Shown: positions 1-64,000 of the stretch, piece after piece | Layout of the letters: the number at the start of each line of letters is the position of its first letter | Numbering within the stretch: the first letter of the stretch is position 1 | IMG/VR virus record: IMGVR_UViG_3300022594_000256 | Coordinates: 3,368 to 67,367 of that record | Strand: one strand, 5' to 3' | From: a virus | Lineage: Duplodnaviria > Heunggongvirae > Uroviricota > Caudoviricetes | Length of the DNA stretch: 64,000 nucleotides | Program-made: the position numbers and the translations under genes | Notes under the pieces: generated by a model | What the model saw: only the letters and a program-made list of their open reading frames with translations | Databases searched by the model: none | What the model was told of the DNA's origin: nothing

Positions 1-339
1 ATAACCAGCACCGCCTGTTACTACGCTAATACCGTCAATGTATCCTTCACCATCAATAGCATTAGCCGCATACGTTGCCACTTCCCATCCTACTATTGGG
101 CTTACTACATTGCCGTTTAATACCGCAAACTGGTATCCATCAATGATAACAAGTTGTGTATAATCGGCACCTACTCCCCAACTGTGTGTTTGGTCGCCAG
201 TATCGTTAACTTCGATAGCTACACTGGTACCAGCACGGGTAACACCTGGAATAACCAGTTTGCCCTGAGCACTGGTATCGATGTTAACACCGTTTATGCT
301 TAGTGTCGGGCTTTGAATCTTAAATGGTTGCATTGTCAT
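1..339 (-). CDS. partial structural (fibre-like) protein, N-terminal part; C-terminus lies beyond window start
   Basis: Open minus-strand frame from ATG at 339..337 (AAGGA SD 9 nt upstream) with no stop through position 1; translation MTMQPFKIQSPTLSINGVNID... is Gly/Thr/Val-rich like neighbouring fibre proteins; not in the ORF track because it lacks an in-window stop. Confidence 0.4.
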   Translation of the reverse strand, partial: MTMQPFKIQSPTLSINGVNIDTSAQGKLVIPGVTRAGTSVAIEVNDTGDQTHSWGVGADYTQLVIIDGYQFAVLNGNVVSPIVGWEVATYAANAIDGEGYIDGISVVTGGAGY

Positions 340-352
340 TTCTGTTTATTCC

Positions 353-2728
353 TTAATCTGATGTAATGATTTCTGTAGCGAATGTTCTAACTTCAACTCC
401 GTAAGTTAGACTAGTTGGGCGGCATAGCACTTCTACTCTGCTGATTGTTGGATTCCAACGTGCCGAGAATGTTGCTAATGGATCTGTGCTAGTATGCACT
501 ACACCGTAAGCACTTGCGGCCACTGTGTTGTTTCTAAAACTCTTAGCAATGATCATTTCTGTACTTTGTGTGTCCCAACCTTCGTTTGGAACTTCATAGC
601 CTTCAACTTTAATCAATAGCTTAAACGTGTGCATATTATTTGAGCCGGTGTAGATAACTGTATCCATTCCGGTATTGCATGTTACGTTTGCGCTATCAAC
701 TTGTTTAGTATAGTTTGGTAGTGTTAATGAGCCTACTGGGTCAAAATACCAAGTGCGTGTTACAGGATGTGCGGCATCTGTTTGAACATCGACTGCATCT
801 AAAGCAATACCTTCAGTACTGTTAAAGTGGAAACCCATTCCTGCTGCGATAAATGATCCGCCGTTCTGCTCACCAAAGATAACTTTGCCGCCATTGGGAA
901 CTGTTGTGCTACCATCTCTGCTAAACTTCCAAGCATTGGTTCCCGAAGTTAGTTCTAGTTCTGTTACTAGAGTAACAGTACCGCCAGTGGTATATGCTGT
1001 CCATGATGTGCTATCTACAGGAAAGCTGTAACTTTCATCTGCAAACAACTGGCATTGATTACCGTCACTTGCTCGATAGTACCAAGTGCCGTTGGCTTCC
1101 GTTGTACCTTCAGTAATGCCATCTATAACAATCTGTCCCTCTTCAACCATCATAAATTCAGTATCAGCAAATGTTACAAATGTTTCTGAGCCTATTGTAA
1201 TACCAGTAACTATTGTAGACCAAGTCTTTTCTAACAGTTGAGCACCTTGTGGTAATCTTAACGAACCATCGGTACCAAATGTCCAAGTATATTGAACAGT
1301 ACCTTCAGATGTAATTTCAACTCCACCGTAGCTTGGTAGCTTTACAAAGTTAGAGTCGTCTCCTAAGAATAGGTTAAGATTACCTGGATCCTGTTTCGCT
1401 ATATGGAAATGATCAGGCTGTCCAATTGTTGGGCTATTACCAAACAATATTGTACCACGGTCTGTGGTCATCGGAATGCCATCAAATGAATTGCTGCTAC
1501 CTATAGTAGAGCCATTAGGTAACTGTAAGTAACCGTCTGATTTAAATTTGAAAAAGCTACCGTTAGCATTGAGATCAATGTTAAACGTTGAACCGATGAT
1601 AGCATCATGAATGCTGTCAACGGAGTGTGGCAAGTTTAATACACCGTTTGCTCCAAATATCCATTGGTTAGAACTACCATTACTGGTAAGTACAAGACTT
1701 GCCTGGTTAAACGAATCTACGCTTAAACCGCCATCAACAGTGTTTTCTCTTAGTCCACCGTATGGTGATAACAAATATCCCGGAATATGTAGTTTAGAAT
1801 CACCGCCATTTAACACTACGGACACAACACCAGCAGATAATCTATCATTAGCTACCCAGTGTGTATCAAAATCAGTACTGCTTATTTTACTTAGAATCTG
1901 TCCAGCACTTCCACCGTTAGGTACACCTTGACCATCTAAACCATTTAGACCGTTGGAACCATTTTGTCCGTTAGTACCTGTATCGCCTTTAAGGCCGCGA
2001 TCACCTCTGTCACCTTTAAGGCCAGTTGGACCTTGAATCTGTCCCACATCGTTCCATGCATGATCAGTTAAGTTCCAGAACCACAAGCTACCATCTAAAT
2101 GTGTGTCGCCGTCGCCTGTTGTGACGATCCAACCGTGGCCAGCAAAATCTGCTGGATTAACTGGTGCTGCTGGTAAATCTGCGATTGTTGCTTTTGTACC
2201 TTGTAGTGTTACTGAAACACCTTGGTCACCTTTATCACCCTTGTCGCCTGTGTCACCTTTTTGTCCGACACCGTTGAGACCGTTAGTACCAGGCAAGCCA
2301 TTTTGTCCGTTAAGACCAGCAGATCCTCTATCTCCCTTGTCACCACGAGGGATTGTAAAATTAAATATTGCAGCAGTTGCAGTACCAACATTATCTACTT
2401 CTGCGCTACTTCCGGCAATTCCGGTTGTAGTAATACCGACATCAACTGTACCACTGTTACCCGTATCACCCTTAACACCTTGCGGACCCTGTGCGCCCGC
2501 TAACGATGTACCGTCTTGATACAATATATGTGTACCAGTGGGAATTATTAAATTTCCGTTGATATCTACCTGTACTGTATGTCCATTGTTTGTGATTGAG
2601 TTAGTACCTGCGGGCTGCGCCACAGCGTGACCTACCCATTTAACGCCATCGAATATGTACGTTGTGCCATTGTCACCCGTGTACTGATCATGCAGTTGGG
2701 GATTGCTTGGAAAATTTAATATTGCCAT
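353..2728 (-). CDS. collagen-like (Gly-X-Y) repeat tail fibre protein
   Basis: 791-aa ORF, ATG with AAGGA SD; three Gly-X-Y blocks (GAQGPQGVKGDTGNSG; GDKGDRGSAGLNGQNGLPGTNGLNGVGQKGDTGDKGDKGDQG; GLKGDRGDRGLKGDTGTNGQNGSNGLNGLDGQG) then a Thr/Ser/Gly-rich beta-type C-terminal region. Confidence 0.75.
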   Translation of the reverse strand: MAILNFPSNPQLHDQYTGDNGTTYIFDGVKWVGHAVAQPAGTNSITNNGHTVQVDINGNLIIPTGTHILYQDGTSLAGAQGPQGVKGDTGNSGTVDVGITTTGIAGSSAEVDNVGTATAAIFNFTIPRGDKGDRGSAGLNGQNGLPGTNGLNGVGQKGDTGDKGDKGDQGVSVTLQGTKATIADLPAAPVNPADFAGHGWIVTTGDGDTHLDGSLWFWNLTDHAWNDVGQIQGPTGLKGDRGDRGLKGDTGTNGQNGSNGLNGLDGQGVPNGGSAGQILSKISSTDFDTHWVANDRLSAGVVSVVLNGGDSKLHIPGYLLSPYGGLRENTVDGGLSVDSFNQASLVLTSNGSSNQWIFGANGVLNLPHSVDSIHDAIIGSTFNIDLNANGSFFKFKSDGYLQLPNGSTIGSSNSFDGIPMTTDRGTILFGNSPTIGQPDHFHIAKQDPGNLNLFLGDDSNFVKLPSYGGVEITSEGTVQYTWTFGTDGSLRLPQGAQLLEKTWSTIVTGITIGSETFVTFADTEFMMVEEGQIVIDGITEGTTEANGTWYYRASDGNQCQLFADESYSFPVDSTSWTAYTTGGTVTLVTELELTSGTNAWKFSRDGSTTVPNGGKVIFGEQNGGSFIAAGMGFHFNSTEGIALDAVDVQTDAAHPVTRTWYFDPVGSLTLPNYTKQVDSANVTCNTGMDTVIYTGSNNMHTFKLLIKVEGYEVPNEGWDTQSTEMIIAKSFRNNTVAASAYGVVHTSTDPLATFSARWNPTISRVEVLCRPTSLTYGVEVRTFATEIITSD

Positions 2729-2758
2729 CGCTCTTTATCCTTGTTCTTATATTTATTA

Positions 2759-3639
2759 TTAGGCACCAGTGCCGTTATTTAGGGCTTTAACTACTGTAGC
2801 TAACCTGTCTATTGCATCTTGTATTGTTAGTGGAGCAGTTCCCGCCCAGTCACTAGGTGTAGTAGGAACATACGAAATTGTTCCACCTACTGGTAATGTT
2901 AATGAACCGTCAGTGCCGATGACTACATTGCTAGTGCCGGCAGTGAATTTAATAGCCCCTAACGATTTAACAGTCGTTGGGTATGTAGGCGCCTGACTTG
3001 CTGCTACGTTAGCAGTCCATCCTGCGCCTCCCGGCAATACTACATTGTTTAATTGTATAGTTAATGCATATCCTTCAACACCGTGAATTGACGAACTAAA
3101 TGTAAATGTATCACCTGATGAATATCCTGGATTATTTAAAATAGGCCAAATATTATCAAGCATTAGTTCACAATCACCATTGGCTGCATATTGGAATTCT
3201 CCATGTAAAACCCAAGGCGTACCAGATAAAACTAGTGACGGTTTACCTAAAGTAGATACGTAATGTGCAGGAGAAAGCGATAACGTAAATATATTTGTAG
3301 TAGGACTAGGAACAGTTAAAGTTCCGTCCGTTCCTAAACTAACAATCTTATTACCATTTTCTAGACTATTAAGTATCCCTCCTAATTCTGGATTAGTGTC
3401 AACCCAGTTTAAGTCGTAATAGACATACATACGACCGCCAACTGTATCGTACCATAAATCTCCTGCGGCCGGACTTGTTGGCGGCATTGTTCCTTCTGTT
3501 ACACTTGTGCCACCTCCTCCTCCGCCTGCACCGGCATATAACTCTTCAAAGTTTGCATTAACTTTGGCAAACGCTGTGCGTAATGGATCACCGCTTTTGT
3601 CATTTGCCGTTTGGCCGATATTGATTACTTGCTTAGCCA

Positions 3640-3640
<1 letters not shown>
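2759..3640 (-). CDS. fibre-like structural protein sharing the N-terminal anchor domain of the giant fibre
   Basis: 293 aa; N-terminus MAKQVINIGQTANDKSGDPLRTAFAKVNANFEELY parallels [35 protein letters not shown] of the 3432-aa protein; poly-Gly run GAGGGGGGT; start overlaps upstream stop (TAATG). Confidence 0.6.
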
Positions 3641-14267
<10,627 letters not shown>

Positions 14268-14327
14268 GTTTTGCCCTCGATATCATATTTAGCAGAATGT
14301 TTTTATAACCTTAATGTAAATACACTT

Positions 14328-14615
14328 ATGTACTTAGGACAAGAATACGCACAGCAGGCTCATTATCGCAAGAGCAAATACGGAACTGTACACGCATATT
14401 TGCGTAAAAAAACAGTTTTAATATTTCAATGTGACTGTTGCCACGGAATATTTAAACGTGATAAAGGAAATATGGATCCCAACCGTTTAAATAACAGCGT
14501 ATATCATGTTTGCGGTAACTGCGATGCTAAAAAGTTTGCACAAAGCAAAGGAGTTGAAGCTCGTAAGGTTTGGGATATGCCAGTAAGCAGTCTAAAGACG
14601 ATTGGCGAATTATAA
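14328..14615 (+). CDS. small Cys-rich (zinc-ribbon-like) hypothetical protein
   Basis: Track ORF begins with TTG at 14271; first ATG at 14328 chosen; CDCCHG...CGNCD motifs; leaves about 60-nt divergent spacer to iscA. Confidence 0.4.
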   Translation: MYLGQEYAQQAHYRKSKYGTVHAYLRKKTVLIFQCDCCHGIFKRDKGNMDPNRLNNSVYHVCGNCDAKKFAQSKGVEARKVWDMPVSSLKTIGEL

Positions 14616-14648
14616 ACGCATATAAATAGTCAATAGGAGATTAACATT

Positions 14649-14888
14649 ATGTTAAAATTTATTAAAAGTTTTTTTGGTAAAAAGCCAGAAGCAGCACCAG
14701 AAGTACCGTACAAAGTAGAAACACCAGCAGTATCGCCTATTGCTGAACAAGCTACTGAAGCGGTTGTAGCATCTATTGCACCAGCGGCTGAGCCTAAAAA
14801 AGCACCAGCTAAAAAAGCAGGAGCACCTAAAAAGCAAGGCAGTTACAAGCCTCGCAAGCCGAAGGCACCTAAAGCGCCTAAAGCATAA
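14649..14888 (+). CDS. Lys/Ala/Pro-rich basic histone H1-like DNA-binding protein
   Basis: 79 aa; AGGAG SD 8 nt upstream of ATG; C-terminal half KKAPAKKAGAPKKQGSYKPRKPKAPKAPKA typical of bacterial H1/AlgP-like tails. Confidence 0.6.
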   Translation: MLKFIKSFFGKKPEAAPEVPYKVETPAVSPIAEQATEAVVASIAPAAEPKKAPAKKAGAPKKQGSYKPRKPKAPKAPKA

Positions 14889-14913
14889 AAAAAGGGTCCA
14901 TAGGACCCTTTTT
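14887..14913. terminator. bidirectional rho-independent terminator
   Basis: A-run 14887-14893, stem GGGTCC (14894-14899), loop ATA, stem GGACCC (14903-14908), T-run 14909-14913; sits between convergent genes. Confidence 0.75.
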
Positions 14914-15136
14914 AATGGAATTTATCTAACTGCTGAATAAATTCTTGTATCTTTTTTTGCGTATCTAGTTTACGCTTTTCATCCCACTCAGGGTTTTCCT
15001 CTAGTTCTTCACGCAAAGACTCTATACGAAATATCAGTTGCTCTCTAGAGAGCTTTTGTACAGTTCCATGCTGGCGAGGTTTTTGCCCTTGCTTTCGCAC
15101 ATTATGTCGAACTGGTTTAGAAAACTTATTGCCCAA
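14912..15136 (-). CDS. hypothetical small coiled-coil protein (overlaps uvdE 3' end; uncertain)
   Basis: 74-aa ORF ending exactly at the terminator; overlaps uvdE C-terminal 103 nt in another frame. Confidence 0.25.
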   Translation of the reverse strand: MGNKFSKPVRHNVRKQGQKPRQHGTVQKLSREQLIFRIESLREELEENPEWDEKRKLDTQKKIQEFIQQLDKFH

Positions 15137-16053
15137 TTATTAACTTCCTTATTCCAATAAAAGTCAGAGTGTGCTCTGAGCTTTTGCTTTTTGTAGCCTT
15201 CTAAAAGTAAGGCTGAATGATCTGGTGCCACATCGGGTGTATGGCCCACAAGTACATCTTCACGACTGACAGAATAGTGGCAAGTAGGACGCATACCGCG
15301 CCAGCTATCCACAACTTTTCTAACCGCAGGGTCGTCTGGTTGGATGTAAACACCTTCCCGAATCCAGTGGTGATGAATATCAAGGACGATAGGAACCAAA
15401 TCCATAAGAGACAAGCAATCATCTAAACCCCAGCTATTTTCTTCGTTTTCAATTGTAATACAGTTGCGGGCTTCGGGCGATAGTCGTTGATACGCACGTC
15501 GGATACCTTCGGGACCTTGTTTACCTGAGATATGGACGTTAATCTTAAAATCTTGGAAGGATTTGCCGTAGCCCATCCACCGTGCCATATCTGCATGATA
15601 CTCAAACTCCTCTATCGAACGCTGGACAATGCCTGGGTTATCACTTGCCAAAACTGTAAACTGCCCAGGATGCATACTAAGTCGAACACCGCTATCGCGA
15701 GCAATATCACCCACTCTCTTGAAGTGGGTTTCGGCGTATGATATAACAGAAGGTTCGCGCCAATAATCAGCAAAAGACTCGTGAGTATAAACAGGCAGAA
15801 TGTCGCTGCTAAGCCTAACCATCCGAAGAGCAGGATCAAGTGTGCTGACACGTTCCACCAGCTTTCTTGTTGCTTCGATATTGCCTACCATTAGGTCCCA
15901 TAACTTTTGCTCCGCTACATCTCTTGATTGTCTATTTAACCAAGCAACCGTCGTAGTGCCGGTGTTATATTGTTTTGCATCATCGTCGGCTTTAATGCCG
16001 TCAGTTTGATGAGGAAAGTCAATCCACTTACATGCGAAACCTATTTTGCCCAT
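15034..16053 (-). CDS. uvsE: UV damage endonuclease (UvdE/UVDE family)
   Basis: Matches remembered Bacillus UvsE blocks: RLSMHPGQFTVLASDNP, KINVHISGKQG, ITIENEENSWG, HHHW; longest ORF extends to 16131 but ATG at 16053 (MGKIGFACKW) gives a family-typical length. Confidence 0.75.
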   Translation of the reverse strand: MGKIGFACKWIDFPHQTDGIKADDDAKQYNTGTTTVAWLNRQSRDVAEQKLWDLMVGNIEATRKLVERVSTLDPALRMVRLSSDILPVYTHESFADYWREPSVISYAETHFKRVGDIARDSGVRLSMHPGQFTVLASDNPGIVQRSIEEFEYHADMARWMGYGKSFQDFKINVHISGKQGPEGIRRAYQRLSPEARNCITIENEENSWGLDDCLSLMDLVPIVLDIHHHWIREGVYIQPDDPAVRKVVDSWRGMRPTCHYSVSREDVLVGHTPDVAPDHSALLLEGYKKQKLRAHSDFYWNKEVNNWAISFLNQFDIMCESKGKNLASMELYKSSLESN

Positions 16054-16334
16054 TACCAATGCCTTATGACGCCTGCGATTATAAAAAAATTTGTTATAAC
16101 GTATGTTAACACAATTGCAGTCCGAATGCAAGCAATACGGTCCGATTCCTCGTCCGTTTTGCCTGATTTTTCGCCTAATGCTTTAGCCCAAAGTTTCCAA
16201 TACTTATTCTTTATCATTTTGGACTATACCGTACTGCTTGTATAACCAAGTGATAAATGCTTCTATTTCCTTACTTGGGTAAGGATATACTTTGTAAGCA
16301 ATTACAATTCTTTCTAACCAATCTTTGTCGATCA

Positions 16335-16883
16335 TTATCTATCCGTATAAAACACCGAACGACTCTTCGGAGTTTCCCACCATTCAATGCTTTCAACTTG
16401 TACGTTGAGCTTTTTCATTTTAGCTTCAACAAGTTCTGCCATCCATTCGGATAGTTTTTCACTTGTTGGAACAAAGTCCACAACCATGAATCCTTCGAAA
16501 TATTCATATTCTGGAGTGTTTGCTTCAAGTCCCGATAGATCCAAATGCCACCCAGCACAGTGATTAGTATCTGGAACATAAACAGGAACAAGGCCCCTAT
16601 CCCCAATAATTTTTCCATATAGGGGATCGTTTTTATCAATAATAAATTGATGGTCAATATAAGTGTTGATCCACTTCTTTAGCCATTCTAAATGTCTAAA
16701 ATCGGTAACCATACCTGTATTGTCTAACGTTGGCGCAGTTAAATGTACCTGCATTTTGCCTTCGTGTCCGTGTAAATGTCTGCAAGCACACTTTAAGTCT
16801 GCTGCATATTCACCATTTAGTGTTTGTGTATGAACTCTGTGTCCATAACAGAATTCAAAAGTTTTATCAATTATCCAAGTCAT
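16335..16883 (-). CDS. 6-pyruvoyl-tetrahydropterin synthase / QueD-like protein
   Basis: FEFCYGHRV ... CACRHLHGHEGKM (Cx..HGH zinc motif) and YIDHQFIIDKND block characteristic of PTPS/QueD fold; ATG start. Confidence 0.65.
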   Translation of the reverse strand: MTWIIDKTFEFCYGHRVHTQTLNGEYAADLKCACRHLHGHEGKMQVHLTAPTLDNTGMVTDFRHLEWLKKWINTYIDHQFIIDKNDPLYGKIIGDRGLVPVYVPDTNHCAGWHLDLSGLEANTPEYEYFEGFMVVDFVPTSEKLSEWMAELVEAKMKKLNVQVESIEWWETPKSRSVFYTDR

Positions 16884-16984
16884 CTTAATATCCTAATAGA
16901 TGACACGCAGAATTTTTAACGAGGGATGAGCGTCTAAAGTCCTCTATTGCCTATATAATGCCTTAATATAGTAATTATATAGAT

Positions 16985-17341
16985 TTATTTAGACTTGTCA
17001 ACATTACGATTTGCCAATGGCTTAATATCGTTTTTAAATTCATTCAATTCAATTAGGATACCTTGTAGTAAATGATATTCGGCTTGTTGGTGTGTTAAAA
17101 TAATTCGAATAACTTTCATAGTCCAGTACCACCAGTTAGCTGAGATAATAAGCATCGAAGATGCAATTACCCACCATAGTGGTGCAGAATGTAGCTGATC
17201 AATCCACCCCCAACCAAAAATTAAAAAAATAATTCCGATTGAAACTACAGAACTTGCGTAAAGCCAGTATCGTCTTTGGTTGTTAAGTTTTTCAATTTGC
17301 CTATTATGATGTTCAAAAAAGTTGTTTATATGTGAGTTCAT
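16985..17341 (-). CDS. small membrane protein (2 TM helices)
   Basis: Start moved to ATG 17341 which overlaps upstream TGA (ATGA coupling); hydrophobic segments YWLYASSVVSIGIIFLIFGWGWI and LWWVIASSMLIISANWWYW. Confidence 0.45.
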   Translation of the reverse strand: MNSHINNFFEHHNRQIEKLNNQRRYWLYASSVVSIGIIFLIFGWGWIDQLHSAPLWWVIASSMLIISANWWYWTMKVIRIILTHQQAEYHLLQGILIELNEFKNDIKPLANRNVDKSK

Positions 17342-18801
17342 TGTGAAGTAATCAGTCCAAATGGTAACCATAATCCGGGTGCGCCTTCTGTAACACATAC
17401 CCATCCAATATAGCTACCGCTTTGTGGCTGATTATTCCAACAAACATCGCCCTTACTGAATGTACCTTGTGTAGGTGCTACATTACCAGTAATAAACTTT
17501 TTATCAGCAAAACTAACATTGCCTTTGACTGTTAAATCAAAATTAGGGTCAGGATTATTGACCCCAATCGACAATGGACCATAAACCTTAACAGGTCTAC
17601 GAACATTATCTTTATTGCCAATGTTAACTTGATTAACATCAGCGTAAAAGACTTCGTCTTGTGATACTAGAACAGAAATGTTACTAGTAGAACTTATTCC
17701 GGTACTAGCAATATTTACACTGTTAAGACGATCATTAAAAATAGCAGTTTTGAATTTTGCTGTGTCGATATTTAATTCGTTTGTAAAGTTTGCAGGACCG
17801 ACAACAGTTAATGATTCGAGATTTCCTAATTTAGTTAAGCTAGATGTAACTACATTTGCACCTAGTGCAGTGGCAGAAAGAACTGGACTACCTCCAATGT
17901 AATATGATTGCCCATTGTCCAAATCAAAAGATTCGCTAGTCCAAAGTCTATCTGGATTGCTAGCCATAACTAAATGTCTAGTTGGTCCGGTACCTGTCCA
18001 TTCTAAACCTTTATTGTAAATGTTAGAATCTTTGGTTGATTTAAACTCTAATGAGTTATAACGATCAACTCGTGTATCTGAGATAATAGTTTCAACGTTT
18101 AAGGTTCCATAGATAGTAACATTGGCAGTTTTACTTACTTCGTTGCCAAAGACAACATCTCCGTTATTCTTAACAACAATTCTTGCAGTGTTGTCTGTAA
18201 TAATATTAAGATCGGCATTGCTGTATGTACCAACATCTGCACTGCCTACACGTGAACTACCAGCAATAAACTCTACATCATTTTCAACAATAGCTAAAGA
18301 ACCATTAGGACTTTCTGTGTTAATACCAATACGTCCTAAGTTACTACTAAAAAAAGCAAACTGACCTAGACTTGCTTCACCTAGCACTGTAAGACTGTTT
18401 AATGCGCCAACTTGTCTTAAATTACTTTTTGTAATTGTAGAACCTAATGCTCCGGCACTTAGTACAGCAACGTTATCGATTTTATAAGAATTATCTGTGC
18501 TTAAATCAATATCAGCATTGGACCAAAGACGCCCACCGTCTCTGTAAATGAATTTATAACTACCTTGTCCCCAAGTCCAATCCAATCCTTTGCCAGTAAT
18601 ATCTGCTTCTAAGTTAGCAGTCCAGTTACCTACATCAGTTGAGTTTTTGTGTTTTGTTACTAGATTATTAACAGTAAGTGTATCAACAGTAATTGTATCT
18701 GTTGTTAAACTACCAGTATGAGTTACGTCGCCTTCTAATGTTGTTAGGGCTAGTTTGTCAATTACGATTTTATCGTTTAGAATAGTGAATAGTTGGGTCA
18801 T
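17338..18801 (-). CDS. structural (fibre/baseplate-like) protein with internal ~75-aa tandem duplication
   Basis: 487 aa; duplicated segments KGLDWTWGQGSYKFIYRDGGRLWSNADIDL...LGEA and KGLEWTGTGPTRHLVMASNPDRLWTSESFDL...VGPA; Asn/Thr/Ser-rich; C-terminal GDVCWNNQPQSGSYIGWVCVTEGAPGLW. Confidence 0.6.
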   Translation of the reverse strand: MTQLFTILNDKIVIDKLALTTLEGDVTHTGSLTTDTITVDTLTVNNLVTKHKNSTDVGNWTANLEADITGKGLDWTWGQGSYKFIYRDGGRLWSNADIDLSTDNSYKIDNVAVLSAGALGSTITKSNLRQVGALNSLTVLGEASLGQFAFFSSNLGRIGINTESPNGSLAIVENDVEFIAGSSRVGSADVGTYSNADLNIITDNTARIVVKNNGDVVFGNEVSKTANVTIYGTLNVETIISDTRVDRYNSLEFKSTKDSNIYNKGLEWTGTGPTRHLVMASNPDRLWTSESFDLDNGQSYYIGGSPVLSATALGANVVTSSLTKLGNLESLTVVGPANFTNELNIDTAKFKTAIFNDRLNSVNIASTGISSTSNISVLVSQDEVFYADVNQVNIGNKDNVRRPVKVYGPLSIGVNNPDPNFDLTVKGNVSFADKKFITGNVAPTQGTFSKGDVCWNNQPQSGSYIGWVCVTEGAPGLWLPFGLITSQ

Positions 18802-18858
18802 AATAGGTCTCTCGTGCTGTATTTATCTTAGCACGAGAGTTACCTGAAAACCGACTAT

Positions 18859-20058
18859 TTAAGCTATTTTGAGCAGGATTGTATCTTCGTTAATGCGTCC
18901 GTTCATTTTAGTATCGGTTGCATTAATGTCTTCTAAGAATTTACGTAGCTGTACTTTACCCGCAGCTTTAAATTCTTTGAGCTTTTCTTCTGGTTTACGA
19001 ATTGTTTTCTGAATACTAGTATGCTCGTTAAATCCAACGATTGTAGTACCTTTAATGCCCAAGTCTTGAAACTCTGCGGCAACATACTTTCCGAGCTTAC
19101 GTGTTTTAGTATTATAAATCCACAATTCTTTTGAACCAATTACATCTGTTGGATTAACGCTAACTAGTTTTAATGGCTCAAAAGTTTTTAGGTATTTGAG
19201 TTTAGCAACTAGCTTATCTTTACTTACTGCTTTTGTTTTACGTGGAGCACGATTAACTTTAGCTTCTTGTGCAAGCATTTCGCAAGCACTCATAATTTCT
19301 TGATAGAACTGCGTAATCTTCTTTAAATTAGCTTTACTAAGGTGGCTATAAGCTTCTTTAAGCTGCTCATCTGCGTCCTTGGTAGCTGCTTCTTCAAGTT
19401 CAGCTAAATCACGCTCGTAGAAGCTTTTAATAATTCTAGTGTGTGCTGCCTTTGCATCAACGGCTTTAAGTAAATTAAGTACCTTAAATGCTTTCGGGTC
19501 AAATGCATCTGGATCAGTTTGAAAACTTTCAATTGCGTTTTCGATCTCATCAGTCATTTTGTAAGCAGCTTCTTTGACACGCTCTTGAATTGAAGGAGTA
19601 TAAACAGCAGGCTTTGCTGCTTCGATTGCCTTAGCTTCGTCTGGATCAATATCGTTTTTGCCTTCTGCAATAACCTTAACAATCTCTTCTCTCAACCAGG
19701 CCGCGGTGTCACGCCCTTTGTTGAAGTCAGGACGCTGTGCCTGCATACCTCGATTTAAACAACAAGCAACAGCACCCATTGTAGTGTTAACACGGCTATC
19801 TTTAACTTTTTTAAACGCTGTGATGTCAGCTTTGGTACAGCCAACTGATTCCATCCATTTAGCAACTGCTGGTTTGTAAGTTTTAATATCAGACTCTAAA
19901 CGATAGTAAGTCATTGCATTTACAAAATATCGATGAAACTGATCCCCGTCCCAAGTTTCACAACCTTCCCAACTCGGACTAGTGTCCTTTACTGCACGAG
20001 TGCGATGCGCGATAACCTGTTTCTTTGTTACTCTAGTTTTAGTTGCTGTTTTAGCCAT
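18859..20058 (-). CDS. hypothetical charged alpha-helical protein
   Basis: 399-aa ORF, ATG start; Lys/Glu/Ala-rich; no recognisable motif. Confidence 0.5.
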   Translation of the reverse strand: MAKTATKTRVTKKQVIAHRTRAVKDTSPSWEGCETWDGDQFHRYFVNAMTYYRLESDIKTYKPAVAKWMESVGCTKADITAFKKVKDSRVNTTMGAVACCLNRGMQAQRPDFNKGRDTAAWLREEIVKVIAEGKNDIDPDEAKAIEAAKPAVYTPSIQERVKEAAYKMTDEIENAIESFQTDPDAFDPKAFKVLNLLKAVDAKAAHTRIIKSFYERDLAELEEAATKDADEQLKEAYSHLSKANLKKITQFYQEIMSACEMLAQEAKVNRAPRKTKAVSKDKLVAKLKYLKTFEPLKLVSVNPTDVIGSKELWIYNTKTRKLGKYVAAEFQDLGIKGTTIVGFNEHTSIQKTIRKPEEKLKEFKAAGKVQLRKFLEDINATDTKMNGRINEDTILLKIA

Positions 20059-20117
20059 TTATGTTATTCCTATTGTTAAACAATATGTATGTAATATACT
20101 AAAAGAAATGTTAAAAG

Positions 20118-22136
20118 TCAACTGTTATCGATTTCAATTTTAATAACTTTTTTGGACTTATTTCGATATTTTTCGTGAACAGTTTCCTTAATTTGGACTT
20201 GATCAGAAATCCAATCTGAGATATTTCCAGATTTAACTATTGTTTCTTCAAAAGATTTATCATACATGGTATTCTCCCATTCTATCACTTTGGCTTTATT
20301 TTCGTCTAATGCTCTATGATTAAATTTATGTGCTAACGTTAATGTATAAGATCCGTCTGCTTTAATTGATATATTAAAAGAAGCAGTATAGTCATTTGCT
20401 AACCATGTCCCGAACGCTGGCAAATCTTTAGCAGGATCAAAATTTATAGACAGGTTAATCTCGCCAAAATACAAATATGCTGCATATGCTATTGCAAGAT
20501 ACTCATTAGCAATGCCCATATTATCATTAAACTGGTTTAAATTTACAAATTGGTCATAATTGCAATATTCTGGAGCATTAGCTGATCTTGAAAATTTATA
20601 AAAGGTATCAACGCTTGAATATTTTTGGCTATTCAATATAACTGAACCGGCATGTCTTTCTAAAATATCTAACCAACTATGAAACAGTTTAATTCTTATA
20701 AACCGGTGTAACACTGTGTTTTTAAAATCTTCAGTGTACCATGCACCTAAGAATGGCTGTTCACCTGGGAACCGATCTCCAACCATTTTATAAATTTTCC
20801 AATCGGTGTCCATATGACTTGCTTTAGCAGGTCCGGCACCGAACCCTGGACTAATGGCTCCGATGTGTTTTCTAGCATTGGCAATTAGTTGTAAACTATG
20901 CAAAAAGTCTATAGGTTCTTCTGTTGGAAATCCAACAATCCAATTCACGTGATTAAACAAACCAACTTCTGCCCCGTCACGAAGATTGTTTTCGATTTCC
21001 CAAATTTCAATTTTTTTACGCATATCAAGAAGTACTTTTTGGCTTCCCGATTCGACCCCGTAGCTTAAACAAGTACAACCGCTATCTTTAATTTTTTGAA
21101 TAAACGCTCGATCCATTCGTCCATCACATCGAACATAGCTGTTCCACCAGATTTTAAGTTTTTTTTCTAAGACCAAATCTATCAGTCTTTTAAAATTATT
21201 AATATTGCCGTTTGCTAAACTATCAACAAACCAAAATCTTTTAACACCATATTGATTAATTTGGTGTTCCATTTCTTCTATTACCCGATCCGGTGTTCTG
21301 CTTCGATATTTCCAAAAATATGTCTCGGCGCAAAAGCTGCACTCTGCTACACATCCTCTTGATGTTTCGATACTTACACCGTCAGGGTGTTGATAACTTG
21401 TTAAATTGTAATCAGAGTAGTCGGGAAATGGTAAAGCTTCTAGTTGTAATTTGCTATCAGTAGTTCCGATCTTCTCACCCATCGGATATGTTTCAGGTAA
21501 ATTTTCTAATAGTTCTATTAGTGTTCCTTCAGTTTCTCCTACAAAAAAGTAGTTAAACGGAAAATTAAAAATAGAAGATCCTGTAAGTGTTTCGGGGCCG
21601 CCAGCAATGTAACATGCATCTGGTAGTCTAGATTTTAATTCTTTGATAAAATATTCAACAGCATGTATATTAGTATTATAAACACTAAACCCGATAACTT
21701 TAGGATTGGACTCAACTATCTCATTAATTGCTCTATCAAGTAGAGGTTTTATAATAGGAAGAATTTTTTCATTAAAATTTTCTTTATGATCCCATAGGAA
21801 ATATTTTTCACCTCTCCAATAGTCATCGTTGACTATTTTTTTAATCTCGTGAAACGACTCGATGTTTAAATCATAAGTTTTTGTACTGTATCCGTAATGG
21901 CGTATTAGACCTGTAAGTTTAGCTAGATTATATGGCGGAAATAAAATACCCCATGCTGGTAGCATAACCATGGCAACTCTGTATTTGTCAGTAGCATCCC
22001 ATGGTCTATTAAAAATTTCAAATGTTGGATTTGTTTTATTAACATTTCCTAAATGACTATTGGCATGATTAATTTTATCTTTTTCTAATATATGATCTAG
22101 AATAACTTGATCTCTGTCTTTGTTAGTATTGCTCAT
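20118..22136 (-). CDS. B12-binding radical SAM protein (class B)
   Basis: 672 aa; Cx3Cx2C = SRGCVAECSFCAE; N-terminal Rossmann-like cobalamin-binding region (IGFSVYNTNIHAVEYFIKELKSRLPDACYIAGGPE); ATGA overlap with upstream gene. Confidence 0.7.
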   Translation of the reverse strand: MSNTNKDRDQVILDHILEKDKINHANSHLGNVNKTNPTFEIFNRPWDATDKYRVAMVMLPAWGILFPPYNLAKLTGLIRHYGYSTKTYDLNIESFHEIKKIVNDDYWRGEKYFLWDHKENFNEKILPIIKPLLDRAINEIVESNPKVIGFSVYNTNIHAVEYFIKELKSRLPDACYIAGGPETLTGSSIFNFPFNYFFVGETEGTLIELLENLPETYPMGEKIGTTDSKLQLEALPFPDYSDYNLTSYQHPDGVSIETSRGCVAECSFCAETYFWKYRSRTPDRVIEEMEHQINQYGVKRFWFVDSLANGNINNFKRLIDLVLEKKLKIWWNSYVRCDGRMDRAFIQKIKDSGCTCLSYGVESGSQKVLLDMRKKIEIWEIENNLRDGAEVGLFNHVNWIVGFPTEEPIDFLHSLQLIANARKHIGAISPGFGAGPAKASHMDTDWKIYKMVGDRFPGEQPFLGAWYTEDFKNTVLHRFIRIKLFHSWLDILERHAGSVILNSQKYSSVDTFYKFSRSANAPEYCNYDQFVNLNQFNDNMGIANEYLAIAYAAYLYFGEINLSINFDPAKDLPAFGTWLANDYTASFNISIKADGSYTLTLAHKFNHRALDENKAKVIEWENTMYDKSFEETIVKSGNISDWISDQVQIKETVHEKYRNKSKKVIKIEIDNS

Positions 22137-23143
22137 AGTTTAATCCGATCAAAAATTTCTTCAGGGCTTATATCGTTAATGGAGTCTACAATTTTTAAAA
22201 CCATACCTACGATGTTACTGTTATTCATAAGATACTGTACTCCTAATAGTGATACTTGTATGTTGTCACAAAGTCCTACAATGTTAAACGCATCTTCTAA
22301 CATTTTTTTTGGATCAGGGTGACAGTCTAATTTAGCACACAATATTATCTGTTTTTTGTCGACCCATTTTCTTAAATATTTAGAGTATGAGTCTGGTGCT
22401 ATAAGATAATCTACTTCTTGTATTATCCTAGCACATTGTATCATTGATGCCTTTCCTACTAAATTAATTATCCGATCATCGAATAATATTGTAGGATCAA
22501 CTATATAGTTTGGTCTATCAATTAAAAGAATTTTAGAAGATGGATATCTTCCTAGAATTAGTTTAAAAAGTTTTACATAGTTTGCAGCATCATATTTTTT
22601 AGCTGAATTACTACCGGATAGCTGTACGCAAAAAGTGTAGTCAGCACCGCTTAACAAACTATGAACCCATTCATCTTCTAATTCTATTTTCCAGCCACCT
22701 TGCTCGTTTTCATATAAACCTTTTAGTTGACTCGATTCGGAAAACGATGGATAGTTGTTACATCTATAATTATTAAGTTCTGGAACATCCGTGACTGCAA
22801 ACGTGTTTTGATCGACTAATTGAAAAAATGGAAAGTGGATCAACAAGTCGTACAATGCTTGATGTACGGGGTAACCTCCCGATACAGTGGTTGTATGTCC
22901 GGTATTATAGTCTGAAACTTTATCATAGTCTCGAATGTAAGCCCATTCACCATTGAGGATCTTTGATCCTCTAAAACGCTCATAAACAAACTCTACAATA
23001 TTTGGATCAGAATATACCCAATATATAAGTAATCCATTCTTTTGGTAATGTTGATATAAAGATGTCTGTTCTGTAAGCATCTTTAAACAATCACCTAGTC
23101 CTCCAAAAAATCTAATTTTAAAAATTACTTGCTTGGATGTCAT
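22133..23143 (-). CDS. hypothetical protein, possibly GT9-like glycosyltransferase
   Basis: 336 aa; N-terminal FFGGLGDCL resembles heptosyltransferase GGIGD motif; coupled on both sides (ATGA). Confidence 0.4.
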   Translation of the reverse strand: MTSKQVIFKIRFFGGLGDCLKMLTEQTSLYQHYQKNGLLIYWVYSDPNIVEFVYERFRGSKILNGEWAYIRDYDKVSDYNTGHTTTVSGGYPVHQALYDLLIHFPFFQLVDQNTFAVTDVPELNNYRCNNYPSFSESSQLKGLYENEQGGWKIELEDEWVHSLLSGADYTFCVQLSGSNSAKKYDAANYVKLFKLILGRYPSSKILLIDRPNYIVDPTILFDDRIINLVGKASMIQCARIIQEVDYLIAPDSYSKYLRKWVDKKQIILCAKLDCHPDPKKMLEDAFNIVGLCDNIQVSLLGVQYLMNNSNIVGMVLKIVDSINDISPEEIFDRIKL

Positions 23144-24249
23144 GGTATCAATGATGTAAGATTTCCAAGTTTTAATTGTGAACTTTTAAAAACTGGATCT
23201 TTTAAGATTTCTATTAGCTCAGATTTACTAGGATGTGTGTCTTGCCAGATTGCCATTTTATTAAATTGCTCATCGGACATATGATACCATTGGGCTAATA
23301 AGTTAGTCCAGATTTTAGGTTTTGATTTAAATTCTAATTGCCATACAACAAACTCTTTAAGTTCTCTGAAGTTATCTCTTTGCACAATAAAGTTAGTTTG
23401 CCAATTTGACATTGCAGGGAAATTACCTTCCTTTACTAGTTGATCTAGTACATCAAGGTTGCGTCTTAATTTTTTAAAGTTACCATTCTTACGAACAATC
23501 TTATAAGTGTCTTCTGTAGCAGCATCTACACTAACTTCAATATAAGTGATAATAGGCCACAATGGTTTAATAGCCAGCAAGTTTTCTTCGGTCATCATGA
23601 CACCATTAGTTTTAAGAGTCAATCGAAGATTGCTAGGTATAGGTTGACTAGCTAGTTCTAGCAAGTAATCCCAATACAGCGGGCTAGCAAATGCATCACC
23701 GCTACCTGTAATATCTAAACTAACTATAGGATGCTGTGTTAATAGAATTTTTATTAAGTCTTTGACATTGTTATGGATCTGTTTAATCATCTGCCCGTTG
23801 GCATCGTCTGGATCATCTGGGCGCCAAACAATGAGATTATTTCTGCAACTAGGACATTGTAAATTACAACTTACATCGTAACTAAACCCAACATGCATAG
23901 CTGCTTTTTTTAGTCTGTTATCTAAATCGCCAACCGGTACTAAGTCCCAATAATCTTTGTTATCATTTAACAGTGAATTTAATTGCGGACATTGATCATT
24001 ACATTTAGTAAAAGACCCGCAACGCATTCCGTCTTGAATGGCTTTTCGATCAATGTTGTTTATAACTTGCTCTGCAGATTCTTTAAGTAAATTTCCTACC
24101 CACACAGGTAACCAGGTATGGCAACATGCACTGACGTTTCCCTGTGTATGAATTTCAATATGCTTAAATGGAACCATGCAAGCAAATTTTGATAATTTTT
24201 CATCAGGATTGTCGTACGATGATTTAGGCTTTGTTATAAATTGTACCAT
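23140..24249 (-). CDS. radical SAM protein
   Basis: 369 aa; Cx3Cx2C = CNLQCPSC; extra Cys pairs (SACCHTW, CNDQCPQ). Confidence 0.6.
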   Translation of the reverse strand: MVQFITKPKSSYDNPDEKLSKFACMVPFKHIEIHTQGNVSACCHTWLPVWVGNLLKESAEQVINNIDRKAIQDGMRCGSFTKCNDQCPQLNSLLNDNKDYWDLVPVGDLDNRLKKAAMHVGFSYDVSCNLQCPSCRNNLIVWRPDDPDDANGQMIKQIHNNVKDLIKILLTQHPIVSLDITGSGDAFASPLYWDYLLELASQPIPSNLRLTLKTNGVMMTEENLLAIKPLWPIITYIEVSVDAATEDTYKIVRKNGNFKKLRRNLDVLDQLVKEGNFPAMSNWQTNFIVQRDNFRELKEFVVWQLEFKSKPKIWTNLLAQWYHMSDEQFNKMAIWQDTHPSKSELIEILKDPVFKSSQLKLGNLTSLIP

Positions 24250-25538
24250 TATTCAAATAACTCTTTTATTTCGGGTATTGTTTTTAACGTATCTTCGTTT
24301 CTTATTTTATCTAATAGAAGAGTATTTTCTTTAAATTGTCGAGCGTTCTCTGCATTAAATGGTTTATCTAAATGCCAGAACAAATGCAAAAACTGAGGAC
24401 GGATATCTACGTTAAATCTTTTTTCGTAACTTAGAATATAGTCTTCTAGCTGTTGCTTAATTGCAGCCCTTGTTTCATCCTTTAGCGCACTAACATGATA
24501 TCTAGGAGAGTATTCTACAACGTTAATTGAAAAGTTAGTCCAGTTTTCTTCTTCCTGTTTAATAACACCGATCTCGATCAATCGATCTAAGATAACAGGA
24601 ATTCTATGAACGTTCATGCAACTTACAGTAATACTTGGTCGGACATGAATATTTAAAGCCGACACTGCTTTTAAATTTGCTTCTACATTTTTCCAATTAG
24701 TACCGCTGCGTATTAGTTCGGCACGATCGTCAATGTCATCAATGCTTGGCCATAACCAAACTTTCTTCCCCCATTTCTTCCAGTAATCTAGGGCATTTTT
24801 ATTTTGATATGTTAATTTACTTAAATTTGAATTATAAGTTAGCACTACGTCATATCTCTGACTTTGATCAAGCATTTCTAAAATTTGCCAATGCTCGTCC
24901 ATTAGTAGCGGTTCCCCACCAGCAAAGTAAATCTTTTCAACAGTACCTACGTATTTTTTTAAGAAGTCTACGTTAGTGGATTGGTCTACGCTATTAATCT
25001 CTAATACTTTTTTGTCGTTAGATACCCAACCTAGTTTTTCCGAATCTGGAATCCATGCACTGCTAAATTCTGGACCACAAGTGCGACACTTGTAGTTACA
25101 TAGGTTACTGAAACGGAAATCCCAATACTTTAAGTCGACATTGTCGACGTGTCCGTCTGGCGCTGTAATAACAGGAATCTCTGCTAATTTTTTACTAAAG
25201 TACTTGTTGTGGTGTATTCTTGTGCTAGTACCGGAACTACGTTCTGCTTCAAAGCATTTACTGCAAGCCTTTGGTTCAACACCGCTAATCATATCCTTGC
25301 GAATACTTTTCATATGATCGCCGTTCCACACTTCTTCAAGAGTTTGTGTCGTAAGATCCCCTGCAAACTCTTTATAGTTTGTAGTCATGCAGCAGTGATA
25401 TACTTTGCCTCTAGGTATAATGTTTAAGTGTACCCACGGCAATGCGCAAATTGTTCCAGATTCCATTTTTACTCGATTATTAGAATATTTTTTATATCTA
25501 CGTTTAATATTTTCTACGACCACCTTAAGAGAAACCAT
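24249..25538 (-). CDS. radical SAM protein with N-terminal Cys-rich extension (family A; paralogues 43502 and 46826)
   Basis: 429 aa; N-terminal CALPWVHLNIIPRGKVYHCC...CSKCF then Cx3Cx2C CNYKCRTC at about residue 150. Confidence 0.65.
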   Translation of the reverse strand: MVSLKVVVENIKRRYKKYSNNRVKMESGTICALPWVHLNIIPRGKVYHCCMTTNYKEFAGDLTTQTLEEVWNGDHMKSIRKDMISGVEPKACSKCFEAERSSGTSTRIHHNKYFSKKLAEIPVITAPDGHVDNVDLKYWDFRFSNLCNYKCRTCGPEFSSAWIPDSEKLGWVSNDKKVLEINSVDQSTNVDFLKKYVGTVEKIYFAGGEPLLMDEHWQILEMLDQSQRYDVVLTYNSNLSKLTYQNKNALDYWKKWGKKVWLWPSIDDIDDRAELIRSGTNWKNVEANLKAVSALNIHVRPSITVSCMNVHRIPVILDRLIEIGVIKQEEENWTNFSINVVEYSPRYHVSALKDETRAAIKQQLEDYILSYEKRFNVDIRPQFLHLFWHLDKPFNAENARQFKENTLLLDKIRNEDTLKTIPEIKELFE

Positions 25539-25735
25539 TCTAAATCCTTTTGATTTTTAAAATCAAATATATGATATGCTGTGCGAGCATGGTATTTAAG
25601 TGTATCCATGCACCACTGATTTATTTCTATATAGACTTCTTCCGGGTATGGTTCTCTAAATTCCCAACCCGGAGTCATTGGCTCCCATACTTCGGCTCTG
25701 TACTGTCCGCTGTCTATTACTACGTCTATGTCCAT
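25514..25735 (-). CDS. hypothetical protein
   Basis: 73-aa ORF, ATG start, same-strand operon context. Confidence 0.35.
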   Translation of the reverse strand: MDIDVVIDSGQYRAEVWEPMTPGWEFREPYPEEVYIEINQWCMDTLKYHARTAYHIFDFKNQKDLEWFLLRWS

Positions 25736-26559
25736 AGTCCGTGTCGAACTTTAATAAGACGAATCATCATAGCTTCGTCTTCTTTTTCGCAGTCGGCTTC
25801 CATCTTGCGTAGCTTCTTCATAGCAATGCTACTCATCTTTTTGAGTTCAGCACTCTTATCAATCCCCCACCCTAGTTTGCCACCGTTAGCTTCACGGCTT
25901 GCTGCACAGTAAGCACTCCAACCACTTGCTTCGTAAGGGTCTGGACGATTACGATATGTTTGTGTCCACCAGGTATAAAGATCAAGAATTTCTTGTGCCT
26001 TAACGGCCTGTGGTGTAAGTTTTCCCAGGTTAGCCGAGTCAGGGCCGACTTCGTCTTCTTGCCAACGAAGCTGTCGTTGCCACTCGAGGTTGTCCAATCC
26101 AGCTTGCGGACAACGCCATGTGCGCCAGCGCCACCATCCTGTTGCCCAGAATGGAACTTTGTATTTTGCTCGCTCTTCTTCGTCTGCCCAGGCGATGTGC
26201 CACCAGGCGAGTTCCACTTCCACAAAATCCTGTAGCTCATTAAATAGGCAAGGCAAAATGCGACCTCCCACATCGTGCCAAGTCCCAGGTTTAATATCGC
26301 GAGGATGGGCAGTAAGAGCGTGAGTACGAGTAACCCAACGGTTATTAATATAGTACTTAATGGAATGGAGTGTATCTGGAATCCAGAAAACAATCTTTTG
26401 AGCATAGTCTAATCCTTCTTCAGCCAACCAATAGCGTACTTTGCTCTGTCCTGCGAGCTTGTGCCAGTTGTCCCAACCTTCGCTAGTCTTAGCTTCGCCC
26501 TTTGGAATTCCACGAACCCAGTCGGCAAACTTACTACATGTCCAATAATGATTACGCAT
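25726..26559 (-). CDS. Trp-rich hypothetical protein
   Basis: 277 aa, ATG start; unusually high Trp content (WWHIAWADEE, WATGWWRWRTWRCP). Confidence 0.5.
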   Translation of the reverse strand: MRNHYWTCSKFADWVRGIPKGEAKTSEGWDNWHKLAGQSKVRYWLAEEGLDYAQKIVFWIPDTLHSIKYYINNRWVTRTHALTAHPRDIKPGTWHDVGGRILPCLFNELQDFVEVELAWWHIAWADEEERAKYKVPFWATGWWRWRTWRCPQAGLDNLEWQRQLRWQEDEVGPDSANLGKLTPQAVKAQEILDLYTWWTQTYRNRPDPYEASGWSAYCAASREANGGKLGWGIDKSAELKKMSSIAMKKLRKMEADCEKEDEAMMIRLIKVRHGLWT

Positions 26560-26561
26560 TT

Positions 26562-27137
26562 TTAACTTATTCCAAATCTATATGTTGTATTAAAACTGAC
26601 CGTGATTCTATTTTTTGTTTCATTCATGTTAGTAAAATGTTCTAACCATGATGGAAACAAGCATAGTAATCCTGTTTTACAAGGCATTGTAAAAAAATTA
26701 TTGTTAAGTTCATTAACATTTTGTACAAATTCATACATACGCAACGGAGCAAGAGGTGAATTAAATGTTAAGCCGACACTACCTTCGTCTGCTTCTACAT
26801 AGAACGCACCACTAACAACACTAATTTCATGACGGTGTGGATTGACTCGATTACCTTCTCCGAGCAAGTTAAACCAACTAACTCCTAGTTCAACTGGTGC
26901 AACTCCTAAGTAATCAATATACTGATTAACGCTATCTTGAATTCGACTACGAAGTCCTGCAATACGAGGATCGTTTAAAATTCTAGTCTCGGTATAATAA
27001 CTACTTACACCGCCATTCAACAACATGTGATCCTGTGTTGGATATTTTTTAATAATATCTAGCAGTATTGGCAGTTCAGGATCATTTGAAAAATCAAATG
27101 ATCCTACCATTGTTGGAAACAAGTGTGCTATATTCAT
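26562..27137 (-). CDS. hypothetical protein, possible Fe(II)/2OG oxygenase fold
   Basis: 191 aa; NPHRHEISVVSGAFYV resembles His-x-Glu/His cupin metal site; weak. Confidence 0.35.
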   Translation of the reverse strand: MNIAHLFPTMVGSFDFSNDPELPILLDIIKKYPTQDHMLLNGGVSSYYTETRILNDPRIAGLRSRIQDSVNQYIDYLGVAPVELGVSWFNLLGEGNRVNPHRHEISVVSGAFYVEADEGSVGLTFNSPLAPLRMYEFVQNVNELNNNFFTMPCKTGLLCLFPSWLEHFTNMNETKNRITVSFNTTYRFGIS

Positions 27138-27254
27138 ACTTTATAAATTTCGTGTACACTTTGAAATGGTGCTTGATAAACGGCAAATCGTGTTGCTTCG
27201 TCTAGTGTTTCAAACATCCTTGATTTCAATGATCCGAGTAACCAATATTTCACT

Positions 27255-27626
27255 TTATACATTCTTCTTCACAAATGGTTCTAGATTAGGTGCAACCCAA
27301 CCTACTGGTTTCAAAACTTTACCGTCTTCACGTTTACGTACAAGTCCAGTATCTTTATCGATTTTAGCAAAGTTAGTACCCATAACTTCTTTCCAACCGC
27401 CTTCGCCATCCATACCTGCACTATGAATAGCGCCGATAGTAACAACTAAAATATCTTCTAAAGCATCTAGTGTTTCAACAAGATCGTTATTGTTAATAGC
27501 TTCTTTGAGTTCTTTAAACTCTTCTTCAATCAAGTTTACGTATAGTGCAAATTGTTCTTTATTAAATGTATCAACAGTCTGTCCACATGCTTTCATAAAT
27601 TTTTCTTGATCGCGAAACGGGTTCAT
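27255..27626 (-). CDS. MazG-like nucleotide pyrophosphohydrolase
   Basis: 123 aa; EExxE...D..D pattern LIEEEFKELKEAINNNDLVETLDALEDILVVTIGAIH typical of all-alpha NTP-PPase. Confidence 0.55.
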   Translation of the reverse strand: MNPFRDQEKFMKACGQTVDTFNKEQFALYVNLIEEEFKELKEAINNNDLVETLDALEDILVVTIGAIHSAGMDGEGGWKEVMGTNFAKIDKDTGLVRKREDGKVLKPVGWVAPNLEPFVKKNV

Positions 27627-27868
27627 ATAATTTCCTTTGTATTAATTGGTAGTTCGCGTACATCATCTTCTGTACACGGTATAGGTTTTCCTTGGTAGTC
27701 TAACATAATAGTACCCCAACGTTTACCATTTTCTTCAAACTCAACAAATGCTCTGTTATATGCACAGAACACGTGAGTTTCGGTAGTTGGTTTAGACATT
27801 AACCCTAACACAACAACAAAGGTAGCGAGGGCTCCCCAAACTATTAGAGTTAATCTTACGTACTTCAT
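27623..27868 (-). CDS. small membrane protein
   Basis: 81 aa; one TM segment LTLIVWGALATFVVVLGLM; ATGA coupled. Confidence 0.4.
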   Translation of the reverse strand: MKYVRLTLIVWGALATFVVVLGLMSKPTTETHVFCAYNRAFVEFEENGKRWGTIMLDYQGKPIPCTEDDVRELPINTKEII

Positions 27869-28113
27869 TTTAGTGCATTCATGGTCTGCTGCTTTGCTTC
27901 TTCTCTTATTTCTTGTTGCTGAATGTTTTGCATTCCTCGAAACAATTCTTCAACAACATGTATGATAGCATTCTTACCGTCTTCAGTCAAGTGGCTGTAT
28001 TCCACACTAACTGTACTTTCGTGCCAAACTTGTCTATTCTTAACAAGTTCCATTAGAGATCCATACACCATATCCTTGTGCATGGATCTTTTAATATCAA
28101 ATTTTCTCGCCAT
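27865..28113 (-). CDS. hypothetical protein (start trimmed to avoid 275-nt overlap with ligase)
   Basis: Track ORF (start 28371) overlaps ligase C-terminus; internal ATG 28113 has GAGG SD. Confidence 0.3.
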   Translation of the reverse strand: MARKFDIKRSMHKDMVYGSLMELVKNRQVWHESTVSVEYSHLTEDGKNAIIHVVEELFRGMQNIQQQEIREEAKQQTMNALK

Positions 28114-29419
28114 TGCTAAAGCCTCTAAAATGGAGAAATCGTGGAAAACGTAAAGAATAAGTACCGTCCTGATTTTGGGTAATCGCATCAGCCCGAACTT
28201 CGACAACTTTGCCAACTGCATCTTCACGGCTGGCCCAATAAGCCACACGCTGATCATCACTAAACCCGCTACCCACATTAACAAGAATTGTACGCCCATC
28301 ATCAACACCTTCACAAACAAATGCGCCAAGTCGCCCGATATTTTTACCAGTACCCTCTTCAACACTAACAACGGTTAAACTAACTTCAATAAATGGTTTC
28401 AACTTGAGCCATGCTACACTACGCTTAACTTCGTAGGGTGCTTCCGGGTCTTTAAGCATAATACCTTCATACCCGCCGGCAATAGCTTGGGCATTAATTT
28501 CTCTGTAACGAGTTTTACCTTCGTCAGTATCTAAGTCAACAAGTTCGTGACCAACAACTGCAACATTAGGCAATGTATCTTTATGCTTTTTGTGCCAGTA
28601 GTAGACCATGTCGCTACGATCCGATTGCTTTTTATCCCAAGCACCTTCCTCAAAGTTTGATAATGGAATAACGTCAAACAAATTAAGAATGGCGTCATCA
28701 CTTTGGACATCGCTCTTACGATGTACTTGTTTCATTAAGTCTTGGAAACTGCTAGACATTACTTCACCATCTAACACTAGGTCGTAAGGTGGAGGGTCTT
28801 GTTTAACTACTGCACTAATCTGTTCTGCAATGTGTGGAAAGTTTACCAACTCCTTACCATTCCGACTAAACATATCGACACGGCCGTCACTGCGAACAAT
28901 AGTGATAACCCGAACCCCATCAAGTTTAACTTCGATAAGTTTTTTTCCTGTAACCTTAGACTCATGGTTTGCACTATCGTGAGCAAGTTGACAACCGAAA
29001 ACAGGAATGCTATAGTCAGCATATTTCTTCTCCACAACTTTATTGATTGTTTTTTCGCTTACACCGCAGCGTAAGTCTTTGATAAGGATACGACGATACC
29101 AACCATTCCACTCACGCTTAGTAGCTGAGTTCATCATTGTTTCGATCATAGTCCTCGCTGTATTACCGGTGACATTGCGAGTGACAAAACCAGTAAGAGC
29201 GAGAGTAAAACTATCCCAAGGTAGCCCAGGACCATCTTCATTTGTTTTCTCCGGTATTTGTTTTAGTCCAAAAGTAATCATTGGATCAAGTGCAAGGCGA
29301 CAACCTTCGAAGAATTCTTTATTACCCATTTCAGCTTGCGCCAAAATGATAGCTTCTTTATTCAAACGCGAAGGGTGATCTTCTAATGAAGAAATAACGC
29401 TGTAGCATGGATCGCTCAT
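28097..29419 (-). CDS. ATP-dependent DNA ligase
   Basis: 440 aa; motif I KLDGVR (adenylated Lys), EGIMLKD, AWLKLK, C-terminal LRFPRFLHFR. Confidence 0.85.
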   Translation of the reverse strand: MSDPCYSVISSLEDHPSRLNKEAIILAQAEMGNKEFFEGCRLALDPMITFGLKQIPEKTNEDGPGLPWDSFTLALTGFVTRNVTGNTARTMIETMMNSATKREWNGWYRRILIKDLRCGVSEKTINKVVEKKYADYSIPVFGCQLAHDSANHESKVTGKKLIEVKLDGVRVITIVRSDGRVDMFSRNGKELVNFPHIAEQISAVVKQDPPPYDLVLDGEVMSSSFQDLMKQVHRKSDVQSDDAILNLFDVIPLSNFEEGAWDKKQSDRSDMVYYWHKKHKDTLPNVAVVGHELVDLDTDEGKTRYREINAQAIAGGYEGIMLKDPEAPYEVKRSVAWLKLKPFIEVSLTVVSVEEGTGKNIGRLGAFVCEGVDDGRTILVNVGSGFSDDQRVAYWASREDAVGKVVEVRADAITQNQDGTYSLRFPRFLHFRGFSNGEKI

Positions 29420-29464
29420 CTTAACCTCTTTAACTGTTTAAGTGTATATTATACACTCTAGTTA

Positions 29465-30184
29465 TCAATAAGTCAAGTGGTTAGTGGTTTTAAATGGTTT
29501 GCCTAGGTAGGCGTTTTCCAAATTACGCATAATTTTGAGCTTCATTCTGCGTAGGATTTTATGGTTATGATCGCCACCAAAAAACTTCATATAGTTGTAC
29601 CACCAACTATTCTTGTGTCTTCTAGCACCATCACTATCCATATAGCGTTTGATTGTAGTAGGATCGTAGCCAAAACGATCAATCATTTCGCAGGCAATAT
29701 TGAACGCAAATGCGCCCATTTCATCCCTGTCACCGTAGTACTCTTGCTCACGAGCAATTGCCGTAATTTCAGCAGTACTTTGATATCCAGGAATTGATTT
29801 AAAATTTCTAGCACGAAACTGTCGCATGTGGATCATTTCGTGTAGCATAATGTCAGCAAAACGTAAGCTCATACGTTTCCAACGATAGTCGGTAATTTTT
29901 AGAGTAGTATCGCTAATATGATAGTGCAGATTAAGTTCAATAGCAGTTTTATACTTGTTATCATAATCGCTATGATACATTCCGCCCATGTAGACGTATC
30001 CACGCTTATTGTCTGAATTAGTATGACTAACAACTTTAATAGGCAACCATGCTTTAACATGGTAACTTATAAGTTTTTGTATCTTTTTAGGAGTCAATGA
30101 TTTACCCACAATACTCTTGTTTAAAGAGTAAAAGTATGAGTACAACGAATCGCGGTCCAATTCAGCCCAATTGAAGTAAGGCAT
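29465..30184 (-). CDS. HExxH-motif protein (putative metallopeptidase-like; paralogue of 39011..39682)
   Basis: 239 aa; MLHEMIHMRQFRARNF ... DEMGAFAFNIACE aligns with HEYKHQRQARRRNY ... DEIDAYAFSIAIE of 39011..39682. Confidence 0.5.
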   Translation of the reverse strand: MPYFNWAELDRDSLYSYFYSLNKSIVGKSLTPKKIQKLISYHVKAWLPIKVVSHTNSDNKRGYVYMGGMYHSDYDNKYKTAIELNLHYHISDTTLKITDYRWKRMSLRFADIMLHEMIHMRQFRARNFKSIPGYQSTAEITAIAREQEYYGDRDEMGAFAFNIACEMIDRFGYDPTTIKRYMDSDGARRHKNSWWYNYMKFFGGDHNHKILRRMKLKIMRNLENAYLGKPFKTTNHLTY

Positions 30185-30242
30185 AGTACACTCCTAGACA
30201 TACTATTTATAGCAGCCCAGGGTGTACTATTATATACGCACT

Positions 30243-30863
30243 TTATGGGCGTTTATCAATCACTTTATCAGCTAAACCGTAGGCTACAGCTTCTTCTGCG
30301 CTTAAGAATGTATCAAACTTCATGGTTTCAAACAATTCTTCGTACTTTTTACCCGCAGTATTATGCTTAACATACAGCTCAGTTAGACGCTTATTAATGC
30401 GAATTGACTCTTCAATGGCACGTTTTGCATCTTCAAACTCTAGTTCTTGTACGTGTACGCTACCGCTTGTACCACGTGTGCCAGAACTAACGCGGTGAAT
30501 CATTGTACGTGCCTCTGGCAATACGTAACGCTTACCGGGATGCCCTGCTTGTGCTAAGAACGAGCCCATTGAACATGCTTGACCTAGTACGTAAGTTGCT
30601 ACATCAGGCTTGATAAATTGCATGGTGTCGTAAATAGCCAAGCCCGCAGTAACAGAACCGCCAGGACTATTAATGAAAAAAGTAATGTCCTCATTGCCTT
30701 GGCTTTCTAAAAATAGTAGTTGAGCTACAATTACACTAGATGTATGCTCGTTAACATCTGAGTCAAGCATAACAATACGGTCTTTAAGTAAACGACTGTA
30801 AATGTCATATGCACGTTCTCCACGTGCTTCTGTTTCAATAACTGTAGGGATTAAACGTGTCAT
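30243..30863 (-). CDS. clpP: ClpP-family serine protease subunit
   Basis: INSPGGSVTAGLAIYDTM, active-site GQACSMGSFL, MIHRVSSG; track start is TTG at 30878; ATG at 30863 (MTRLIPTVIE) matches mature ClpP N-terminus. Confidence 0.85.
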   Translation of the reverse strand: MTRLIPTVIETEARGERAYDIYSRLLKDRIVMLDSDVNEHTSSVIVAQLLFLESQGNEDITFFINSPGGSVTAGLAIYDTMQFIKPDVATYVLGQACSMGSFLAQAGHPGKRYVLPEARTMIHRVSSGTRGTSGSVHVQELEFEDAKRAIEESIRINKRLTELYVKHNTAGKKYEELFETMKFDTFLSAEEAVAYGLADKVIDKRP

Positions 30864-31030
30864 TAGCGATGTTTCCAAAAATTAAAATTTAAATAAATGA
30901 GCCCTGCGTTAACAGTGGCCCAAAACCATTGTTCATGTATTATATTATCAAACGTAGCAAAACACAACCAGCCAATTACCCACCAAGTAATTTCTGTCTG
31001 ATTATTTCTATACCAATCTAAAAAATTCAT
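30863..31030 (-). CDS. small Trp-rich hydrophobic protein (55 aa, below ORF-track cutoff)
   Basis: MNFLDWYRNNQTEITWWVIGWLCFATFDNIIHEQWFWATVNAGLIYLNFNFWKHR; TAATG coupling at both ends. Confidence 0.3.
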   Translation of the reverse strand: MNFLDWYRNNQTEITWWVIGWLCFATFDNIIHEQWFWATVNAGLIYLNFNFWKHR

Positions 31031-31572
31031 TATGCTGCCTTTTTACTTTTAACTTCTAGTTCTTGTTCTGGTACTGGTACTGGCTCTCCACCATCTGGAT
31101 CATCTTCCGGACCATTGTCTTCATACTGCAATACTTGATCACGGAACACTTCTAACTGTTTGATCATATTATCAATACCACCAGCGTTCATTGTAATTTC
31201 ACTATAACCCATTTGGAAACTAACACGACCATTGCTAGTAAGACCCAAACGGTAGTAAGTAGTAACAGGCTTTTCTGGCTCTGGAGGAGTATAAGGAGTT
31301 TTAACTTCTGTCTTCGGAATATCCGGAAAAGCAACTACGTTACTTTTCTTTTTGAACATATCAAACATATGATTCTCTTTCATATTAAGCCGGCGAGCCA
31401 GCGGATTACAAATTAACGGTAAAGCAATTATACACAACCACGCACACTCAATCAATTCAAATCGAGCAAATTTCTCAACAAATGTGGAATACATTCCAAC
31501 GGCAAGGTAAATGGCACTTGCATAAAATAGCCAATACCCTGCCGTTGGTTGCCAAATAATTCGGCGCCACAT
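31030..31572 (-). CDS. membrane protein
   Basis: 180 aa; N-terminal TM segments, C-terminal acidic tail. Confidence 0.5.
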   Translation of the reverse strand: MWRRIIWQPTAGYWLFYASAIYLAVGMYSTFVEKFARFELIECAWLCIIALPLICNPLARRLNMKENHMFDMFKKKSNVVAFPDIPKTEVKTPYTPPEPEKPVTTYYRLGLTSNGRVSFQMGYSEITMNAGGIDNMIKQLEVFRDQVLQYEDNGPEDDPDGGEPVPVPEQELEVKSKKAA

Positions 31573-31573
31573 G

Positions 31574-32425
31574 TTACTTGCCCATGTTTAACATCATACC
31601 GTTGCTACCATTAAGAACAGTAGTTGGCAGTTTACCATCCCACTTCTCAATCCACTGTAGCTGTACGTAGTTTGCACCACCGTTGCTTTGAATAGCTTGT
31701 GCTTGGATACTAATAGCCTTAGCTTCACCTTCAGCTTGAGCAATGCGTGATTTAGCTTCAACTTCAATTCGACGCAAGTCTTGTTCAGCTTTGGCAGTTT
31801 GTTGCACAGAAATAACTTTCTGCTCAATAGCCTTCTGATAGTCTGCACTGAATCCAAAGTTAACCAAACTAATACCACTTACGTCAATATCAAACGGAGC
31901 AACCTTAGCTTTCAACATTTGTTGAATTTCGTCACTAACTTGCTGACGCTTAGTAATCAATTCTTCACTTGTGTAGTGAGCTGTAACCGATTTAAACGCT
32001 TCGTTAATAGCTGGTCCAAGAACCTTTTCATCTACGTTAAGTCCGAACTCTTTGTAGATCTGTGGAACCTTTGCAGCGTTCAAACGATACTGAACAACAA
32101 TATCTGTGTGAACTTGTTGCAGATCCTTAGTTGATGCATTAGCACCAGCCAGTTGATCCTTTTGCAGTCGTACATCAACATCTTTTACAGAGCTGATTGG
32201 ATTCACAAAATGAACACCTTCGGTTAGTGCATTTGGATTCACTTCACCTAACGTAACGATAACACCAGTATGGCCCGCACTAATAACAGTGAACGAACTA
32301 AACGTAATGCCACCTACTAGGATCAGCACACCTGCTAAAATACCTAGTGCTTTTTGGTCGAGCAATACAATAATTGCTCCTGCGGCAACAATTGCCAGTA
32401 ATACGAAAAATATGATTGAAAACAT
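31574..32425 (-). CDS. SPFH/band-7 (stomatin/prohibitin/HflKC-like) membrane protein
   Basis: 283 aa; N-terminal TM anchor then SPFH core and coiled-coil Ala/Glu/Gln-rich region (AKAEQDLRRIEVEAKSRIAQAEGEAKAISIQAQAIQ). Confidence 0.8.
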   Translation of the reverse strand: MFSIIFFVLLAIVAAGAIIVLLDQKALGILAGVLILVGGITFSSFTVISAGHTGVIVTLGEVNPNALTEGVHFVNPISSVKDVDVRLQKDQLAGANASTKDLQQVHTDIVVQYRLNAAKVPQIYKEFGLNVDEKVLGPAINEAFKSVTAHYTSEELITKRQQVSDEIQQMLKAKVAPFDIDVSGISLVNFGFSADYQKAIEQKVISVQQTAKAEQDLRRIEVEAKSRIAQAEGEAKAISIQAQAIQSNGGANYVQLQWIEKWDGKLPTTVLNGSNGMMLNMGK

Positions 32426-32435
32426 TTAAGTTCCT

Positions 32436-32942
32436 TTATTGGATTGGAAATGGACTAACAAGAATACGTGGCTCGATGTACACAGGCTTAGCCTTGCCAT
32501 CTTTGTGATCTACGCACAGAACCCAAGTACCGTCAGCACTTGCTGGGCTGTACAACCCGTTTGGATCAGCTTGCGGAATTACAGCATTGCCGTGACCGCT
32601 ATCATACACGACACGACTTGGGTTAGTATATTGAGTAGCATACGGCAATCCGTAGCCGACTGAATCACATACCTTAGTCAATTGGTTATTCATACCAACC
32701 AAATAAGTTGTAGTAGCTACGTTCTTGTCACGCAACTCCATAATGTCTTTCATCATGCGCTTTTCAGCAAAGTTTACGATAGCTGGCATGCCAACTTGTG
32801 TAACTGCCTGGAGGCTAAGTTCTTCTTGCTTCTTACGTTCAATCTGTGTCGAAGTAGCAGGACCAGGGTCACATGCTGTCATTAGGCATGACATAGCAAG
32901 AATTGCTGCAAACGGTGCTGCGGTTTTTAAAAAGTTTTTCAT
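32436..32942 (-). CDS. lipoprotein
   Basis: Track ORF starts with GTG at 33017; ATG 32942 (AGGA SD) gives MKNFLKTAAPFAAILAMSCLMTAC with lipobox LMTAC. Confidence 0.5.
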   Translation of the reverse strand: MKNFLKTAAPFAAILAMSCLMTACDPGPATSTQIERKKQEELSLQAVTQVGMPAIVNFAEKRMMKDIMELRDKNVATTTYLVGMNNQLTKVCDSVGYGLPYATQYTNPSRVVYDSGHGNAVIPQADPNGLYSPASADGTWVLCVDHKDGKAKPVYIEPRILVSPFPIQ

Positions 32943-32943
32943 T

Positions 32944-33273
32944 TTATTGTTGTCCTGAACGGAGTTGGTTATAAAAATTACGCAAGTTAGGAGGCATACG
33001 ATCCTCAGGGTACACACTAAAACGGTGTAACACTATAGCACGAAGAGCATCTTTATGATCCTTATCCGCATTAATATATTCAAGTTGCAAATTTTCTAAA
33101 TCACGTACCATACCGTCATTGTATTGTTCGCTTTGCTTGAACACTTCATTATCTACTGCACGGTACTTAGGTGCAAAGAATTTGTACATTTCATATCCGC
33201 CAAACGACAATGCAAATATCAAAAATGCAGCCATTACTAGTGCGCCAATTGCACCAAACATTTCTTTAAACAT
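32944..33273 (-). CDS. small membrane protein
   Basis: 109 aa; N-terminal TM (AIGALVMAAFLIFALSFGGY). Confidence 0.45.
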   Translation of the reverse strand: MFKEMFGAIGALVMAAFLIFALSFGGYEMYKFFAPKYRAVDNEVFKQSEQYNDGMVRDLENLQLEYINADKDHKDALRAIVLHRFSVYPEDRMPPNLRNFYNQLRSGQQ

Positions 33274-33830
33274 TATTGAGTCTCCAATTCTTTAAATGCT
33301 TCCGGAGCACGTTTCAACGCAAGTTCGCGTTCGGCATGTGCTTCTTTTGCCTTTTTCAATACGTTTGCATCACCTGTGGGCAGTGCAACTAGAACGTAGG
33401 TATTAAACTTACCGTTAGCTGTAACAATGCGTTTAATTTCGCGCTGTTCAACACCAGTCATGTCAACACCTGGACATGCACTCTTAGTTGCACGTTCATT
33501 TATTTGTGTACGACTATTCTCACCTTCTGATGAATATGTCTTAGTCATTGAGCTAGTCTTGCCGCCAGCAGTCATACACAACTTACCGTACGCATCATTC
33601 TTTGCGTATGCATCTGCATCTGACATATTAAACGAGCTACCAAAACCTGCTTCATATACTGCATTGGTACTTGCGGGTACTTTGTTAAACCAGTCGGGTG
33701 TCTTATCAAGAATCTTTTCTTGTGTACGAACTTGACGATCACGTTCCATTTCTGCACGTTTAGCATATGGATCGGTTGTACCACAAGCTGCTAAGATTGC
33801 AACGATCGGAATTAGTAATAGTGCTTTCAT
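33273..33830 (-). CDS. lipoprotein
   Basis: MKALLLIPIVAILAACGTTD signal with lipobox LAAC. Confidence 0.5.
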   Translation of the reverse strand: MKALLLIPIVAILAACGTTDPYAKRAEMERDRQVRTQEKILDKTPDWFNKVPASTNAVYEAGFGSSFNMSDADAYAKNDAYGKLCMTAGGKTSSMTKTYSSEGENSRTQINERATKSACPGVDMTGVEQREIKRIVTANGKFNTYVLVALPTGDANVLKKAKEAHAERELALKRAPEAFKELETQ

Positions 33831-33985
33831 TATTTGCCACCCATCTTTTCTTTAGTCCACTCTGCTGTGGACTGAATGTCCTTACCAACACCTGCCACTG
33901 TACTACAACCGGTAAGTAAGGCTGTAGCAACTACTGCACAAACTAGTGTAAGTTTAATACTAAACATAATGATCCAGTCTTTCAT
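33830..33985 (-). CDS. entericidin-like small lipoprotein (51 aa, below ORF-track cutoff)
   Basis: MKDWIIMFSIKLTLVCAVVATALLTGCSTVAGVGKDIQSTAEWTKEKMGGK; LLTGC-STVAGVGKDI closely resembles EcnA/EcnB L(L/T)(T/A)(A/G)CNTTRGVGEDI; TAATG and ATGA coupling. Confidence 0.5.
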   Translation of the reverse strand: MKDWIIMFSIKLTLVCAVVATALLTGCSTVAGVGKDIQSTAEWTKEKMGGK

Positions 33986-34110
33986 TTTGCCATCTCCACT
34001 GATTGAGTTTTAACTTTGTCAACACCGTGATCAAGAATGCGAGCAATGCCGCTAAATCCTACGGTAGCTAATACTAATCCGAAAATAGTACCTGCAATAA
34101 ACAATTTCAT
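33982..34110 (-). CDS. tiny membrane protein (42 aa)
   Basis: Internal ATG 34110 with strong AGGAG SD; MKLFIAGTIFGLVLATVGFSGIARILDHG...; avoids 65-nt overlap of the longer track ORF. Confidence 0.35.
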   Translation of the reverse strand: MKLFIAGTIFGLVLATVGFSGIARILDHGVDKVKTQSVEMAK

Positions 34111-34150
34111 TTGTTTCTCCTGTGTGTTAAGTGTGGTGTGTAGTATAGCA

Positions 34151-34342
34151 TCAATCAATTTGGATGTCAACCAAACGACCTTTGCTAAAGATGTAGTAGG
34201 ATTCGATAAGCCCATGACTTACCCAAAGACACTTATTGCCTGGGCGAATTGTAGCATACTCAACACCGTTTTCTTTGAGCTTGTCCATAACAATGATCAA
34301 TTCAAACTCATTGATCTTGTCTGCGTCTTCTACTCGAATCAT
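34151..34342 (-). CDS. hypothetical small protein
   Basis: 63-aa ORF, ATG start. Confidence 0.3.
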   Translation of the reverse strand: MIRVEDADKINEFELIIVMDKLKENGVEYATIRPGNKCLWVSHGLIESYYIFSKGRLVDIQID

Positions 34343-34386
34343 TTTGGTTCCTAACTGTTACAATACTTTGTATTATACAGCCAAAA

Positions 34387-34914
34387 TTACCACTTGTCAA
34401 CTACAGTCCAAAGTTCATTGTCAGCTTTGCATATAACTCCGTGGTTTATACGCAACACTCCGTTATTGTATTTTTCACGGAACAATCTGCACGTAGCATT
34501 ATTGTACTTAAAATACTGCTTTTTTTCTGGTACACGTGGCAGTTCGGTTTCTAGCACTTCATCACCAACTTTTACAGGACCGTGTTTTACTTTTCCTTCT
34601 TTGCACACAACAATACTTTCAGCTTCGTACTGTCCACCTAACACAGTAAGGAGTTGTTTACGACCATTTTCAATAGCAGTGTTGCAAAGAAATTCTCCGT
34701 CTTCCACGCCGTTATGTTCCCATTTAACATTATGCCAATCATTGTCAACATTAATGCGATACTTTACAACACATTTTCCAGGAGTGATATTTTTAATCAA
34801 ATCTGTAACTGCTCCTACCTTGCGAGTAGAAGTCATGTTGCTGGCTTGATTAATACTGCACTCAGCAAATGCAAGATTAGTGATCAGCGTTAACAGTAGT
34901 AGAATTTTTTTCAC
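34387..34914 (-). CDS. secreted Cys-containing protein
   Basis: GTG start with GGTGGAG SD; signal peptide MKKILLLLTLITNLAFA. Confidence 0.45.
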   Translation of the reverse strand: MKKILLLLTLITNLAFAECSINQASNMTSTRKVGAVTDLIKNITPGKCVVKYRINVDNDWHNVKWEHNGVEDGEFLCNTAIENGRKQLLTVLGGQYEAESIVVCKEGKVKHGPVKVGDEVLETELPRVPEKKQYFKYNNATCRLFREKYNNGVLRINHGVICKADNELWTVVDKW

Positions 34915-35164
34915 GATTACACTCCACCGCGTACCACCAAATAGTTGCTTTCAGGCGACTATTGTATGCACGGTCTTCTTCGTTAAGTTGATCTGGATCT
35001 GCTGCAAAGTTTTTAAAACGCTGGATGTCATGTAACTGTCTGAGTTCGTTATCCTTGTTTGTACAACTGGTTCTAAATCGCACAAGCTCGTCGTACGACA
35101 GAATGTGGGTACTATCCCCGCATCCTGCTAGAACCAACGCTGCTAAAAGGATAACGAATTTCAT
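34877..35164 (-). CDS. lipoprotein
   Basis: MKFVILLAALVLAGCGDS lipobox LAGC. Confidence 0.45.
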   Translation of the reverse strand: MKFVILLAALVLAGCGDSTHILSYDELVRFRTSCTNKDNELRQLHDIQRFKNFAADPDQLNEEDRAYNSRLKATIWWYAVECNREKNSTTVNADH

Positions 35165-35586
35165 CGGTATTTGTCATCAAGTTCTACGTTAGTGAGTGCT
35201 GCAATGTTTTGGAACTTATCCCACGCAGCTTTAGCGGCTGGATTAGTTTCCAGTTCGCTGTTTGGCAGAACAGCTTCTAGCCAAATTTCTGGACGACGAG
35301 TTGGGTGTGCTCCGAACTTACGTGGTTGATGCATCTTGCCAGAGTCGTACAGATCAATGCTAATTTTACGAAACAGTTCCTCGTCATCATACCCTGCCCA
35401 TTCTGGCGCACTCCAGATGCTACCGGGTGATGATCCACCACCGTAGCCGTGCCAAATACTAGTCCATTCCTCGTCATTATGAGGATCAAAATCTGTGCGA
35501 GTAATAAGGACAAGGACATCGTTGATGTTTACTGTACCATCAACAATATCTCTAACGCAACGAGAATAGCTAAGTCCGATTTTCAT
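35161..35586 (-). CDS. hypothetical protein
   Basis: ATG 35586 with GGAGAGG SD (MKIGLSYSRC...); longer track ORF starts upstream. Confidence 0.5.
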   Translation of the reverse strand: MKIGLSYSRCVRDIVDGTVNINDVLVLITRTDFDPHNDEEWTSIWHGYGGGSSPGSIWSAPEWAGYDDEELFRKISIDLYDSGKMHQPRKFGAHPTRRPEIWLEAVLPNSELETNPAAKAAWDKFQNIAALTNVELDDKYR

Positions 35587-35764
35587 TAAAGGTCCTCTCC
35601 AAAAATGTACTGTGACATTTTCTTTTTGGTTGTTTCTTCGTCTAACATGCCGCACTCAAAACAAATCTGTTCATCGTTTGGGCCATATGGACGACACTCG
35701 TCGATTTTGCCACACATTTCGCAAACTTGTTCAACTTCCGCTGCAATGTACCCACGCCCGCTCA
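35587..35764 (-). CDS. small zinc-ribbon protein (59 aa, below cutoff)
   Basis: MSGRGYIAAEVEQVCEMCGKIDECRPYGPNDEQICFECGML...; CxxC...CxxC; stop overlaps next ATG. Confidence 0.4.
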
Positions 35765-35932
35765 TTTAGATTTTCCTTCAAGTTCTGTAATGCGTTGTTG
35801 CAATTGTAACACCTCTTGCTCCAATTTGTCAACATGAATTGCAACTTGTTCCATAAATTGGGCAGTATTGGTGCCGGTAATTCGTAGCATTTCTGCCACA
35901 CTTGGTGGTACTAGGTTTTCTGGGTTTGTCAT
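35761..35932 (-). CDS. small coiled-coil protein (56 aa, below cutoff)
   Basis: MTNPENLVPPSVAEMLRITGTNTAQFMEQVAIHVDKLEQEVLQLQQRITELEGKSK; ATGA coupling. Confidence 0.35.
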
Positions 35933-36787
35933 TTAAATCTCCAATATAATGTTAGGGTTCCAGCCGCTGTCTTCGCTATAGCCATCACTTTCGTAACCAC
36001 GTGGGTTACAAACAACTCTTGTTTCACCAATCATGTAATCAAACGGATGATGAGTGTGTCCATGTGTCCACAATTTGATCTGTGGACGATCCAAGATAAA
36101 CTCACTCAAGTCACTGTGGTAAGCACCGTTCATCAAGTATTCAGTTCTGTAAGATTCATGCACACTTTGGAAACTTGGACTGTGATGTCCTACAACAACA
36201 AACTTTTCGTCTGGACGCTCTGCTACTACTGTCTTAATGTAGTCAAGTGAATCGCGATGACGCAAGACTGTGTCGTGTGGCTTTAAGGTAGTGTAACCTT
36301 CAAACTCTTTACGGATACACTTATAGTCCATCATCATGTCGCGAACGGCATGCATAGTCAGCGGATCAGCTTTGTTCATGTTAGTCCATAAGGTGCTACC
36401 AATAAAAGTAACATCATCAATCTTTTTACTACCACGTTCTAAGAAGTAGACGTTAGGAAACTTAGCGCACTCGTCACTTAGCGTAGTTAATGTTTGGTTC
36501 CACTTGCCGTGATAAAATTCATGATTGCCAGCCACATAGATTGTATGTGGAAACTGGAAACTGCAACGCTTCAAAAAGTCACGGAAGCGAAGAGCAGTTT
36601 GTTGTCTACGTCCGAGATCAGCTAAGTTTACATTACTGTACATGCCGTAGCTTGTCTCAGGATGGTCGTGAAGATCTGTGGCAATCATAATATCGCCAGA
36701 CAAGATCAAAACATCGTAGTCCTGATCATTTTGAATATTGATATCAGAAAACTCCAAATGAAGGTCACTGACTAATTTAATTCTCAT
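35933..36787 (-). CDS. calcineurin-like metallophosphoesterase
   Basis: SDLHLE, GDIM, GNHEF, GHHSP, GHTHHPF signature blocks. Confidence 0.8.
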   Translation of the reverse strand: MRIKLVSDLHLEFSDINIQNDQDYDVLILSGDIMIATDLHDHPETSYGMYSNVNLADLGRRQQTALRFRDFLKRCSFQFPHTIYVAGNHEFYHGKWNQTLTTLSDECAKFPNVYFLERGSKKIDDVTFIGSTLWTNMNKADPLTMHAVRDMMMDYKCIRKEFEGYTTLKPHDTVLRHRDSLDYIKTVVAERPDEKFVVVGHHSPSFQSVHESYRTEYLMNGAYHSDLSEFILDRPQIKLWTHGHTHHPFDYMIGETRVVCNPRGYESDGYSEDSGWNPNIILEI

Positions 36788-37396
36788 TTAAATCTCGCTG
36801 TAGTCGTTGTCAGAGTCTGTTGCAAACGGCCAAGGTTTTCCTTTGCTTTCTAATTTCCAACGCTGGGCATCTTCCTTAGTAATTTCACCTGTTTCGACCT
36901 TGTCAATAAAGTTGCGAAGCATTTGATTCATCCAGTCGTTGAATGTCATATTTTCTGCATGAGCAGCTTTGAAGGCAAACATTAGCAAGTCATCGGGTAA
37001 GTCCAGAGGAATGCTTACATCCGTACTGTAGTCTTCACCTGCGTAAATGGCCAAACACTTTTGAACAAAGTCTTCATCGACTTCTAAATCAACGTAGTCA
37101 ACATCTTCCCATGCTTCGTTTAAACTAACATTTTTACGCTTGCACTCCTTCTTATGCTTCTTAGCATAGTCTGGATTAATCATACGATAAGCACGTTGGT
37201 GCTTGTAATCGTGAGCCATTACTTCAAACACTTCCTGAGTCTTAGTATCAAATGTAATGCTAAAACTGTGGCCGTTTTGATCGCCATTCCAGCTGTCTAG
37301 AGTGTAAGCATGAGTACCAAAACATTCCCAACAGTAGTCACTACCTTCTGTAATACGATAGCCAACGATTTCCATCCATTCTTTCATTGTAATCAT
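36788..37396 (-). CDS. hypothetical protein
   Basis: 202 aa; HDYKHQRAYR segment reminiscent of 39011 paralogue. Confidence 0.45.
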   Translation of the reverse strand: MITMKEWMEIVGYRITEGSDYCWECFGTHAYTLDSWNGDQNGHSFSITFDTKTQEVFEVMAHDYKHQRAYRMINPDYAKKHKKECKRKNVSLNEAWEDVDYVDLEVDEDFVQKCLAIYAGEDYSTDVSIPLDLPDDLLMFAFKAAHAENMTFNDWMNQMLRNFIDKVETGEITKEDAQRWKLESKGKPWPFATDSDNDYSEI

Positions 37397-37821
37397 TCTT
37401 CAAATCCTTCTTTAAGTAGTTTACGGTGTTCGTACTCTTCCATAGCCTTAGCTTTGGCCGCATCACGTTCAGCACGGTGAGTTTCACATAGTGTTTGAAT
37501 CCAACCATCCCCACCTCGGTCGCCTGGTGCGCCACAATCTTCGCACATCATCATACTCATCTGTTCAGCCATAGCAATGACACCTTGTGTATAGTCATCA
37601 CCGCCTTGTACGTAGAAACGTAGCCCACCAAACTTTTCTTTTACTTGTTCGGCGACAACTTGCGGAACATCCGGTTTCCAATCTAAGTGGCTTTGGATAA
37701 GACGGCAGGCTTGATTAAGCAAATCAAACCAACCTTTGCCTACAGCAATACCACCATACCTACCGCTAAAAATTTTAGGGTATACTTGGGGAAAATAATC
37801 TTGCATCTCTCGTTCAGTCAT
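37393..37821 (-). CDS. hypothetical Cys-containing protein
   Basis: 142 aa; CEDCGAPGDRGGDGWIQTLCETH. Confidence 0.45.
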   Translation of the reverse strand: MTEREMQDYFPQVYPKIFSGRYGGIAVGKGWFDLLNQACRLIQSHLDWKPDVPQVVAEQVKEKFGGLRFYVQGGDDYTQGVIAMAEQMSMMMCEDCGAPGDRGGDGWIQTLCETHRAERDAAKAKAMEEYEHRKLLKEGFEE

Positions 37822-37824
37822 AGC

Positions 37825-38133
37825 TTACTTCCAAAGTTTAAGTAGATTAACAAACTCGGGCCATTCGGTGTCTGGACGTGGGCACAATACAATGCCAACT
37901 TCTTGTCCGTTCATGCGGCTTTCAGTAACTAATTGAGTATCCTCTAACTCTTTAAGCATAGCAAACTCTGCAGGTGTTACTGCACAAGTAACTTTCTTAA
38001 AGCTCTTGTTCAGCCATGTTTTATAGTTGTCCTTATGCCCAAAACTAATATGACACATCAGTCCAGCGTGTGCGGCTGTGTTCATTGCCATGCCCACAGG
38101 CAAGTCGTCTTTAATACAGATATACATTTTCAT
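37825..38133 (-). CDS. hypothetical protein
   Basis: 102-aa ORF, ATG. Confidence 0.4.
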   Translation of the reverse strand: MKMYICIKDDLPVGMAMNTAAHAGLMCHISFGHKDNYKTWLNKSFKKVTCAVTPAEFAMLKELEDTQLVTESRMNGQEVGIVLCPRPDTEWPEFVNLLKLWK

Positions 38134-38312
38134 ACTATTTCCTTAAAGTGTTCAAACCATTTATCTTTACCATCTAGGCGTTGTCCCATAGGAGGCTCGT
38201 CGGTTAGTCCGTTCTGCTCGCAAAACTTAACAAACCGATCCCAGTATTGAGGAGCGATGCCTGCGCCACGATTATTGTAGAACATACACAACCACATGTC
38301 TTTCTCGTTCAT
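38130..38312 (-). CDS. hypothetical small protein
   Basis: 60 aa, ATGA coupled. Confidence 0.35.
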   Translation of the reverse strand: MNEKDMWLCMFYNNRGAGIAPQYWDRFVKFCEQNGLTDEPPMGQRLDGKDKWFEHFKEIV

Positions 38313-38998
38313 TGGAATGCCTTTACATAATTTAAACGTGTTACATCAACCGGGTGTTTCCAGTGTTTTGAAAGTTCTTTTACTTTACCTTTAACAAGTA
38401 CACACGGTCCTATTGCTACTGATTGCTTACCCATCCATGATACAAGTTTGTTGTCTATTATAGCATCAACATTGTATGCGTCATAGTTTTTTGACTTGTT
38501 ACACTTAATAATTTCACAATCCAAATCGAGTAATTCATCACCTGGCAATCCTAAAAATCCATTCTCTGCATTTTTAACTGATGACTCGTATTTGTCTCGA
38601 TAGTATGTACTAGGCAAACATGCAACGAATCCAAGATGATTTACTGGAACAGTTTCTTTGTTTAATATTGTAAACAATGATGTGCGAAACTCGTCTCCGC
38701 CTTCGATTGCTGTAAACAAAAGTTTACGAAAGTATTTTTGGATAGTGTTTGCAAATTCTCTATCTTCTAAGTTAGTACACAGCAATGCTGGCTTATTAGG
38801 CATTGTTTCGTACTTGGTTGTATGAATCTCGCCTAATGCAATTAACATTAGTTCTTTGTTAGGATACTTATGGCCATGCTCGTTGCTAGTAGTCCAAACG
38901 GAACTTTCACTGAGGTATTCTCCGTTAGCTCGCATGGCAGCACAGGCCAATTCAATAGCAGTTTGGAGAGGGATTTCTTTAATAGGCTTGTCTGACAT
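38309..38998 (-). CDS. hypothetical protein
   Basis: 229-aa ORF, ATG. Confidence 0.5.
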   Translation of the reverse strand: MSDKPIKEIPLQTAIELACAAMRANGEYLSESSVWTTSNEHGHKYPNKELMLIALGEIHTTKYETMPNKPALLCTNLEDREFANTIQKYFRKLLFTAIEGGDEFRTSLFTILNKETVPVNHLGFVACLPSTYYRDKYESSVKNAENGFLGLPGDELLDLDCEIIKCNKSKNYDAYNVDAIIDNKLVSWMGKQSVAIGPCVLVKGKVKELSKHWKHPVDVTRLNYVKAFQ

Positions 38999-39010
38999 AG
39001 TTCGTGTATT

Positions 39011-39682
39011 TTACACGAAAATGAAGTCAGTGTCAATCTTTTGTGTTCTTACGTAGACTTTTTTAATAATACTTCTAAGTATTGGGTCGTTAGCATCAAA
39101 ATGGCTAACATACGCATTTAAGTTTGGACTTACAAATCGCCCGTTAAGTTTAAATCGTGCAAGTGTACTAATTCGAGACATATATCGTAGTGCTCTAAAT
39201 TTACCCAATGCTCTACATAACTCAATAGCGATACTAAACGCATATGCATCGATTTCGTCTGGGTCAGTAAGATACAATTGATAATGGTAGTTGCCATTAT
39301 GACGAGGCCAATATGTTTTGTAATTTCTTCTTCTAGCTTGTCGTTGGTGCTTGTACTCGTGGACTACTGCATCAAATATTTCTTTTAACAAGTCTGAAAT
39401 TTGTTGCTTGTCCCAAACAACAGTTTTGTCAAAGTTATGAAACACAATAACTTCAATGCATACATCGCCTTCTGCATCATCTTCTGCATCGTAGTATGCG
39501 TTGACGTAAAATTCTTCAACACCTAGATACTTTTTTCTTGATGATCTAAATTTAATGTGTAGATTGTTATTGACAAACTCTCTTCTTATAGTTGTAAGTA
39601 ACTGTTGGAAACTGACGCCTTGTTTTGTTACATTGCGTATGCCATTGCAGATCAAGCAAACAGTTTCCAGTATCGAGTTCAT
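39011..39682 (-). CDS. HExxH-motif protein (paralogue of 29465..30184)
   Basis: VVHEYKHQRQARRRNYKTYWPRHNGNYHYQLYLTDPDEIDAYAFSIAIE. Confidence 0.5.
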   Translation of the reverse strand: MNSILETVCLICNGIRNVTKQGVSFQQLLTTIRREFVNNNLHIKFRSSRKKYLGVEEFYVNAYYDAEDDAEGDVCIEVIVFHNFDKTVVWDKQQISDLLKEIFDAVVHEYKHQRQARRRNYKTYWPRHNGNYHYQLYLTDPDEIDAYAFSIAIELCRALGKFRALRYMSRISTLARFKLNGRFVSPNLNAYVSHFDANDPILRSIIKKVYVRTQKIDTDFIFV

Positions 39683-39897
39683 AATCTATAAGATATTCTT
39701 CCCTTGGTCAGATCATACGGGCTGACTTCGATCTTAACAGAGTCTCCAAGAATAATTCTAATCTTGTGCTGTTTCAATCTCCCGCCTAAGTAGCATAGAA
39801 TAGGGTTAGAGGCTTGCTCTATTTTCACTCTAAACATGTTACCTGGTAATACTTCTTCTACTGTGCCTGTTAGTTCTAAAATATCGTCTTTAGCCAT
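39679..39897 (-). CDS. infA: translation initiation factor IF-1
   Basis: 72 aa; MAKDDILELTGTVEEVLPGNMFRVKIEQ...KIRIILGDSVKIEVSPYDLTKGRISYRL aligns along full length with bacterial IF-1 (S1-like OB fold). Confidence 0.85.
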   Translation of the reverse strand: MAKDDILELTGTVEEVLPGNMFRVKIEQASNPILCYLGGRLKQHKIRIILGDSVKIEVSPYDLTKGRISYRL

Positions 39898-40072
39898 TTT
39901 TCTTTGATAAAGTTATCTTTCCTTCTTCCGCGTTAATTACAATTGTGTCGCCTTCTACCCAGCCTAGTTGTTCACAAATTTCTGGAGGTATTTTCATCAT
40001 ACAATTATCCGGATCTCCCGGGATGTCTTCGAAAATTTCTTCGTAGTTATATATCATACTATATTTATGGTC

Positions 40073-40474
40073 CTATTCCTCGTCATCCCACGGAACAGGC
40101 ATCCATCCTAGGTCATTCAAGTCCTGTGCAATTTCTTCTGATACTACACCTTCTGATTGGAATCCGGTACGTTCAAAATAGTCGTCGTCATCTGTATTAT
40201 TCGGATCAAGACTTAGTCCGCCACGCATACCTGAACAGTAGTAATCCATGTAGTCTTCACCCTTACCGCGAAGCTCTGCTACAATACCGCCAGCACCACG
40301 CCAGCTGGCTGACCAGTAGCGTTCACTAAGAACGGGCCACATCTCACGCTTACACCATCGCATGTTACACCAAGCTGCATACAAGTTTTGAGCATATCGC
40401 CTATCCTCAGCTTGTATTTTAGCCATGATCCACGAGCAGTCTCGGATCTCTTCTTGTAAGTCGTATTCTTTCAT
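40073..40474 (-). CDS. hypothetical acidic protein
   Basis: 133-aa ORF. Confidence 0.45.
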   Translation of the reverse strand: MKEYDLQEEIRDCSWIMAKIQAEDRRYAQNLYAAWCNMRWCKREMWPVLSERYWSASWRGAGGIVAELRGKGEDYMDYYCSGMRGGLSLDPNNTDDDDYFERTGFQSEGVVSEEIAQDLNDLGWMPVPWDDEE

Positions 40475-40791
40475 TAGTGGAACGATCCTTGCAGGCAGTG
40501 TAGAGTTTCATGCCCTAACATTTCTTTAGTAAACTTCTTAGGAAGGATAATAGTACATTGCTTACCCACCCAGAATGTACATGCGTCAACACCGTAGCCA
40601 AAACCGCCCATACCTCGGGCTTTGCTTTCTTTTTGGCAAGTAGCATTAACATTGTCAACATTACGGATGTCAATGTTTAGATGGTCTGACATGTTATCTT
40701 TAGAACTATACATAGCCTTAGGATCTTGCCAATCAGGTTTGGCAAAAACACTAGTAGCTACTATCAACAACATAAAAGCAATCTTTTTCAT
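40474..40791 (-). CDS. secreted small protein with HExxH
   Basis: signal peptide MKKIAFMLLIVATSVFA; C-terminal GHETLHCLQGSFH. Confidence 0.45.
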   Translation of the reverse strand: MKKIAFMLLIVATSVFAKPDWQDPKAMYSSKDNMSDHLNIDIRNVDNVNATCQKESKARGMGGFGYGVDACTFWVGKQCTIILPKKFTKEMLGHETLHCLQGSFH

Positions 40792-40813
40792 ACTATCCTC
40801 TGTGTAGTTAAAA

Positions 40814-40924
40814 TGGTGTAGACGGTAGGATTCGAACCTACAGAGTCGCTCTAAGAGCTAGACCCGGACCCTCCGTTCGCCGAAGCTACTAGGAGGAGGT
40901 TTACCAAGTTACACTCACGTCTAC
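40814..40924 (-). tRNA. atypical tRNA-like gene (107 nt + encoded ACCA)
   Basis: Minus-strand RNA GTAGACG TG AGTGTAACTTGGTAAACCTCCTCCTAGTAGCTTCGGCGAACGGAGGGTCCGGGTCTAGCTCTTAGAGCGACTCT GTAGG TTCGAAT CCTAC CGTCTAC ACCA: perfect 7-bp acceptor stem, canonical T-arm (T-loop TTCGAAT), discriminator A + CCA; body about 30 nt too long for a canonical cloverleaf; anticodon not assignable by eye. Confidence 0.5.
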
Positions 40925-40938
40925 GTCAGTATTATAAT
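40909..40938 (+). promoter_or_regulatory. sigma70-like promoter for rightward radical-SAM operon
   Basis: -35 TTACAC (40909-40914), 18-bp spacer, -10 TATAAT (40933-40938), about 20 nt upstream of first start. Confidence 0.4.
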
Positions 40939-40958
40939 CTCACTTGTAAATAGTGTCA

Positions 40959-41918
40959 ATGACATTCTCACAAATACCCCTTCAAGACATTGTTGCTTTT
41001 GGACAACAGACTATGTTGGATCGCCCATTATTTAACATAAGTTGGATTTTGGGCAGATTTTGTAACTATAAATGTAGCTATTGCTGGCCCTACGCTAGAA
41101 CCGATGTGCCCGATTACCAAAGTTTAGAACTGTATAAACGTACAGTAGATGAAATTAAACGACAAGCAAGAGCAAACGGATTTACACAATTCCATTGGAG
41201 TTTTAGCGGTGGCGAACCAACTGCATACAAATATTTACTTGATTTAATTAAACACCTAGACGAAACGGAAAGTAGCTACCAAAGCATACATATGACTACT
41301 AATTTAAGCCCTGGTTCAAAATGGTGGGGTAATTGGTGTCGTAACACTGAGCTGTTACAGCGTAAAAGTATTACGGCTAGCTTTCATGAAGAGTTTGCCA
41401 AAGAACAAGAGTTTGGTGATAAGTGTTTACAGCTAATGTACGAGCTGGTTCATGTAACAGTTAATCAAGTTATGGTTCCGGAAAGGTTCTACGAAACTTT
41501 AGATCGTTGTGAACGTCTACGTGCTAGAGGAATTAACGTAACACTCAAACCGCAAAGCAATGACACTGCTACTGCTATTGTAGATGGCTATACATCTGAT
41601 ATGATTAATATCATGCAAAATGATTTTGAACAACAAGAAGGTTTTCAAATTCGATTAACAGACGGTGAAAAAGATTATTACATAGACCAAGCAGAAAGAT
41701 TCAATGCATTAGGCTTTAATAAATTTACCAATTGGAATTGTAATGCAGGATATCAAAGTGTTATAATAAGAGGTAATGAAGTCAAACGAGCATATAGCTG
41801 TCGTGATGTTCCGTTAGGTACTTTAGATAGTTTTGAACTATTTAAACAACCACAGAAATGTACTACACCTACGTGTGTAAGCTCAGCCGATAGCAAAATA
41901 CCAAAATGTATAAATTAG
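40959..41918 (+). CDS. radical SAM protein (family C: CNYxCxYC)
   Basis: Track start is GTG 40953; ATG 40959; Cx3Cx2C = CNYKCSYCWPY. Confidence 0.7.
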   Translation: MTFSQIPLQDIVAFGQQTMLDRPLFNISWILGRFCNYKCSYCWPYARTDVPDYQSLELYKRTVDEIKRQARANGFTQFHWSFSGGEPTAYKYLLDLIKHLDETESSYQSIHMTTNLSPGSKWWGNWCRNTELLQRKSITASFHEEFAKEQEFGDKCLQLMYELVHVTVNQVMVPERFYETLDRCERLRARGINVTLKPQSNDTATAIVDGYTSDMINIMQNDFEQQEGFQIRLTDGEKDYYIDQAERFNALGFNKFTNWNCNAGYQSVIIRGNEVKRAYSCRDVPLGTLDSFELFKQPQKCTTPTCVSSADSKIPKCIN

Positions 41919-42928
41919 AAGATATAAGAGACATTCACTTAGAAGTTACAACAAAATGCCAGGCAAGGTGTCCTATGTGCCCTCGCAGAATAAACGGCGG
42001 TGTCTTAAATCCTCTAATGACATTGACTGAGATAGACTTAGAAACTTTTAAACAATGGTTTAGTGTAGACTTTATTCAGCAGTTAGACAGTTTGTTTATG
42101 TGTGGTAATTTAGGAGATCCTATTATTGCACAAGACTGTCTTCCAATACTCGAATATTTAAAGTTGTCAAACCCGAAAATACGATTGTCAATGCACACAA
42201 ATGGCAGTGCAAGGAACTCCAACTTTTGGAAAAAACTAGCAGAACTAAATGTTAGGGTAGTGTTTGGTATCGACGGTACGGAAAAGACACATAGTCTTTA
42301 TCGCATCAATACAGATTATAACCAAATTTTAAATAACGCTAAGACTTTTATTGATGCTGGTGGGTACGCCGAATGGCACATGTTAGTGTTTGAGCATAAT
42401 CAACATGAAACAGAACTTTGTCAGCATACTGCTAATCAAATGGGTTTTAAAAACTTTCAAATAAAACACACTACAAGATTTACAGATACTAGTTTTCCTG
42501 TCCTTGATGATAGTGGAAAGACATTGTATCAACTATACCCAAGTGACAGAACAAAAGAACAGTTGCCAACCATATTAAAATATTCTAGAGATTTGCCTTC
42601 ATCGTTTGTAGTTGAGCAGGTTGGAAAATGTACAATTAATTGCAAGGCTGTTAAATGGAAGCAAATTTATGTTGCTGCTACGGGAAATGTAGGTCCTTGT
42701 TGTTGGATGGACTTTAAAGAAAAATTACACAAACAAAACACACGTATTGACTACATGGATAAGATAGGATTGTTTCCTAATTTACAAGAACATACTCTAG
42801 CAGAAATTTTTAATTCTGGATACTTTGATAAGATATCTAGTACATGGGATTCTGAGCCAGTATTTGAATGTGCTAAACAATGCGGTAATTTTGATAAGTC
42901 TGGGGTTCAATTTGAAAATAGATCTTGA
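41906..42928 (+). CDS. radical SAM protein (family B: CQARCPMCP) with C-terminal Cys-rich (SPASM/twitch-like) region
   Basis: LEVTTKCQARCPMCPRRINGG; C-terminal CTINCKAV...GPCCW...CAKQCGNFD. Confidence 0.7.
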   Translation: MYKLEDIRDIHLEVTTKCQARCPMCPRRINGGVLNPLMTLTEIDLETFKQWFSVDFIQQLDSLFMCGNLGDPIIAQDCLPILEYLKLSNPKIRLSMHTNGSARNSNFWKKLAELNVRVVFGIDGTEKTHSLYRINTDYNQILNNAKTFIDAGGYAEWHMLVFEHNQHETELCQHTANQMGFKNFQIKHTTRFTDTSFPVLDDSGKTLYQLYPSDRTKEQLPTILKYSRDLPSSFVVEQVGKCTINCKAVKWKQIYVAATGNVGPCCWMDFKEKLHKQNTRIDYMDKIGLFPNLQEHTLAEIFNSGYFDKISSTWDSEPVFECAKQCGNFDKSGVQFENRS

Positions 42929-42944
42929 ACACCTTCATTACTGG

Positions 42945-43502
42945 ATGCAAGCTATCCGCCAAAGTAATGATCCTATGCGCACTATGGATGCCTTTTGGAG
43001 TGGACAACTTAAAAGCAAAGAGTGGTTGATTACTAATCTTCGCAAGAATGTTGACAAAGTTGTTAGTGTAGATATACACGGTGGGTGGGTAGGAGTACTT
43101 GCCAGTATGCTGTTTCAAAGTGATATTATATGCACAACAATAAGAAGCATTGACATCGACCCTAGTTGTGAACCTATTGCTAACATGATGAACAAGGGCG
43201 AAGAGATGGTTGGCAAGTTTCGTGCAGTAACAGCGGACATGTGTACAATACGTAGCGACGCTGATGTAATTATTAACACAAGTTGCGAACATATAACACA
43301 AGACCAATTTGATTTATGGAAGTCAGGCATGCCGCATAATTCGTTACTTGTATTGCAAAGTAACAATTATATTATAGATGAGCATATTCGTCCTGCAAAA
43401 AGTTTAGAACATTTTAAAGAACAGTGTGGAATTAATGTATTGTGGGCAGGAGAATTAGAATTGCCCTTGTACACACGTTACATGATTATAGGAAAGCAGT
43501 AA
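42945..43502 (+). CDS. hypothetical protein, possible class I SAM-dependent methyltransferase
   Basis: VVSVDIHGGWVGVLASMLF resembles motif I (V.D.G.G.G); start moved to ATG 42945 to remove 104-nt overlap. Confidence 0.35.
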   Translation: MQAIRQSNDPMRTMDAFWSGQLKSKEWLITNLRKNVDKVVSVDIHGGWVGVLASMLFQSDIICTTIRSIDIDPSCEPIANMMNKGEEMVGKFRAVTADMCTIRSDADVIINTSCEHITQDQFDLWKSGMPHNSLLVLQSNNYIIDEHIRPAKSLEHFKEQCGINVLWAGELELPLYTRYMIIGKQ

Positions 43503-44920
43503 TGGATAAGGTATTTTGGTTACAACCAGAAAACACTCAATTAGGTGATTGGCAAAAACAAATAACCGAAGTATCTGGAAGCCCTAGCTTTTGTGTCCTT
43601 CCATGGATACACTTAGCAACACGCCCTAACGGCGACATGCGTATTTGTTGCGTAGCCAATGCTAGTGGTGCAGAGTCTGGCGATTATTCTGTAGGACTTG
43701 TTAAAAAGGAAGACGGAACTCCTGCTAACTTTGGAAGAGATTTACCAACAGAAGCATTTAACAATGACTATATGAAGTCAGTAAGAAAAACAATGTTAGC
43801 AGGTGAAGTTCCTGCTAGCTGTCTTAAATGCTACGAGGAAGAACAACGAGGCATCAGCAGTAAACGTATTTGGGAAACTGGTACTTGGTACTTACATGAA
43901 CAATTGGACATTAAAGAACTAATTGCTGAAACACAGGAAGACGGAACAGTCCCTCATAAACTTCAATATTTAGATTTACGTCTAGGCAACACTTGTAACC
44001 TAAAGTGCATTATGTGTAGTCCGCACGACAGTAGCATGTGGACAACTGAATACAAAAAAGTATATCCGATATTTCAAAGCCCATTGATTAAAAGCCAAAT
44101 GGGCTGGGATGAAAGTTTACACGATAACCGCTGGCACGAGAATCCTAAATTCTGGGAAGAGATATTTGATCAGATTCCTAACATTAAACAATTGTACTTT
44201 GCCGGTGGCGAACCTTTACTAATTAAAGAGCATAGGATTTTATTAGAAGAAATTATCAAGCGTGGGTACGCAGATAAGATTAGTTTGCGTTATAACACTA
44301 ACGGTATACTAGTGTCAGATGAAATTATTGACGTTTGGAAAAAATTTAAAAAAGTTAAAGTTGGTGTTAGTTTAGACGGCATTGGCCCACGTGGAGAATA
44401 TATACGTTATCCGTTAGATTGGAAAACTGTAGAAGCTAATTTAATTAAGTTAGACAATGCTCCTAACAACATACAAACAAACATTGCTATGGCAGTACAA
44501 ATTTTAAATATCAAGCACGTTCCAGATTTTATCAAATGGAAAGTGGGCATGAATTTTAAAAAAATTAATTTTGATAAAAATGCAGCTGGGCACACAATGG
44601 GCGGTGGACTAGTTGGTGTACACTTGTTATGGATTCCAACTTGGCTAAGTTTACGTGTTCTTCCTAAAGAAGACAAAGAAGAAGTGCGTAAAATGTTTGC
44701 GGAACTACAAGAATGGCTGTGGAAACATTATACACAGGATAAAGAGTTTTGGGAAATTAACCCGTATGGGTGGAAACGTTGGGAAGGCATACTAGATTGG
44801 ATGGATGCCGAAGACGATACTCGCTTGCTTACAGACTTCCGCGAATACATTAGTAAAATGGATAACCAACGTAAAACAAATTTTAAAATTACATTTCCTG
44901 AGATTGCACATTTACTATGA
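43502..44920 (+). CDS. radical SAM protein with N-terminal Cys-rich extension (family A)
   Basis: FCVLPWIHLATRPNGDMRICC...CLKCY then CNLKCIMC; start set to ATG 43502 (TAATG coupling). Confidence 0.7.
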   Translation: MDKVFWLQPENTQLGDWQKQITEVSGSPSFCVLPWIHLATRPNGDMRICCVANASGAESGDYSVGLVKKEDGTPANFGRDLPTEAFNNDYMKSVRKTMLAGEVPASCLKCYEEEQRGISSKRIWETGTWYLHEQLDIKELIAETQEDGTVPHKLQYLDLRLGNTCNLKCIMCSPHDSSMWTTEYKKVYPIFQSPLIKSQMGWDESLHDNRWHENPKFWEEIFDQIPNIKQLYFAGGEPLLIKEHRILLEEIIKRGYADKISLRYNTNGILVSDEIIDVWKKFKKVKVGVSLDGIGPRGEYIRYPLDWKTVEANLIKLDNAPNNIQTNIAMAVQILNIKHVPDFIKWKVGMNFKKINFDKNAAGHTMGGGLVGVHLLWIPTWLSLRVLPKEDKEEVRKMFAELQEWLWKHYTQDKEFWEINPYGWKRWEGILDWMDAEDDTRLLTDFREYISKMDNQRKTNFKITFPEIAHLL

Positions 44921-45954
44921 AACCTATAAAGATTGTATCAACTCAACAGGCAAATATCTTAGAAATAAGATGGCATCCTAATAATGTTTGTAACTATTCA
45001 TGTGAATACTGCTGGCCCGGAAGTCACGACGGCGATTACCCGTCTCCAAAAAATTTAGATCTTATAATTAAAAATTTTAATCACATGGCAGAGCATTATA
45101 AGACTCAGTTAGGTAAAACTAAAATACATCTTAAGATGGGTGGCGGTGAACCTACATTGTGGAAAGACTTAGCAAAGTTCATACGAGAAGTAAAAAAGAA
45201 TAATGACATATATTTTACAATTATTAGTAACGGTAGTAGAACACTGCGTTGGTGGAAAGAAAATGGTGACTTAATAGATAACGCACATCTGTCTTTTCAT
45301 ATTGCACAAGCAGATGCTGATCATATGATTGCTGTTGCTGACACTCTGTTTGAGTTTAATAAAAAGGTAACTGTTAAAGTACTTATGGACCGCAAGCATT
45401 GGCAGGAAGGCTTAGACGTTATTGAGTACATGAAAAAGAATAGTAAGCATAAATGGTTTATTATGACCAGCGAGGTAATTGAGCCTGAGACTCTTAAAAT
45501 AGCAGGTATAAGGGTTGTAAGCAATACTGACATTCAATTAACCCCTGCCCAAAAAGGCTTCCTAAAAAATCCACTAAAAAGAATACCTAGTTTATTATGG
45601 TTTTGGAAAAATATAAAATTAGTATTTGAAGGGCAGATTAGACTGTTCGAAAGTGTTATGTATTTTGACAACAATAAAAAACAAAAAGCAAAGACTAACA
45701 CCTACATTAACAATGGGTGGACTAGCTTTCAAGGTTGGAGTTGTGATATTGGCTTAGAAAATGTTTACATTGATTGGGCAGGATCTATTCAAGGATCATG
45801 CGGGCAAACACTTTACGGGTTAGATCATAATTTTAATATCCTGGATGAGGATTTTGTAGAAAAATTTAATCCAGAATTGAAGCCATCAATTTGTGCTATT
45901 AGAAACTGTTTCTGTGTTCCAGAAACTCATGTCTCAAAGTTTAACCTTAGTTAA
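44917..45954 (+). CDS. radical SAM protein (family C)
   Basis: LEIRWHPNNVCNYSCEYCWPG; ATGA coupling. Confidence 0.7.
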   Translation: MKPIKIVSTQQANILEIRWHPNNVCNYSCEYCWPGSHDGDYPSPKNLDLIIKNFNHMAEHYKTQLGKTKIHLKMGGGEPTLWKDLAKFIREVKKNNDIYFTIISNGSRTLRWWKENGDLIDNAHLSFHIAQADADHMIAVADTLFEFNKKVTVKVLMDRKHWQEGLDVIEYMKKNSKHKWFIMTSEVIEPETLKIAGIRVVSNTDIQLTPAQKGFLKNPLKRIPSLLWFWKNIKLVFEGQIRLFESVMYFDNNKKQKAKTNTYINNGWTSFQGWSCDIGLENVYIDWAGSIQGSCGQTLYGLDHNFNILDEDFVEKFNPELKPSICAIRNCFCVPETHVSKFNLS

Positions 45955-46833
45955 GGGAATGTCAGCAGCACAAGTACAGAAGTTCCTATCACAAATGATC
46001 GGAGCATCGGGGACATTAAAAGTTCCTGCGTAAATATTTCCTAAACTGCCGCCCACACGACAAGTAGCGCGGTGAACTTCTCCGTCCCAGTTAATCATTA
46101 GACTTTCTAAGCCTGCATTACAGCTCCATCCTTTCCATTGATTTAAATGTAGTTTAATAATGTCATTAGCATGATACAGCATCTCTTGACCATTGTCATC
46201 TGTTAATACAGTATTTGCTTTTACAGTAGCACTATGTTCTTTAATCCAAATTAAATCATCAGGGTGATAACGCATATCGTCAAACAAGTCATGGTCGCCT
46301 TCGGTCCAACGTATGCGCCTAACAGTTGTAGAAATCCCATCTGCATATAATGTATGGTACGATGCTTTAACAAATGCCATATGATCATGATGTGCCATTA
46401 GCTGTGCAATAACTGGCGTAAGAGTTTGTGCTGCTACAGTTCGTAACGTGTTGCATATACGCATCCAATCATATTCAAAATGTACACTGAATACATATTG
46501 ATCAACTGGTAAGGATTGATAAAACTCTGCAGGTAGTGTGCCGTTAGTTGTTACACTAATCCAACTAATGCCAACATGCTTACAGTATTTTACTAGTTCT
46601 TGAAATTTAGGATGTACTGTAGGTTCGCCGCCAGTAAAGCTAAGACGTATAGGCTTGCCTAGAGTCATTAGTTTGTCTACAGTTGCTTTAAGGGTTTCTA
46701 TGTCGGTGTGTGGACTTGAATTGTCGTGTATGCTACTAGGGCAGTAGCTACAATCGTAGTTACAACGCTTGCCAAGATTCCACTCAATTTTAATCGAATC
46801 TTGATGCGGCCAACGACTAGTTACTTTAGACAA
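45934..46833 (-). CDS. radical SAM protein (family C)
   Basis: IKIEWNLGKRCNYDCSYCPSS; TTG start with GGAG SD, overlaps upstream gene by 8 nt; convergent with 44917..45954 (21-nt 3' overlap). Confidence 0.65.
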   Translation of the reverse strand: MSKVTSRWPHQDSIKIEWNLGKRCNYDCSYCPSSIHDNSSPHTDIETLKATVDKLMTLGKPIRLSFTGGEPTVHPKFQELVKYCKHVGISWISVTTNGTLPAEFYQSLPVDQYVFSVHFEYDWMRICNTLRTVAAQTLTPVIAQLMAHHDHMAFVKASYHTLYADGISTTVRRIRWTEGDHDLFDDMRYHPDDLIWIKEHSATVKANTVLTDDNGQEMLYHANDIIKLHLNQWKGWSCNAGLESLMINWDGEVHRATCRVGGSLGNIYAGTFNVPDAPIICDRNFCTCAADIPLTKVKL

Positions 46834-48079
46834 TGGACTTAAACTCCGGAGTTACATCTGTAAAACTTTGATTTCGAGTTACATCTAATCTACGATTAAA
46901 TTCTACACAGTCTTGCCATTTCTCGGATTGATCTCGAGCATTAAGATAGTTAATGTTATCTTGTATTTGACCCAACGTATATGCTAACAGTTGCGGATGC
47001 TGCTTAACAAGTTTAAAGTCCTTAATACGATAGCTAACTTCTTGTAGGCGTTGTATTGCTAATGCTCGCAACTTAGGAGGTAGTACTTGTGCCGATAGTA
47101 ACTTGGGATATTCTACTCTGTGTGTATGGAACACAATACCTAACTCATCTAAGAAATACTCAATCATTTTATCTAAGATAAGCACGTTACTTACTTGAAC
47201 AGTTACTGCCCCGACGATTCTACTAATGTTTGAGATTTTTTGGATCTCTTGTATGTTCTGTACAAGAATGTTCCAGTCGCTGTTACCGCGAACGTACTCG
47301 TAAACAGAACCAATGCCGTCAATAGAGACGTTAACGGCAACACTTCTAAACTTAGGCCAATATTCGTGAACACTTCGTCCTCCTTTAATTCCTAATGTAC
47401 TTAGGTTTGTAGCATACTTAATTTCTATTTGATGCCCGTATGGAGAAAGCATGTCTAAAATTTTATAATGCTGTGGATCCATTAATGGCTCTCCGCCTGC
47501 AAATTCTACACGTCGAAAATAGGGCAATAGTTTTTCTAAACTTGCCCACCACTTTGGATCATCTTGGAATTTATCAAGAAACGGTTTGCGTTCTAAATTA
47601 TGTTCTTCTACAATGGCATACATAATGTTGCCTTCTGCTTTGTAAAAGTCTTTAACTTCGCTCCAATCATTCCAACTAGTACTATCCATCGGATGACACA
47701 TGCGACACTTAAGATTACACAAGTTGTTTAACTTTAATTCCATTGTAGGAATTTCAAATGGCATTACTTCTTGTAACGGAGTGTTCGGATAAAGGTTAAT
47801 ACGTGCTTCTGGAATTTTACCTGATATATGTCGAACACGTAAACTTTCAACACCTTGGTCCTCTAAACTGAAACAGGGCTCACACTCGGGTGGGCGTTCG
47901 TTGTTAAGTACTTGCCTACGAATACGCTGCATTGTTTTGTTGTTCCAGATTTCTTCTAACGACTCTTTGTCTATAAAGCCAACAGGGTGGCTACGACAAC
48001 AAGCACATATAGCACCGTCTTCCCTAGTGGCTAACCCTGTAAACGGGTGCATACAAAATGTTTTACTGTTCTGCGACAT
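46826..48079 (-). CDS. radical SAM protein with N-terminal Cys-rich extension (family A)
   Basis: FCMHPFTGLATREDGAICACC...CEPCF then CNLKCRMC. Confidence 0.7.
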   Translation of the reverse strand: MSQNSKTFCMHPFTGLATREDGAICACCRSHPVGFIDKESLEEIWNNKTMQRIRRQVLNNERPPECEPCFSLEDQGVESLRVRHISGKIPEARINLYPNTPLQEVMPFEIPTMELKLNNLCNLKCRMCHPMDSTSWNDWSEVKDFYKAEGNIMYAIVEEHNLERKPFLDKFQDDPKWWASLEKLLPYFRRVEFAGGEPLMDPQHYKILDMLSPYGHQIEIKYATNLSTLGIKGGRSVHEYWPKFRSVAVNVSIDGIGSVYEYVRGNSDWNILVQNIQEIQKISNISRIVGAVTVQVSNVLILDKMIEYFLDELGIVFHTHRVEYPKLLSAQVLPPKLRALAIQRLQEVSYRIKDFKLVKQHPQLLAYTLGQIQDNINYLNARDQSEKWQDCVEFNRRLDVTRNQSFTDVTPEFKSIV

Positions 48080-48914
48080 ATCTAATTAATGGACTAACGC
48101 CAACTGGACTACCTTCTTTCAACGCAAGATAAATTGATTGGGTAGGAGTTAAGTTGAAATCTTTACACACCTTATAATAAATGTCTCCATATGTATTCCA
48201 CAAGTAGTCAGGAGGAAGTGTTCGAACAAAGTGCAAACCGATCATTGCTAGTGCTCGATTATTCATACGGAAATCATTCATTATTGTAACACTATCTGGT
48301 TTAGATTGTCTAGTCCAACGTAAGCCAATTCTATTCCAACCTAAGCCTAGTCCTTTACTCAAACTAATACCTACAGACTTGATTGCGCTATGAGATACAT
48401 CAAAGTTAATTCCGCGGCAGCAAGTAAGCCAAGCGCCATCCACATGTACACTAATACCCTTGTCTCTCGCTTCATTTAGCAATTCCTCCATTTGGTGATG
48501 TGTGGCACCTGTGCTAGGAAATGGCATCGCTATAATCAATGGAATGCCTGGAACTAGCGAGCCCACATCCTTAACATACGCTAACCCTAATCGTTGGTGA
48601 TATCTATAATCATTATTAAGAACTTGTACTGGACCCTGCATGTATAAGTTGTCAATAAATTGGGTACACCCGTTTATAATGTCTACACGCTCAAAACTAT
48701 CAAACCCTGTTACTGTGTTTAACTTAGAATTAAAAATCCAATTTGTAGTTTCTTTTTTAAAGTTAGTGTAAACACTATCAGTAATATCCTTATCTAGACC
48801 GCCAAAGAGGACATCCTGTATTGTCTGTTCAATTTTTAAATCTGACAATGGACTGGGTCTTTCTACTTCTAAGTAGTCAGCTGAGTATGCTGGTGCAGTT
48901 CGTAAACGGTTCAT
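48063..48914 (-). CDS. hypothetical protein (start ambiguous: 48914 or 48956)
   Basis: 297-aa track ORF; internal ATG 48914 preferred because it leaves a divergent spacer. Confidence 0.45.
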   Translation of the reverse strand: MNRLRTAPAYSADYLEVERPSPLSDLKIEQTIQDVLFGGLDKDITDSVYTNFKKETTNWIFNSKLNTVTGFDSFERVDIINGCTQFIDNLYMQGPVQVLNNDYRYHQRLGLAYVKDVGSLVPGIPLIIAMPFPSTGATHHQMEELLNEARDKGISVHVDGAWLTCCRGINFDVSHSAIKSVGISLSKGLGLGWNRIGLRWTRQSKPDSVTIMNDFRMNNRALAMIGLHFVRTLPPDYLWNTYGDIYYKVCKDFNLTPTQSIYLALKEGSPVGVSPLIRYVAEQ

Positions 48915-48954
48915 GAAATATTTAACCTCATTAAGTGCGCATATAAATATTTTC
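48915..48954. promoter_or_regulatory. divergent intergenic spacer with 9-bp inverted repeat AAATATTTA(N19)TAAATATTT
   Basis: sequence aaatatttaacctcattaagtgcgcatataaatattt between the leftward and rightward operons. Confidence 0.3.
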
Positions 48955-49620
48955 ATGCTAACGCCAACTAACTATAAAATAGATCCAACGCTCTTTCAAG
49001 AAGCATTACAGCAGCTTCCCGAGGCTGGTATGAAAACAACCATTAATCAACCCAATGGTGATTTCTTCTACGATCCGTGGATTTTAAAAGAAGAGTACAA
49101 AGGTACTGTTTGGGAAACTTTATATAACAGTTTGCCTGTATTGAAGGGCGAAGCAAGAATTATAATTTTGGAACCTGGGCAATGTTACCAATGCCATGCT
49201 GATATAGATGATAGATATCATTTAACCATATTAGGTGAGAAGTCTTATTTGATAGATTTAGAAACTAACCAAATGCATTTTTTAAATCAAAATGGAATTT
49301 GGTATAACATGGATGCTGGTCAATTACATACAGCGGCTAACTTTGGCAAAGTTGCTAGAGTACAATTAGTAGTTAGGCAATTGCTTAAAAAAAATAATAT
49401 TGAAAATCCAATAAAGGTTACAGTGAAACCTGTATCAAAAGATTTATATCATGCTAGATATTTGTTTGACTATCACATTAGTCCTTGGCTTAATGCAGCA
49501 AATAAAAACGGATACATAAATGATTTTAAGCATGTAAACGGATCAGCAATATTTGAGATAGCGCAGGATAAACTAGACACTCTTAAATTTTTCCTGCCAG
49601 AGGGTTTTGTTGTAGAATGA
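48955..49620 (+). CDS. AspH-like cupin Fe(II)/2OG hydroxylase (paralogue family: 52927, 54498, 61257)
   Basis: CHADIDDRYH (HxD) ... QLHTAANFG (distal His, xNxG). Confidence 0.45.
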   Translation: MLTPTNYKIDPTLFQEALQQLPEAGMKTTINQPNGDFFYDPWILKEEYKGTVWETLYNSLPVLKGEARIIILEPGQCYQCHADIDDRYHLTILGEKSYLIDLETNQMHFLNQNGIWYNMDAGQLHTAANFGKVARVQLVVRQLLKKNNIENPIKVTVKPVSKDLYHARYLFDYHISPWLNAANKNGYINDFKHVNGSAIFEIAQDKLDTLKFFLPEGFVVE

Positions 49621-51164
49621 ACCACGCACTATTTTTTAGCCTAACAGGCAAACGATGGGAACGCATCTTATGGGTACACCGTGTTGCTACATTCCTACGA
49701 ATGAATGAGTGGGACGCAGAGGTTGTAGACTTTACAGCATTTTGGCAACTAGAAGAATTGCAAGAACTAGTGCGTAGCAGAACAACAGACAAGACTGTTA
49801 TGTTTTGTTTTGGCACGGCATTTTTGAATCCATGGAGTCCATACTTAAATGAATTTATTGATTGGCTAAAACAAGAGTATCCAACTATTCCTATTGTAGT
49901 TGGTGGCAACAACGCACTAACAACTCCGGCCAACAGTGTAGACTATTGGGTAGATAGTTACGGGGAAAATGCTGTGCTAGCATTGTGCCAACACCTTATC
50001 GGAACACTAGGCGCACCATTAATGACTGACTCTGCATTCTTTGGCAGCAAGAAGGTTATACGTGGACTACACCATTATCCTTCAGCGCCACTAGACAGCT
50101 ACCTAGTTGATTACGAAACACGTGACTTTATGATGCCATGGGAATGCCCGCAAATTGAAACCGCACGTGGTTGCATGTTTAGCTGTAGTTATTGTAACTT
50201 TCCTATCATTGGGCAAGCTAAAGACGTTAGTGTAAGCAAAGAACAATTCAAACTTCAAATGCAAACAGGCTACGAAAAGTGGGGGATTAAGAATTGGCGT
50301 GTTATGGACGAAACATTTAACGATCGTCCTGAAAAACTGCAAAAGTATGCAGACGCTGTTGATGAGCTAGGATACAATCCTTGGATATGTGGATTTGCTC
50401 GTGGTGACTTGGTTGTTAAACATAAGGAACATTGGGACACTTATATCAGATTAGGCTTCCTTGGACATAGCATGGGTATTGAAACATTTAATCATGCTGC
50501 TGGTAAACTTGTACGCAAGGGTATGGATCCTGACAAACTACAACAAGGGTTATTAGAGTTTCAGGAATATACTGACATACATGCTCCTAAGCGATATAGA
50601 GCAAACATTCAAATGATTTGCGGCATTCCGGGCGAAACTAAAGAATCGTGGCATCAATCATTAGACTGGCTCAATACAAAGTGGACTAGACAAAGCGCCA
50701 GCGCACACATATTAGAAGTACCGGACTACGACGAAACACTTACAAATCAAAGTCGTTTTACTAAGGAACTAGTAAACAACGGACTAATTAAATTAGAAGC
50801 TAGACAAAATCCAGGGTATAATGTAACTAAAGATAGCAGAGGAAATGTTATTTTTAAATCTACTACTCCGCGAGGAGGTGGCGTCGGTAGCACGAGAAAT
50901 GATATTGTTATTTGGCAACACAACACAATGGATTGGTATCAAGCAGAATCTCTAGTACAAGAATTTTACTCACCTAACGGGTTTACTGGACTACGGGGGT
51001 GTAACCCATTCTTATCTGATAGAGTATTTGCTTATTATGAAACAAATTCATATGAAGATATCTATGATTGTAGACTAACAGATATAGATACGTCTGATCA
51101 AAAGTTTAAAGAACAAGTACAAGCGTATATTAATAAAAAATTAAATTGGAATAGCAATGTTTAA
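49617..51164 (+). CDS. B12-binding radical SAM protein
   Basis: N-terminal cobalamin-binding-like region (PIVVGGNNALTTPANSVDYWVDSYGENAVLALCQHL) then CMFSCSYC. Confidence 0.7.
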   Translation: MNHALFFSLTGKRWERILWVHRVATFLRMNEWDAEVVDFTAFWQLEELQELVRSRTTDKTVMFCFGTAFLNPWSPYLNEFIDWLKQEYPTIPIVVGGNNALTTPANSVDYWVDSYGENAVLALCQHLIGTLGAPLMTDSAFFGSKKVIRGLHHYPSAPLDSYLVDYETRDFMMPWECPQIETARGCMFSCSYCNFPIIGQAKDVSVSKEQFKLQMQTGYEKWGIKNWRVMDETFNDRPEKLQKYADAVDELGYNPWICGFARGDLVVKHKEHWDTYIRLGFLGHSMGIETFNHAAGKLVRKGMDPDKLQQGLLEFQEYTDIHAPKRYRANIQMICGIPGETKESWHQSLDWLNTKWTRQSASAHILEVPDYDETLTNQSRFTKELVNNGLIKLEARQNPGYNVTKDSRGNVIFKSTTPRGGGVGSTRNDIVIWQHNTMDWYQAESLVQEFYSPNGFTGLRGCNPFLSDRVFAYYETNSYEDIYDCRLTDIDTSDQKFKEQVQAYINKKLNWNSNV

Positions 51165-52245
51165 ATTCAGCGACCTTAAAGAACTACAGTTAGAAATAAC
51201 TAACAACTGTCAGGCTCGTTGCCCAATGTGCCCAAGAAACATTAACGGTGGATTGGAAAATCCTCTTATTAAAACTACAGAGTGGACACTTGAAGATTTT
51301 AAAATTATAATGAATCCTAAGGTACTGAACCAAATTGAATGTTTTCACTTGTGTGGAAACTTTGGTGATCCTATGATGAATGACGATGTCATTGATATGT
51401 GTCAGTACACTACAGATACAAATCCTAATGTATGTTTACAATTTCATACAAACGGTGGAGCAAGAAAACCAGAGTGGTGGGAAAGATTAGCAAGAGCATT
51501 ACCAAAAAATCATAGAGTTATTTTTGCTATTGACGGATTAGAAGACACTCTTAGTTTATATCGAATAGATACAAAATATGAAACAGTTATAAAAAATGCA
51601 CAAGCGTTTATTAACGCCGGCGGAATAGCTGAGTGGGCTTTTATTAAATTTAAGCATAATGAACATCAAATAGAAGAAGTAAGACAGAGAGCAAAAAATT
51701 TAGGGTTTGCACACGTATCAATTAAAAATAGTTTTAGGTTTTTAACAGACACAAAATTTCCTGTCTTAAAGAAAAATGGATCTCTTGATTATTATTTAGA
51801 AACACCTTCTCAAACAACAATTAAATTAATTGATAAAGAAACAATTAAGAATTGGGATAACACTATGAAGTCTGCAGAAATAGAATGCAGAGCACAAAGT
51901 AGCAGCGCAATTTATATAGATGCTTACAAAGATTTTTATGCTTGCTGTTATTTGGGTACAGTTCCGTTTATGTTTGTTTCCGATGATATAACAAAAGGTA
52001 TACGAGGGAAAATGGTTGAACAGCATCATACCATGGTATCTAAGTTAGGTGAAATTAATACTCTTAAAAGATCAATTGAAGACATTTTAAATTCTAATGA
52101 ATATCAAGAAGTATGGAAAGACATGTGGCATGATAATAAATCTCATATGTGCGTCACCATTTGTGGTAAACATAAGAATTTAGAACAGACTCAATTTTGG
52201 GATCAATGGGAAGAATATACCGAGTTAGACAAGGATAAACAATGA
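51157..52245 (+). CDS. radical SAM protein (family B)
   Basis: LEITNNCQARCPMCPRNINGG; C-terminal Cys pairs. Confidence 0.7.
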   Translation: MFKFSDLKELQLEITNNCQARCPMCPRNINGGLENPLIKTTEWTLEDFKIIMNPKVLNQIECFHLCGNFGDPMMNDDVIDMCQYTTDTNPNVCLQFHTNGGARKPEWWERLARALPKNHRVIFAIDGLEDTLSLYRIDTKYETVIKNAQAFINAGGIAEWAFIKFKHNEHQIEEVRQRAKNLGFAHVSIKNSFRFLTDTKFPVLKKNGSLDYYLETPSQTTIKLIDKETIKNWDNTMKSAEIECRAQSSSAIYIDAYKDFYACCYLGTVPFMFVSDDITKGIRGKMVEQHHTMVSKLGEINTLKRSIEDILNSNEYQEVWKDMWHDNKSHMCVTICGKHKNLEQTQFWDQWEEYTELDKDKQ

Positions 52246-52934
52246 CTGACACACGTAGTTGGAATTACTATTACAAGTTAAACACTAACGGAGTCCCACA
52301 TAGTTCAAACCTGCTGTATACACCCACTGTTAATCCAGAACAGACAGTAATGTGTATGCACTACTGTACAGATCCGGTATATCGCTCTGACGAAGATACA
52401 CAAGTAAATGAAGAATTAGTACAATGGTTTTTTGAAAGAGAAGTTAAGTTCTTAAACAATCTAGCTCATCTTAAAACTACACCTACTGTATATGACGTGG
52501 ATCTTAAAAGTAGAAAAGTTTTTATAGAATGGAACAAGGAAACATTATCACAGATATTGTTCACCCCCGGTAGAAATCTAAATGAGGAACTACCTAACTG
52601 GCAAGAGCAAATTAGAAATTTTTTAATTGCAACTAAAGAAAATAAATTTTGGAAGATGGCACTGTATCCTCACTGTTTTTATATTTCAAAAGACGACGTG
52701 TTAAAGACTATAGATCATTATTCTGTAGTTCCATACGAAGAGCAATTTATTGAAAGAAGAATTATTGAAGGTGTTATAGGTAAGCACGGTGCATATCGTT
52801 TTGATGCATCAACTGATGATAAAGGTTTTATTGACTTTAAGAAGTTCTTTGAAATTACAGTAACAAAACATTTATCTATGACTTGGCCCAATGATATATT
52901 TGCTGATGTGTTTAAAGAGATTTATAATGATTAA
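52242..52934 (+). CDS. hypothetical protein (paralogue of 57940..58626)
   Basis: DLKSRKVFIEWN vs DLDSRKLYLEIDG and overall collinearity. Confidence 0.5.
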   Translation: MTDTRSWNYYYKLNTNGVPHSSNLLYTPTVNPEQTVMCMHYCTDPVYRSDEDTQVNEELVQWFFEREVKFLNNLAHLKTTPTVYDVDLKSRKVFIEWNKETLSQILFTPGRNLNEELPNWQEQIRNFLIATKENKFWKMALYPHCFYISKDDVLKTIDHYSVVPYEEQFIERRIIEGVIGKHGAYRFDASTDDKGFIDFKKFFEITVTKHLSMTWPNDIFADVFKEIYND

Positions 52935-53418
52935 TTGGAATACAGTAATTGATAACTTAACTGACGGTAAGGTTGTTACTGTTGATCCAGCACGTTGGAA
53001 TATGAATAATCCAGAATATGCAGCAATGCTAAACTTATGGAAGCGTAGCAACTTTAATACAGACAGTGTTAAGTGGACAAACTATTATAACACTAAAGAT
53101 ATCGAAACTGAAGTAGCTAAGGAAGTAAGTATTACACCATTGCGTAGTTGGATTAGTTGTGTCGAACCTGGATACATGACTGGATATCATTACGATATTG
53201 ACGACAACGAAAAAGAATATCTTAAATATGGATTATTAAAAAGATATTCGGTGTTTATTAGCGAGCCCAGTGTTGGGCACTTGTTTATTTTAGGTAAAGA
53301 ATACTTTTACAACAGTCCTCAAGGAACAATAGTTAAATGGGGCAATTACAGAGATTGGCATAACGGCATTAATGGCGGACTTGCAAACAAATACATGTTT
53401 CACATAATAGGATATTAA
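52927..53418 (+). CDS. AspH-like cupin hydroxylase paralogue
   Basis: GYHYDIDDNEKEY ... DWHNGINGG; start set to ATG 52927. Confidence 0.4.
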   Translation: MINWNTVIDNLTDGKVVTVDPARWNMNNPEYAAMLNLWKRSNFNTDSVKWTNYYNTKDIETEVAKEVSITPLRSWISCVEPGYMTGYHYDIDDNEKEYLKYGLLKRYSVFISEPSVGHLFILGKEYFYNSPQGTIVKWGNYRDWHNGINGGLANKYMFHIIGY

Positions 53419-53419
53419 A

Positions 53420-54514
53420 ATGTTTTCTTTTGAACAGCTAAACACAATACACGTAGAAATAACCAACAGGTGCCAAGCTAGTTGTCCTATGTGTCCAAGA
53501 AATATCCACGGCGGTATTGACAATCCATCTTTAATTTTAACTGATTGGACTCTTGAACGATTTAAAGATACGTTCACTGAAGAGGTATTGTATCAAGCAA
53601 AGTGCATTAATTTTTGCGGGGACTTTGGTGACCCAATGATTAATTCTGATTTAATAGATATGTGCCGGTATGTTAAGCAAACAAATCCTAGTGTGTTAAT
53701 ACTAATAAGCACTAATGGATCAGCACGTACAACCAAGTGGTGGAAAGAACTTGCAGAAGCTCTACCAGAAAATCATAAAATAATGTTTGCCTTAGATGGA
53801 TTAGAAGATACACATGCGTTACATAGAATCGGAACTGATTTTAATACAGTAATTAAAAATGCAAGCGCCTTCATTAGTGCAGGCGGAAAAGCAGAATGGG
53901 TATTCATTAGATTTAAACATAACGAAACACAAGTCGAAACTGCTAGACAAATGTCAAAGAATCTAGGTTTCCAGAGTTTTAAATTAAAAGACAGCAAACG
54001 CTTATTCTGGGACAAGTATCCAGTACTTGATAGACAAGGAACGGTATCCTACCATATCGAAGCTCCTAGTCAAAGCAATGTTAAAACAATTAGTTTTATT
54101 GATTTAAAAGATTTTAAAAAATGGAAAACTGATGTTAACTGCTGGTCCTTTGATGATAAGGAACTTTACATAGATGCTAACGGGTATCTAATGCCTTGCT
54201 GTATAATTGGATCATTTCTTTACACTAATTACGATGTTGAAGTGTATCGTAAGTATGGAGTCCTAAACTCTAACGGTGTTATTGAAACTGGTAGGGAAAT
54301 TCAATCAGAAGTGTTTTCTATTATTAGAGAACTTGGCGGACTAGATGCTTTAGATTCTAAGCAGCACTCGATTAAAGATATAATGAACGCAGAATCATGG
54401 CAAACATTGTTACACAAGAAATGGGATGAATACAGTTCTTCTGCATGTAAGTTAATTTGCGGAGACGTTTCACCGTTCATGAAAGTCCCTGAGCAAGTCA
54501 ATCGTACATCGTAA
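53420..54514 (+). CDS. radical SAM protein (family B)
   Basis: VEITNRCQASCPMCPRNIHGG. Confidence 0.7.
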   Translation: MFSFEQLNTIHVEITNRCQASCPMCPRNIHGGIDNPSLILTDWTLERFKDTFTEEVLYQAKCINFCGDFGDPMINSDLIDMCRYVKQTNPSVLILISTNGSARTTKWWKELAEALPENHKIMFALDGLEDTHALHRIGTDFNTVIKNASAFISAGGKAEWVFIRFKHNETQVETARQMSKNLGFQSFKLKDSKRLFWDKYPVLDRQGTVSYHIEAPSQSNVKTISFIDLKDFKKWKTDVNCWSFDDKELYIDANGYLMPCCIIGSFLYTNYDVEVYRKYGVLNSNGVIETGREIQSEVFSIIRELGGLDALDSKQHSIKDIMNAESWQTLLHKKWDEYSSSACKLICGDVSPFMKVPEQVNRTS

Positions 54515-55022
54515 TTTGTAAGGTGTACCTTGTGTTGTATCCTATGTTAGCAGGCCCATGCACTATCATAGGATCACTCCATTCAAATAAATCCCCTGCT
54601 TTATAGTTTGCAGCAACTTTATCATCGTAGACAAATACGTGTCCTGGTTCCCAATCTTGTAAGAACATTGTATAGCGCACAGGATTACTAACTTCCGTCA
54701 ACTGTGGATCAATATGCATTGCTTGGAACTCTCCAGGATACAACATAACAAACCACCAATTAACATTAGTTCGTTTTTCAGGAACATCTGGAAGTTGCCA
54801 TTTAAAGTCTTGCATCTCAGCAGACTTGGGATTCATTTGATGAAAGAAGTGTTTGTTATTAGAGTAGCCTGGGCGGGCCATCTCGGTGAACTTTTCTAGT
54901 ATAGCATTACCTTTCCAACGATCTGGTTGCCATACAGGAGTTTTATCACCTTGACAATTAGTAAGGTGCTCCATTATTTTGTATTCTTCAATCCAACTTT
55001 TATAGTTGCCTATGTACTTCAT
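54498..55022 (-). CDS. AspH-like cupin hydroxylase paralogue
   Basis: AMHIDPQL ... IVHGPANIG. Confidence 0.45.
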   Translation of the reverse strand: MKYIGNYKSWIEEYKIMEHLTNCQGDKTPVWQPDRWKGNAILEKFTEMARPGYSNNKHFFHQMNPKSAEMQDFKWQLPDVPEKRTNVNWWFVMLYPGEFQAMHIDPQLTEVSNPVRYTMFLQDWEPGHVFVYDDKVAANYKAGDLFEWSDPMIVHGPANIGYNTRYTLQITMYD

Positions 55023-55825
55023 TAATAGCTGTCCAAATGATCTATTCCTAGTTTCTTACGGAACGCTTCTGTAAACTTGCCATCAATTCGTAAACCGTAG
55101 CTTTGTTCCATGATCCTTTCACCACCATGCCAGTCGACATCATTCCACCACGCAGCACGAGTATTCAAATATGTCTTGTCTTTAGTTTCTGGATCCCACA
55201 AGTAGAAAGCCTTCTTTGTGTTAGGGCGAATGTGTATAAATTCGTTGCGGTGTGGCTTAACTACATTAACACCGTTCTTAGCATCTAAGTCTCGGTGCTC
55301 AAATGGAATACCATCAGCTTCGCAGTGGAAGAATATAACACGCCCTATGTCTTCAAACACAGTACCTACTAGACTTTCAACCCACTTAACTACGTTAGGA
55401 AAGTATGCTGCTTCGTCTGTAAGTTTGCGCGGTGCAGTTCTGTCATCCCACGAACCTTCTTCCCACAAGTAATAATAAATGTATGGATCGTAAGCACCCA
55501 TTGCCATTTTAAGATAGCGAGTAAACTTGTTACGCTCTTGAAAGTTTTTAAAGTCTTTGGGCATTAACTGTAGCCCTGCTTGCTTAATAGGACTATCGTC
55601 AGGCAATTGCTGTAACTCTTGCATTGCTTCGTATATAGGTTTCCAATTAGGACGATAGCTCATATCATCAAATGTAAATCCCGGAGCCATCCATGTGCCT
55701 TCTTTGGCAAACTCTCGTGCTAGAGCGAACCCTGTAAGTATCTCGGGCTGTAGTTGATCAAACTGATCCATATCTAAGTATGGAGTCATATCGTAGTAGG
55801 GTTTATTATTAATCCCGTGCATCAT
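55022..55825 (-). CDS. hypothetical protein
   Basis: start trimmed to ATG 55825 (AAGGA SD) from longer track ORF overlapping upstream radical-SAM gene by 104 nt. Confidence 0.45.
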   Translation of the reverse strand: MMHGINNKPYYDMTPYLDMDQFDQLQPEILTGFALAREFAKEGTWMAPGFTFDDMSYRPNWKPIYEAMQELQQLPDDSPIKQAGLQLMPKDFKNFQERNKFTRYLKMAMGAYDPYIYYYLWEEGSWDDRTAPRKLTDEAAYFPNVVKWVESLVGTVFEDIGRVIFFHCEADGIPFEHRDLDAKNGVNVVKPHRNEFIHIRPNTKKAFYLWDPETKDKTYLNTRAAWWNDVDWHGGERIMEQSYGLRIDGKFTEAFRKKLGIDHLDSY

Positions 55826-56873
55826 ATTTCCTTTGGTACTTTTCAGGTATAGTATCGTACAATGGTAAGTTTTTATTAACAGCACCATCACGCAGTATAA
55901 CTTGATGTACAAGCGGACTTACTGGTTTACCCGGCAACATGTCTGCCCATGATTCAGTTTGGTCCTCTTCGAGATCAATTGTACGCACATCGGGCCACTG
56001 GATTATCTTAACTAGAATTCCGTTAATACGCATTGGATAGTGAGCTCTAATTGCATAGCCAGGAGCATACTCGTATGTCCAACCCTTCTTATCACATACA
56101 GCTTTTACTAAGTCTACTAGCTCTGAAAGGTATATCTTTTCTTCTCCAGGATGGCGTCCGATATCTGTTCCTACTCTTACTCTATAATTGTGCGGACTAA
56201 GTGTTCGTCCAAACTCTTGTATCTCTTCTAAACAGTATTCTAATTGGGCAATGGTTTCAAGAGTATAACTGACATTCTTTATTTTCATGTCTAACTTCAT
56301 ACAGTTGTCGATACCTTCCATTTGTTTCTTTCTAACTGTATGTCCTTGGTAGTCAGGATGGTTTAATCCTATAGTCCAAAACAAGTTAGGAATGTCTTTA
56401 AACTGTTGAGCATACTCATAATCAGATAGGTACACACCATTTGTCAAAATCATTATACTACGTGGCTTGCCTGGTAGTGCTTGTATAGCACGGCATAGCT
56501 CTGGTAAGTCTTTTCTAGTAGTTGGCTCAGCACCCATTAGGGCAACAGCGTAGCCATCGTCTTCCCATGCTCGTATAATATCTAGTATGTTTTCTATACT
56601 AGGGTCTTTGCTCATGTTATCTGGTATTTGATAGCAGTGAGGGCAATTTAAATTACATCTGTTAGTGATATCTAAACAGTATGTTTTGTTTGTTGGACGA
56701 TCGTACGTGTAGTTAAGATAAAAATTAGCATTAGGTTCTACTAAGTGTTCACTCTCGCCATGCCATTTACATTTCTTTGACAACCATATTTTTCCATCTC
56801 TTTCAAACAACGTAGCAGGAATATGTCTATAGCAGTGTTCGCATATAGATGTTGTATCGTGTATTTTATTCAT
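55809..56873 (-). CDS. radical SAM protein (family D: CNLxCPHC)
   Basis: LDITNRCNLNCPHCYQIPDN. Confidence 0.7.
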   Translation of the reverse strand: MNKIHDTTSICEHCYRHIPATLFERDGKIWLSKKCKWHGESEHLVEPNANFYLNYTYDRPTNKTYCLDITNRCNLNCPHCYQIPDNMSKDPSIENILDIIRAWEDDGYAVALMGAEPTTRKDLPELCRAIQALPGKPRSIMILTNGVYLSDYEYAQQFKDIPNLFWTIGLNHPDYQGHTVRKKQMEGIDNCMKLDMKIKNVSYTLETIAQLEYCLEEIQEFGRTLSPHNYRVRVGTDIGRHPGEEKIYLSELVDLVKAVCDKKGWTYEYAPGYAIRAHYPMRINGILVKIIQWPDVRTIDLEEDQTESWADMLPGKPVSPLVHQVILRDGAVNKNLPLYDTIPEKYQRKYDARD

Positions 56874-57900
56874 GTCTATATTTTTCAGGTACTGTATCGT
56901 ACAACATCTGTCCTTTGTTAACTGCTTGATCTCTTAGTATAACTTGATGCAGTAATGGGCTCATTGGCTTACCTGGAACAATGCTAGCCCAGGATTCACT
57001 TTGTACTTCTTCTAAGTCGATAGTACGCACATCACACCACTTGATAAACTTGTGTTCAATACCGTTTATACGAACAGCATAGTGTGTGCGATTACCGCCT
57101 GTGTAATCAGGTTCCCATGTCCACCCGTTGTCTAAACAAAACTTTTCAGCAACTGCAACTAATTCCGATAGGTACAGTTCTTTAAATTCGCCCTCAGGTA
57201 CTCGTCCAATTTCAACACCTAACTGTATCCTAGCATTGATACCAAACTTTTGTACTTCGTGCATTACATCAGTTAACTGTTCTAAATTGGCTAGTGTATA
57301 AGTTAATGTTTTTACATCTAGTCCTAATTTAATACAGTTTTCTAATCCTTCCATTTGCTTAGTACGAATCTGTCCGCCATTGTAATCAGGATGGTTAAGT
57401 CCAAAGGTCCATTTAAGATTTGGTATACCTTGGAATCGTTTTACATAATCCCATTTAGCCAAATACACGCCATTAGTAACAATTATAACATTTCTAGTCT
57501 TAATGGGCAACGCATGTATTGCCAAAACTAAATCGGGCAAGTCTTTACGCACAGTAGGTTCAGCACCAACAAGGCTAACTGGTAATCCGTTATCGGGCCA
57601 ACTCATAACTTCTGACAATAGGTAATCAATACTAGGATCTTTACTATTGTTATCAGGCATTTGGTAACAATGCGGGCAATCTAAGTTACAACGATTAGTG
57701 ATGTCTAACCAATATGAACTTGGCTTACGTCTTTGATATTGTTGACTTTTATAAAAGTCTGTGTTAATATCTAGTATTGCTTCTTGATATCCGTGCTTAG
57801 GGCAAGTTTTGCCTAGCATCATTTTACCATCCTTTTCGAATCGTTCTGCTGGAATATGACGATAGCATGTTTCGCATAAGGATGTTGTTTGGGTTAGCAT
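56866..57900 (-). CDS. radical SAM protein (family D), tandem paralogue
   Basis: LDITNRCNLDCPHCYQMPDN; strong collinear similarity to 55809..56873. Confidence 0.7.
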   Translation of the reverse strand: MLTQTTSLCETCYRHIPAERFEKDGKMMLGKTCPKHGYQEAILDINTDFYKSQQYQRRKPSSYWLDITNRCNLDCPHCYQMPDNNSKDPSIDYLLSEVMSWPDNGLPVSLVGAEPTVRKDLPDLVLAIHALPIKTRNVIIVTNGVYLAKWDYVKRFQGIPNLKWTFGLNHPDYNGGQIRTKQMEGLENCIKLGLDVKTLTYTLANLEQLTDVMHEVQKFGINARIQLGVEIGRVPEGEFKELYLSELVAVAEKFCLDNGWTWEPDYTGGNRTHYAVRINGIEHKFIKWCDVRTIDLEEVQSESWASIVPGKPMSPLLHQVILRDQAVNKGQMLYDTVPEKYRHE

Positions 57901-57939
57901 ATTATTTTCTTAGTCGCAAATTTATAGATAATTAATTGT

Positions 57940-58626
57940 ATGAAATACGAATATTACTACAATGACGTTCCAGGCCAAGGGCTTTGTCGGAACAATCTTA
58001 TTTACACTAGTTTAATCAGCACCGATAAAAAAGTTTTTGTTCAATGGTACCATAATGATACAGAATATCATAAAGGAAAGAACCAAGTTGTAGACCCAGC
58101 CAAAATGGAAGAAAAATGGCTACGTGAAGTAAACTACTTGACACAAATGCGAAACAAATATCCAGAGCTTGTTCCAACAATTAAAAACATAGATTTGGAT
58201 AGCAGAAAATTATATTTAGAAATAGATGGTCCTGACTTTTGGGAACAGGCTGGTTGTAACATGGCAAACTATGATCAAGTAGTTCCCGACTGGCAAGAGC
58301 AGATGCTTAATATTATACAAGCTCACAAAAGTTTAGGATTGCACAAATACAGTATGCACCCTAGCAGTTATTTTGTAGTAGATGGTAAATTAAAAAGTAT
58401 CAATTACTTTTTCACTTATCGTGATATCGAACCTATGATTAGCATTAAGGATGTTGAAAGTCATATCTATATAACAAGACAGGATGAAATGCGTAAGCAT
58501 CTAGACAGTTTAGGAATTAAATGGGACGAACCACAACCGTGGGACGTAATGGATCAATTATGCTGGGCAAGTTTTAGTACAAACTACCCATCGGAATTTA
58601 TAGAGCGTGTTAAATGTTTGAAATAA
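57940..58626 (+). CDS. hypothetical protein (paralogue of 52242..52934)
   Basis: 228-aa ORF, ATG start; 39-nt AT-rich divergent spacer upstream. Confidence 0.5.
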   Translation: MKYEYYYNDVPGQGLCRNNLIYTSLISTDKKVFVQWYHNDTEYHKGKNQVVDPAKMEEKWLREVNYLTQMRNKYPELVPTIKNIDLDSRKLYLEIDGPDFWEQAGCNMANYDQVVPDWQEQMLNIIQAHKSLGLHKYSMHPSSYFVVDGKLKSINYFFTYRDIEPMISIKDVESHIYITRQDEMRKHLDSLGIKWDEPQPWDVMDQLCWASFSTNYPSEFIERVKCLK

Positions 58627-59165
58627 AAAAGTGGACACCTGACTTAGACTTAACAGAGTTTTATGCTACTGCCAAGTCTAAAGGTTTTGAAAATAATGCT
58701 AGCCAGCGGATGCTAGTGGATAGTTTAGCAAAAGAAAAACATTGGGCTGTTTGGATTTTGTATTTTTATGGAAAAGCCGTAGGTAGTGTTGCTGCACATA
58801 GTTTTCCTGAGATGGGAGAAGATGCTTATCGTATTGCTGCACGTACTTGTGTATTTTCGGACCACATACCTATTCCAAGTATTCGCACACGTAATCAAAT
58901 AGTTACACACCAACACGTTACTAGCCAGTTCCTAATTCCTACATGTATTGAATGGACTCCACCGTGGGCTAGCTTATATATTACTAGCAATGAAAACAGT
59001 GTAGGAACACAACGCCTAGTGCATAATATATTTGGTCCTGCAATGGAAGCTACAGGACAGATGAAACGCATTAAAGAAATAGACTATCGCGGAACTAAAC
59101 AAACAGTATGGGAACTGTACGCTAATAGATTTCTAGAAGAACTGGAAAAGCATCCTCGATGGTAA
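58614..59165 (+). CDS. hypothetical protein
   Basis: 183-aa ORF coupled on both sides. Confidence 0.45.
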   Translation: MFEIKKWTPDLDLTEFYATAKSKGFENNASQRMLVDSLAKEKHWAVWILYFYGKAVGSVAAHSFPEMGEDAYRIAARTCVFSDHIPIPSIRTRNQIVTHQHVTSQFLIPTCIEWTPPWASLYITSNENSVGTQRLVHNIFGPAMEATGQMKRIKEIDYRGTKQTVWELYANRFLEELEKHPRW

Positions 59166-60592
59166 ACAAGTTTAAAACTTCTCATAAAAAATCTATAGTA
59201 TTTTGTCTACACGATATTATAGATTTTTGTGAAAGCGGATATGCTAGAGAAGTCTGCGTTAACCTCACAGACTTTTTAATACATCGTTTTGACTTGTATG
59301 GTTATGATATCCTTATTAGCAAGGATGAAGACGCATTACTACAAACAGCTAGTGAAGAAGGTTATAGCCATGCTGTAGTTATATCAGCTGGAACTAGTTT
59401 AAGATTGTCGGACAGACTTTTTCCTGCTATTGAAGAAACGTGTAAGAAAGATTTCTTTATAGCAGGGCACATACTTGATAGAGCTAACCATAGTCATTAC
59501 GGAAATGCTTGTTTCGAACTACATCAACAATTCTATATTGTAAATCTAGAACAGTACAAAGATGCAGGCATGCCTGTCATTGGAGAAGAAGAATGGGGAG
59601 CGTATGAGCAAATTGCTCCTATTCGTAGTCAGGAATTTTTGTACAATGATCCGGAAATACCTGTGTGGATGAAACAGGGTACAGAACTTAAAACATACGA
59701 TGTTAGACTGCACGGGTGGAATATACTGCGTGTTGCCTTAGAGCAAGACAAAACATTAATAACGCTTGATCAAAGTGTACGTACAAGTAAGAAGTATCTA
59801 TATTACGAATACGATCATGTGTTCTTAAAAACTCTAGCAGAAATAAAACATTACCAATTCTTTGCTACTAACTTCTTTGCCGGATGGAACTCTGATACAT
59901 TAAGAAGCCAATTAGATTTTACTGGCCCAGTTGAACAATATGCTACTGTTGGTATAGGCTTCAATTGGATTAAGAATTTAGAACTTGTAGGATTTACTAA
60001 AGACACTAAAGTTATTTTTACAGACATCAACTATAACTGTTTGATGTTTATGAAGAAACTAGTAGAAGAGTGGGATGGAAAAGACTACGCAGACTTTTAC
60101 TGGAAGCATAAACCTATGTTGCCCAACAACAGTCCTTATATTAGTGAAGAGTATAAAGAGCAGATAGACAGTAAGTGGAAAGAATTTTTAACAACAGTTG
60201 ATGATTGGGAAAGCCTGTGGGATAGTGTTAAGCAACTGAACTATGACTATGTGCTTATAGACTATACGGCATCGTTTAATTTTGATTGGTTAGAAGCTGG
60301 ACGTAAGACTATATTAAATCTCAGTAACTTATATAACCACGGACCCTTTATTGCTATGAACAGTTTAAAGTATCGCATATACTGCGAGAACAAACTACTT
60401 CAAATGATTAAAGACAAAGATCCTAAGATTACTTTATTATTAACAGCTAGGGCAGCAGATGGTTTCTGGAAAAATAATCCTAAAGAATACTTAGGCACAG
60501 TTGATAAATTTAACTATACCGATTTACAAGATTTAAAGATACCTAGCTGGCATGAAACAGATTGGCAATATGAAAAATTTAAATTATATTAA
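59159..60592 (+). CDS. hypothetical protein
   Basis: 477-aa ORF. Confidence 0.5.
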   Translation: MVNKFKTSHKKSIVFCLHDIIDFCESGYAREVCVNLTDFLIHRFDLYGYDILISKDEDALLQTASEEGYSHAVVISAGTSLRLSDRLFPAIEETCKKDFFIAGHILDRANHSHYGNACFELHQQFYIVNLEQYKDAGMPVIGEEEWGAYEQIAPIRSQEFLYNDPEIPVWMKQGTELKTYDVRLHGWNILRVALEQDKTLITLDQSVRTSKKYLYYEYDHVFLKTLAEIKHYQFFATNFFAGWNSDTLRSQLDFTGPVEQYATVGIGFNWIKNLELVGFTKDTKVIFTDINYNCLMFMKKLVEEWDGKDYADFYWKHKPMLPNNSPYISEEYKEQIDSKWKEFLTTVDDWESLWDSVKQLNYDYVLIDYTASFNFDWLEAGRKTILNLSNLYNHGPFIAMNSLKYRIYCENKLLQMIKDKDPKITLLLTARAADGFWKNNPKEYLGTVDKFNYTDLQDLKIPSWHETDWQYEKFKLY

Positions 60593-61256
60593 CATTGGAA
60601 ATATACCAATTGGTATATACAAAGACGGGCCCGTTGGTGTAGGCATAAGCGGTGGTGCAGACAGTGCTGTATTGCTTTATATTCTAATGAGTAACATTGA
60701 CAAACCTATACACATTTATAACATGTGGTCATCTAGCAGAAATTATTCATTTGCCAAATCAGTAGATGCTGTAATTAAAACATGTAGTAGACTTACAGGC
60801 AACACTAATTATGTTGTACATAAAGTTCAAGTTGAGCCTAAGGAAACTAACGAGTTCTTTTTTAATATGCTTACCGATGCACTAAACAAAAAAGAAGTCG
60901 ATATAGTTTATATGGCTGTTACTAATTTTCCTCCCAAAGACGTTTACTTAGAATTTGATCAGCAACAAGAAGACTGGCACAATCGCTTTAGAAGCGATGA
61001 AGTTGAACATCCGTTATTTGGATTAACTATCTCTGGAGAGCTAGACAAGCCACTAGTACTGGATGAGCGTGTTTATGTACCTCTTAGAAACTACAACAAA
61101 AAAGCAGTAGTCACACTATATCAAGAGTTAAATCTTGAAACAAACTTGTTGCCCGTAACAAGAAGTTGTGAAGACGACGATCACATAGAATCGCATTGTA
61201 TGAAATGCTGGTGGTGTCAAGAACGTATATGGGCATTTGGTCATATCGGAGAATAA
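60552..61256 (+). CDS. PP-loop ATP pyrophosphatase, QueC-like
   Basis: P-loop VGVGISGGADSAVLLYIL (SGGxDS); C-terminal Cx9Cx2Cx2C (CEDDDHIESHCMKCWWC) like QueC zinc site; 234 aa. Confidence 0.5.
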   Translation: MKQIGNMKNLNYINIGNIPIGIYKDGPVGVGISGGADSAVLLYILMSNIDKPIHIYNMWSSSRNYSFAKSVDAVIKTCSRLTGNTNYVVHKVQVEPKETNEFFFNMLTDALNKKEVDIVYMAVTNFPPKDVYLEFDQQQEDWHNRFRSDEVEHPLFGLTISGELDKPLVLDERVYVPLRNYNKKAVVTLYQELNLETNLLPVTRSCEDDDHIESHCMKCWWCQERIWAFGHIGE

Positions 61257-61904
61257 ATGAAAGAGTACTATGAATCTGATGCCCGTTATCTAAAGTTAGA
61301 TATAGAACTGCCATACAAAGAAATGTGTGCAGAAGCATTTGCATTACTTGATAAGTTCACACCTCACAGGAGTGACGACTATGCACATGATGGTTGGGAA
61401 AGTTTAACTATACATGGGTTAGGTTGGGATAAGCACGAAGGGTATAAAGCCTACGGTTATGCTAAAGGTAAAGATGCTAGTAAAGATATGCACTGGACAG
61501 AAATAGCAGATGCTTGTCCTATAACAACAAAATGGCTCAAAGAAGTGTTTCCGTGCAACAAGTATGGTAGAGTTAGATTTATGTTGCTCAAAGCAGGCGG
61601 ACATATTTCTATGCACAATGATTCGAGCCTAAAACTAATTGAGAATATTAATATTGCTCTTAACAATCCAAAAGGGTGTGAATGGATATGGGGTGATAGT
61701 GAAAAATTAATTATGGAGCCGGGTGGTGTATATGCTATGAACTTACATTACCATCATATGCTAATTAATGAAAGCAACGAAGATCGTATGCACATGATCA
61801 TTGCTAGACACGACGCTACTGATGAGTGGAAAGAATTAATCGATCAAGCTGCCCTAGCAAGAGGCATTAAAGGCAAATACGTTGTTATAGACGAGTTGCC
61901 TTAA
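61257..61904 (+). CDS. AspH-like cupin hydroxylase paralogue
   Basis: GGHISMHNDSS ... NLHYHHMLINESN. Confidence 0.45.
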   Translation: MKEYYESDARYLKLDIELPYKEMCAEAFALLDKFTPHRSDDYAHDGWESLTIHGLGWDKHEGYKAYGYAKGKDASKDMHWTEIADACPITTKWLKEVFPCNKYGRVRFMLLKAGGHISMHNDSSLKLIENINIALNNPKGCEWIWGDSEKLIMEPGGVYAMNLHYHHMLINESNEDRMHMIIARHDATDEWKELIDQAALARGIKGKYVVIDELP

Positions 61905-62755
61905 CTGTAATCCTGATCAGGAAAATCAATTGCTATTCTATGTAGCAAGCGTTCTTCAATTCGTTCAAACGGCCAACGTCTGTGAACACCTAACCATTGT
62001 TCTGCTATAACTACGTCTCCGTTTTCCCAGTCGTGATGATAACAATACTTGTCTTGTATAGTATGTTCCCAAATAGGCTTTATTAGTTCAATAGATTCCT
62101 CTCTAGTCATACCTGCAAAACGATCTAACTGTAGGAATGAAAGGTACAAGCCAGTCTTGCCAGCGTTGTTTGTATACACTAGAGGAGGTTGAAACGATTC
62201 AACTACAATACCGTCATATTCTAACTTACCATTTTGTCCGTTCTCATCTACGATAGCACCGCCCATGTAGATACATTTTAATTGTTTAAGTTGTTCTTTA
62301 GTAGCTTCGTCTAGGTCATTGTAGGATAGTATGTTATTGTTCCAACTGGTACGTGAACCCTTTGATCCCTTAACAGAGTATAACCAAATAATAGGGCAAC
62401 GATCTCTATCCTGTGGCATGTTACAATGCCATACCATTTCGTCAGAGTGTCCTGCAATACCAGGCTTGCCATTGTCGTTTAGCTCGCCAGTAACTCTAGC
62501 AATAATACCTTCTGGATCAACAGCCCAATTTTTAAAATTTTCTTCTTCTTTAGATTTAAACAGTGGCTTTGGACGCTTAAACATCTTAGCAATTTTAAGT
62601 TCGTCATCAACAGTTAAAAACTGATTTTTAAAAACTACACAGGTATTACTAGCAATTAGTCTTGCTATTTCGTTTATATCATCTTGTGTAGCTGTATTAA
62701 AATTAAAGTCATCAACTAATACAGTCCAACCGTTTTCATGTAAATGATATTTCAT
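61901..62755 (-). CDS. TauD/TfdA-like Fe(II)/2OG dioxygenase
   Basis: GHSDEMVWH (HxD) and C-terminal HHDWENGDVVIAEQWLGVHRRW. Confidence 0.6.
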   Translation of the reverse strand: MKYHLHENGWTVLVDDFNFNTATQDDINEIARLIASNTCVVFKNQFLTVDDELKIAKMFKRPKPLFKSKEEENFKNWAVDPEGIIARVTGELNDNGKPGIAGHSDEMVWHCNMPQDRDRCPIIWLYSVKGSKGSRTSWNNNILSYNDLDEATKEQLKQLKCIYMGGAIVDENGQNGKLEYDGIVVESFQPPLVYTNNAGKTGLYLSFLQLDRFAGMTREESIELIKPIWEHTIQDKYCYHHDWENGDVVIAEQWLGVHRRWPFERIEERLLHRIAIDFPDQDYS

Positions 62756-63618
62756 ATTTGTGTATAATCCTGATCTGGGAAATCAAACGCTATACGATGT
62801 AGGGTTCTTTTTTCTATTTCAGCAAACGGCCAACGTTTATGTATGCCCAACCATTGCTCTGCTATAACTACATCTCCGTCATCCCAATCGTGATGATAGC
62901 AGTATCTGTCTTGCGTTGTGTGCTCTGTTAGCCAAGCAATTATATTTTTGTTTTCTTCTTCTGACAATCCTACAAACCCACTTATTTGTAAAAACGAAAA
63001 GAAGAACCCTTTCTTACCTGCAATATTTGTCATTACAAGACTAGGATTGTATGCATCTATTGTATCCGGAGCATCATCTCCAAGATCCATAGCTTCCTTG
63101 CACCAGTTAGCCATTACAAGTTTTAAGTCCTCTAAAGGCTTACGTCTTTCTTCATCTAACTCGTTATAAGATAATATATTGTTATTCCAAGTAGTTCTAG
63201 AACCCTTAGTTCCTTTAACACCATATAACCATATGAGAGGCTTTCTATTAGGATCGTGCGGATCATTGCAGTGCCAAACCATTTCGTCTGTCCAGCCTGC
63301 TAGTCCTGTACGCCCATTAGCATCTTTCTCGCCGCTAACACGTAGAGCTATTTTATCCGAACCTGGAACTTCTGCTCCTTGATAGCAATCGTGATCATAT
63401 GTACCCGGAACATCGATATGAAACTGCTGCGGGTTCTTAAACATTTTAGCAATTCTAACTTCGTCTTCTACAGTTAGGTTTTGTTTCTTTGCTACCACTA
63501 GTGTATTTGTTGCTAGCAATTTTGCAATATCATTAATATCTTCTTGCGTAGCATCTTTAAGGTTGACGTCGTCAAGTATAACAGTCCAACCGTTTTCGTG
63601 TAATTTATAGTTTATCAT
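62752..63618 (-). CDS. TauD/TfdA-like Fe(II)/2OG dioxygenase, tandem paralogue
   Basis: GWTDEMVWH; HHDWDDGDVVIAEQWLGIHKRW; ATGA coupling. Confidence 0.6.
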   Translation of the reverse strand: MINYKLHENGWTVILDDVNLKDATQEDINDIAKLLATNTLVVAKKQNLTVEDEVRIAKMFKNPQQFHIDVPGTYDHDCYQGAEVPGSDKIALRVSGEKDANGRTGLAGWTDEMVWHCNDPHDPNRKPLIWLYGVKGTKGSRTTWNNNILSYNELDEERRKPLEDLKLVMANWCKEAMDLGDDAPDTIDAYNPSLVMTNIAGKKGFFFSFLQISGFVGLSEEENKNIIAWLTEHTTQDRYCYHHDWDDGDVVIAEQWLGIHKRWPFAEIEKRTLHRIAFDFPDQDYTQI

Positions 63619-64000
63619 TTTGTATAGTCTTGTTCAGGGTAATCTACTGTTGCTCTGTGCATAACCCTAATGTCCATTTTATCAAACGCCCATCTTTTAT
63701 GCAGTCCATTCCACTGATCAGCAATAATTAGATCGCCATCTTCCCAGTCGTGATGGTAAACATACTTATCGCTGAATATGTGGTGACTTAAAATTTGTTT
63801 AAGTTTTCCGGTTTGAATATGAGAAATCTCTACAAACTTACCTAACTGAAACGGAGCAAAGTACATGCTATATTGATTAGTAATATTTTTACGAACTAGG
63901 CGTGGAGTCCAATTGTCATTATATCGCACACCTTCGTAGTCTGGTGCCCACGGTGCTTCTATGTTTCCGTAAATACAATGTAAATTTTCTACAGTACTCT
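63615..64000 (-). CDS. TauD/TfdA-like dioxygenase, third tandem paralogue (partial; N-terminus beyond window)
   Basis: C-terminus YHHDWEDGDLIIADQWNGLHKRW...DYPEQDYTK; frame open to window edge. Confidence 0.5.
   Translation of the reverse strand, partial: STVENLHCIYGNIEAPWAPDYEGVRYNDNWTPRLVRKNITNQYSMYFAPFQLGKFVEISHIQTGKLKQILSHHIFSDKYVYHHDWEDGDLIIADQWNGLHKRWAFDKMDIRVMHRATVDYPEQDYTK

Follow-up and report, generated by a model that had tools for sequence, protein, structure and literature searches.

What kind of RNA joins a perfect tRNA acceptor end to a body that seemed too long to fold? The question arises from the window, the 64,000-nt stretch of phage DNA analysed here. Its minus strand from 40924 to 40814 holds the gene for a 111-nt RNA with a 7-bp acceptor stem, a canonical T arm, the discriminator A73 and an encoded CCA, and each of these parts was found where the original prediction had placed it. 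ARAGORN identified neither a tRNA nor a tmRNA in the whole window. Rfam returned nothing in the window at gathering scores; in E-value mode the best match was tRNA-Sec at 19 bits (gathering score 47). On a short relative of the RNA, the Rfam tRNA model (RF00005) reached 28.4 bits against a gathering score of 29 and left the anticodon arm unpaired. Among 50,697 cultured-phage records, BLASTN found none that matched the region. In contrast to Rfam, the family covariance model R1 detected the gene at 122.4 bits, its sole match in the window.

Full-length orthologues are present on at least 121 IMG/VR phage contigs and amount to 87 distinct sequences; IMGVR_UViG_3300027708_000012 and 3300023174_000036 are two contigs with the RNA. 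IMG/VR contains 100 stretches with the exact 25-nt 3' half, all of which carry a full-length homologue. When loci were fetched through a neighbouring protein and not through the RNA, R1 found the RNA in 39 of 79 at 85-122 bits. The RNA occurs once per window. On this comparative evidence, the element is far beyond chance. In two scans, neither the D-region signature nor the 3' half had a match in 185,579 bacterial and archaeal genomes, which indicates that the RNA is phage-only. The carriers are a large group of uncultured freshwater phages. A neighbouring protein is encoded on at least 576 IMG/VR contigs, hence the lineage is large, and the capsid-like protein is only ~33% identical to its counterparts in PA5oct-type jumbo phages.

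We found no description of such an RNA in the literature. According to Fremin et al. 2023 (PMC10690425), 8,495 structured RNAs have been predicted in IMG/VR, tRNA-like ones included. Note that the term 'anticodon-less', in the literature match that we obtained, refers to tRNA fragments made by Schlafen-like nucleases.

Fold of the RNA and its anticodon-like arm

The covariation alignment comprised the 87 distinct sequences, 66 gathered through an exact match to the 3' half and 21 without it; the apparent conservation of the T loop and of A73 rests on the 21 sequences outside this selection. U54, U55, C56 and A58 of the T loop are invariant, also among these 21. Covariation supports four helices, namely the acceptor stem, the T stem, a 9-bp variable arm and an anticodon-like stem. 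Across the alignment 99.3% of the cells are paired, with double changes in 19 of 29 pairs. None of 500 shuffles matched the real covariation, and slid controls yielded at most 5 pairs with double changes. Thus, the 76-nt body, which had been held to be unfoldable, does fold. This fold is not the one of minimum free energy: the cloverleaf of the window sequence has -33.7 kcal/mol, compared to an MFE of -37.2 kcal/mol. The single-sequence z-score (-0.88) is unremarkable, and folding of a single sequence fails to recover the cloverleaf. Support for the fold therefore comes from comparative data and not from thermodynamics.

According to the alignment, the RNA is a cloverleaf of class II that lacks the anticodon loop. 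Three parts make up its body, namely a D loop of the tRNA-Leu type whose stem is reduced, an anticodon-like stem of 6 bp with a hairpin where the anticodon loop would be, and a bulged variable arm of 9 bp. Two of the readings initially offered, a type-II tRNA with an over-long arm and a tRNA-derived non-coding RNA, hold in this form, the RNA being a type-II derivative whose variable arm is over-long.

The 5' strand of the acceptor stem, GUAGACG (RNA positions 1-7; 40918..40924), pairs with CGUCUAC (40824..40818). Compensatory changes occur in 5 of its 7 pairs among relatives, and 99.8% of the cells are paired. The 3' strand continues into the discriminator A73 (40817) and the encoded CCA (40816..40814), so that RNA positions 101-111 span 40814..40824; A73 and CCA are present in 87/87 sequences. 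Alanine identity through G3.U70 was considered and rejected, as positions 3-70 form G.U in only 6 of 86 sequences, alternating with A-U (74) and G-C (6). The T arm, GUAGG-UUCGAAU-CCUAC (positions 84-100; 40825..40841), covaries in 3 of 5 pairs with 100% of cells paired. The 7-bp acceptor stem, 5-bp T stem, 7-nt T loop and discriminator followed by CCA thus agree with a canonical tRNA.

RNA positions 8-27 (40898..40917) consist of the linker UGA, the D region GUGUAACUUGGUAAAC and C27. They resemble the D arm of phage tRNA-Leu. The D loop is of the tRNA-Leu type, with U8, A14, A15, G18G19, U20 and A20a invariant in 87/87. An extra A follows G9, and the D stem is reduced to 2-3 pairs. A canonical tRNA has a D stem of 3-4 bp (10-25 to 13-22) behind a 2-nt linker. 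Here, with a linker of 3 nt, only G-C and U-A pairs are possible in the D stem, in a shifted register; since the region is invariant, covariation is uninformative here.

The long variable arm, GGGUC-UA-GCUC-UUA-GAGC-GACUC (positions 60-82; 40843..40865), is flanked by UCC (40866..40868) and U48 (40842). It has 9 bp with a 2-nt bulge, two conserved G.U pairs at its base, and changes on both sides in 7 of the 9 pairs. The GCUC-UUA-GAGC hairpin noted earlier (40858..40848) is present, but is only the tip of this arm. The junction sequence ACCUCC/GGG is frozen across the family.

Where a tRNA carries its anticodon arm, the RNA has an anticodon-like arm (positions 28-56; 40869..40897), in which 4 of 6 stem pairs covary. 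The window version contains a 6-bp stem UCCUCC/GGAGGG, an AGUA/GAA internal loop (40890..40887 and 40878..40876) and a GC-UUCG-GC tip (40886..40879). The CCUCC/GGAGG helix around a C(UUCG)G hairpin (40885..40880), recognised at the outset, corresponds to this arm. Its distal part is highly variable, with 43 distinct inserts of 2-25 nt among orthologues. The arm is capped by UUCG, UUUG, CUUG or GNRA tetraloops, or by C-rich and UGUAACRAAC loops. In 18 of 87 members the stem and a tetraloop make up the entire arm, the AGUA/GAA internal loop is present in 34 of 87, and no loop motif is common to the family. No family member keeps a 7-nt anticodon loop, and a canonical 5-bp anticodon stem with a 7-nt loop, U33 and a conserved anticodon was not found in the family; in the absence of the loop there is also no leucine anticodon (NAG or YAA). 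On short orthologues, ARAGORN called mutually conflicting 'anticodons' (Pro, Ser, Gly, Gln, Arg, Leu and 4-nt calls).

Promoter, junction and early operon

The gene lies behind a promoter with a 12/12 match to the sigma-70 consensus, consisting of the -35 hexamer TTGACA (40954..40959, minus strand), a 17-nt spacer and the -10 hexamer TATAAT (40931..40936). Six nucleotides (ACTGAC) then precede G1, the first nucleotide of the acceptor stem. TTGACA or TTGACT with a 17-nt spacer is found in 86/86 relatives, and the -10 hexamer ends exactly 6 nt upstream of G1 in 84 of 86. From this fixed spacing we infer that transcription starts at G1, leaving no 5' leader. Host sigma-70 RNA polymerase would thus start at G1 from a near-consensus early promoter, and no RNase P step would be needed.

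The -10 hexamer is part of the palindrome ATTATAAT (40931..40938), which places a perfect TATAAT on the plus strand at 40933..40938. In the divergent direction, the start codon of a radical-SAM ORF (plus strand, 40953 or 40959) overlaps the -35 hexamer of the RNA promoter; in 54 of 83 relatives, 28-34 nt separate the divergent start codon from G1. A -35 element for the radical-SAM side located inside the RNA gene is geometrically plausible as a candidate, its plus-strand match being just 3-4/6. The radical-SAM gene is upstream of the RNA in 84 of 101 loci, with the same operon downstream. The 'radical-SAM island boundary' is more aptly called a conserved divergent junction.

On its other side, the RNA is joined to the first ORF by a U-rich trailer and a CA-rich leader with a Shine-Dalgarno site (UUUUAACUACACAGAGGAUAGU; 40792..40813, minus strand). 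Relatives share this trailer and leader type, UUUU(A)AACACACAG(A)GGC, and in 49 of 87 sequences CCA is directly followed by TTTT. The RNA is always the 5'-most transcribed item, 20-30 nt upstream of the first start codon, with no terminator between. A CA-rich leader of identical type is found at 34170 behind another early promoter, with no RNA there, and six other near-consensus early promoters in the window lead straight into ORFs without such an RNA.

The first co-transcribed ORF (40474..40791, minus strand), which lies outside the RNA and is given as context, encodes 105 aa with a signal peptide and the motif HETLHCLQGSFH (HExxHxxGxxH). It has no match in Pfam or PHROG. It is directly downstream of the RNA in 87 of 101 loci anchored on the RNA and in 36 of 39 RNA-containing loci anchored on the protein. 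Besides this secreted HExxH protein, the early operon encodes a MazE-like protein and IF-1 (68.5 bits). These translation- and toxin-related genes count as supporting context for a tRNA mimic. The IF-1 neighbour also suggested a mimic of initiator tRNA, an idea that was dropped: the pair 1-72 is G-C, and the three consecutive, suitably oriented G-C pairs of an initiator are absent. Likewise rejected was a PTH2-like protein as a dedicated partner. Its peptidyl-tRNA hydrolase fold was confirmed, but the gene adjoins the operon only in the window and not in relatives.

Presence of the RNA correlates with this operon architecture. Relative L120 retains a truncated copy that has lost the 5' two-thirds of the RNA, and in relative L173 the same operon is read from a plain promoter with the RNA absent altogether; the RNA is therefore dispensable in some lineages. 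In L170 and L178, genuine tRNA-Met and tRNA-Arg genes, joined in L170 by tRNA-Leu, occupy the corresponding slot downstream of a strong promoter.

Descent from tRNA-Leu and possible functions

To which tRNA is the RNA related? In three independent phage tRNA sets, a genuine tRNA-Leu was the top true-tRNA match to model R1 (35.2, 35.0 and 32.0 bits). All other tRNAs of the two related-phage sets scored at most 25.3 bits. In the T4 set tRNA-Ser was a close second (29.7 bits), and the class-II tRNA-Tyr scored merely 16.2 bits. The D arms of the RNA and of genuine phage tRNA-Leu genes are nearly identical. The element is almost certainly a real, conserved, non-decoding derivative of tRNA-Leu.

The published identity set of leucyl-tRNA synthetase (LeuRS) comprises A73, A15-U48, G18G19, A20a, U8:A14, U54:A58, G18:U55 and G19:C56, and charging can do without the anticodon arm and the variable arm (PMC9976931). 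A minimalist tRNA-Leu stripped of its anticodon arm can still be charged with leucine in vitro (Larkin et al. 2002, summarised in PMC9976931). Each of these identity positions is invariant in 87/87 sequences of the family, so that the RNA has the full identity set with its D-loop/T-loop contacts, as a LeuRS substrate should. Note that U8, A14, G18G19 and the T loop belong to the universal tRNA core and would be conserved for any function of an L-shaped RNA, that A15-U48 and A20a could have been inherited from the tRNA-Leu ancestor, and that the remodelled D stem, with its extra A after G9 and 2-3 pairs, might weaken recognition by LeuRS.

Beyond a conserved structured RNA, the steps that follow, function included, are what we infer. 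The RNA would be co-transcribed with the early operon and released like a co-transcribed tRNA, through a cut in the U-rich trailer followed by trimming as far as the encoded CCA. The RNA folds as an L-shaped cloverleaf, with helices supported by covariation. The part that is frozen in the family is the upper half, consisting of the acceptor end (A73-CCA), the elbow of T loop and D loop, the junction and the base of the long variable arm. An arbitrary capped hairpin has taken the place of the anticodon loop; without this loop the RNA cannot read codons, and anticodon-loop nucleases have no loop to cut. The RNA still presents all that proteins reading tRNA-Leu 'from the top' require. Host LeuRS would most likely recognise it and, in this proposal, probably leucylate it; taken by itself, leucylation appears somewhat less than an even prospect. 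The RNA may then work in trans through its acceptor end, either as a decoy or sponge that titrates some host factor or defence effector with affinity for tRNA acceptor ends or class-II tRNAs, or as a leucyl carrier held outside translation. The balance tips slightly towards an action in trans through the acceptor end and elbow. A trans role, rather than an obligatory role in cis, is suggested by the six promoters of the window and the L173 operon, which lack the RNA. The explanation as a whole, a non-decoding tRNA-Leu mimic that acts via its acceptor end and elbow, probably as a leucylated decoy or carrier, has in our estimate an even chance of being correct.

An element acting in cis is an unlikely explanation, though one with evidence of its own. 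The fold would stay on the early mRNA, or be cut from it, and would define and protect the 5' end or signal processing. In one variant, the base-paired 5'-triphosphate of G1, recessed under the ACCA overhang, protects the mRNA. In another, the fold directs processing by RNase P, Z or E, as in t-elements, MALAT1 mascRNA and mitochondrial tRNA punctuation, and the released RNA is a by-product. The constant place of the RNA at the mRNA 5' end, close to the first start codon and with no intervening terminator, fits such a role, as do the fixed spacing between promoter and G1 and the correlation with operon architecture. There is also a precedent in the t-elements of plant mitochondria, which are reportedly documented as tRNA-like processing signals on mRNAs. 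However, a plain hairpin would suffice to protect a 5' end, and the invariant A73-CCA, the elbow, A15/U48 and the covarying 9-bp variable arm would be left unexplained. The other early promoters of the window and the L173 operon function without the RNA, of which there is one copy per window. Moreover, the leader that follows the RNA is an ordinary CA-rich early leader, as at 34170, as though the RNA were a separate gene inserted ahead of it.

It is considerably less probable that the tRNA body is a scaffold serving only stability and processing, with the hairpin in place of the anticodon arm as the active part, analogous to engineered 'tRNA scaffolds'. The active hairpin might be an sRNA-like C-rich loop or the AGUA/GAA element as a bulged-G protein-binding motif. 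Non-trivial loops (ACCCCCA, UGUAACRAAC) do recur, about two fifths of the family (34/87) have the AGUA/GAA internal loop, and the invariant ACCUCC resembles the anti-Shine-Dalgarno sequence of 16S rRNA. Yet the members whose arm is only a tetraloop-capped stem, and the lack of a family-wide loop motif, do not fit an active hairpin, and conservation resides in the tRNA core and acceptor end. These natural short variants suggest that swapping in a UUCG-capped stem would have no phenotype.

We regard as very improbable a genuine decoding tRNA with an intron, an insertion or an expanded anticodon loop, including a tRNA-Sec-like or suppressor tRNA. The perfect acceptor stem, T arm and CCA, the weak tRNA-Sec match and the ARAGORN calls on some short orthologues speak for it. 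These calls vary in isotype among orthologues, however, and neither an anticodon nor a 7-nt loop is conserved. The extra segment, which had suggested an intron, is an insert of 2-25 nt and often just a UUCG, GNRA or CUUG tetraloop closing a continuous helix. The hallmarks of tRNA-Sec (RF01852) are a bacterial 8/5 acceptor/T arrangement, a 6-bp D stem and a UCA anticodon. The present RNA has a 7/5 arrangement and lacks a UCA loop, and its match lies far under the gathering score.

A decaying tRNA pseudogene or att-site remnant at a genomic island boundary, akin to the former integration target first considered, is equally hard to credit: the strand-switch junction beside the radical-SAM gene block and the truncated copy in L120 are what it would lead one to expect, but the compensatory changes in four helices show that the 87 sequences are under strong purifying selection, and G1 is the target of a consensus promoter that is itself conserved. 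In addition, relatives keep the junction together with its two flanks, and the 185,579 genomes scanned contain no match. Covariation and the genome scans together refute it to our satisfaction. No integrase was found among the scanned proteins around the RNA, which represent part of the window ORFs.

Returning to the tRNA-Leu mimic acting in trans, its most far-reaching form remains doubtful, if conceivable: the first natural viral 'top-half' tRNA, charged by LeuRS, made as a bulk early product, and serving as leucine donor for a non-ribosomal reaction or neutralising a host factor or immune effector. If true, a 'top-half' tRNA would add a new level to the control that phages exert on the tRNA machinery of their hosts, and its non-ribosomal use could involve, for example, an aminoacyl-transferase acting on a phage or host target. 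The usual explanations for phage tRNAs are codon supply and evasion of anticodon nucleases. Neither applies to an RNA that keeps the whole accepting half of tRNA-Leu and discards decoding. If charged, the RNA would be the natural counterpart of the laboratory minimalist tRNA-Leu and a new viral way to tap or jam the aminoacyl-tRNA system; if a decoy, it would point to effectors of the host that recognise tRNAs by their acceptor or variable-arm side. Annotation is affected as well. The long forms are invisible to ARAGORN and Rfam and the short forms receive wrong calls (tRNA-Pro, Ser, Gly, Gln, Arg or Leu), so that phage tRNA censuses of freshwater metagenomes are slightly wrong, which a covariance model of the family would correct.

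Comparison with known systems

Several known RNAs share features with the element. YrlA, a bacterial Y RNA-like RNA that also occurs in some phages, is likewise non-coding and a T-arm/D-arm tRNA mimic. Its 5' and 3' ends form a Ro-binding stem and its gene adjoins rsr, whereas the ends of the present RNA form a true acceptor stem with CCA. The Rfam search gave no match that would indicate kinship, and no Ro/TROVE gene was seen among the scanned proteins.

The T4 RNAs rnaC and rnaD (species 1 and 2) are similar in being phage-encoded stable RNAs of ~120-140 nt with unexplained function, linked to tRNA genes. In rnaC, a T arm and an acceptor-like end are recognisable in the 3' part (18.4 bits with R1), and rnaD ends in CACCA. 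Homology to the RNA is undetectable beyond a generic T arm; rnaC and rnaD sit within a tRNA cluster and not at an mRNA promoter, and they are not class-II cloverleaves.

Like the RNA, the tRNA-like domain of tmRNA is non-decoding and combines an acceptor stem and a T arm with a terminal CCA. tmRNA, which is aminoacylated although it has no anticodon, requires G3.U70 (Ala identity), pseudoknots, a tag ORF and SmpB. In contrast, the RNA has A-U, G-C or G.U at 3-70 and no tag ORF, and the searches for tmRNA with ARAGORN and against Rfam were negative.

T-elements, mascRNA and tRNA punctuation are tRNA-like folds joined to an mRNA, as is the RNA, and could direct end formation; the location at the mRNA 5' end fits a processing element of the t-element/mascRNA type. 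These elements are usually degenerate acceptor/T mimics without an encoded CCA or an isotype-specific core. The RNA, in contrast, keeps the full tRNA-Leu core and begins at the transcription start.

Class-II tRNA-Leu of bacteria and phages differs from the RNA in having an anticodon loop, no extra nucleotide after G9 and a full D stem. In the RNA, the variable arm is lengthened to 9 bp plus a bulge, the ACCUCC/GGG junction is frozen, transcription has its own +1, and scores fall below the thresholds of ARAGORN and Rfam. The two have in common the 7-bp acceptor stem, A73-CCA, U48, the T loop UUCGAAU, a long variable arm, and the D loop GGAAyUGGUAnAC with A14, A15, G18G19 and A20a.

Conserved structure and phylogenetic range of the tRNA-like RNA

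The 111-nt RNA (minus strand, 40924..40814) entirely takes up its intergenic space. It reads GUAGACG-UGA-GUGUAACUUGGUAAAC-C-UCCUCC-UAGUAGCUUCGGCGAAC-GGAGGG-UCC-GGGUC-UA-GCUC-UUA-GAGC-GACUC-U-GUAGG-UUCGAAU-CCUAC-CGUCUAC-A-CCA, with all sequence features listed in the original prediction present. ARAGORN called no tRNA or tmRNA gene in the entire 64 kb, and Rfam 15 gave no match at gathering scores in the window; under permissive filters the top match was tRNA-Sec (19 bits versus a gathering score of 47).

The exact 25-nt 3' half is present in 100 IMG/VR stretches, each with a full-length homologue (100/100; 66 distinct sequences of 95-119 nt). Because this sample is biased by its own query, 79 more loci were fetched via a neighbouring protein (alignment A1), an anchor found on at least 576 viral contigs. 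R1, a covariance model of the family built in the present analysis, detected the RNA in 39 of these 79 independently fetched loci; scores were 85-122 bits, and the RNA lay 350-500 nt upstream of the anchor protein.

Covariation was analyzed in the 87 distinct sequences pooled from both samples. Standard pairs occupied 99.3% of cells, and 19 of 29 pairs showed changes on both sides, a result equalled in none of 500 shuffles; slid partners gave at most 5 such pairs. The conserved overall structure is a class-II cloverleaf. Its acceptor stem has 7 bp (5/7 pairs covarying) and leads through the 3-nt linker UGA into a D region. An anticodon-like stem of 6 bp follows, with U.G, C-G and C-G invariant at its base (4/6 covarying). 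After another linker of 3 nt comes the variable arm, which has 9 bp and a 2-nt bulge, with G.U pairs conserved at the base (7/9); an invariant U then precedes a canonical T arm (3/5 pairs of its stem) and A73-CCA. In the D region the loop is invariant and no more than 2-3 stem pairs can form; since nothing varies there, covariation does not fix the stem register. These counts indicate that the helices are real. The cloverleaf of the window sequence lies 3.5 kcal/mol above the minimum free energy, and folding of that sequence alone gives a z-score of only -0.88, so that support for the fold is comparative, not thermodynamic. The claim that the body could not be folded is thus overturned, while the suggestion of a type-II tRNA with a long arm fits the structure.

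The variable arm has two basal pairs (40865-40863 / 40845-40843) at which G.U is kept over G-C, in 62 and 79 of the 87 sequences. The segment ACCUCC is invariant, as is its GGG partner (RNA positions 25-30 and 54-56; window 40900-40895 and 40871-40869), and resembles the 16S anti-Shine-Dalgarno sequence ACCUCCUUA; the junction-proximal sequence is fixed more than pairing alone demands. The frozen junction and the G.U pairs suggest that the core has a specific tertiary fold or is contacted by a protein.

Distal to the 6-bp stem, the 87 sequences carry 43 different inserts of 2-25 nt, including simple caps (CUUG, UUCG, UUUG, UUAG, also GCAA and GUAA), larger loops (C-rich ACCCCCA; UGUAACRAAC) and, in 34/87 including the window, an AGUA/GAA internal loop. 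ARAGORN called some short orthologues as tRNAs, with discordant anticodons (Pro, Ser, Gly, Gln, Arg, Leu or 4-base), indicating that no anticodon is conserved. The Rfam tRNA model scored one short member at 28.4 bits (gathering score 29) and marked its anticodon arm as unpaired. Lacking an anticodon loop and scoring below curated thresholds, the RNA fails tRNA membership.

No match to the family was found in 185,579 bacterial and archaeal genomes; the family is phage-specific. The literature yielded no published description of it; the IMG/VR candidates that Fremin et al. 2023 left unnamed, which number thousands, may include it. We consider it statistically solid, and very nearly certain, that the RNA is a real, conserved, non-decoding derivative of tRNA-Leu.

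Promoter and operon context

A sigma-70 promoter matching the consensus at 12/12 positions, TTGACA-17-TATAAT (40959..40931), stands directly upstream, its -10 ending 6 nt before G1. All 86 relatives with enough upstream sequence have TTGACA or TTGACT with a 17-nt spacer and TATAAT, TATACT or a close variant; the distance to G1 is exactly 6 nt in 84, and 58 have a pyrimidine at -1. This spacing places the predicted transcription start at G1, and the RNA would be leaderless, with a 5'-triphosphate and no need for RNase P. The CCA is followed by UUUU or a like run and a CA-rich leader with a ribosome-binding site; in the window there is no terminator downstream, and the U-rich and CA-rich leader with its Shine-Dalgarno site precedes a 105-aa first ORF (40791..40474), after which a long operon continues on the minus strand. 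A similar leader follows another early promoter, at 34170, without the RNA. It is as if a gene of tRNA type had been inserted after a promoter and ahead of a leader of the usual early kind.

The -10 lies in a palindrome, ATTATAAT (40931..40938), so that each strand has a perfect TATAAT (minus 40936..40931, plus 40933..40938). On the plus strand, the divergent radical-SAM ORF starts at 40953 (GTG) or 40959 (ATG), within the -35 hexamer of the RNA promoter, and in 54/83 relatives the divergent start codon is 28-34 nt from G1. Both transcription units must thus share or compete for a 35-nt region.

The window derives from a large uncultured phage, with a capsid-like protein ~33% identical to that of PA5oct-type jumbo phages and related contigs of up to 345-364 kb. 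The first ORF (40474-40791, minus) has a signal peptide and a C-terminal metzincin-type HExxHxxGxxH zinc-binding motif (HETLHCLQGSFH), and no Pfam or PHROG match. Further products of the operon are a 133-aa protein, conserved and of unknown fold, an antitoxin-like protein of MazE/AbrB type with 55 aa (39890-40057, minus; PF04014, 25.1 bits) and a 72-aa IF-1 homologue (39679-39897, minus; PF01176, 68.5 bits), the latter kept in place in 80/101 loci. No toxin gene adjoins the MazE-like gene, whose product may be used by the phage to mimic an antitoxin of its host. A 102-aa PTH2-fold peptidyl-tRNA hydrolase homologue (37825-38133, minus) gave profile matches to PDB 1rlk, 1rzw and 2zv3; its AF2 model (pLDDT 86.7) has Foldseek TM-scores of 0.75-0.82 to archaeal Pth2 and human Bit1. 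Identity across hundreds of metagenomic relatives is 70-90%, and only in the window does the gene occupy this operon position; PTH2 has been noted in jumbo phages (PMC7824862). The neighbours fit an early module of host takeover, translation and anti-toxin functions, and pinpoint no partner of the RNA.

The window holds at least 13 radical-SAM genes (20118-25538 and 40953-57900, both strands), an unusually dense set with several SPASM enzymes, two N-terminal twitch proteins (43442-44920, 407 bits; 46826-48079, 328 bits) and two B12-binding members (20118-22136 and 49617-51164). The RNA does adjoin a radical-SAM block, as first described; this block is conserved in relatives and is thus not a recent island. 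Other genes include a 3,432-aa ORF (3640-13938, minus), ClpP protease (30243-30878, 209 bits), an SPFH/Band-7 protein (31574-32425), ATP-dependent DNA ligase (28097-29419) and a 2OG-Fe(II) oxygenase (26562-27137).

Leucine identity positions and probable descent

Leucine identity in E. coli involves A73, A15-U48, G18G19, A20a and the contacts G18:U55, G19:C56 and U54:A58, and in Aquifex also U8:A14; the anticodon and variable arm are not recognised, and leucylation persists in tRNA-Leu lacking both arms (Giege and Eriani, PMC9976931). Every one of these E. coli/Aquifex positions is invariant in 87/87 sequences, while nearby loop positions vary. T-loop changes in the 21 sequences chosen independently of the 3' half are confined to positions 57, 59 and 60, and A73-CCA is unchanged in all of them. 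What a top-reading tRNA-Leu-binding protein needs is thus retained, and features needed by the ribosome and anticodon-directed enzymes appear to have been shed. Charging by LeuRS is possible, if somewhat doubtful, as several of the invariant residues belong to the core common to all tRNAs; the remodelling of the D stem may also bear on LeuRS recognition.

With filters off, R1 scored the genuine tRNAs of related phage loci highest for two tRNA-Leu genes (35.2 and 35.0 bits), followed by Arg (25.3), Pro (22.6), Met (19.8), Ala (19.1), Gln (17.1) and class-II Tyr (16.2). Among phage T4 tRNAs Leu also ranked first (32.0 bits), with a small lead over Ser (29.7); Thr scored 25.7. The D arm of the tRNA-Leu at L170, a more distant relative, is a near-identical string (UG-GUG-GAAUGGUAUA-CAC versus UGA-GUG-GAACUUGGUAUA-C in the family). 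L170 (2322-2573) and a second distant locus, L178 (2821-2977), carry genuine tRNA-Met and tRNA-Arg in the operon-head slot behind a strong promoter, L170 with an additional tRNA-Leu, plausibly the ancestral state. The most economical history has a tRNA-Leu gene that headed an early operon losing the anticodon loop and being kept afterwards for another purpose.

Mode of action and relation to known RNAs

We lean towards a released tRNA mimic acting in trans, which we rate slightly better than even. A cis element for processing or stability of the mRNA, which we consider rather unlikely, would explain why the RNA is at the mRNA 5' end in every case and why its presence tracks operon architecture: loci with the RNA have the first ORF (36/39), the divergent radical-SAM gene (31/39), the MazE-like gene (37/39) and IF-1 (36/39), and the linked genes are almost never found in loci without it. 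However, six other near-consensus promoters in the window function without the RNA, the RNA is present in six loci that lack the first ORF, and in a related locus (L173, 2790-2840) the same operon follows a plain TTGACT-17-TATAAT promoter, with neither RNA nor first ORF. Moreover, 5' protection needs only a hairpin, yet the entire tRNA-Leu core and CCA are frozen. These arguments against an obligatory cis role lead us to prefer the trans-acting mimic. In another relative (L120, 1936-1999), a 64-nt remnant consisting of T arm, 3' acceptor strand and CCA is fused to a -10-like TATAAT, indicating that the RNA can be lost.

Two options of the original prediction are rejected, an intron-bearing tRNA by the 43 variable inserts and discordant anticodons, and a former integration target (att site) by the absence of matches in the 185,579 genomes. 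The 7/5 arrangement, lack of UCA and 19-bit score rule out tRNA-Sec, and the lack of a conserved G3.U70, tag ORF and pseudoknots rules out tmRNA.

The nearest phage precedents are T4 rnaC and rnaD (T4 70908-71171), stable RNAs of unknown function that have only generic tRNA-end features in common with the RNA: rnaC contains a 3' T-arm and acceptor-like module, CCGGG-UUCGAAU-CCCGG-CGUUUCG (R1 18.4 bits), and rnaD ends in GGCGCACCA. The RNA belongs among tRNA mimics, as an apparently undescribed family. Its sequence allows a putative mechanism to be derived only as far as action through the acceptor end and elbow, possibly with charging by LeuRS; it would work most like a tRNA-Leu cut down to its synthetase-facing half.

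Follow-up and report, generated by a model that had tools for sequence, protein, structure and literature searches.

The Campylobacter phages CP220 and CPt10 (2010) possess 11 and 12 radical SAM genes, respectively, including an interchangeable five-gene module (PMC2853527). Radical SAM cassettes have also been reported from the host-recognition islands of pelagimyophages, where the region analogous to the island described here was termed the host-recognition cluster (PMC7029224). The CP220 module encodes a PAP2 phosphatase along with two nucleotide-diphospho-sugar transferases. In the island next to the tail-fibre genes of the pelagimyophage Mosig, which is a distant homolog of the present one, a carbamoyltransferase and an epimerase accompany an ArnB-type sugar aminotransferase. 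Smaller blocks of such enzymes have been described before in other T4-like phages. The present island is the freshwater jumbo-phage counterpart of the fibre-adjacent cassettes of T4-like aquatic myophages and CP220, greatly expanded by paralog duplication. The statement of the initial annotation that the radical SAM content is far beyond anything described for phages is overstated because distant homologs of the group A and group B enzymes (see below) are encoded in the CP220 module and in the Mosig island.

The window, i.e., the entire 64,000-nucleotide stretch analyzed, comes from an uncultured freshwater (lake) jumbo phage, with 100% identical copies present in several lake metagenomes on contigs of up to 345 kb. 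About 74 kb of the roughly 345-kb genome was inspected, and the sequence past position 64,000 was read from the identical metagenome contigs. The island was initially delimited as 40931-64000 (~23 kb), but its end lies outside the window, at ~68,644 in extended coordinates, so that the island spans 27.7 kb from ~40.95 kb and includes 31 genes. It consists of about 30 enzymes, among them 12 radical SAM proteins, about 11 iron oxygenases, and PLP-, GNAT-, methyltransferase- and SGNH-like proteins. This supports its original description as an accessory island, carried by the phage, in which radical SAM and Fe/2OG enzymes are exceptionally concentrated. No gap between island genes exceeds 40 bp and most neighbors overlap, leaving, as proposed, no intergenic room for a separate precursor gene. 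The strand switches at 45.95, 48.93, 54.5, 57.92 and 61.9 kb are all present but delimit six blocks rather than five operons. The T4 late-promoter motif shows no enrichment, and no transmembrane segments are predicted in the proteins of the window. The location among fibre genes holds as well: a fibre gene of the Mtd_N type borders the island in this phage as well as in L035, L043 and L047. The island genes within the window are:

40953-41918, plus strand, radical SAM, group A (CNYKCSYC, GGEP; PF04055 49.9 bits), paralog of 44917 and 45934
41906-42928, plus strand, radical SAM with C-terminal SPASM, group B (CQARCPMC; PF04055 31.6, PF13186 30.7 bits)
42945-43502, plus strand, methyltransferase-like protein (start analysis favors the ATG at 42945)
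43502-44920, plus strand, radical SAM with N-terminal twitch/SPASM, group C (NF033640 407 bits, cutoff 170; PF04055 49.6 bits)
44917-45954, plus strand, radical SAM, group A (PF04055 52.7 bits)
45934-46833, minus strand, radical SAM, group A, clade core gene found in most relatives (PF04055 50.8 bits; dN/dS 0.11)
46826-48079, minus strand, radical SAM with N-terminal twitch/SPASM, group C, core (NF033640; SPASM; dN/dS 0.07)
48063-48914, minus strand, PLP-enzyme-like protein (HxDxAW and SLSKG invariant in the family alignment)
48955-49620, plus strand, cupin, weakly AspH-like (PF05118 E=0.012; HxD...H aligned)
49617-51164, plus strand, radical SAM with N-terminal B12-binding-like domain, group D (PF04055 47.8 bits)
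51157-52245, plus strand, radical SAM/SPASM, group B (PF04055 30.6 bits; SPASM 19.6 bits, below cutoff)
52242-52934, plus strand, protein-kinase-like-fold protein, paralog of 57940 (hhalign 99.7% against the 57940 family)
52927-53418, plus strand, small cupin (HxD...H), paralog of 54498 (hhalign 97%; invariant H, D, H)
53420-54514, plus strand, radical SAM/SPASM, group B (PF04055 32.3 bits)
54498-55022, minus strand, small cupin (HxD...H), core (family alignment; dN/dS 0.04)
55022-55789, minus strand, cupin-like 255-aa protein, core (invariant H165, D167, H221)
55809-56873, minus strand, radical SAM with N-terminal HMPTM-type zinc ribbon, group E (PF23545 55.2, PF04055 56.9 bits)
56866-57900, minus strand, radical SAM with HMPTM-type zinc ribbon, group E (nearest solved structure GDGT-MAS/Tes, 7tol, E=1e-21)
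57940-58626, plus strand, protein-kinase-like-fold protein without canonical HRD/DFG aspartates
58614-59165, plus strand, 183-aa core protein, possibly GNAT/N-acyltransferase-like (very weak, sub-threshold Pfam)
59159-60592, plus strand, two-domain protein, GT-A (nucleotide-diphospho-sugar transferase) fold and class I methyltransferase-like fold
60552-61256, plus strand, QueC-like PP-loop ATPase (SGGxDS; C-terminal Cys cluster; PF06508 32.8, PF01171 23.1 bits)
61257-61904, plus strand, AspH-family Fe/2OG oxygenase (PF05118 47 bits)
61901-62755, minus strand, TauD-family oxygenase, WHxN replacing WHxD (PF02668 86.4 bits)
62752-63618, minus strand, TauD-family oxygenase with WHxN (PF02668 80 bits)
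63615-64000, minus strand, TauD-family oxygenase with WHxD, truncated at the end of the window (complete: 279 aa, to 64454)

All 11 open reading frames between 40.95 and 57.9 kb in which the CxxxCxxC motif had been read indeed contain it. Across the island, 12 of the 31 proteins have the motif (the 12th lies beyond the window), compared to a mean of 0.09 and a maximum of 2 in residue-shuffled sequences. Pfam Radical_SAM scores above the gathering threshold for 10 of the 11; the remaining one, 46826-48079, falls short of the cutoff of 29.5 with a score of 25.8 but matches SPASM with 37.5 bits and NF033640 (NCBIfam) with 328 bits (cutoff 170). The group B protein 41906-42928 is 25% identical to gp080 of CP220. 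In the group A and B proteins, the cluster motif is located right at the protein start, and the SPASM enzymes lack an N-terminal recognition domain. The longest open reading frame for 43502-44920 begins at 43442. The group D protein matches PF02310 with 21 bits, under the cutoff of 32.1, and is 41% identical to a second copy past the window end. The homologs of the group E protein 55809-56873 form 536 clusters, exclusively from metagenomes.

The prediction of four AspH-like cupins is supported by Pfam for 61257-61904 and, marginally, for 48955-49620, whereas the rest fail. An alignment of six cupin-like families nevertheless shows an invariant HxD and a near-invariant distal histidine, and the joint profile, which includes two AspH-positive control sequences, identifies the AspH-type hydroxylase Cpz10 (E=1.6e-9), so that the cupin-like genes number about 8. 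Cpz10 acts on a uridine-derived caprazamycin intermediate (PMC9814697). The protein 55022-55789 has a 32% identical paralog past the window end. The three tandem TauD-like genes were correctly recognized.

The putative SAM-methyltransferase at 42945-43502 has no Pfam match but aligns over 190 aa, at 26% identity, with Mosig_00090, which is annotated as a “putative methyltransferase”. The PLP-enzyme-like protein is 23% identical to Mosig_00079, “putative aminotransferase”, and a PDB search yields a weak match to threonine aldolase in the Lys region (E=0.6). For the 183-aa protein, the Pfam hits are all sub-threshold (DUF2396, E=0.002; FeeM, E=0.2) and the PDB search gives no match. The 59159-60592 product (477 aa) belongs to the core and in one relative is fused to the PP-loop enzyme.

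Comparison with 36 relatives from IMG/VR reveals a conserved core, with gene order retained at 59-91% identity, and variable cassettes that encode a carbamoyltransferase, a hexapeptide acyltransferase, Sulfotransfer_2, SAM methyltransferases and an AMP-binding enzyme; FA_desaturase is also found among the genes of the relatives. For the 25 genes with a usable ortholog, dN/dS ranges from 0.03 to 0.15. A search of 185,579 bacterial species genomes detects no homologs of the core proteins apart from one phage-like 4.6-kb contig. The block is a genuine enzyme island that is encoded by the phage and maintained by selection.

The best reading, which we hold tentatively and at somewhat less than an even chance, is a sugar-, nucleoside- or glycoconjugate-tailoring pathway tied to host recognition, in which the individual steps are predicted. 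The initial annotation offered a hypermodified nucleotide or sugar pathway and proteusin/polytheonamide-type RiPP tailoring, and the former fits the added evidence best given the GT-A and methyltransferase folds of the 477-aa protein, its fusion to the PP-loop enzyme, the glycan-type cassettes of the relatives and the best solved match of the cupin profile, a nucleoside-antibiotic hydroxylase; the sugar enzymes of Mosig and CP220 point in the same direction. The soluble enzymes would work in the cytoplasm of the infected cell on one common scaffold of the sugar, nucleoside or glycoconjugate type. Activation, transfer and amidation of this scaffold would fall to the conserved core, which consists of the GT-A/methyltransferase-fold protein and its partner, the QueC-like adenylating PP-loop enzyme, together with the PLP-type enzyme, the small acyltransferase-like protein, the two kinase-fold proteins, the zinc-ribbon radical SAM enzymes and four cupins. 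The radical SAM enzymes might then perform C-methylation, epimerization, dehydrogenation or C-C chemistry at unactivated carbons, and the cupin/AspH and TauD oxygenases could attach hydroxyl groups. The variable cassettes, such as extra SPASM radical SAM and TauD copies, would vary the product among closely related phages, as would the carbamoyl-, sulfo-, acyl- and methyltransferases and the AMP-ligase of the relatives. Given the position of the island amid the fibre genes, the most likely destination of the product is the virion fibres or the surface of the infected cell, where the product might alter adsorption, receptor masking or superinfection exclusion. Counting against this pathway, Pfam identifies no canonical nucleotide-sugar synthesis genes (nucleotidyltransferase, dehydratase, SDR epimerase) in the window, and no polymerase, flippase or classical glycosyltransferase family match is recognizable there. 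The FA_desaturase of the relatives and the Tes-like radical SAM similarity, which could indicate lipids, also count against it.

SPASM/twitch radical SAM and AspH enzymes often target peptides or proteins, another observation at odds with a sugar or nucleoside substrate and in favor of an unlikely alternative, RiPP-like post-translational modification of the large fibre proteins. Under this scenario, the collagen-like and giant fibres would undergo methylation, epimerization or cross-linking of residues by the radical SAM enzymes, hydroxylation of Lys, Pro, Asp or Asn by the Fe/2OG enzymes, and glycosylation of these residues by the GT-A domain. The position of the island among fibre genes is compatible with this possibility, as are the original role of AspH as a protein hydroxylase, the two protein-kinase-fold proteins of the core and the 791-aa fibre (353-2728), which contains four collagen-like GXY runs rich in G-x-K-G. 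In collagens, this type of context is hydroxylated and glycosylated. However, the scanned proteins include no RRE/PqqD, leader peptide, protease or exporter, the group A and B enzymes start at the cluster motif, the catalytic aspartates are missing from the kinase-fold proteins, the nearest cupin of solved structure has a small-molecule substrate, and the carbamoyl-, sulfo- and hexapeptide acyltransferases of the relatives typify glycan or small-molecule tailoring.

DNA or nucleotide hypermodification for anti-restriction, through a 7-deazapurine-like or other base or by post-replication tailoring, with the variable cassettes diversifying the modification in either case, appears rather improbable. 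Radical SAM, PLP, acetyltransferase and kinase enzymes serve in thymidine hypermodification, and the island contains the QueC-like enzyme, with an AAA_33 kinase encoded directly outside; group A shows faint matches to QueE, MoaA and viperin-type enzymes, which act on nucleotides, and CP220, with its homologous radical SAM genes, fully replaces dG with a 7-deazaguanine. Nevertheless, the QueC assignment stands at the Pfam level (32.8 bits, cutoff 22) but fails the equivalog model (24 bits against 150), and QueE scores do not exceed 29 bits against cutoffs of at least 206. QueD, FolE, DpdA/TGT and pyrimidine hydroxymethylase are absent among the scanned proteins and precomputed Pfam hits, many relatives that retain the core lack the QueC-like gene, and the QueD gene of CP220 is located outside its five-gene module.

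There is also only a small probability that the island, instead of encoding a single pathway, is a loose collection of unconnected auxiliary metabolic genes gathered in a recombination hotspot, e.g., genes to remodel lipids or LPS (LpxO/OlsC-type AspH, desaturase, Tes-like radical SAM), to scavenge sulfonates, or to balance redox and 2OG. The highly variable gene content, the FA_desaturase and AMP-binding genes of the relatives, the lipid-tail-coupling enzyme as the nearest structure to group E, and the general metabolic benefit suggested by the authors of the CP220 paper fit this view. Conversely, the genes are tightly translationally coupled, the core order is conserved, and neighboring genes are joined in one fusion. 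LpxO and desaturases are membrane enzymes, but membrane segments are absent from the proteins of the window; the near-absence of bacterial homologs of the core disfavors recent capture of host metabolic genes. The proteusin/polytheonamide RiPP analogy is not supported, with no precursor, leader-type ORF, RRE/PqqD, peptidase or exporter detected and with SPASM enzymes that open at the cluster motif and lack a recognition domain.

The three additional radical SAM genes reported upstream are present in a second, smaller cluster of six genes, which has the same orientation as the fibre genes:

20118-27137, minus strand, the entire cluster, which includes a B12-binding radical SAM gene (20118-22136)
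23140-24249 and 24249-25538, minus strand, radical SAM pair with N-terminal SPASM, located between the genes of the 336-aa and 277-aa proteins listed below
26562-27137, minus strand, oxygenase, 2OG-FeII_Oxy_5
two proteins of 336 aa and 277 aa, minus strand, without assigned family (336-aa protein: weak GT9 match, E=0.21)

Between 40.95 and 64.0 kb, the window carries an unbroken array of open reading frames (ORFs) whose strand alternates block by block, with genes and blocks either overlapping or separated by gaps of at most 40 bp. The turn-over points recognized in the initial annotation are correct, but the array consists of six strand blocks rather than five operons:

40953–45954 (+), first block
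45934–48914 (−), second block
48955–54514 (+), third block
54498–57900 (−), fourth block
57940–61904 (+), fifth block
61901 onwards (−), sixth block

The convergent 3′ ends overlap by 21 nt (45934–45954), 17 nt (54498–54514) and 4 nt (61901–61904), so that terminators have no room in the convergent blocks; two divergent junctions span just 39–40 bp. Scans for sigma-70 promoters and terminators yield chance levels, and the T4 late-promoter motif TATAAATA shows no enrichment (3 occurrences, 8.1 expected). Directly left of the first island gene is a tRNA-like element (40818–40924, −) with a clean 7-bp acceptor stem, a canonical T-arm (TAGG-TTCGAAT-CCTA) and long internal insertions. It is missed by ARAGORN and at the Rfam gathering thresholds, the best weak match being tRNA-Sec (19 bits, E=0.23), and may represent a tRNA that has decayed or contains an intron and that marks an island boundary.

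Exact-protein look-ups identify contigs from several lake and freshwater metagenomes that match the window at 99.99–100% nucleotide identity (JGI 3300022591; the ENA BUCK21-1 and k141 assemblies; Logan SRR22891761 and SRR8496343), and identical proteins are also carried by a 345,198-bp contig. Given the further genes present on the matching contigs, the island comprises 31 genes over about 27.7 kb. With these contigs included, a stretch of 73.6 kb contains 15 radical SAM genes. The genes beyond the window are, in order:

first, the third TauD gene, complete, 279 aa
second, an SGNH/GDSL-like protein (weak match)
third, a second B12-type radical SAM gene, 41% identical to the one starting at 49617
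fourth and fifth, two HxD...H proteins
sixth, a paralogue of the gene starting at 55022
past the island end, an Mtd_N-type fibre gene, an AAA_33 kinase, rIIB and rIIA

The CxxxCxxC motif is present in 12 of the 31 island proteins, including all 11 ORFs in which it had been reported initially, and in three upstream proteins (shuffling of residues gives a mean of 0.09 and a maximum of 2). PF04055 scores above its 29.5-bit cutoff in 10 of the 11 ORFs in the window and in the 12th gene beyond it; the remaining ORF, 46826–48079, scores 25.8 bits with this model and 37.5 bits with SPASM. The three additional radical SAM genes proposed for the 20.1–25.5 kb region are likewise borne out, and a 2OG-FeII_Oxy_5 oxygenase adjoins them. 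These genes sort into five paralogue groups:

group A, three copies: CNYxCxYC, about 300–345 aa
group B, three copies: CQA[RS]CPMC at residue 18, C-terminal SPASM domain
group C, two island copies and two upstream: N-terminal twitch/SPASM
group D, two island copies and one upstream: N-terminal B12-binding-like domain
group E, two copies: N-terminal HMPTM-type zinc ribbon

The SAM-binding GGE/GAE motif is found in groups A, C and E, and reductive cleavage of SAM is predicted. Among the copies tested, only the two island genes of group C reach a curated family, NF033640 (full-length matches, 407 bits for 43442–44920 and 328 bits for 46826–48079; cutoff 170), a subfamily of radical SAM enzymes with an N-terminal twitch domain that itself has no assigned function; four of the five subfamilies in the island have no curated-family match. 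The B12-binding model PF02310 (cutoff 32.1), used as an indicator of class B (cobalamin-dependent) radical SAM methyltransferases, yields 21.0 and 19.8 bits in the two island copies of group D and 35.0 bits in the upstream gene 20118–22136; the PhpK subfamily model gives 64.8 (cutoff 600). The nearest solved structure for group E is GDGT-MAS, an archaeal lipid-coupling enzyme (E=1e-21).

The second major component of the island consists of Fe/2OG oxygenases and cupin-like proteins. PF02668 (TauD, cutoff 27) identifies three genes with 86.4, 80.0 and 37.7 bits, the last being a fragment in the window. The first two copies (61901–63618, −) have WHxN at the position of the Fe-binding WHxD motif and the third has WHVD, according to an approximate alignment to an E. 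coli TauD sequence. WHxN is also found in most orthologues of the first two copies in the related loci, with the distal His and the Arg conserved, and the dN/dS values of the WHxN genes are 0.03–0.09. Judged from these motifs, the island would include an unusual TauD lineage in which Asn replaces the Asp that binds the metal. The AspH model PF05118 (cutoff 22.6) recognizes only 61257–61904 (47 bits); 48955–49620 is a borderline AspH-like case (15.9 bits), and about six other cupin-like genes have no single-sequence Pfam match. The hhalign comparisons of shallow family alignments give the cupin families a probability of at most 26% against the AspH family and link just the two obvious paralogue pairs. 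The relationship emerged only when 44 sequences of six cupin-like families were aligned jointly and converted into a profile. In this alignment, all sequences share one H and one D, at least 90% of them have the distal H, and PF05118 matches 10 of the 44 members; the profile, which includes two AspH-positive control sequences, retrieves the AspH-type hydroxylase Cpz10 (E=1.6e-9) and the bicupin OxdC (about 1e-3). The predicted HxD/E...H metal triad of the cupin core is conserved in these genes. Altogether, there are three TauD genes, one clear AspH, one borderline case and about six more cupin-like genes, about 11 in total; the four "AspH-like" genes of the initial annotation were loosely right in kind, but too few.

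The QueC-like PP-loop protein (60552–61256) scores above the Pfam QueC cutoff, with the match confined to the C-terminal 59 residues, and the 477-aa protein (59159–60592) combines a GT-A (nucleotide-diphospho-sugar transferase) fold with a methyltransferase-like fold. In a related locus, the two are a single 707-aa ORF (P0199, L048 10001–12124); in the window (59159–61256), they are separate genes in different frames that share 41 nt. The paralogues 57940–58626 and 52242–52934 have a minimal protein-kinase fold, apparently without the catalytic HRD and DFG aspartates (positions assigned by eye). Their very abundant and unusually conserved family (2763 clusters at 90% identity, the best 120 of which are at least 79% identical) has invariant K136 and P141 in the presumed catalytic loop and L151, K152 and N155 at the presumed DFG site. 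The 48063–48914 protein contains invariant PLP-enzyme-like motifs and is a distant homologue of an annotated phage aminotransferase, and 42945–43502 is a distant homologue of an annotated methyltransferase. PHROGs identifies nothing for ten ORFs other than radical SAM genes, single-sequence PDB searches with the 477-aa and PLP-like proteins are uninformative, and profile-to-PDB searches return nothing useful for the families of 55022, of 54498/52891 and of the 183-aa protein (58614–59165).

In IMG/VR, there are 36 related loci in which the zinc-ribbon radical SAM gene is 59–91% identical. The presence/absence matrix and the gene maps of these relatives define a syntenic conserved core of about 12 genes, in the following order:

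1–5: AspH; GT-A/methyltransferase protein; 183-aa protein; kinase-fold protein; zinc-ribbon radical SAM
6–9: 255-aa and 174-aa cupins; 163-aa cupin; second kinase-fold protein
10–13: 221-aa cupin; PLP-like protein; N-terminal-twitch radical SAM; group A radical SAM

The group B radical SAM genes, the TauD copies and the QueC-like gene belong to variable cassettes, and extra cassettes in the relatives encode AMP-binding proteins, SAM methyltransferases, a hexapeptide acyltransferase, a carbamoyltransferase, Sulfotransfer_2 and FA_desaturase. Metagenomes are very rich in members of the core families (536, 383 and 2763 clusters). In 50,697 phage records, a megablast search with the island finds no match, and neither do tblastn searches with the zinc-ribbon radical SAM, AspH (61257–61904) and 477-aa proteins. 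The core families are likewise almost entirely missing from 185,579 genomes of bacterial and archaeal species. The sole match there, to the kinase-fold family, is a phage-like 4.6-kb contig (JBDNIA010000100.1) in a metagenome-assembled genome of Crocinitomicaceae (Bacteroidota), which also encodes homologues of the B12-type radical SAM, 255-aa cupin and 183-aa proteins; this contig is probably a piece of phage DNA placed in the wrong bin, so that it supplies no context of a bacterial pathway and its binning is at most a faint hint at the host. Each of the 25 genes for which a usable orthologue exists has a dN/dS ratio of 0.03–0.15 (approximate values, dS being near saturation), and the island is under strong purifying selection. 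A literature search found no paper that describes it.

The initial annotation considered the number of radical SAM genes to be far beyond anything described for phages. This is overstated, since there are precedents in Campylobacter phages CP220 and CPt10, in pelagimyophages and in the phage Mosig: the kind of feature is already known, although it has never been functionally characterized, and the present case is an extreme form. The observation itself is confirmed and extended, and its interpretation is supported in part. Phages CP220 and CPt10 carry 11 and 12 radical SAM genes, respectively, and an interchangeable five-gene module (Timms et al. 2010, PMC2853527). The CP220 record shows this module together with genes for an amidinotransferase, two nucleotide-diphospho-sugar transferases and a PAP2 phosphatase. 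Like the present phage, these members of Firehammervirus are T4-like and rich in radical SAM genes; their module sits beside two GT-A-fold proteins, and CP220 gp080, gp083 and gp084 are 22–29% identical to group B over about 275 aa, with gp081 matching group A. In contrast, the 27.7 kb of the island contain 12 radical SAM genes, accompanied by about 11 Fe/2OG oxygenases that are absent from the CP220 module; it lacks the amidinotransferase and the PAP2 phosphatase, and its zinc-ribbon, N-terminal-twitch and B12-type groups have no CP220 counterpart at the BLAST level. The host and habitat of CP220 differ as well.

Another parallel is the hypervariable host recognition cluster of pelagimyophages and cyanomyophages (Kyanoviridae), which encodes glycosyltransferases besides tail fibres and whose radical SAM cassettes vary between close relatives (Zaragoza-Solas et al., PMC7029224). 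The island of the cultured Pelagibacter phage Mosig EXVC030M (MT647606) likewise adjoins tail-fibre genes and encodes two AspH proteins, TauD, three MoaA-like radical SAM proteins, methyltransferases, an acetyltransferase, FA_desaturase, a carbamoyltransferase, aminotransferases (one of the ArnB type) and an epimerase. Five of its families, namely methyltransferase-like, PLP-like, TauD, and group A and B radical SAM proteins, have distant homologues here (23–26% identity). However, the present island has 4–5 times more radical SAM genes, the Mosig-type sugar aminotransferase (DegT/ArnB), epimerase, nitroreductase and peroxiredoxin are absent from the window, and the present phage is only distantly related, with rIIA about 29–31% identical to its best matches. 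Cassettes of radical SAM and Fe/2OG genes beside fibre genes have been noted in passing for more than 15 years in Campylobacter, SAR11 and cyanobacterial myophages. Of the examples found, this island is the densest and the best replicated, with copies of 100% identity in many lake metagenomes. Its solution would account for a feature that recurs in abundant aquatic phages, and new chemistry of radical SAM enzymes and oxygenases would probably come to light.

The reading that we favour, tentatively and at somewhat less than even odds, is a modular cytoplasmic tailoring pathway that acts on a sugar-, nucleoside- or glycoconjugate-type scaffold. It is suggested by the GT-A/methyltransferase protein with its fusion partner, an adenylating PP-loop enzyme, by the PLP-like and acyltransferase-like genes, by the glycan-type decoration enzymes in the relatives, Mosig and CP220, and by the nucleoside-antibiotic hydroxylase that is the nearest solved cupin (PMC9814697). 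In the caprazamycin and muraymycin pathways, the AspH-type small hydroxylase Cpz10, a TauD-type dioxygenase, PLP enzymes, transferases and kinases operate on a nucleoside scaffold (PMC9814697). The likeness concerns a possible way of working rather than membership, homology having been compared for the cupin alone; the island differs in being phage-borne, in its far more numerous radical SAM genes and in lacking genes for resistance or export. Judging only by analogy and by the position in the genome, we infer that the radical SAM enzymes would perform C-methylation, epimerization, oxidation or C–C chemistry and the oxygenases hydroxylation, and that the product may be destined for the virion fibres or for the surface of the infected cell.

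The fibre proteins themselves could instead be the substrates. The probability of this alternative appears to be about half that of the tailoring pathway, and it draws on a collagen-like fibre with many G-x-K-G triplets. The fibre genes in question and their neighbours are:

353–2728 (−), 791-aa fibre
3640–13938 (−), giant fibre-like ORF, 3432 aa
L053 12396–18251 (just left of the window), 1951-aa ORF
L053 18291–20495 (just left of the window), 734-aa Laminin_G_3 protein

The 791-aa fibre has four collagen-like GXY runs, in which G-x-K-G-D triplets are abundant. In eukaryotic and mimivirus collagens, lysines in a G-x-K-G-type context are hydroxylated and glycosylated. The 791-aa fibre is a possible substrate for the neighbouring oxygenases and the GT-A protein. 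A papain-like Peptidase_C1 protein of 249 aa comes after the run of giant fibre-like ORFs. An elaboration that we regard as improbable is that the radical and oxygenase chemistry of this widespread freshwater jumbo-phage clade makes a new hypermodified glycan or residue on the collagen-like and giant fibres, retuned by cassette swaps. If true, cassette swapping would retune host range or escape from receptor-based defence, and the virion would carry an enzyme-written "tailoring code" on top of the fibre sequence.

Hypermodification of DNA or nucleotides is rather unlikely. The 7-deazaguanine (queuosine/Dpd) pathway, which is used by CP220-type phages, shares a QueC-like PP-loop protein and radical SAM enzymes with the island. 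The QueC equivalog assignment fails (TIGR00364, 24 bits, cutoff 150.3), QueE models yield at most 29 bits (cutoffs of at least 206), and QueD, FolE and DpdA/TGT have no match among the proteins scanned in the accessible part of the genome, small ORFs at 29–40 kb excluded, or in the Pfam results for the flanks. An unconnected toolbox of metabolic genes, lipid remodelling included, has a similarly low probability, and its lipid component is downgraded because no membrane segment is found in any island protein in the window. The proteusin/polytheonamide analogy proposed in the initial annotation shares with the island several radical SAM enzymes, including the B12 type, Fe/2OG hydroxylases and a methyltransferase, but is the least supported of its suggestions: over 40.95–68.6 kb, gaps never exceed 40 bp and no small ORF is left that could be assigned to a precursor, no island protein has a Pfam match to RRE/PqqD, a leader peptidase or an exporter, the cluster motif of groups A and B lies at residues 18–37, and NCBIfam RiPP maturase models give at best 20–50 bits (cutoffs 340–850); within the island, neither a precursor or leader nor a dehydratase, protease or transporter was found.

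The flanks of the island contain tail-fibre and baseplate proteins, the collagen-like fibre, rIIA/rIIB and DNA ligase, with best phage matches only 29–35% identical, a divergence that identifies the predicted source as an uncultured jumbo phage, T4-like in parts, of a lineage without isolates. For the ATP-dependent DNA ligase (28097–29419, −), the best matches (32–35% identity) come from Lysinibacillus, Exiguobacterium and Bacillus phages of the SPO1 group rather than from T4-like phages. The best matches of rIIA come from an uncultured 595-kb phage and from KVP40-like vibriophages.

Follow-up and report, generated by a model that had tools for sequence, protein, structure and literature searches.

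A conserved radical SAM gene island in a phage genome, possibly a tailoring pathway for a glycan or glycoconjugate

Gene content of the island

The window analyzed here comprises 64,000 nucleotides of the IMG/VR record IMGVR_UViG_3300022594_000256 (Caudoviricetes), and it holds two pieces of one accessory gene island, one at 16.3 to 25.5 kb and the other from 40.95 kb to approximately 66.7 kb, running beyond the window end. The clade of large, myophage-like environmental phages in which the island is conserved is widespread. As seen in Table 1, where proteins other than radical SAM (rSAM) enzymes are identified in the text by their first coordinate, it encodes at least 15 rSAM enzymes of five architectures (families A to E) distributed over six alternating operons, which bears out the earlier note's description of paralogous subfamilies in several operons. 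Their neighbors include at least eight Fe/2OG oxygenases, methyltransferases, a GT-A/methyltransferase fusion, a PLP-like enzyme, kinase-like proteins, and a PP-loop ATPase. An A-type Fe-S cluster carrier probably has a support role for the many Fe-S enzymes; a T4-like genome with an A-type carrier gene and 12 rSAM genes has been described (Nishimura et al. 2017, PMC5332604).

Table 1. Island genes and the Fe-S carrier gene, with window positions
Feature	Position	Strand	Support or remark
A-type Fe-S cluster carrier (IscA/SufA-like)	13944..14267	-	Pfam Fe-S_biosyn 74.5 bits
rSAM E1, B12-binding domain + core	20118..22136	-	Pfam B12-binding 35 bits (cut-off 32.1), Radical_SAM 62.8 bits
336-aa protein in A1-A4-E1 cassette	22133..23143	-	Sub-threshold Glyco_transf_9 hint, E 0.21
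A4, divergent, family-A architecture	23140..24249	-	Pfam SPASM residues 24-87 (27.8 bits), Radical_SAM
rSAM A1	24249..25538	-	NF033640 346 bits; second cassette, near fibre genes
rSAM C1	40953..41918	+	CNYKCSYC at residue 37; Pfam Radical_SAM 49.9 bits
rSAM B1, core + C-terminal SPASM/twitch-like domain	41906..42928	+	Pfam SPASM 30.7 bits (cut-off 21.5)
Class I SAM-dependent methyltransferase-fold protein	42825..43502	+	
rSAM A2, N-terminal twitch + core	43442..44920 (likely start 43502)	+	NF033640 407 bits
rSAM C2	44917..45954	+	CNYSCEYC at residue 25; Pfam Radical_SAM 52.7 bits
rSAM C3	45934..46833	-	CNYDCSYC at residue 24; Pfam 50.8 bits
rSAM A3	46826..48079 (gene callers: 46826-48052)	-	NF033640 328 bits
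Putative PLP-dependent-enzyme-like protein	48063..48956	-	Fold-type I motifs
Cupin/Asp-Arg-hydroxylase-like protein	48913..49620 (called start 48955)	+	Pfam Asp_Arg_Hydrox weak, E 0.01
rSAM E2, B12-binding type	49617..51164	+	Pfam Radical_SAM 47.8 bits; B12-binding 21 bits (below cut-off 32.1)
rSAM B2	51157..52245	+	CQARCPMC at residue 18
230-aa protein-kinase-fold-like protein	52242..52934	+	hhalign 99.6% to 57940 profile (paralogue)
Small cupin-like protein	52891..53418 (called start 52927)	+	hhalign 99.4% to 54498 profile (paralogue)
rSAM B3	53420..54514	+	CQASCPMC at residue 18
Small cupin-like protein	54498..55022	-	1-5 tandem copies in related phages
Highly conserved protein, remote cupin link	55022..55912 (called 55022-55789, 255 aa)	-	hhalign 64% to 61257 profile
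rSAM D1, N-terminal zinc ribbon + core	55809..56873	-	Pfam Zn_ribbon_HMPTM 55 bits, Radical_SAM 57 bits
rSAM D2, tandem pair with D1	56866..57900	-	56% identity to D1
230-aa kinase-fold-like protein	57940..58626	+	Paralogue of 52242
Conserved 183-aa protein	58614..59165	+	Sub-threshold Pfam hints only (DUF2396, FeeM)
Two-domain protein: predicted N-terminal GT-A fold + C-terminal class I methyltransferase fold	59159..60592	+	
PP-loop ATPase, QueC-like C-terminus	60552..61256	+	Pfam QueC 32.8 bits (C-terminal part only); ATP_bind_3 23 bits
Asp/Arg-beta-hydroxylase-family Fe/2OG oxygenase	61257..61904	+	Pfam PF05118 47 bits
TauD/TfdA-family dioxygenase, tandem triplet copy 1	61901..62755	-	Pfam TauD 86 bits
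TauD-family dioxygenase, copy 2	62752..63618	-	Pfam TauD 80 bits
TauD-family dioxygenase, copy 3	63615..64000	-	Cut by window end; 279 aa in full contig

The cysteine motifs that the earlier note had assigned to four families are all present. Family A, with an N-terminal twitch domain ahead of the core (NCBIfam NF033640, cut-off 170 bits), carries (F/I)C..P(W/F)..L.....G....CC followed by C..C(F/Y); in A2 a C-x12-G-x4-CC motif lies at residue 51, and in A3 Pfam SPASM matches residues 9 to 69. A4, a fourth family-A-type protein absent from that note, has the same N-terminal C-x12-G-x4-CC motif and an NF033640 score of 78 bits, under the cut-off. Families B (LE(V/I)T..CQA(R/S)CPMCPR.I.GG) and C (CNY.C.YC) combine the core with a C-terminal SPASM/twitch-like Cys domain, as in B1 (CQARCPMC at residue 18, CX13GX4CC at residue 246) and C2 (C-terminal CX12GX5C). 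Family D (LDITNRCNL(N/D)CPHCYQ) has a zinc ribbon and core, and family E a B12-binding domain and core.

Among the partner genes, 42825 has the fold of a small-molecule methyltransferase, and its true start is probably near 42897 to 42912. In 48063, D173-x-A175 and S198-x-x-K201 are invariant in an 18-sequence alignment, aminotransferase profile matches are weak (E 0.38), and the gene is kept next to family-A genes in phages and Bdellovibrionota. The two 230-aa genes are indeed paralogous; their family profile matches TTK kinase at E 2.9e-5, and comparison with Bud32-type kinase-containing chains was insignificant (E 0.011 to 0.05). For the four cupin paralogues proposed earlier, 52891 and 54498 form a clear pair, whereas 48913, 61257, and 55022 are remote superfamily relatives only (54 to 81%; 48913 against the 61257 and 54498 profiles, 72 to 81%). 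The 52891 sequence shows an H-x-D ... H motif. Three tandem TauD genes come on top of the cupins; 61901 and 62752 share 54% identity, and the nearest solved relatives of 61901 are TfdA and TauD. Orthologues of 55022 share 74 to 89% identity in 46 loci, and 58614 is syntenic in 37 loci. The N-terminal domain of 59159 is a predicted GT-A (nucleotide-diphospho-sugar transferase) domain, a fold that also includes nucleotidyltransferases and for which the DxD motif is not established here.

Age and conservation of the paralogues

Paralogues within the rSAM families share 21 to 56% identity, whereas the orthologues of each paralogue share 50 to 96%, in conserved order, across dozens of IMG/VR phage contigs. 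The order C1-42825-B-A2-C2-C3-A3-48063-48913-52242-52891 recurs in relatives. The D2-D1 order is kept in 34 of 35 related contigs, flanked by 57940-58614-59159-61257 on one side and 55022-54498-52891-52242-E2 on the other; one further contig has only one D gene, with the same neighbors. C1 orthologues (60 to 78% in 60 phage loci) invariably adjoin the 42825 methyltransferase, and C1 is only 21 to 23% identical to C2 and C3. The A1-A4-E1 arrangement is likewise conserved in phage relatives, with A4 kept beside A1 at 63 to 69% identity and 22133 found in some of them. E2 orthologues share 77 to 92% identity and those of A1 68 to 81%, those of A2 reach 82%, and A3 has more than 120 at 80% or above and 3,041 homologues with E < 1e-10.

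Matches in cellular genomes numbered 169, mostly in Bdellovibrionota and including contigs of 0.9 to 3 Mb. Family A accounts there for 241 genes in 80 loci, together with homologues of B, C, 48063, 61257, 59159, and 42825. The A, B, and C paralogues each have cellular counterparts, chiefly in Bdellovibrionota, whose family-A genes are arranged in tandem arrays that 61257 homologues (32 to 38%) adjoin. The pathway is common to many related phages and predatory Bdellovibrio-like bacteria. B1 is 36 to 39% identical to Bdellovibrionota genes, and C3 41 to 45%, as against 57 to 73% for C3 in phages. The nearest cellular genes to A1, A2, and A3, at 61, 51, and 42%, are each closer than the fellow members in the window (A3 is 24 to 30% identical to A1 and A2); a Bacteroidales MAG has copies in tandem that are 54 to 61% identical to A1. 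None of 100 bootstrap trees united any two of A1, A2, and A3 without cellular sequences, so the earlier idea that family A was duplicated within the phage did not hold.

The earlier note had read the whole cassette as iteratively expanded. A recent origin by duplication in this phage lineage, with rapid divergence under relaxed or diversifying selection, would account for the tandem D1/D2 and TauD genes and for copy numbers that vary among related contigs (B, 1 to 3; 54498-type cupin, 1 to 5; TauD, 1 to 4; a third D in 5 contigs). This variation is confined to those elements; B3, for example, is present in some relatives and absent from others, and B2 lies between E2 and 52242 in no related contig among those with both flanking genes. 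Against a recent origin, orthologues are far closer than window paralogues, and D1 and D2 orthologue pairs (58 to 91% and 58 to 96%) remain distinct down to approximately 58%. In the family-B tree, B1 is an orphan outgroup, B2 (340 IMG/VR relatives at 48 to 56%) falls in a large "core B" clade, and B3 lies in a separate clade, B2 and B3 each with their own orthologues. Moreover, dN/dS of 0.04 to 0.14 indicates strong purifying selection on every copy, which fits the note's view that the copies serve different sites or substrates rather than being redundant. The data on A, B2/B3, C, and D contradict recent duplication, and as a general account we regard it as highly improbable. Since each paralogue has its own orthologues and cellular sequences intervene, the splits arose before these phages diverged, and what the cassette encodes is a conserved multi-family pathway. 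Overall, the paralogues are old lineages conserved separately; the earlier reading stands for the dispersed paralogous subfamilies and falls for expansion inside the phage.

Candidate substrates

The earlier note implied a proteusin- or polytheonamide-type system, in which many sites of a ribosomal peptide, or of a virion protein (the 3,432-aa fibre protein, for example), would be targets of the rSAM enzymes, B12-rSAM methylases, and hydroxylases. SPASM/twitch auxiliary-cluster domains in A, B, and C, Asp/Arg-hydroxylase family members, and the position of rSAM cassettes, which repeatedly adjoin fibre genes, agree with this, as does E1, whose highest-scoring NCBIfam model is "RiPP maturation radical SAM C-methyltransferase" (116 bits; cut-off 282). 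Nevertheless, no precursor gene lies in the island, and there is no room for one, since its genes overlap or abut with gaps of only 162 and 40 bp. Pfam reported no PqqD/RRE domain in any rSAM protein, and the CxxxCxxC motif of B and C starts at residues 18 to 37, which leaves no leader-binding domain. Peptidase and exporter genes are absent, TauD relatives are small-molecule dioxygenases, and all curated RiPP-maturase models score far under cut-off; of the reference families named earlier, PoyD-like epimerases, RiPP SPASM maturases, and QueE, none matched at curated cut-offs. The cellular homologues, furthermore, keep company with GT2 and carbamoyltransferase genes, and we consider peptide or protein modification unlikely.

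Phage DNA could instead carry a modified base, such as a 7-deazaguanine derivative, or an exotic sugar that evades restriction. A PTPS/QueD-family protein at 16335 (95 bits), the QueC-like end of the PP-loop ATPase, a MazG-like pyrophosphatase at 27255, and a weak family-B homologue in the multi-rSAM Campylobacter phage CP220 point this way, and thymidine hypermodification pathways also use kinase-fold, PLP, and rSAM enzymes (PMC8989533). However, QueE models reach 26 to 29 bits against cut-offs of 206 to 260, and 60552 scores 24 against the NCBIfam QueC cut-off of 150; none of the window proteins that were scanned matched TGT/DpdA or GTP cyclohydrolase, and the PTPS gene is 24 to 40 kb from most of the island. 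The same families form large arrays in bacterial chromosomes, where their neighbors are GT2 and carbamoyltransferase genes rather than genes of phage DNA metabolism. We consider nucleic acid hypermodification quite unlikely.

Tailoring of acyl chains or membrane lipids, for instance by hydroxylating lipid A or by methylating or C-C coupling lipid tails, seems very unlikely. Lipid A and Kdo hydroxylases belong to the Asp/Arg-hydroxylase and KdoO families; the nearest characterized relative of family D is tetraether lipid synthase (for D1, GDGT/MAS synthase 7tol, E 5e-20), family E has sub-threshold matches to ladderane and hopanoid B12-rSAMs, and a recurrent operon of Bdellovibrionota begins with a patatin phospholipase gene. 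In one cultured example, Paenibacillus polysaccharolyticus, a family-A gene lies within an ACP-SDR-KS-KS-GT2-PPTase-ABC cluster. Every lipid-enzyme model is nonetheless far under cut-off (Tes, 86 versus 450 bits), and the phage island shows no recognizable acyl carrier protein, ketosynthase, or acyltransferase. If the product were a glycolipid such as LPS, this alternative would merge with the explanation that follows.

A putative pathway for a sugar-based product

We know of no explanation to date for the function of such a tailoring pathway. Our best joint explanation, to which we give a probability of about one half, is that the ancient, conserved rSAM island encodes a pathway that tailors a glycan or a glycoconjugate connected with host recognition. 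The rSAM enzymes would carry out consecutive or site-specific steps of one pathway, yielding C-methylation, epimerization, deoxygenation, oxidation, or C-C bond formation, with clusters probably supplied by the phage-encoded A-type carrier. Their partners would be the two SAM methyltransferase-fold proteins, the GT-A/methyltransferase fusion, the PLP-like enzyme, the two kinase-fold proteins, the PP-loop ATPase, and the oxygenases. The substrate is most likely sugar-based, carried either by the host envelope or by virion or fibre proteins, given the cellular GT2 and carbamoyltransferase neighbors, the small-molecule methyltransferase fold of 42825, and the island of Pelagibacter phage Mosig. 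GT2 genes occur in 15 of the 80 cellular loci (with the operon GT2-GT2-A-A-C recurring in 6), carbamoyltransferase in 11, and an ABC ATPase in 8; however, the cellular homologues behind this argument are only 25 to 50% identical. A Kdo-hydroxylase-like protein is also found among these neighbors.

The C-terminal 125 to 170 aa of the giant fibre protein recur in genes next to family-A cassettes, in 11 phage contigs and in a Haliscomenobacter MAG. Because the island is associated with fibre genes, a role in host recognition or in the exclusion of competing phages is suggested. Against a sugar-based product, no nucleotide-sugar synthesis gene or classical glycosyltransferase family was recognized by sequence in the window, the GT-A domain of 59159 is a predicted one whose fold nucleotidyltransferases share, and the Paenibacillus cluster suggests a lipid or glycolipid. 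Peptide maturation, too, typically involves SPASM/twitch domains and Asp/Asn hydroxylases. The sub-threshold E1 match leans toward RiPP chemistry, and the PTPS/QueD protein and QueC-like ATPase hint at 7-deazapurine chemistry.

The sugar-based reading has a parallel in the cultured phage Mosig, where an analogous island, located between the tail fibres and VrlC, combines rSAM, TauD, and Asp/Arg-hydroxylase genes with adjacent genes for an ArnB-like sugar aminotransferase, a carbamoyltransferase, and an epimerase.

Five ancient radical SAM families with conserved orthology and gene order

The signature CxxxCxxC was present in 14 open reading frames, and 14 of 14 matched the Pfam Radical_SAM model. 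The family motifs quoted in the earlier note were all found in the window proteins, and its claim that these genes form paralogous families was correct, though ordinary as a finding. Beyond the four families that it described, we observed a fifth, family E, characterized by a B12-binding domain and made up of genes 20118 (E1) and 49617 (E2), named here by their start coordinates in the window. A third member of family E, of 504 aa, is encoded just beyond the window, and therefore the contig carries at least 15 radical SAM (rSAM) genes.

Family A contains A1 (24249), A2 (43442), A3 (46826), and A4 (23140). A1, A2, and A3 are members of NF033640 (346, 407, and 328 bits; cut-off, 170), each matching model positions 1 to 398, a curated NCBIfam family named "twitch domain-containing radical SAM protein" (N_Twi_rSAM). 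A4 scored 78 bits, under the cut-off, and is a divergent protein of family-A architecture. The order of motifs in this family is C-x12-G-x4-CC, then C-x2-C, then the CxxxCxxC core, with the twitch-type C-x12-G-x4-CC at residues 31, 51, 9, and 24 and the core at residues 147, 185, 121, and 128 in A1 to A4, respectively; Pfam SPASM covers the N termini of A1, A3, and A4. To our knowledge, NF033640 is uncharacterized, and a literature search for this family found no paper.

In families B (B1, 41906; B2, 51157; B3, 53420) and C (C1, 40953; C2, 44917; C3, 45934), the core begins at residues 18 to 37, and there is a C-terminal CX9-15GX4-6C domain. Pfam SPASM (PF13186; cut-off, 21.5), C-terminal to the family-B core, scored 30.7 bits in B1 and just below the cut-off in B2 and B3 (19.6 and 19.4 bits); a CX13-14GX4CC motif was found in B1 and B3, its literal form being absent from B2. 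Family D (D1, 55809; D2, 56866) has a zinc ribbon, PF23545, N-terminal to the rSAM core (55.2 and 57.3 bits; cut-off, 27), and its closest solved structure is the GDGT/MAS lipid synthase, over approximately 100 core residues only. In family E, the B12-binding domain precedes the core (E1, 35 bits; E2, 21 bits, below the cut-off of 32.1) and no NCBIfam subfamily cut-off was reached; E1 and E2 are candidate class B (B12-binding) rSAM methyltransferases, with putative use of cobalamin. Apart from the family-A model, all curated NCBIfam models scored under their cut-offs, those for RiPP maturases, QueE, MoaA, and viperin among them; the comparison with rSAM reference families proposed in the earlier note therefore assigned no protein to a RiPP-maturase or QueE model. 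PDB sequence searches with A2 and B2 gave no detectable relative.

A search of IMG/VR with B2 gave 340 relatives, and the best 80 loci were 48 to 56% identical to B2, above the 35 to 44% identity between B2 and its paralogues B1 and B3. As seen in these loci, a common gene order is kept, C1 - 42825 (methyltransferase) - B - A2 - C2 - C3 - A3 - 48063 (PLP-like) - 48913 - 52242 - 52891, with orthologue identities typically of 50 to 85%, and the phage genes upstream are often shared as well. The family-B tree separated B2 from B3, each in a clade of its own orthologues, and left B1 an orphan. The search with D2 gave 35 contigs, 34 of which keep the order of the D2-D1 pair and its flanks, with the two members distinguishable down to approximately 58% identity; in the 35th, only one D gene occupies this context. 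Related phages also conserve the second cassette, A1-A4-(22133)-E1-18859-17338-UvdE, and more than 120 orthologues of A3 were found at 80% identity or above. Every paralogue tested had a dN/dS of 0.04 to 0.14 or, where synonymous sites were saturated, a pN/pS of 0.16 to 0.37. The relatives differ in whether B3 is present, where the core B gene lies, whether there is a third D copy, and how many 54498-type cupins (1 to 5) and TauD genes (1 to 4) they carry. Overall, these results show five ancient rSAM families, with conserved orthology and gene order, under purifying selection.

Cellular counterparts in Bdellovibrionota

One genome per GTDB species was scanned with the family-A alignment as the query, which gave 169 matches, overwhelmingly in Bdellovibrionota MAGs, with contigs as long as 0.9 and 3.0 Mb among them. 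In the 80 cellular loci that were kept, 241 family-A genes were counted, often arrayed in tandem, with as many as approximately ten in 21 kb; the loci also carry homologues of B, C, 48063, 42825, 61257 (Asp/Arg hydroxylase), and 59159 (GT-A/methyltransferase), and the C1-B1-A2 trio recurs at 36 to 50% identity. The rSAMs of the island (the rSAM-rich accessory genes from 40.95 kb past the window end, plus the second cassette) share ancestry with these cellular arrays. The closest cellular sequence was 61% identical to A1, 51% to A2, and 42% to A3, versus only 26 to 30% identity among the three, and in neighbor-joining trees (100 bootstraps) no two of them grouped without cellular sequences. The subfamilies therefore predate any phage-cell exchange.

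Tandem arrays of approximately 7 to 13 N-terminal-twitch rSAM paralogues were seen in bacterial chromosomes (loci L093, L094, and L096 on the Bdellovibrionia contigs JAUHWN010000007.1 and JAUICP010000002.1, L098 and L122 on the 3.04-Mb CBDCLX010000002.1, and L125 and L118), a striking gene expansion in predatory bacteria; these chromosomes also carry B, C, PLP-like, Asp/Arg-hydroxylase, and 59159-like genes. We also observed four tandem A1-like rSAMs in a Bacteroidales MAG (CAZVKJ010000006.1, positions 9938 to 16477; L128), 54 to 57% identical to A1 and with a C-like gene between them; these copies, which may be prophage-borne or cellular, are the closest nonphage relatives of A1 in the window. 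The commonest unrelated neighbors in the cellular loci were GT2 glycosyltransferases (15/80 loci), carbamoyltransferases (11/80), and an ABC ATPase (8/80). An operon GT2-GT2-A-A-C was repeated six times, a Kdo-hydroxylase-like protein and a patatin-led operon were also recurrent, and in Paenibacillus polysaccharolyticus a family-A gene lies within an ACP/ketosynthase/GT2/ABC cluster.

Genome setting, tail fibre, and accessory genes

The window encodes tail-fibre proteins, a baseplate-connector-like protein, a prohead protease, an ATP-dependent DNA ligase, and a phage-type 2OG-Fe oxygenase. Past the window end, the same contig encodes rIIB (Pfam) and an Mtd-like receptor-binding protein, and the rIIA position adjoining rIIB is occupied by a 724-aa open reading frame with no Pfam match. 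Megablast with 34 kb of the window gave no DNA-level match among 50,697 deposited phage records. Many metagenome contigs carry identical sequence, such as JGI contig Ga0236341_1000030 (79.8 kb), in which position 1617 corresponds to window position 1. A contig of 345,198 bp also records proteins 100% identical to window proteins (clusters P0001 and P0121); this could mean either that the phage is a jumbo phage or that the long contig is concatemeric or chimeric. The DNA ligase was tried as a marker for placing the phage and was uninformative, its tblastn matches being only 32 to 36% identical and from Bacillus-type phages. The T4 late-promoter motif TATAAATA was not enriched in the window (3 found versus 8.1 expected) and gives no guide to the timing of expression.

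Features of the window outside the rSAM families, with strand and supporting matches
Feature	Position	Strand	Remarks
Giant fibre protein, 3432 aa	3640-13938	-	Conserved C-terminal domain, residues ~3274-3432
A-type Fe-S cluster carrier	13944-14267	-	Pfam Fe-S_biosyn, 74.5 bits; directly upstream of giant fibre gene
UvdE UV-damage endonuclease	15034-16131	-	135 bits
PTPS/QueD-family protein	16335-16883	-	Pfam PTPS, 95 bits (cut-off, 22.4)
MazG-like pyrophosphatase	27255-27626	-	
HExxH protein (HEMIH)	29465-30184	-	28% identical to its paralogue at 39011-39682, E 2e-6
HExxH protein (HEYKH)	39011-39682	-	Paralogue of 29465-30184
tRNA-like element, 107 nt	40818-40924	-	In 162-bp gap between 40474-40791 (-) and 40953 (+)

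The UvdE, PTPS/QueD, and MazG-like genes are auxiliary, and their membership of the rSAM pathway is not obvious. The HExxH motif in the paralogous pair suggests zinc metallopeptidases, and no family assignment was obtained for either protein. In the tRNA-like element, the acceptor stem has 7 bp (GUAGACG/CGUCUAC), the T-arm is perfect (GUAGG-UUCGAAU-CCUAC), and there is a 3' ACCA. The element was not confirmed by ARAGORN, which reported none, or by Rfam, in which the sole match was tRNA-Sec at 19 bits (E 0.23); its fold z-score was -0.9. A tRNA that is degenerate or bears an intron is possible, as is a tRNA-like signal heading the island.

The C-terminal domain of the giant fibre protein bears the motif YADLAE..Y.PGTV..GG...GRVPVKV.G.V.KGD and had no PDB sequence match; it may resemble autoproteolytic fibre chaperone domains. 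The C-terminal 125 to 170 residues are shared, at 36 to 49% identity, with genes beside family-A cassettes on 11 phage contigs (L028, L210 to L214, L216 to L218, L220, and L221) and in one Haliscomenobacter MAG (L141). This placement agrees with that published for pelagimyophages, in which rSAM cassettes lie in a "host recognition cluster" (Zaragoza-Solas et al. 2020, PMC7029224). A high Ser/Thr content in the fibre proteins (22% versus 11%) was considered as a sign of glycosylation and judged nondiagnostic. The A-type carrier is plausibly needed to load the at least 30 Fe-S clusters of the rSAM enzymes; such a gene has been reported from one T4-like genome that also has 12 rSAM genes (Nishimura et al. 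2017, PMC5332604).

Since Pfam is blind to most of the non-rSAM genes, these were evaluated using profiles and structure predictions. Pfam and NCBIfam gave no significant match, with E up to 5, for 48063, 52242, 52891, 54498, 55022, 57940, 58614, 59159, 22133, 17338, and 18859, and a PDB sequence search with 22133 gave nothing usable. The N-terminal domain of 59159 has a predicted GT-A Rossmann-like fold, which is common to nucleotidyltransferases too, and is a candidate GT-A glycosyltransferase. A 707-aa homologue of 59159, P0191, was seen as a natural fusion with a QueC-like PP-loop domain (PF06508), which links 59159 to its neighbor, the PP-loop ATPase 60552, and argues that the two may work together. 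The fold of 42825 is that of a class I methyltransferase, small-molecule type, and the two 230-aa proteins (52242 and 57940) gave weak protein-kinase-fold matches. Protein 48063 retains the Asp and Ser-x-x-Lys residues expected in a fold-type I PLP enzyme and is probably one. The island also has three TauD dioxygenases, for which the nearest solved relatives act on small molecules, and five proteins resembling cupins or Asp/Arg hydroxylases.

The product of the island and known systems

We infer, giving the substrate class a probability of roughly 0.4, that the island enzymes may work on a single sugar-based product (a glycan or glycoconjugate, possibly a glycolipid) tied to host recognition; the evolutionary statements made here carry much higher confidence. 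If the enzymes instead matured a RiPP, a precursor might be expected nearby. This reading is weakened because no precursor gene, RRE, or curated match was found: the genes of 40953-64000 overlap or abut, with gaps of only 162 bp (holding the tRNA-like element) and 40 bp, no rSAM had a Pfam PqqD match, and the best maturase models scored 20 to 116 bits versus cut-offs of 282 to 850. For DNA modification by a 7-deazaguanine pathway, one component is present in the window, the QueD/PTPS gene, which lies far from most of the island. This second reading is likewise weakened, because membership of QueE (26 to 29 bits versus 206 to 260 for C2 and C3) and of QueC (24 bits versus 150 for 60552) failed and the cellular context has glycosyltransferases; neither DpdA/TGT nor GTP cyclohydrolase I was found among the window proteins scanned with Pfam. 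A lipid product overlaps with the sugar-based product that we favor, and D1 and D2 scored 86 and 76 bits on the tetraether lipid synthase (Tes) equivalog, versus a cut-off of 450.

A bolder proposal, which we consider unlikely, is that this phage clade and predatory Bdellovibrionota share an unrecognized system in which twitch-rSAM arrays, B, C, D, and E rSAMs, Fe/2OG oxygenases, and the GT-A/methyltransferase would build a heavily radical-tailored glycan on a prey-recognition fibre or adhesin, or remodel the prey or host envelope. If true, it would be a new class of rSAM glycan chemistry central to host recognition in two unrelated bacterial predators. Literature searches on N-terminal twitch rSAMs, Bdellovibrio rSAM paralogues, and phage RiPP clusters gave no explanation of the island.

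That T4-like aquatic phages have many rSAM genes, and that NF033640 is a curated family, is already known. In the papers searched, the presence of three or four distinct NF033640 lineages per phage and of tandem arrays in Bdellovibrionota is undescribed, as the conserved orthologous lineages, the recurrent core gene set, the GT-A/methyltransferase component, and the parallel with Bdellovibrionota arrays also appear to be. The cassettes represent a conserved pathway of several enzyme families, a toolkit massively expanded in Bdellovibrionota beside glycosyltransferases, and at least 15 Fe-S radical enzymes amount to an exceptional outlay on biosynthesis by a virus. Close homologues of single island genes number in the thousands in public metagenomes, and therefore the pathway is abundant in nature, beyond one contig. 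The island is a good unexplained target: for enzymologists, C1, the 42825 methyltransferase, B, and A2 form a minimal expression set, and phage biologists gain a connection of radical chemistry to host recognition that can be put to the test.

Among known systems, the chlorovirus PBCV-1 glycosyltransferase/methyltransferase A064R compares with 59159, the predicted GT-A/methyltransferase, at only 7% sequence identity; we know of no rSAM enzymes in the chlorovirus glycan system. Proteusin/polytheonamide RiPP pathways (rSAM epimerase, B12-rSAM C-methyltransferases, and Fe/2OG hydroxylase) have a similar palette of many rSAMs, B12-binding rSAMs, and hydroxylases. Unlike them, the island had no precursor peptide, RRE, protease, or exporter that we could find, passed no curated model, and has a glycosyltransferase-rich cellular context. 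Tes/GDGT-MAS and the MJ0619-type zinc-ribbon rSAMs share PF23545 (55 to 57 bits) and the adjoining core with D1 and D2 (PDB 7tol, E 5e-20); however, D1 and D2 are approximately 350 aa long versus approximately 500 aa in Tes, and the match covers only approximately 100 core residues.

Similar in setting are the pelagimyophages and other marine T4-like phages (PMC7029224 and PMC5332604; Mosig, MT647606), which, like the window, combine a large myophage genome and many rSAM genes beside tail fibres with Asp/Arg hydroxylase, TauD, methyltransferase, and aminotransferase genes and a phage-encoded A-type Fe-S carrier. The published work on marine phages only records the presence of rSAM genes and gives no family structure, synteny, or function. 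Pelagibacter phage Mosig has only weak homologues (22 to 28% identity) of B, C, 42825, 48063, and TauD and, unlike the window, no recognizable family A or D members in the region read. This cultured phage carries a distantly related island between the tail fibres and VrlC, in which rSAM, TauD, Asp/Arg-hydroxylase, and methyltransferase genes are found together with an ArnB-like sugar aminotransferase, an epimerase, and a carbamoyltransferase.

Follow-up and report, generated by a model that had tools for sequence, protein, structure and literature searches.

The H-x-A/G halogenases SyrB2, WelO5 and BesD, together with the two-His enzyme AspH, are catalytic without a carboxylate ligand, a small residue opening a site for halide or water. 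Human AspH has a TPR-repeat region, and its substrates are EGF domains. In the part of the AspH literature on which we draw, its iron is bound through two His residues alone. Proteusin/polytheonamide RiPP clusters are compact and bring together a radical-SAM epimerase, B12 C-methyltransferases and an Fe/2OG hydroxylase. The caprazamycin pathway employs Cpz10, an alpha-KG-dependent beta-hydroxylase (PDB 7V4F/7V4P; PMC9814697).

Annotation has already revealed multi-copy 2-oxoglutarate (2OG) oxygenases in T4-like aquatic phages, and cyanomyophages carry many 2OG-Fe(II) oxygenases along with one TauD gene and two asparaginyl beta-hydroxylases (Sullivan et al., 2010; PMC3037559). The locus described here, from a large, uncultured, freshwater, T4-like phage, resembles the host recognition clusters of pelagimyophages and cyanomyophages (PMC7029224; PMC3037559) in forming an island beside fibre and baseplate genes of a T4-like aquatic phage. 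One example of such an island, genes 72-84 of Pelagibacter phage Mosig (EXVC030M), holds radical-SAM cassettes, AspH-like genes, a TauD gene (W-H-S-N) and an 'aminotransferase', and genes in our window (the whole 64,000-nucleotide stretch analyzed) are directly homologous to them. The present island differs in being much larger (no fewer than 14 radical-SAM genes within the window, plus seven to nine oxygenases), in keeping a fixed order over about 40 contigs, and in its additional HMPTM-like, B12 radical-SAM and three uncharacterised families. No glycosyltransferases were seen in it, and the phage appears far bigger, as judged from exact-match proteins on contigs of up to 345 kb.

Oxygenase genes of the window

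Seven genes of the stretch appear to code for genuine Fe(II)/2-oxoglutarate oxygenase superfamily proteins, four of the Cpz10/AspH type and three of the TauD/TfdA type (Table 1). The original prediction had listed seven hydroxylases, and all seven ORFs lie where it placed them, 54498, 61901, 62752 and 63615 being the low-end coordinates of minus-strand genes. The ORFs labelled 48913 and 52891 are the 48955 and 52927 genes, whose genuine starts are 48955 and 52927 (homologues of 221 and 163 aa). Every HxD...H(x)NxG string quoted in that prediction is present in the translations, and because the motifs are conserved across each family they are not chance matches. "Hydroxylase" is a predicted activity of the H-x-D copies, read from sequence.

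Table 1. Oxygenase genes and neighbouring tailoring genes
Coordinates	Strand	Feature	Basis
26562..27137	-	Additional 2OG-Fe(II) oxygenase, PF13759 2OG-FeII_Oxy_5 / TIGR02466, outside 48955-64000	
40953..48079	.	Six radical-SAM genes plus one further ORF (42825)	Pfam
40953, 44917, 45934		Radical-SAM family A	Paralogue families by phmmer
41906		SPASM radical-SAM family B	
43442, 46826		N-terminal-twitch radical-SAM family C	
48063..48956	-	PLP-enzyme-like protein, H-x-D-x-A-W and S-x-S-K motifs	Alignment A8
48955..49620	+	Cpz10-like stand-alone putative Fe(II)/2OG oxygenase, 221 aa; H81-x-D83, H125, N129, R135	
49617..54514	+	B12-binding radical-SAM 49617, SPASM radical-SAM 51157 and 53420, kinase-fold-like 52242; interleaved with 52927 cupin	Pfam
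52927..53418	+	Small cupin-type 2OG oxygenase candidate, 163 aa; H88-x-D90, H145, N149, K155	
54498..55022	-	Small DSBH putative Fe(II)/2OG oxygenase, 174 aa; H103-x-D105, H155, N159, R165	
55022..55789	-	255-aa family, possible further cupin oxygenase; invariant E-H165-x-D167, H186, W-H221-G-G, R234	Alignment A4
55809..57900	-	Tandem radical-SAM gene pair; zinc ribbon of HMPTM type at N-terminus (Tes/TrsS/MJ0619-like)	
57940..61256	+	Kinase-fold-like paralogue 57940, 183-aa family 58614, 477-aa family 59159, PP-loop ATPase with QueC-like C-terminus 60552	
61257..61904	+	AspH-family (PF05118) putative oxygenase, 215 aa; H120-x-D122, H167, N171, R177	
61901..62755	-	TauD/TfdA-family paralogue 1, 284 aa; H110-x-N112...H258, T136 and R269/R273 kept	
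62752..63618	-	TauD/TfdA-family paralogue 2, 288 aa, also W-H-C-N	
63615..64000	-	TauD/TfdA-family paralogue 3, C-terminal 127-128 codons within window	

Each of the four stand-alone DSBH proteins has a complete H-x-D...H, with Asn at +4 and Arg or Lys at +10 from the distal His, and the double-stranded beta-helix (cupin) fold is recovered. The +10 residue (R135 in 48955, K155 in 52927, R165 in 54498, R177 in 61257) matches Cpz10 R170 and is the predicted ligand of the 2OG C5-carboxylate. A profile of 27 homologues of 48955 matches Cpz10 (PDB 7v4f, E 1.3e-12), aligning the metal and 2OG residues H115/D117/H160/R170 of that enzyme, and the five residues listed in Table 1 are invariant in this family (ORF 48913, n = 27 sequences). 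The 48955 protein has 1886 homologues, on contigs of up to 357 kb. The family differs from Cpz10 in its low identity and in a Gln at the position of Cpz10 H172. Moreover, a caprazamycin-type cluster context is lacking. The phage TauD-like genes have no specific match to UMP dioxygenases, and the searches do not identify the PLP-like protein as a transaldolase.

The AspH-like label given to all four stands in part. The 61257 protein passes Pfam PF05118 (Asp_Arg_Hydrox; E 3.2e-12, 47 bits, cutoff 22.6), its five residues in Table 1 are retained in at least 95% of 32 homologues, and its gene adjoins TauD genes in 38 loci. The 48955 protein falls under the 22.6-bit gathering threshold (E 0.012, 15.9 bits) and is tied instead to Cpz10. 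Neither 52927, by itself, nor 54498 was matched in the Pfam search; PF05118 does match 17 of the 85 members of the 54498 family (best 2.3e-7; mean identity 25%), in which H103/D105/H155 are at least 90% retained and N159 is invariant. The 52927 protein shows weak paralogy to 54498 (phmmer 1e-5), and its H88/D90/H145/N149/K155 are retained in at least 97% of 121 homologues (74-85% identity to 52927, which is included in alignment A2; ORF 52891). Orthology of the four to the two-His, TPR-type animal AspH was considered and rejected, because all have H-x-D and lack the TPR region or any extra domain at 163-221 aa.

All three tandem TauD-like genes pass the 27-bit gathering threshold of Pfam PF02668, as had been expected of them, with E-values of 4e-24 (86.4 bits) for 61901, 3.4e-22 (80.0 bits) for 62752 and 2.8e-9 (37.7 bits) for the 63615 fragment. 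Like members of the TauD/TfdA family (TfdA 5BKE, RdpA/SdpA, TauD 1GQW, AtsK), which they match over their full length, they have W-H-x-(D), a Thr about 26 residues on, the distal His and the H-R Arg in register. PDB TfdA is matched by 61901 at 7e-7 with a single sequence and 8e-12 with a profile. The C-terminal block said to be common to the three is present, with the correction that 62752 reads YHHDWDDGD rather than YHHDWE(N/D)GD. The 63615 reading frame stays open as far as base 64000, where the end of the window truncates it; on a contig with 100% identity to positions 53001-64000 the gene is complete and codes for a 279-aa protein with W-H-V-D...H...R (L001:9165-10004). Paralogues 1 and 2 share 54% identity and fall in separate orthologue lineages; they are old duplicates, each with its own orthologues. 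Exact copies of the 62752 protein occur on at least 24 contigs.

Seven is a minimum count, and the number is possibly nine. The 26562 protein matches Pfam PF13759 (E 7.9e-20) and NCBIfam TIGR02466 (66.5 bits, cutoff 62.5). The 55022 family, found in 42 related loci and often multicopy, aligns in register with the small-cupin family at an hhalign probability of 3%; it had no match in PDB or Pfam, and its single-sequence AF2 model (pLDDT 34) was unusable.

The conserved cassette and its proposed scaffold

The oxygenase genes are not a loose collection but, as originally claimed, are embedded in an island, whose gene order is common to about 40 related T4-like viral contigs (compared over loci L001-L070). 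This order runs TauD(n), AspH-like, PP-loop ATPase, three uncharacterised families, two HMPTM/Tes-like radical-SAM genes, small cupins, B12 radical-SAM, Cpz10-like and PLP-like, with SPASM/twitch radical-SAM enzymes and two kinase-fold-like proteins also inside it, and it holds though TauD identities drop to 40-60%. TauD occurs in 77 loci, rSAM_D in 41, the small cupin in 40, AspH in 38, and the families at 58614 and 59159 in 40 and 36, respectively. Synteny of the 57940..61256 genes with the oxygenases extends over 36-41 loci, except for the PP-loop gene (19 loci). The tandem pair at 55809..57900 (Pfam PF23545 and PF04055, with weak NCBIfam Tes/TrsS matches) recurs in 41 related loci and forms the core of the cassette.

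Among the remaining genes, the 43442 protein matches NF033640 N_Twi_rSAM at 407 bits (cutoff 170), and the 49617..54514 group includes a weak NCBIfam PhpK-like match. The kinase-fold-like profile (A6) matches protein kinases at E 4e-4, the HRD Asp not being conserved. The 48063 protein is a homologue of the Mosig 'putative aminotransferase' Mosig_00079 (phmmer 7e-9); a PDB profile search with its family returned Thr aldolase alone, at E about 1.6, and the PLP-like assignment is not proven. For five cassette families the searches run assigned no function.

A reduced cassette adjoins tail-fibre genes in cultured phage Mosig, and shares with the present island SPASM radical-SAM (5e-19), PLP-like (7e-9), TauD (1e-23) and AspH-like (4e-9) proteins. 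The present island lies next to a gp9/10-like gene, a collagen-repeat fibre gene and a 3432-aa ORF.

On balance, we favor the view that the seven oxygenases carry out the O2-dependent tailoring in a single multi-enzyme modification cassette that is conserved and borne by phages. The enzymes would act one after another on a single scaffold; hydroxylation or oxidation of C-H bonds would fall to the cupins, methylation or cross-linking to the radical-SAM enzymes. The original prediction of multiple hydroxylations on one product stands as an inference: synteny over about 40 loci favors one shared pathway, and what the conserved order shows is co-inheritance, which is no proof of a common substrate. 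Radical-SAM enzymes are O2-sensitive and 2OG oxygenases require O2, and therefore the two enzyme sets need not share a cell state.

A ribosomal peptide is a less likely scaffold than a low-molecular-weight metabolite (nucleoside-, sugar- or lipid-like) or a glycoconjugate of the envelope or virion, because the block leaves no room for a precursor and small molecules are the typical substrates of TauD-family and Cpz10-type enzymes. Specifically, no intergenic gap from 40953 to 64000 exceeds 39 bp, so this block holds no precursor-peptide gene, and over these 23 kb no ORF of precursor size lies beside the maturase-like genes. For the 48955 protein the nearest relative of solved structure is Cpz10, whose hydroxylation substrate is an aminoacyl-nucleoside (PMC9814697). 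Like proteusin clusters, the cassette combines several radical-SAM, B12 radical-SAM and 2OG enzymes, but the leader protease and LanM/NHLP element were not found in it, nor were a RiPP recognition element or transporter by Pfam and NCBIfam.

These observations make it rather unlikely that hypermodification by the cassette is aimed at a protein or peptide, RiPP-like or belonging to the virion, with cupins hydroxylating side chains in the manner of AspH and SPASM/B12 radical-SAM enzymes cross-linking, epimerising or C-methylating. The substrate would then be a tail fibre, another structural protein or a peptide encoded elsewhere. A protein substrate of this kind is possible since modification of peptides or proteins is likewise characteristic of SPASM/twitch, B12 radical-SAM and AspH-type enzymes; the AspH family, in the portion of its literature used here, classically hydroxylates protein Asp/Asn. 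The baseplate and fibre neighbourhood corresponds to the 'host recognition cluster' described in pelagimyophages and cyanomyophages (PMC7029224), and an Mtd_N/PTL fibre gene lies just past the window end. Several radical-SAM genes find their best NCBIfam matches among peptide maturases and RiPP C-methyltransferases (20118 against TIGR03975, 2e-33), yet every such match is far under its cutoff.

TauD/TfdA paralogues with Asn at the metal position

The facial triad H-x-D/E...H, as judged from sequence, is intact in the four cupins and in the third TauD copy, the only one of the three with a canonical H-x-D...H. In 61901 and 62752, which both read W-H-C-N, Asn112 takes the place of Asp. The original prediction had counted these two among its hydroxylases and had itself named loss of the metal-binding triad as grounds against that assignment; because the carboxylate is missing, they cannot simply be called hydroxylases.

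Three independent HMMER alignments place Asn112 in the metal-binding Asp column of TfdA/RdpA, a column that is D/E in sister paralogues. The residue is invariant in the 61901 family (n = 19 sequences). This departure from the TauD/TfdA pattern, seen in two of the three copies here, extends to 99 of 129 phage homologues (77%), among them Mosig and Prochlorococcus phage P-HM2, and persists down to 23-26% identity. The predicted 2OG-binding residues T136 and R269/R273 are retained, with H258, in essentially all full-length phage homologues, and both His, the Thr and both Arg are invariant in the N-type proteins. We infer from this conservation that the two paralogues are functional but non-canonical. 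A non-exhaustive literature search found no characterised TauD/TfdA member with Asn replacing the metal Asp/Glu.

Like the H-x-A/G halogenases, these proteins lose the carboxylate and keep both His and the 2OG residues, but they have instead an isosteric Asn, itself able to ligate or to form hydrogen bonds. The Asn amide oxygen could serve as a neutral iron ligand; alternatively, a substrate or anion ligand could fill the freed coordination site. With ligation altered, the chemistry may therefore differ from simple hydroxylation.

Mutagenesis of TauD, FIH and prolyl hydroxylases indicates that Asp-to-Asn replacement usually abolishes activity, and the H-x-N copies could therefore be inactive. 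They would then be catalytically dead pseudo-enzymes serving as substrate-binding or scaffolding partners of the adjacent canonical H-x-D paralogue, in keeping with the oligomeric state of TauD-family enzymes. We regard this as unlikely, given that many loci hold N-type copies only (10 kb flank examined), with no second TauD match found in the Mosig and P-HM2 records. In addition, a dead scaffold would not need an invariant His/Thr/Arg set, and the N and D/E states interchange several times in a rough NJ tree.

Other possible roles and the meaning of the cassette

For cyanomyophages, Sullivan et al. (2010; PMC3037559) proposed 2OG modulation or DNA repair. By extension, the oxygenases here might be independent auxiliary metabolic genes for host 2-oxoglutarate/succinate modulation, sulfur or nitrogen scavenging, or DNA repair, a reading that accords with the variable TauD copy number (1 to 4 per locus) and with the unrelated PF13759 oxygenase elsewhere in the window. 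It is nonetheless improbable, as gene order with the radical-SAM and uncharacterised families is kept over deep divergence, neighbouring genes form operon-like runs with overlaps of 4-8 bp, the seven include no AlkB-like or PF13759-type member, and each family is under strong purifying selection on distinct substrate-side residues.

Synthesis of a nucleotide or base modification destined for the DNA of the phage or for tRNA, such as a 7-deazapurine- or pterin-derived hypermodification, is suggested by the partly QueC-like PP-loop ATPase (60552), a QueD/PTPS-family gene (16335-16883, 4e-27), the pterin methyltransferase-family zinc ribbon (PF23545) of two radical-SAM genes, weak matches of radical-SAM family A to QueE, viperin and MoaA-like proteins and the uridine-derived substrate of Cpz10 (PMC9814697), but there is little to recommend it when the PP-loop gene is in only 19 of about 40 cassettes, the QueD gene lies 24 kb from the island, QueE and QueC scores are all far under cutoffs, and DpdA/TGT transglycosylase, FolE and a clear QueE were not found among the scanned window ORFs.

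The noteworthy parts of this locus are the conserved cassette and the H-x-N clade. The block of tailoring genes probably modifies one molecule, partly by non-standard chemistry. As a tentative extension, we propose that W-H-x-N...H TauD proteins may constitute a large clade of active Fe/2OG enzymes confined essentially to phages, in which the iron site is either 2-His-1-amide or two His completed by a ligand from the substrate. In concert with over 10 radical-SAM enzymes and the four Cpz10-type cupins, they might build a so far undescribed hypermodified metabolite or surface decoration during infection by widespread large freshwater and marine T4-like phages.

Active sites of the oxygenase genes

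The seven oxygenase open reading frames named in the original prediction are all present, and the motifs quoted for them are found in the translations. Genes 48955 and 52927 begin at true start codons, since their homologues are 221 and 163 amino acids long, respectively. The block YHHDWE(N/D)GD proposed as common to the TauD-like genes has one slip, gene 62752 reading YHHDWDDGD. The interpretation of all seven as hydroxylases acting on one product is partly supported: the family assignments stand, but 61901 and 62752 lack the canonical facial triad, having Asn in place of the carboxylate, and the single product is a hypothesis. Five of the seven have complete active-site motifs; family membership and conserved gene order are likewise established.

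All three tandem genes belong to the TauD/TfdA family by Pfam and PDB searches. When the profile is aligned with TfdA, with a 2,4-D dioxygenase and with RdpA, the phage W-H-C-N falls exactly on W-H-S/T-D, a register indicating that the metal-binding carboxylate has been replaced by Asn in 61901 and 62752. This Asn is invariant in a 19-sequence alignment, as are H110, T136, H258, R269 and R273. The third paralogue, 63615, has W-H-V-D. Its reading frame meets no in-frame stop before base 64000, and we rejected a truncated pseudogene because the gene is merely cut by the window end and encodes 279 amino acids on an identical contig.

A scan of IMG/VR yielded 129 TauD-like ORFs from 77 loci, of which 99 are H-x-N, 23 H-x-D and five H-x-E, and many loci carry N-type copies exclusively. 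Distant TauD homologues in two cultured phages, Pelagibacter phage Mosig and Prochlorococcus phage P-HM2, likewise read W-H-S-N. The missing carboxylate could mark the H-x-N copies as dead pseudo-enzymes. However, essentially all full-length copies among the 129 ORFs retain the Thr, distal His and Arg residues, and in a rough neighbour-joining tree, built without support values, the N-type is basal, whereas the D-type is split over three or more separate clusters and the E-type forms a single one. Dominance, retained residues and tree placement argue that Asn is a selected state rather than decay, and we consider the pseudo-enzyme explanation unlikely. Asn may serve as an iron ligand, free a coordination site, or mark a non-catalytic role. 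The dominant phage TauD type carries Asn at a position that is Asp or Glu in all textbook members, and a non-exhaustive literature search found no described precedent for a natural Asn-for-Asp variant in 2OG oxygenases.

Among the four small oxygenases, 61257 passes Pfam PF05118 (E 3e-12), and a PDB search with its single sequence gave no match. The 48955 sequence alone is sub-threshold against PF05118 (E 0.012), and a 27-homologue profile of its family matches the crystal structure of Cpz10 (E 1.3e-12). Cpz10 is an alpha-KG-dependent beta-hydroxylase of caprazamycin biosynthesis with published ligands H115/D117/H160, 2OG-binding R170 and also H123 (PMC9814697). In the same order, these residues align with the invariant H81/D83/H125/R135/H89 of the 48955 family. 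The 52927 product is a weak paralogue of 54498, and its H88/D90/H145/N149/K155 recur in 97% or more of the 121 homologues. All four small cupins share the Cpz10 spacing, in which the distal His is followed by Asn at +4 and Arg/Lys at +10, so that the most fitting description is Cpz10-type stand-alone oxygenases within the AspH family. Animal AspH is reported to use a two-His site, and the phage cupins are not its orthologues.

Conservation among the oxygenases is by far the highest in the 52927 cupin, with 120 cluster representatives among the matches listed being 71-85% identical, compared with only about 50-60% identity for the adjoining TauD genes across the same phage group. This conservation suggests a more constrained role.

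Two further genes bear on the oxygenase count. An eighth 2OG-Fe(II) oxygenase (26562) is of a type common in cyanophages. The 55022 family occurs in 42 loci, often as two or three copies upstream of the TauD genes, and one paralogue lies at 4975-5754 of L001, the contig identical to the window's end. Searches of this family against PDB and Pfam gave no match, its alignment to the small cupins by hhalign is in register with a probability of only 3%, and a single-sequence AlphaFold model was unusable (pLDDT 34); 55022 therefore remains a candidate cupin.

A conserved gene cassette in T4-like phages

In one widespread clade, the oxygenase and radical-SAM genes are not randomly assembled but make up a fixed cassette of about 16 genes. 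Gene order is maintained in about 40 viral contigs, even where TauD identity has dropped to 40-60%. It runs TauD (one to four copies), AspH-like (61257), PP-loop ATPase (absent in some), unk59159, unk58614, kinase-fold-like (57940), two HMPTM/Tes-like radical-SAM genes, unk55022, a small cupin, a SPASM radical-SAM gene (absent in some), a second small cupin, kinase-fold-like (52242), a B12 radical-SAM gene, Cpz10-like and PLP-like. PDB and Pfam searches with the unk59159 and unk58614 families yielded no signal. The PLP assignment of 48063 is based on motifs and a homologue annotated as an aminotransferase, its PDB profile match being non-significant. The 52242 and 57940 products are paralogues (phmmer 2e-16); the profile of their family has a weak match to the catalytic domains of protein kinases (CIPK24, E 4e-4). 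Neither the HRD Asp nor the DFG motif is conserved, and Pfam searches with family members gave no backing, so we refrain from calling these proteins kinases; they may be pseudokinase-like scaffolds.

A reduced relative of the cassette adjoins the tail-fibre genes of phage Mosig, where the SPASM radical-SAM gene, an 'aminotransferase', an H-x-N TauD and two AspH-like genes are directly homologous to window genes. Radical-SAM cassettes and AspH genes are on record from the pelagimyophage 'host recognition cluster' (PMC7029224), as are multi-copy 2OG oxygenases, asparaginyl hydroxylases and TauD from cyanomyophages (PMC3037559). Several 2OG oxygenases in an island of an aquatic T4-like phage are thus already known as a class; such oxygenases and radical-SAM cassettes have been listed for 15 years, with a function assigned to none. 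What is new here is the cassette in its fixed order, together with the H-x-N clade that dominates among the phage TauD genes.

Genomic setting and neighbouring genes

The window derives from a T4-like tailed phage. PHROG matches include tail-fibre and structural proteins, an ATP-dependent DNA ligase and UvdE. Three genes at one end presumably encode baseplate or fibre components, placing the island beside host-recognition genes. The contig 100% identical over the window's last 11 kb runs on into rIIB and an adjoining 724-aa gene, probably rIIA. Past window base 64454, in L001:1-9164, the next genes of the island are an unknown one of 231 aa, a radical-SAM gene of 504 aa and three further unknown genes, among them a 55022-family paralogue; this stretch also holds an Mtd_N/PTL-trimer fibre-like gene, an AAA_33 kinase, rIIB and the 724-aa gene.

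Selected features of the window
Feature	Position	Strand	Basis or remark
Collagen-repeat fibre, 791 aa	353-2728	-	
gp9/10-N-domain protein	2759-3640	-	
3432-aa ORF	3640-13938	-	
UvdE UV-damage endonuclease	15034-16131	-	E 4e-39
QueD/6-pyruvoyl-tetrahydropterin synthase family	16335-16883	-	Pfam E 4e-27; adjoins UvdE
Second radical-SAM cluster	20118-25538	-	set apart from main island
NF033640 member	24249-25538	-	
Eighth 2OG-Fe(II) oxygenase	26562-27137	-	PF13759 2OG-FeII_Oxy_5, E 8e-20; TIGR02466; P-H-R-H-E...L-E-H
ATP-dependent DNA ligase	28097-29419	-	PHROG 114, 4e-91
ClpP-family protease	30243-30878	-	E 5e-62
Metallophosphoesterase	35933-36787	-	
NF033640 member	43442-44920	+	407 bits
NF033640 member	46826-48079	-	
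Kinase-fold-like	52242-52934	+	
Cupin, 163 aa	52927-53418	+	
Candidate cupin oxygenase, 255-aa family	55022-55789	-	invariant E-H-x-D, E-F-x-H, W-H-G-G, R
Kinase-fold-like	57940-58626	+	

Proteins identical to those of the window are present in many freshwater metagenomes, on contigs of up to about 345 kb. A DNA-level search of 48900-64000 against cultured phages and tblastn of 61257 and 48955 against phages gave no match, and a genome-contig search matched a single MAG contig, giving no pointer to the host. The closest cultured relatives of the DNA ligase are SPO1-like Bacillus phages, at about 35% identity.

The second radical-SAM cluster comprises a B12-binding radical-SAM gene of 672 aa, an unknown gene of 336 aa and a pair of radical-SAM genes of the N-terminal-twitch/SPASM type. 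The 672-aa protein best matches a RiPP C-methyltransferase family (2e-33), under that family's cutoff. Members of NCBIfam NF033640 ('twitch domain-containing radical SAM protein') have the unusual arrangement of an auxiliary-cluster domain N-terminal of the radical-SAM core, and in other viral contigs (L072 and L074) up to four tandem copies flank the TauD genes.

A probable pathway and its likely substrate

The cassette probably encodes one modification pathway acting on a common scaffold. In it, the cupins would oxidise C-H bonds in O2-dependent steps, and methylations or C-C/C-X couplings would fall to the radical-SAM enzymes. We favour a small molecule or glycoconjugate as substrate because the block leaves no room for a precursor gene, because TauD-family enzymes and Cpz10 use small molecules, and because PP-loop and PLP-type enzymes suit metabolite chemistry. 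Between 40,953 and the end of the window, no gap between genes exceeds 39 bp, and a large share of the genes there encode radical-SAM enzymes, in five paralogue families. A protein or peptide substrate would have to be encoded elsewhere; this main rival has perhaps one chance in four. The QueD gene, a QueC-like PP-loop gene (60552) and pterin-methylase-type radical-SAM genes hint at 7-deazapurine or pterin chemistry, and the same two genes with the pterin-methylase-type zinc ribbons speak for a route to nucleotide or DNA modification, which we nonetheless regard as improbable. Equally doubtful are independent metabolic oxygenases, each acting separately.

The fixed cassette of about 16 genes offers a defined unit for heterologous expression and product search. 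The H-x-N question is directly testable because the cultured phages Mosig and P-HM2 carry the same variant. If these proteins are inactive, they constitute a conserved pseudo-enzyme family, itself in need of explanation. Activity would instead extend the range of iron ligands known for 2OG oxygenases past the halogenase and AspH exceptions already described.
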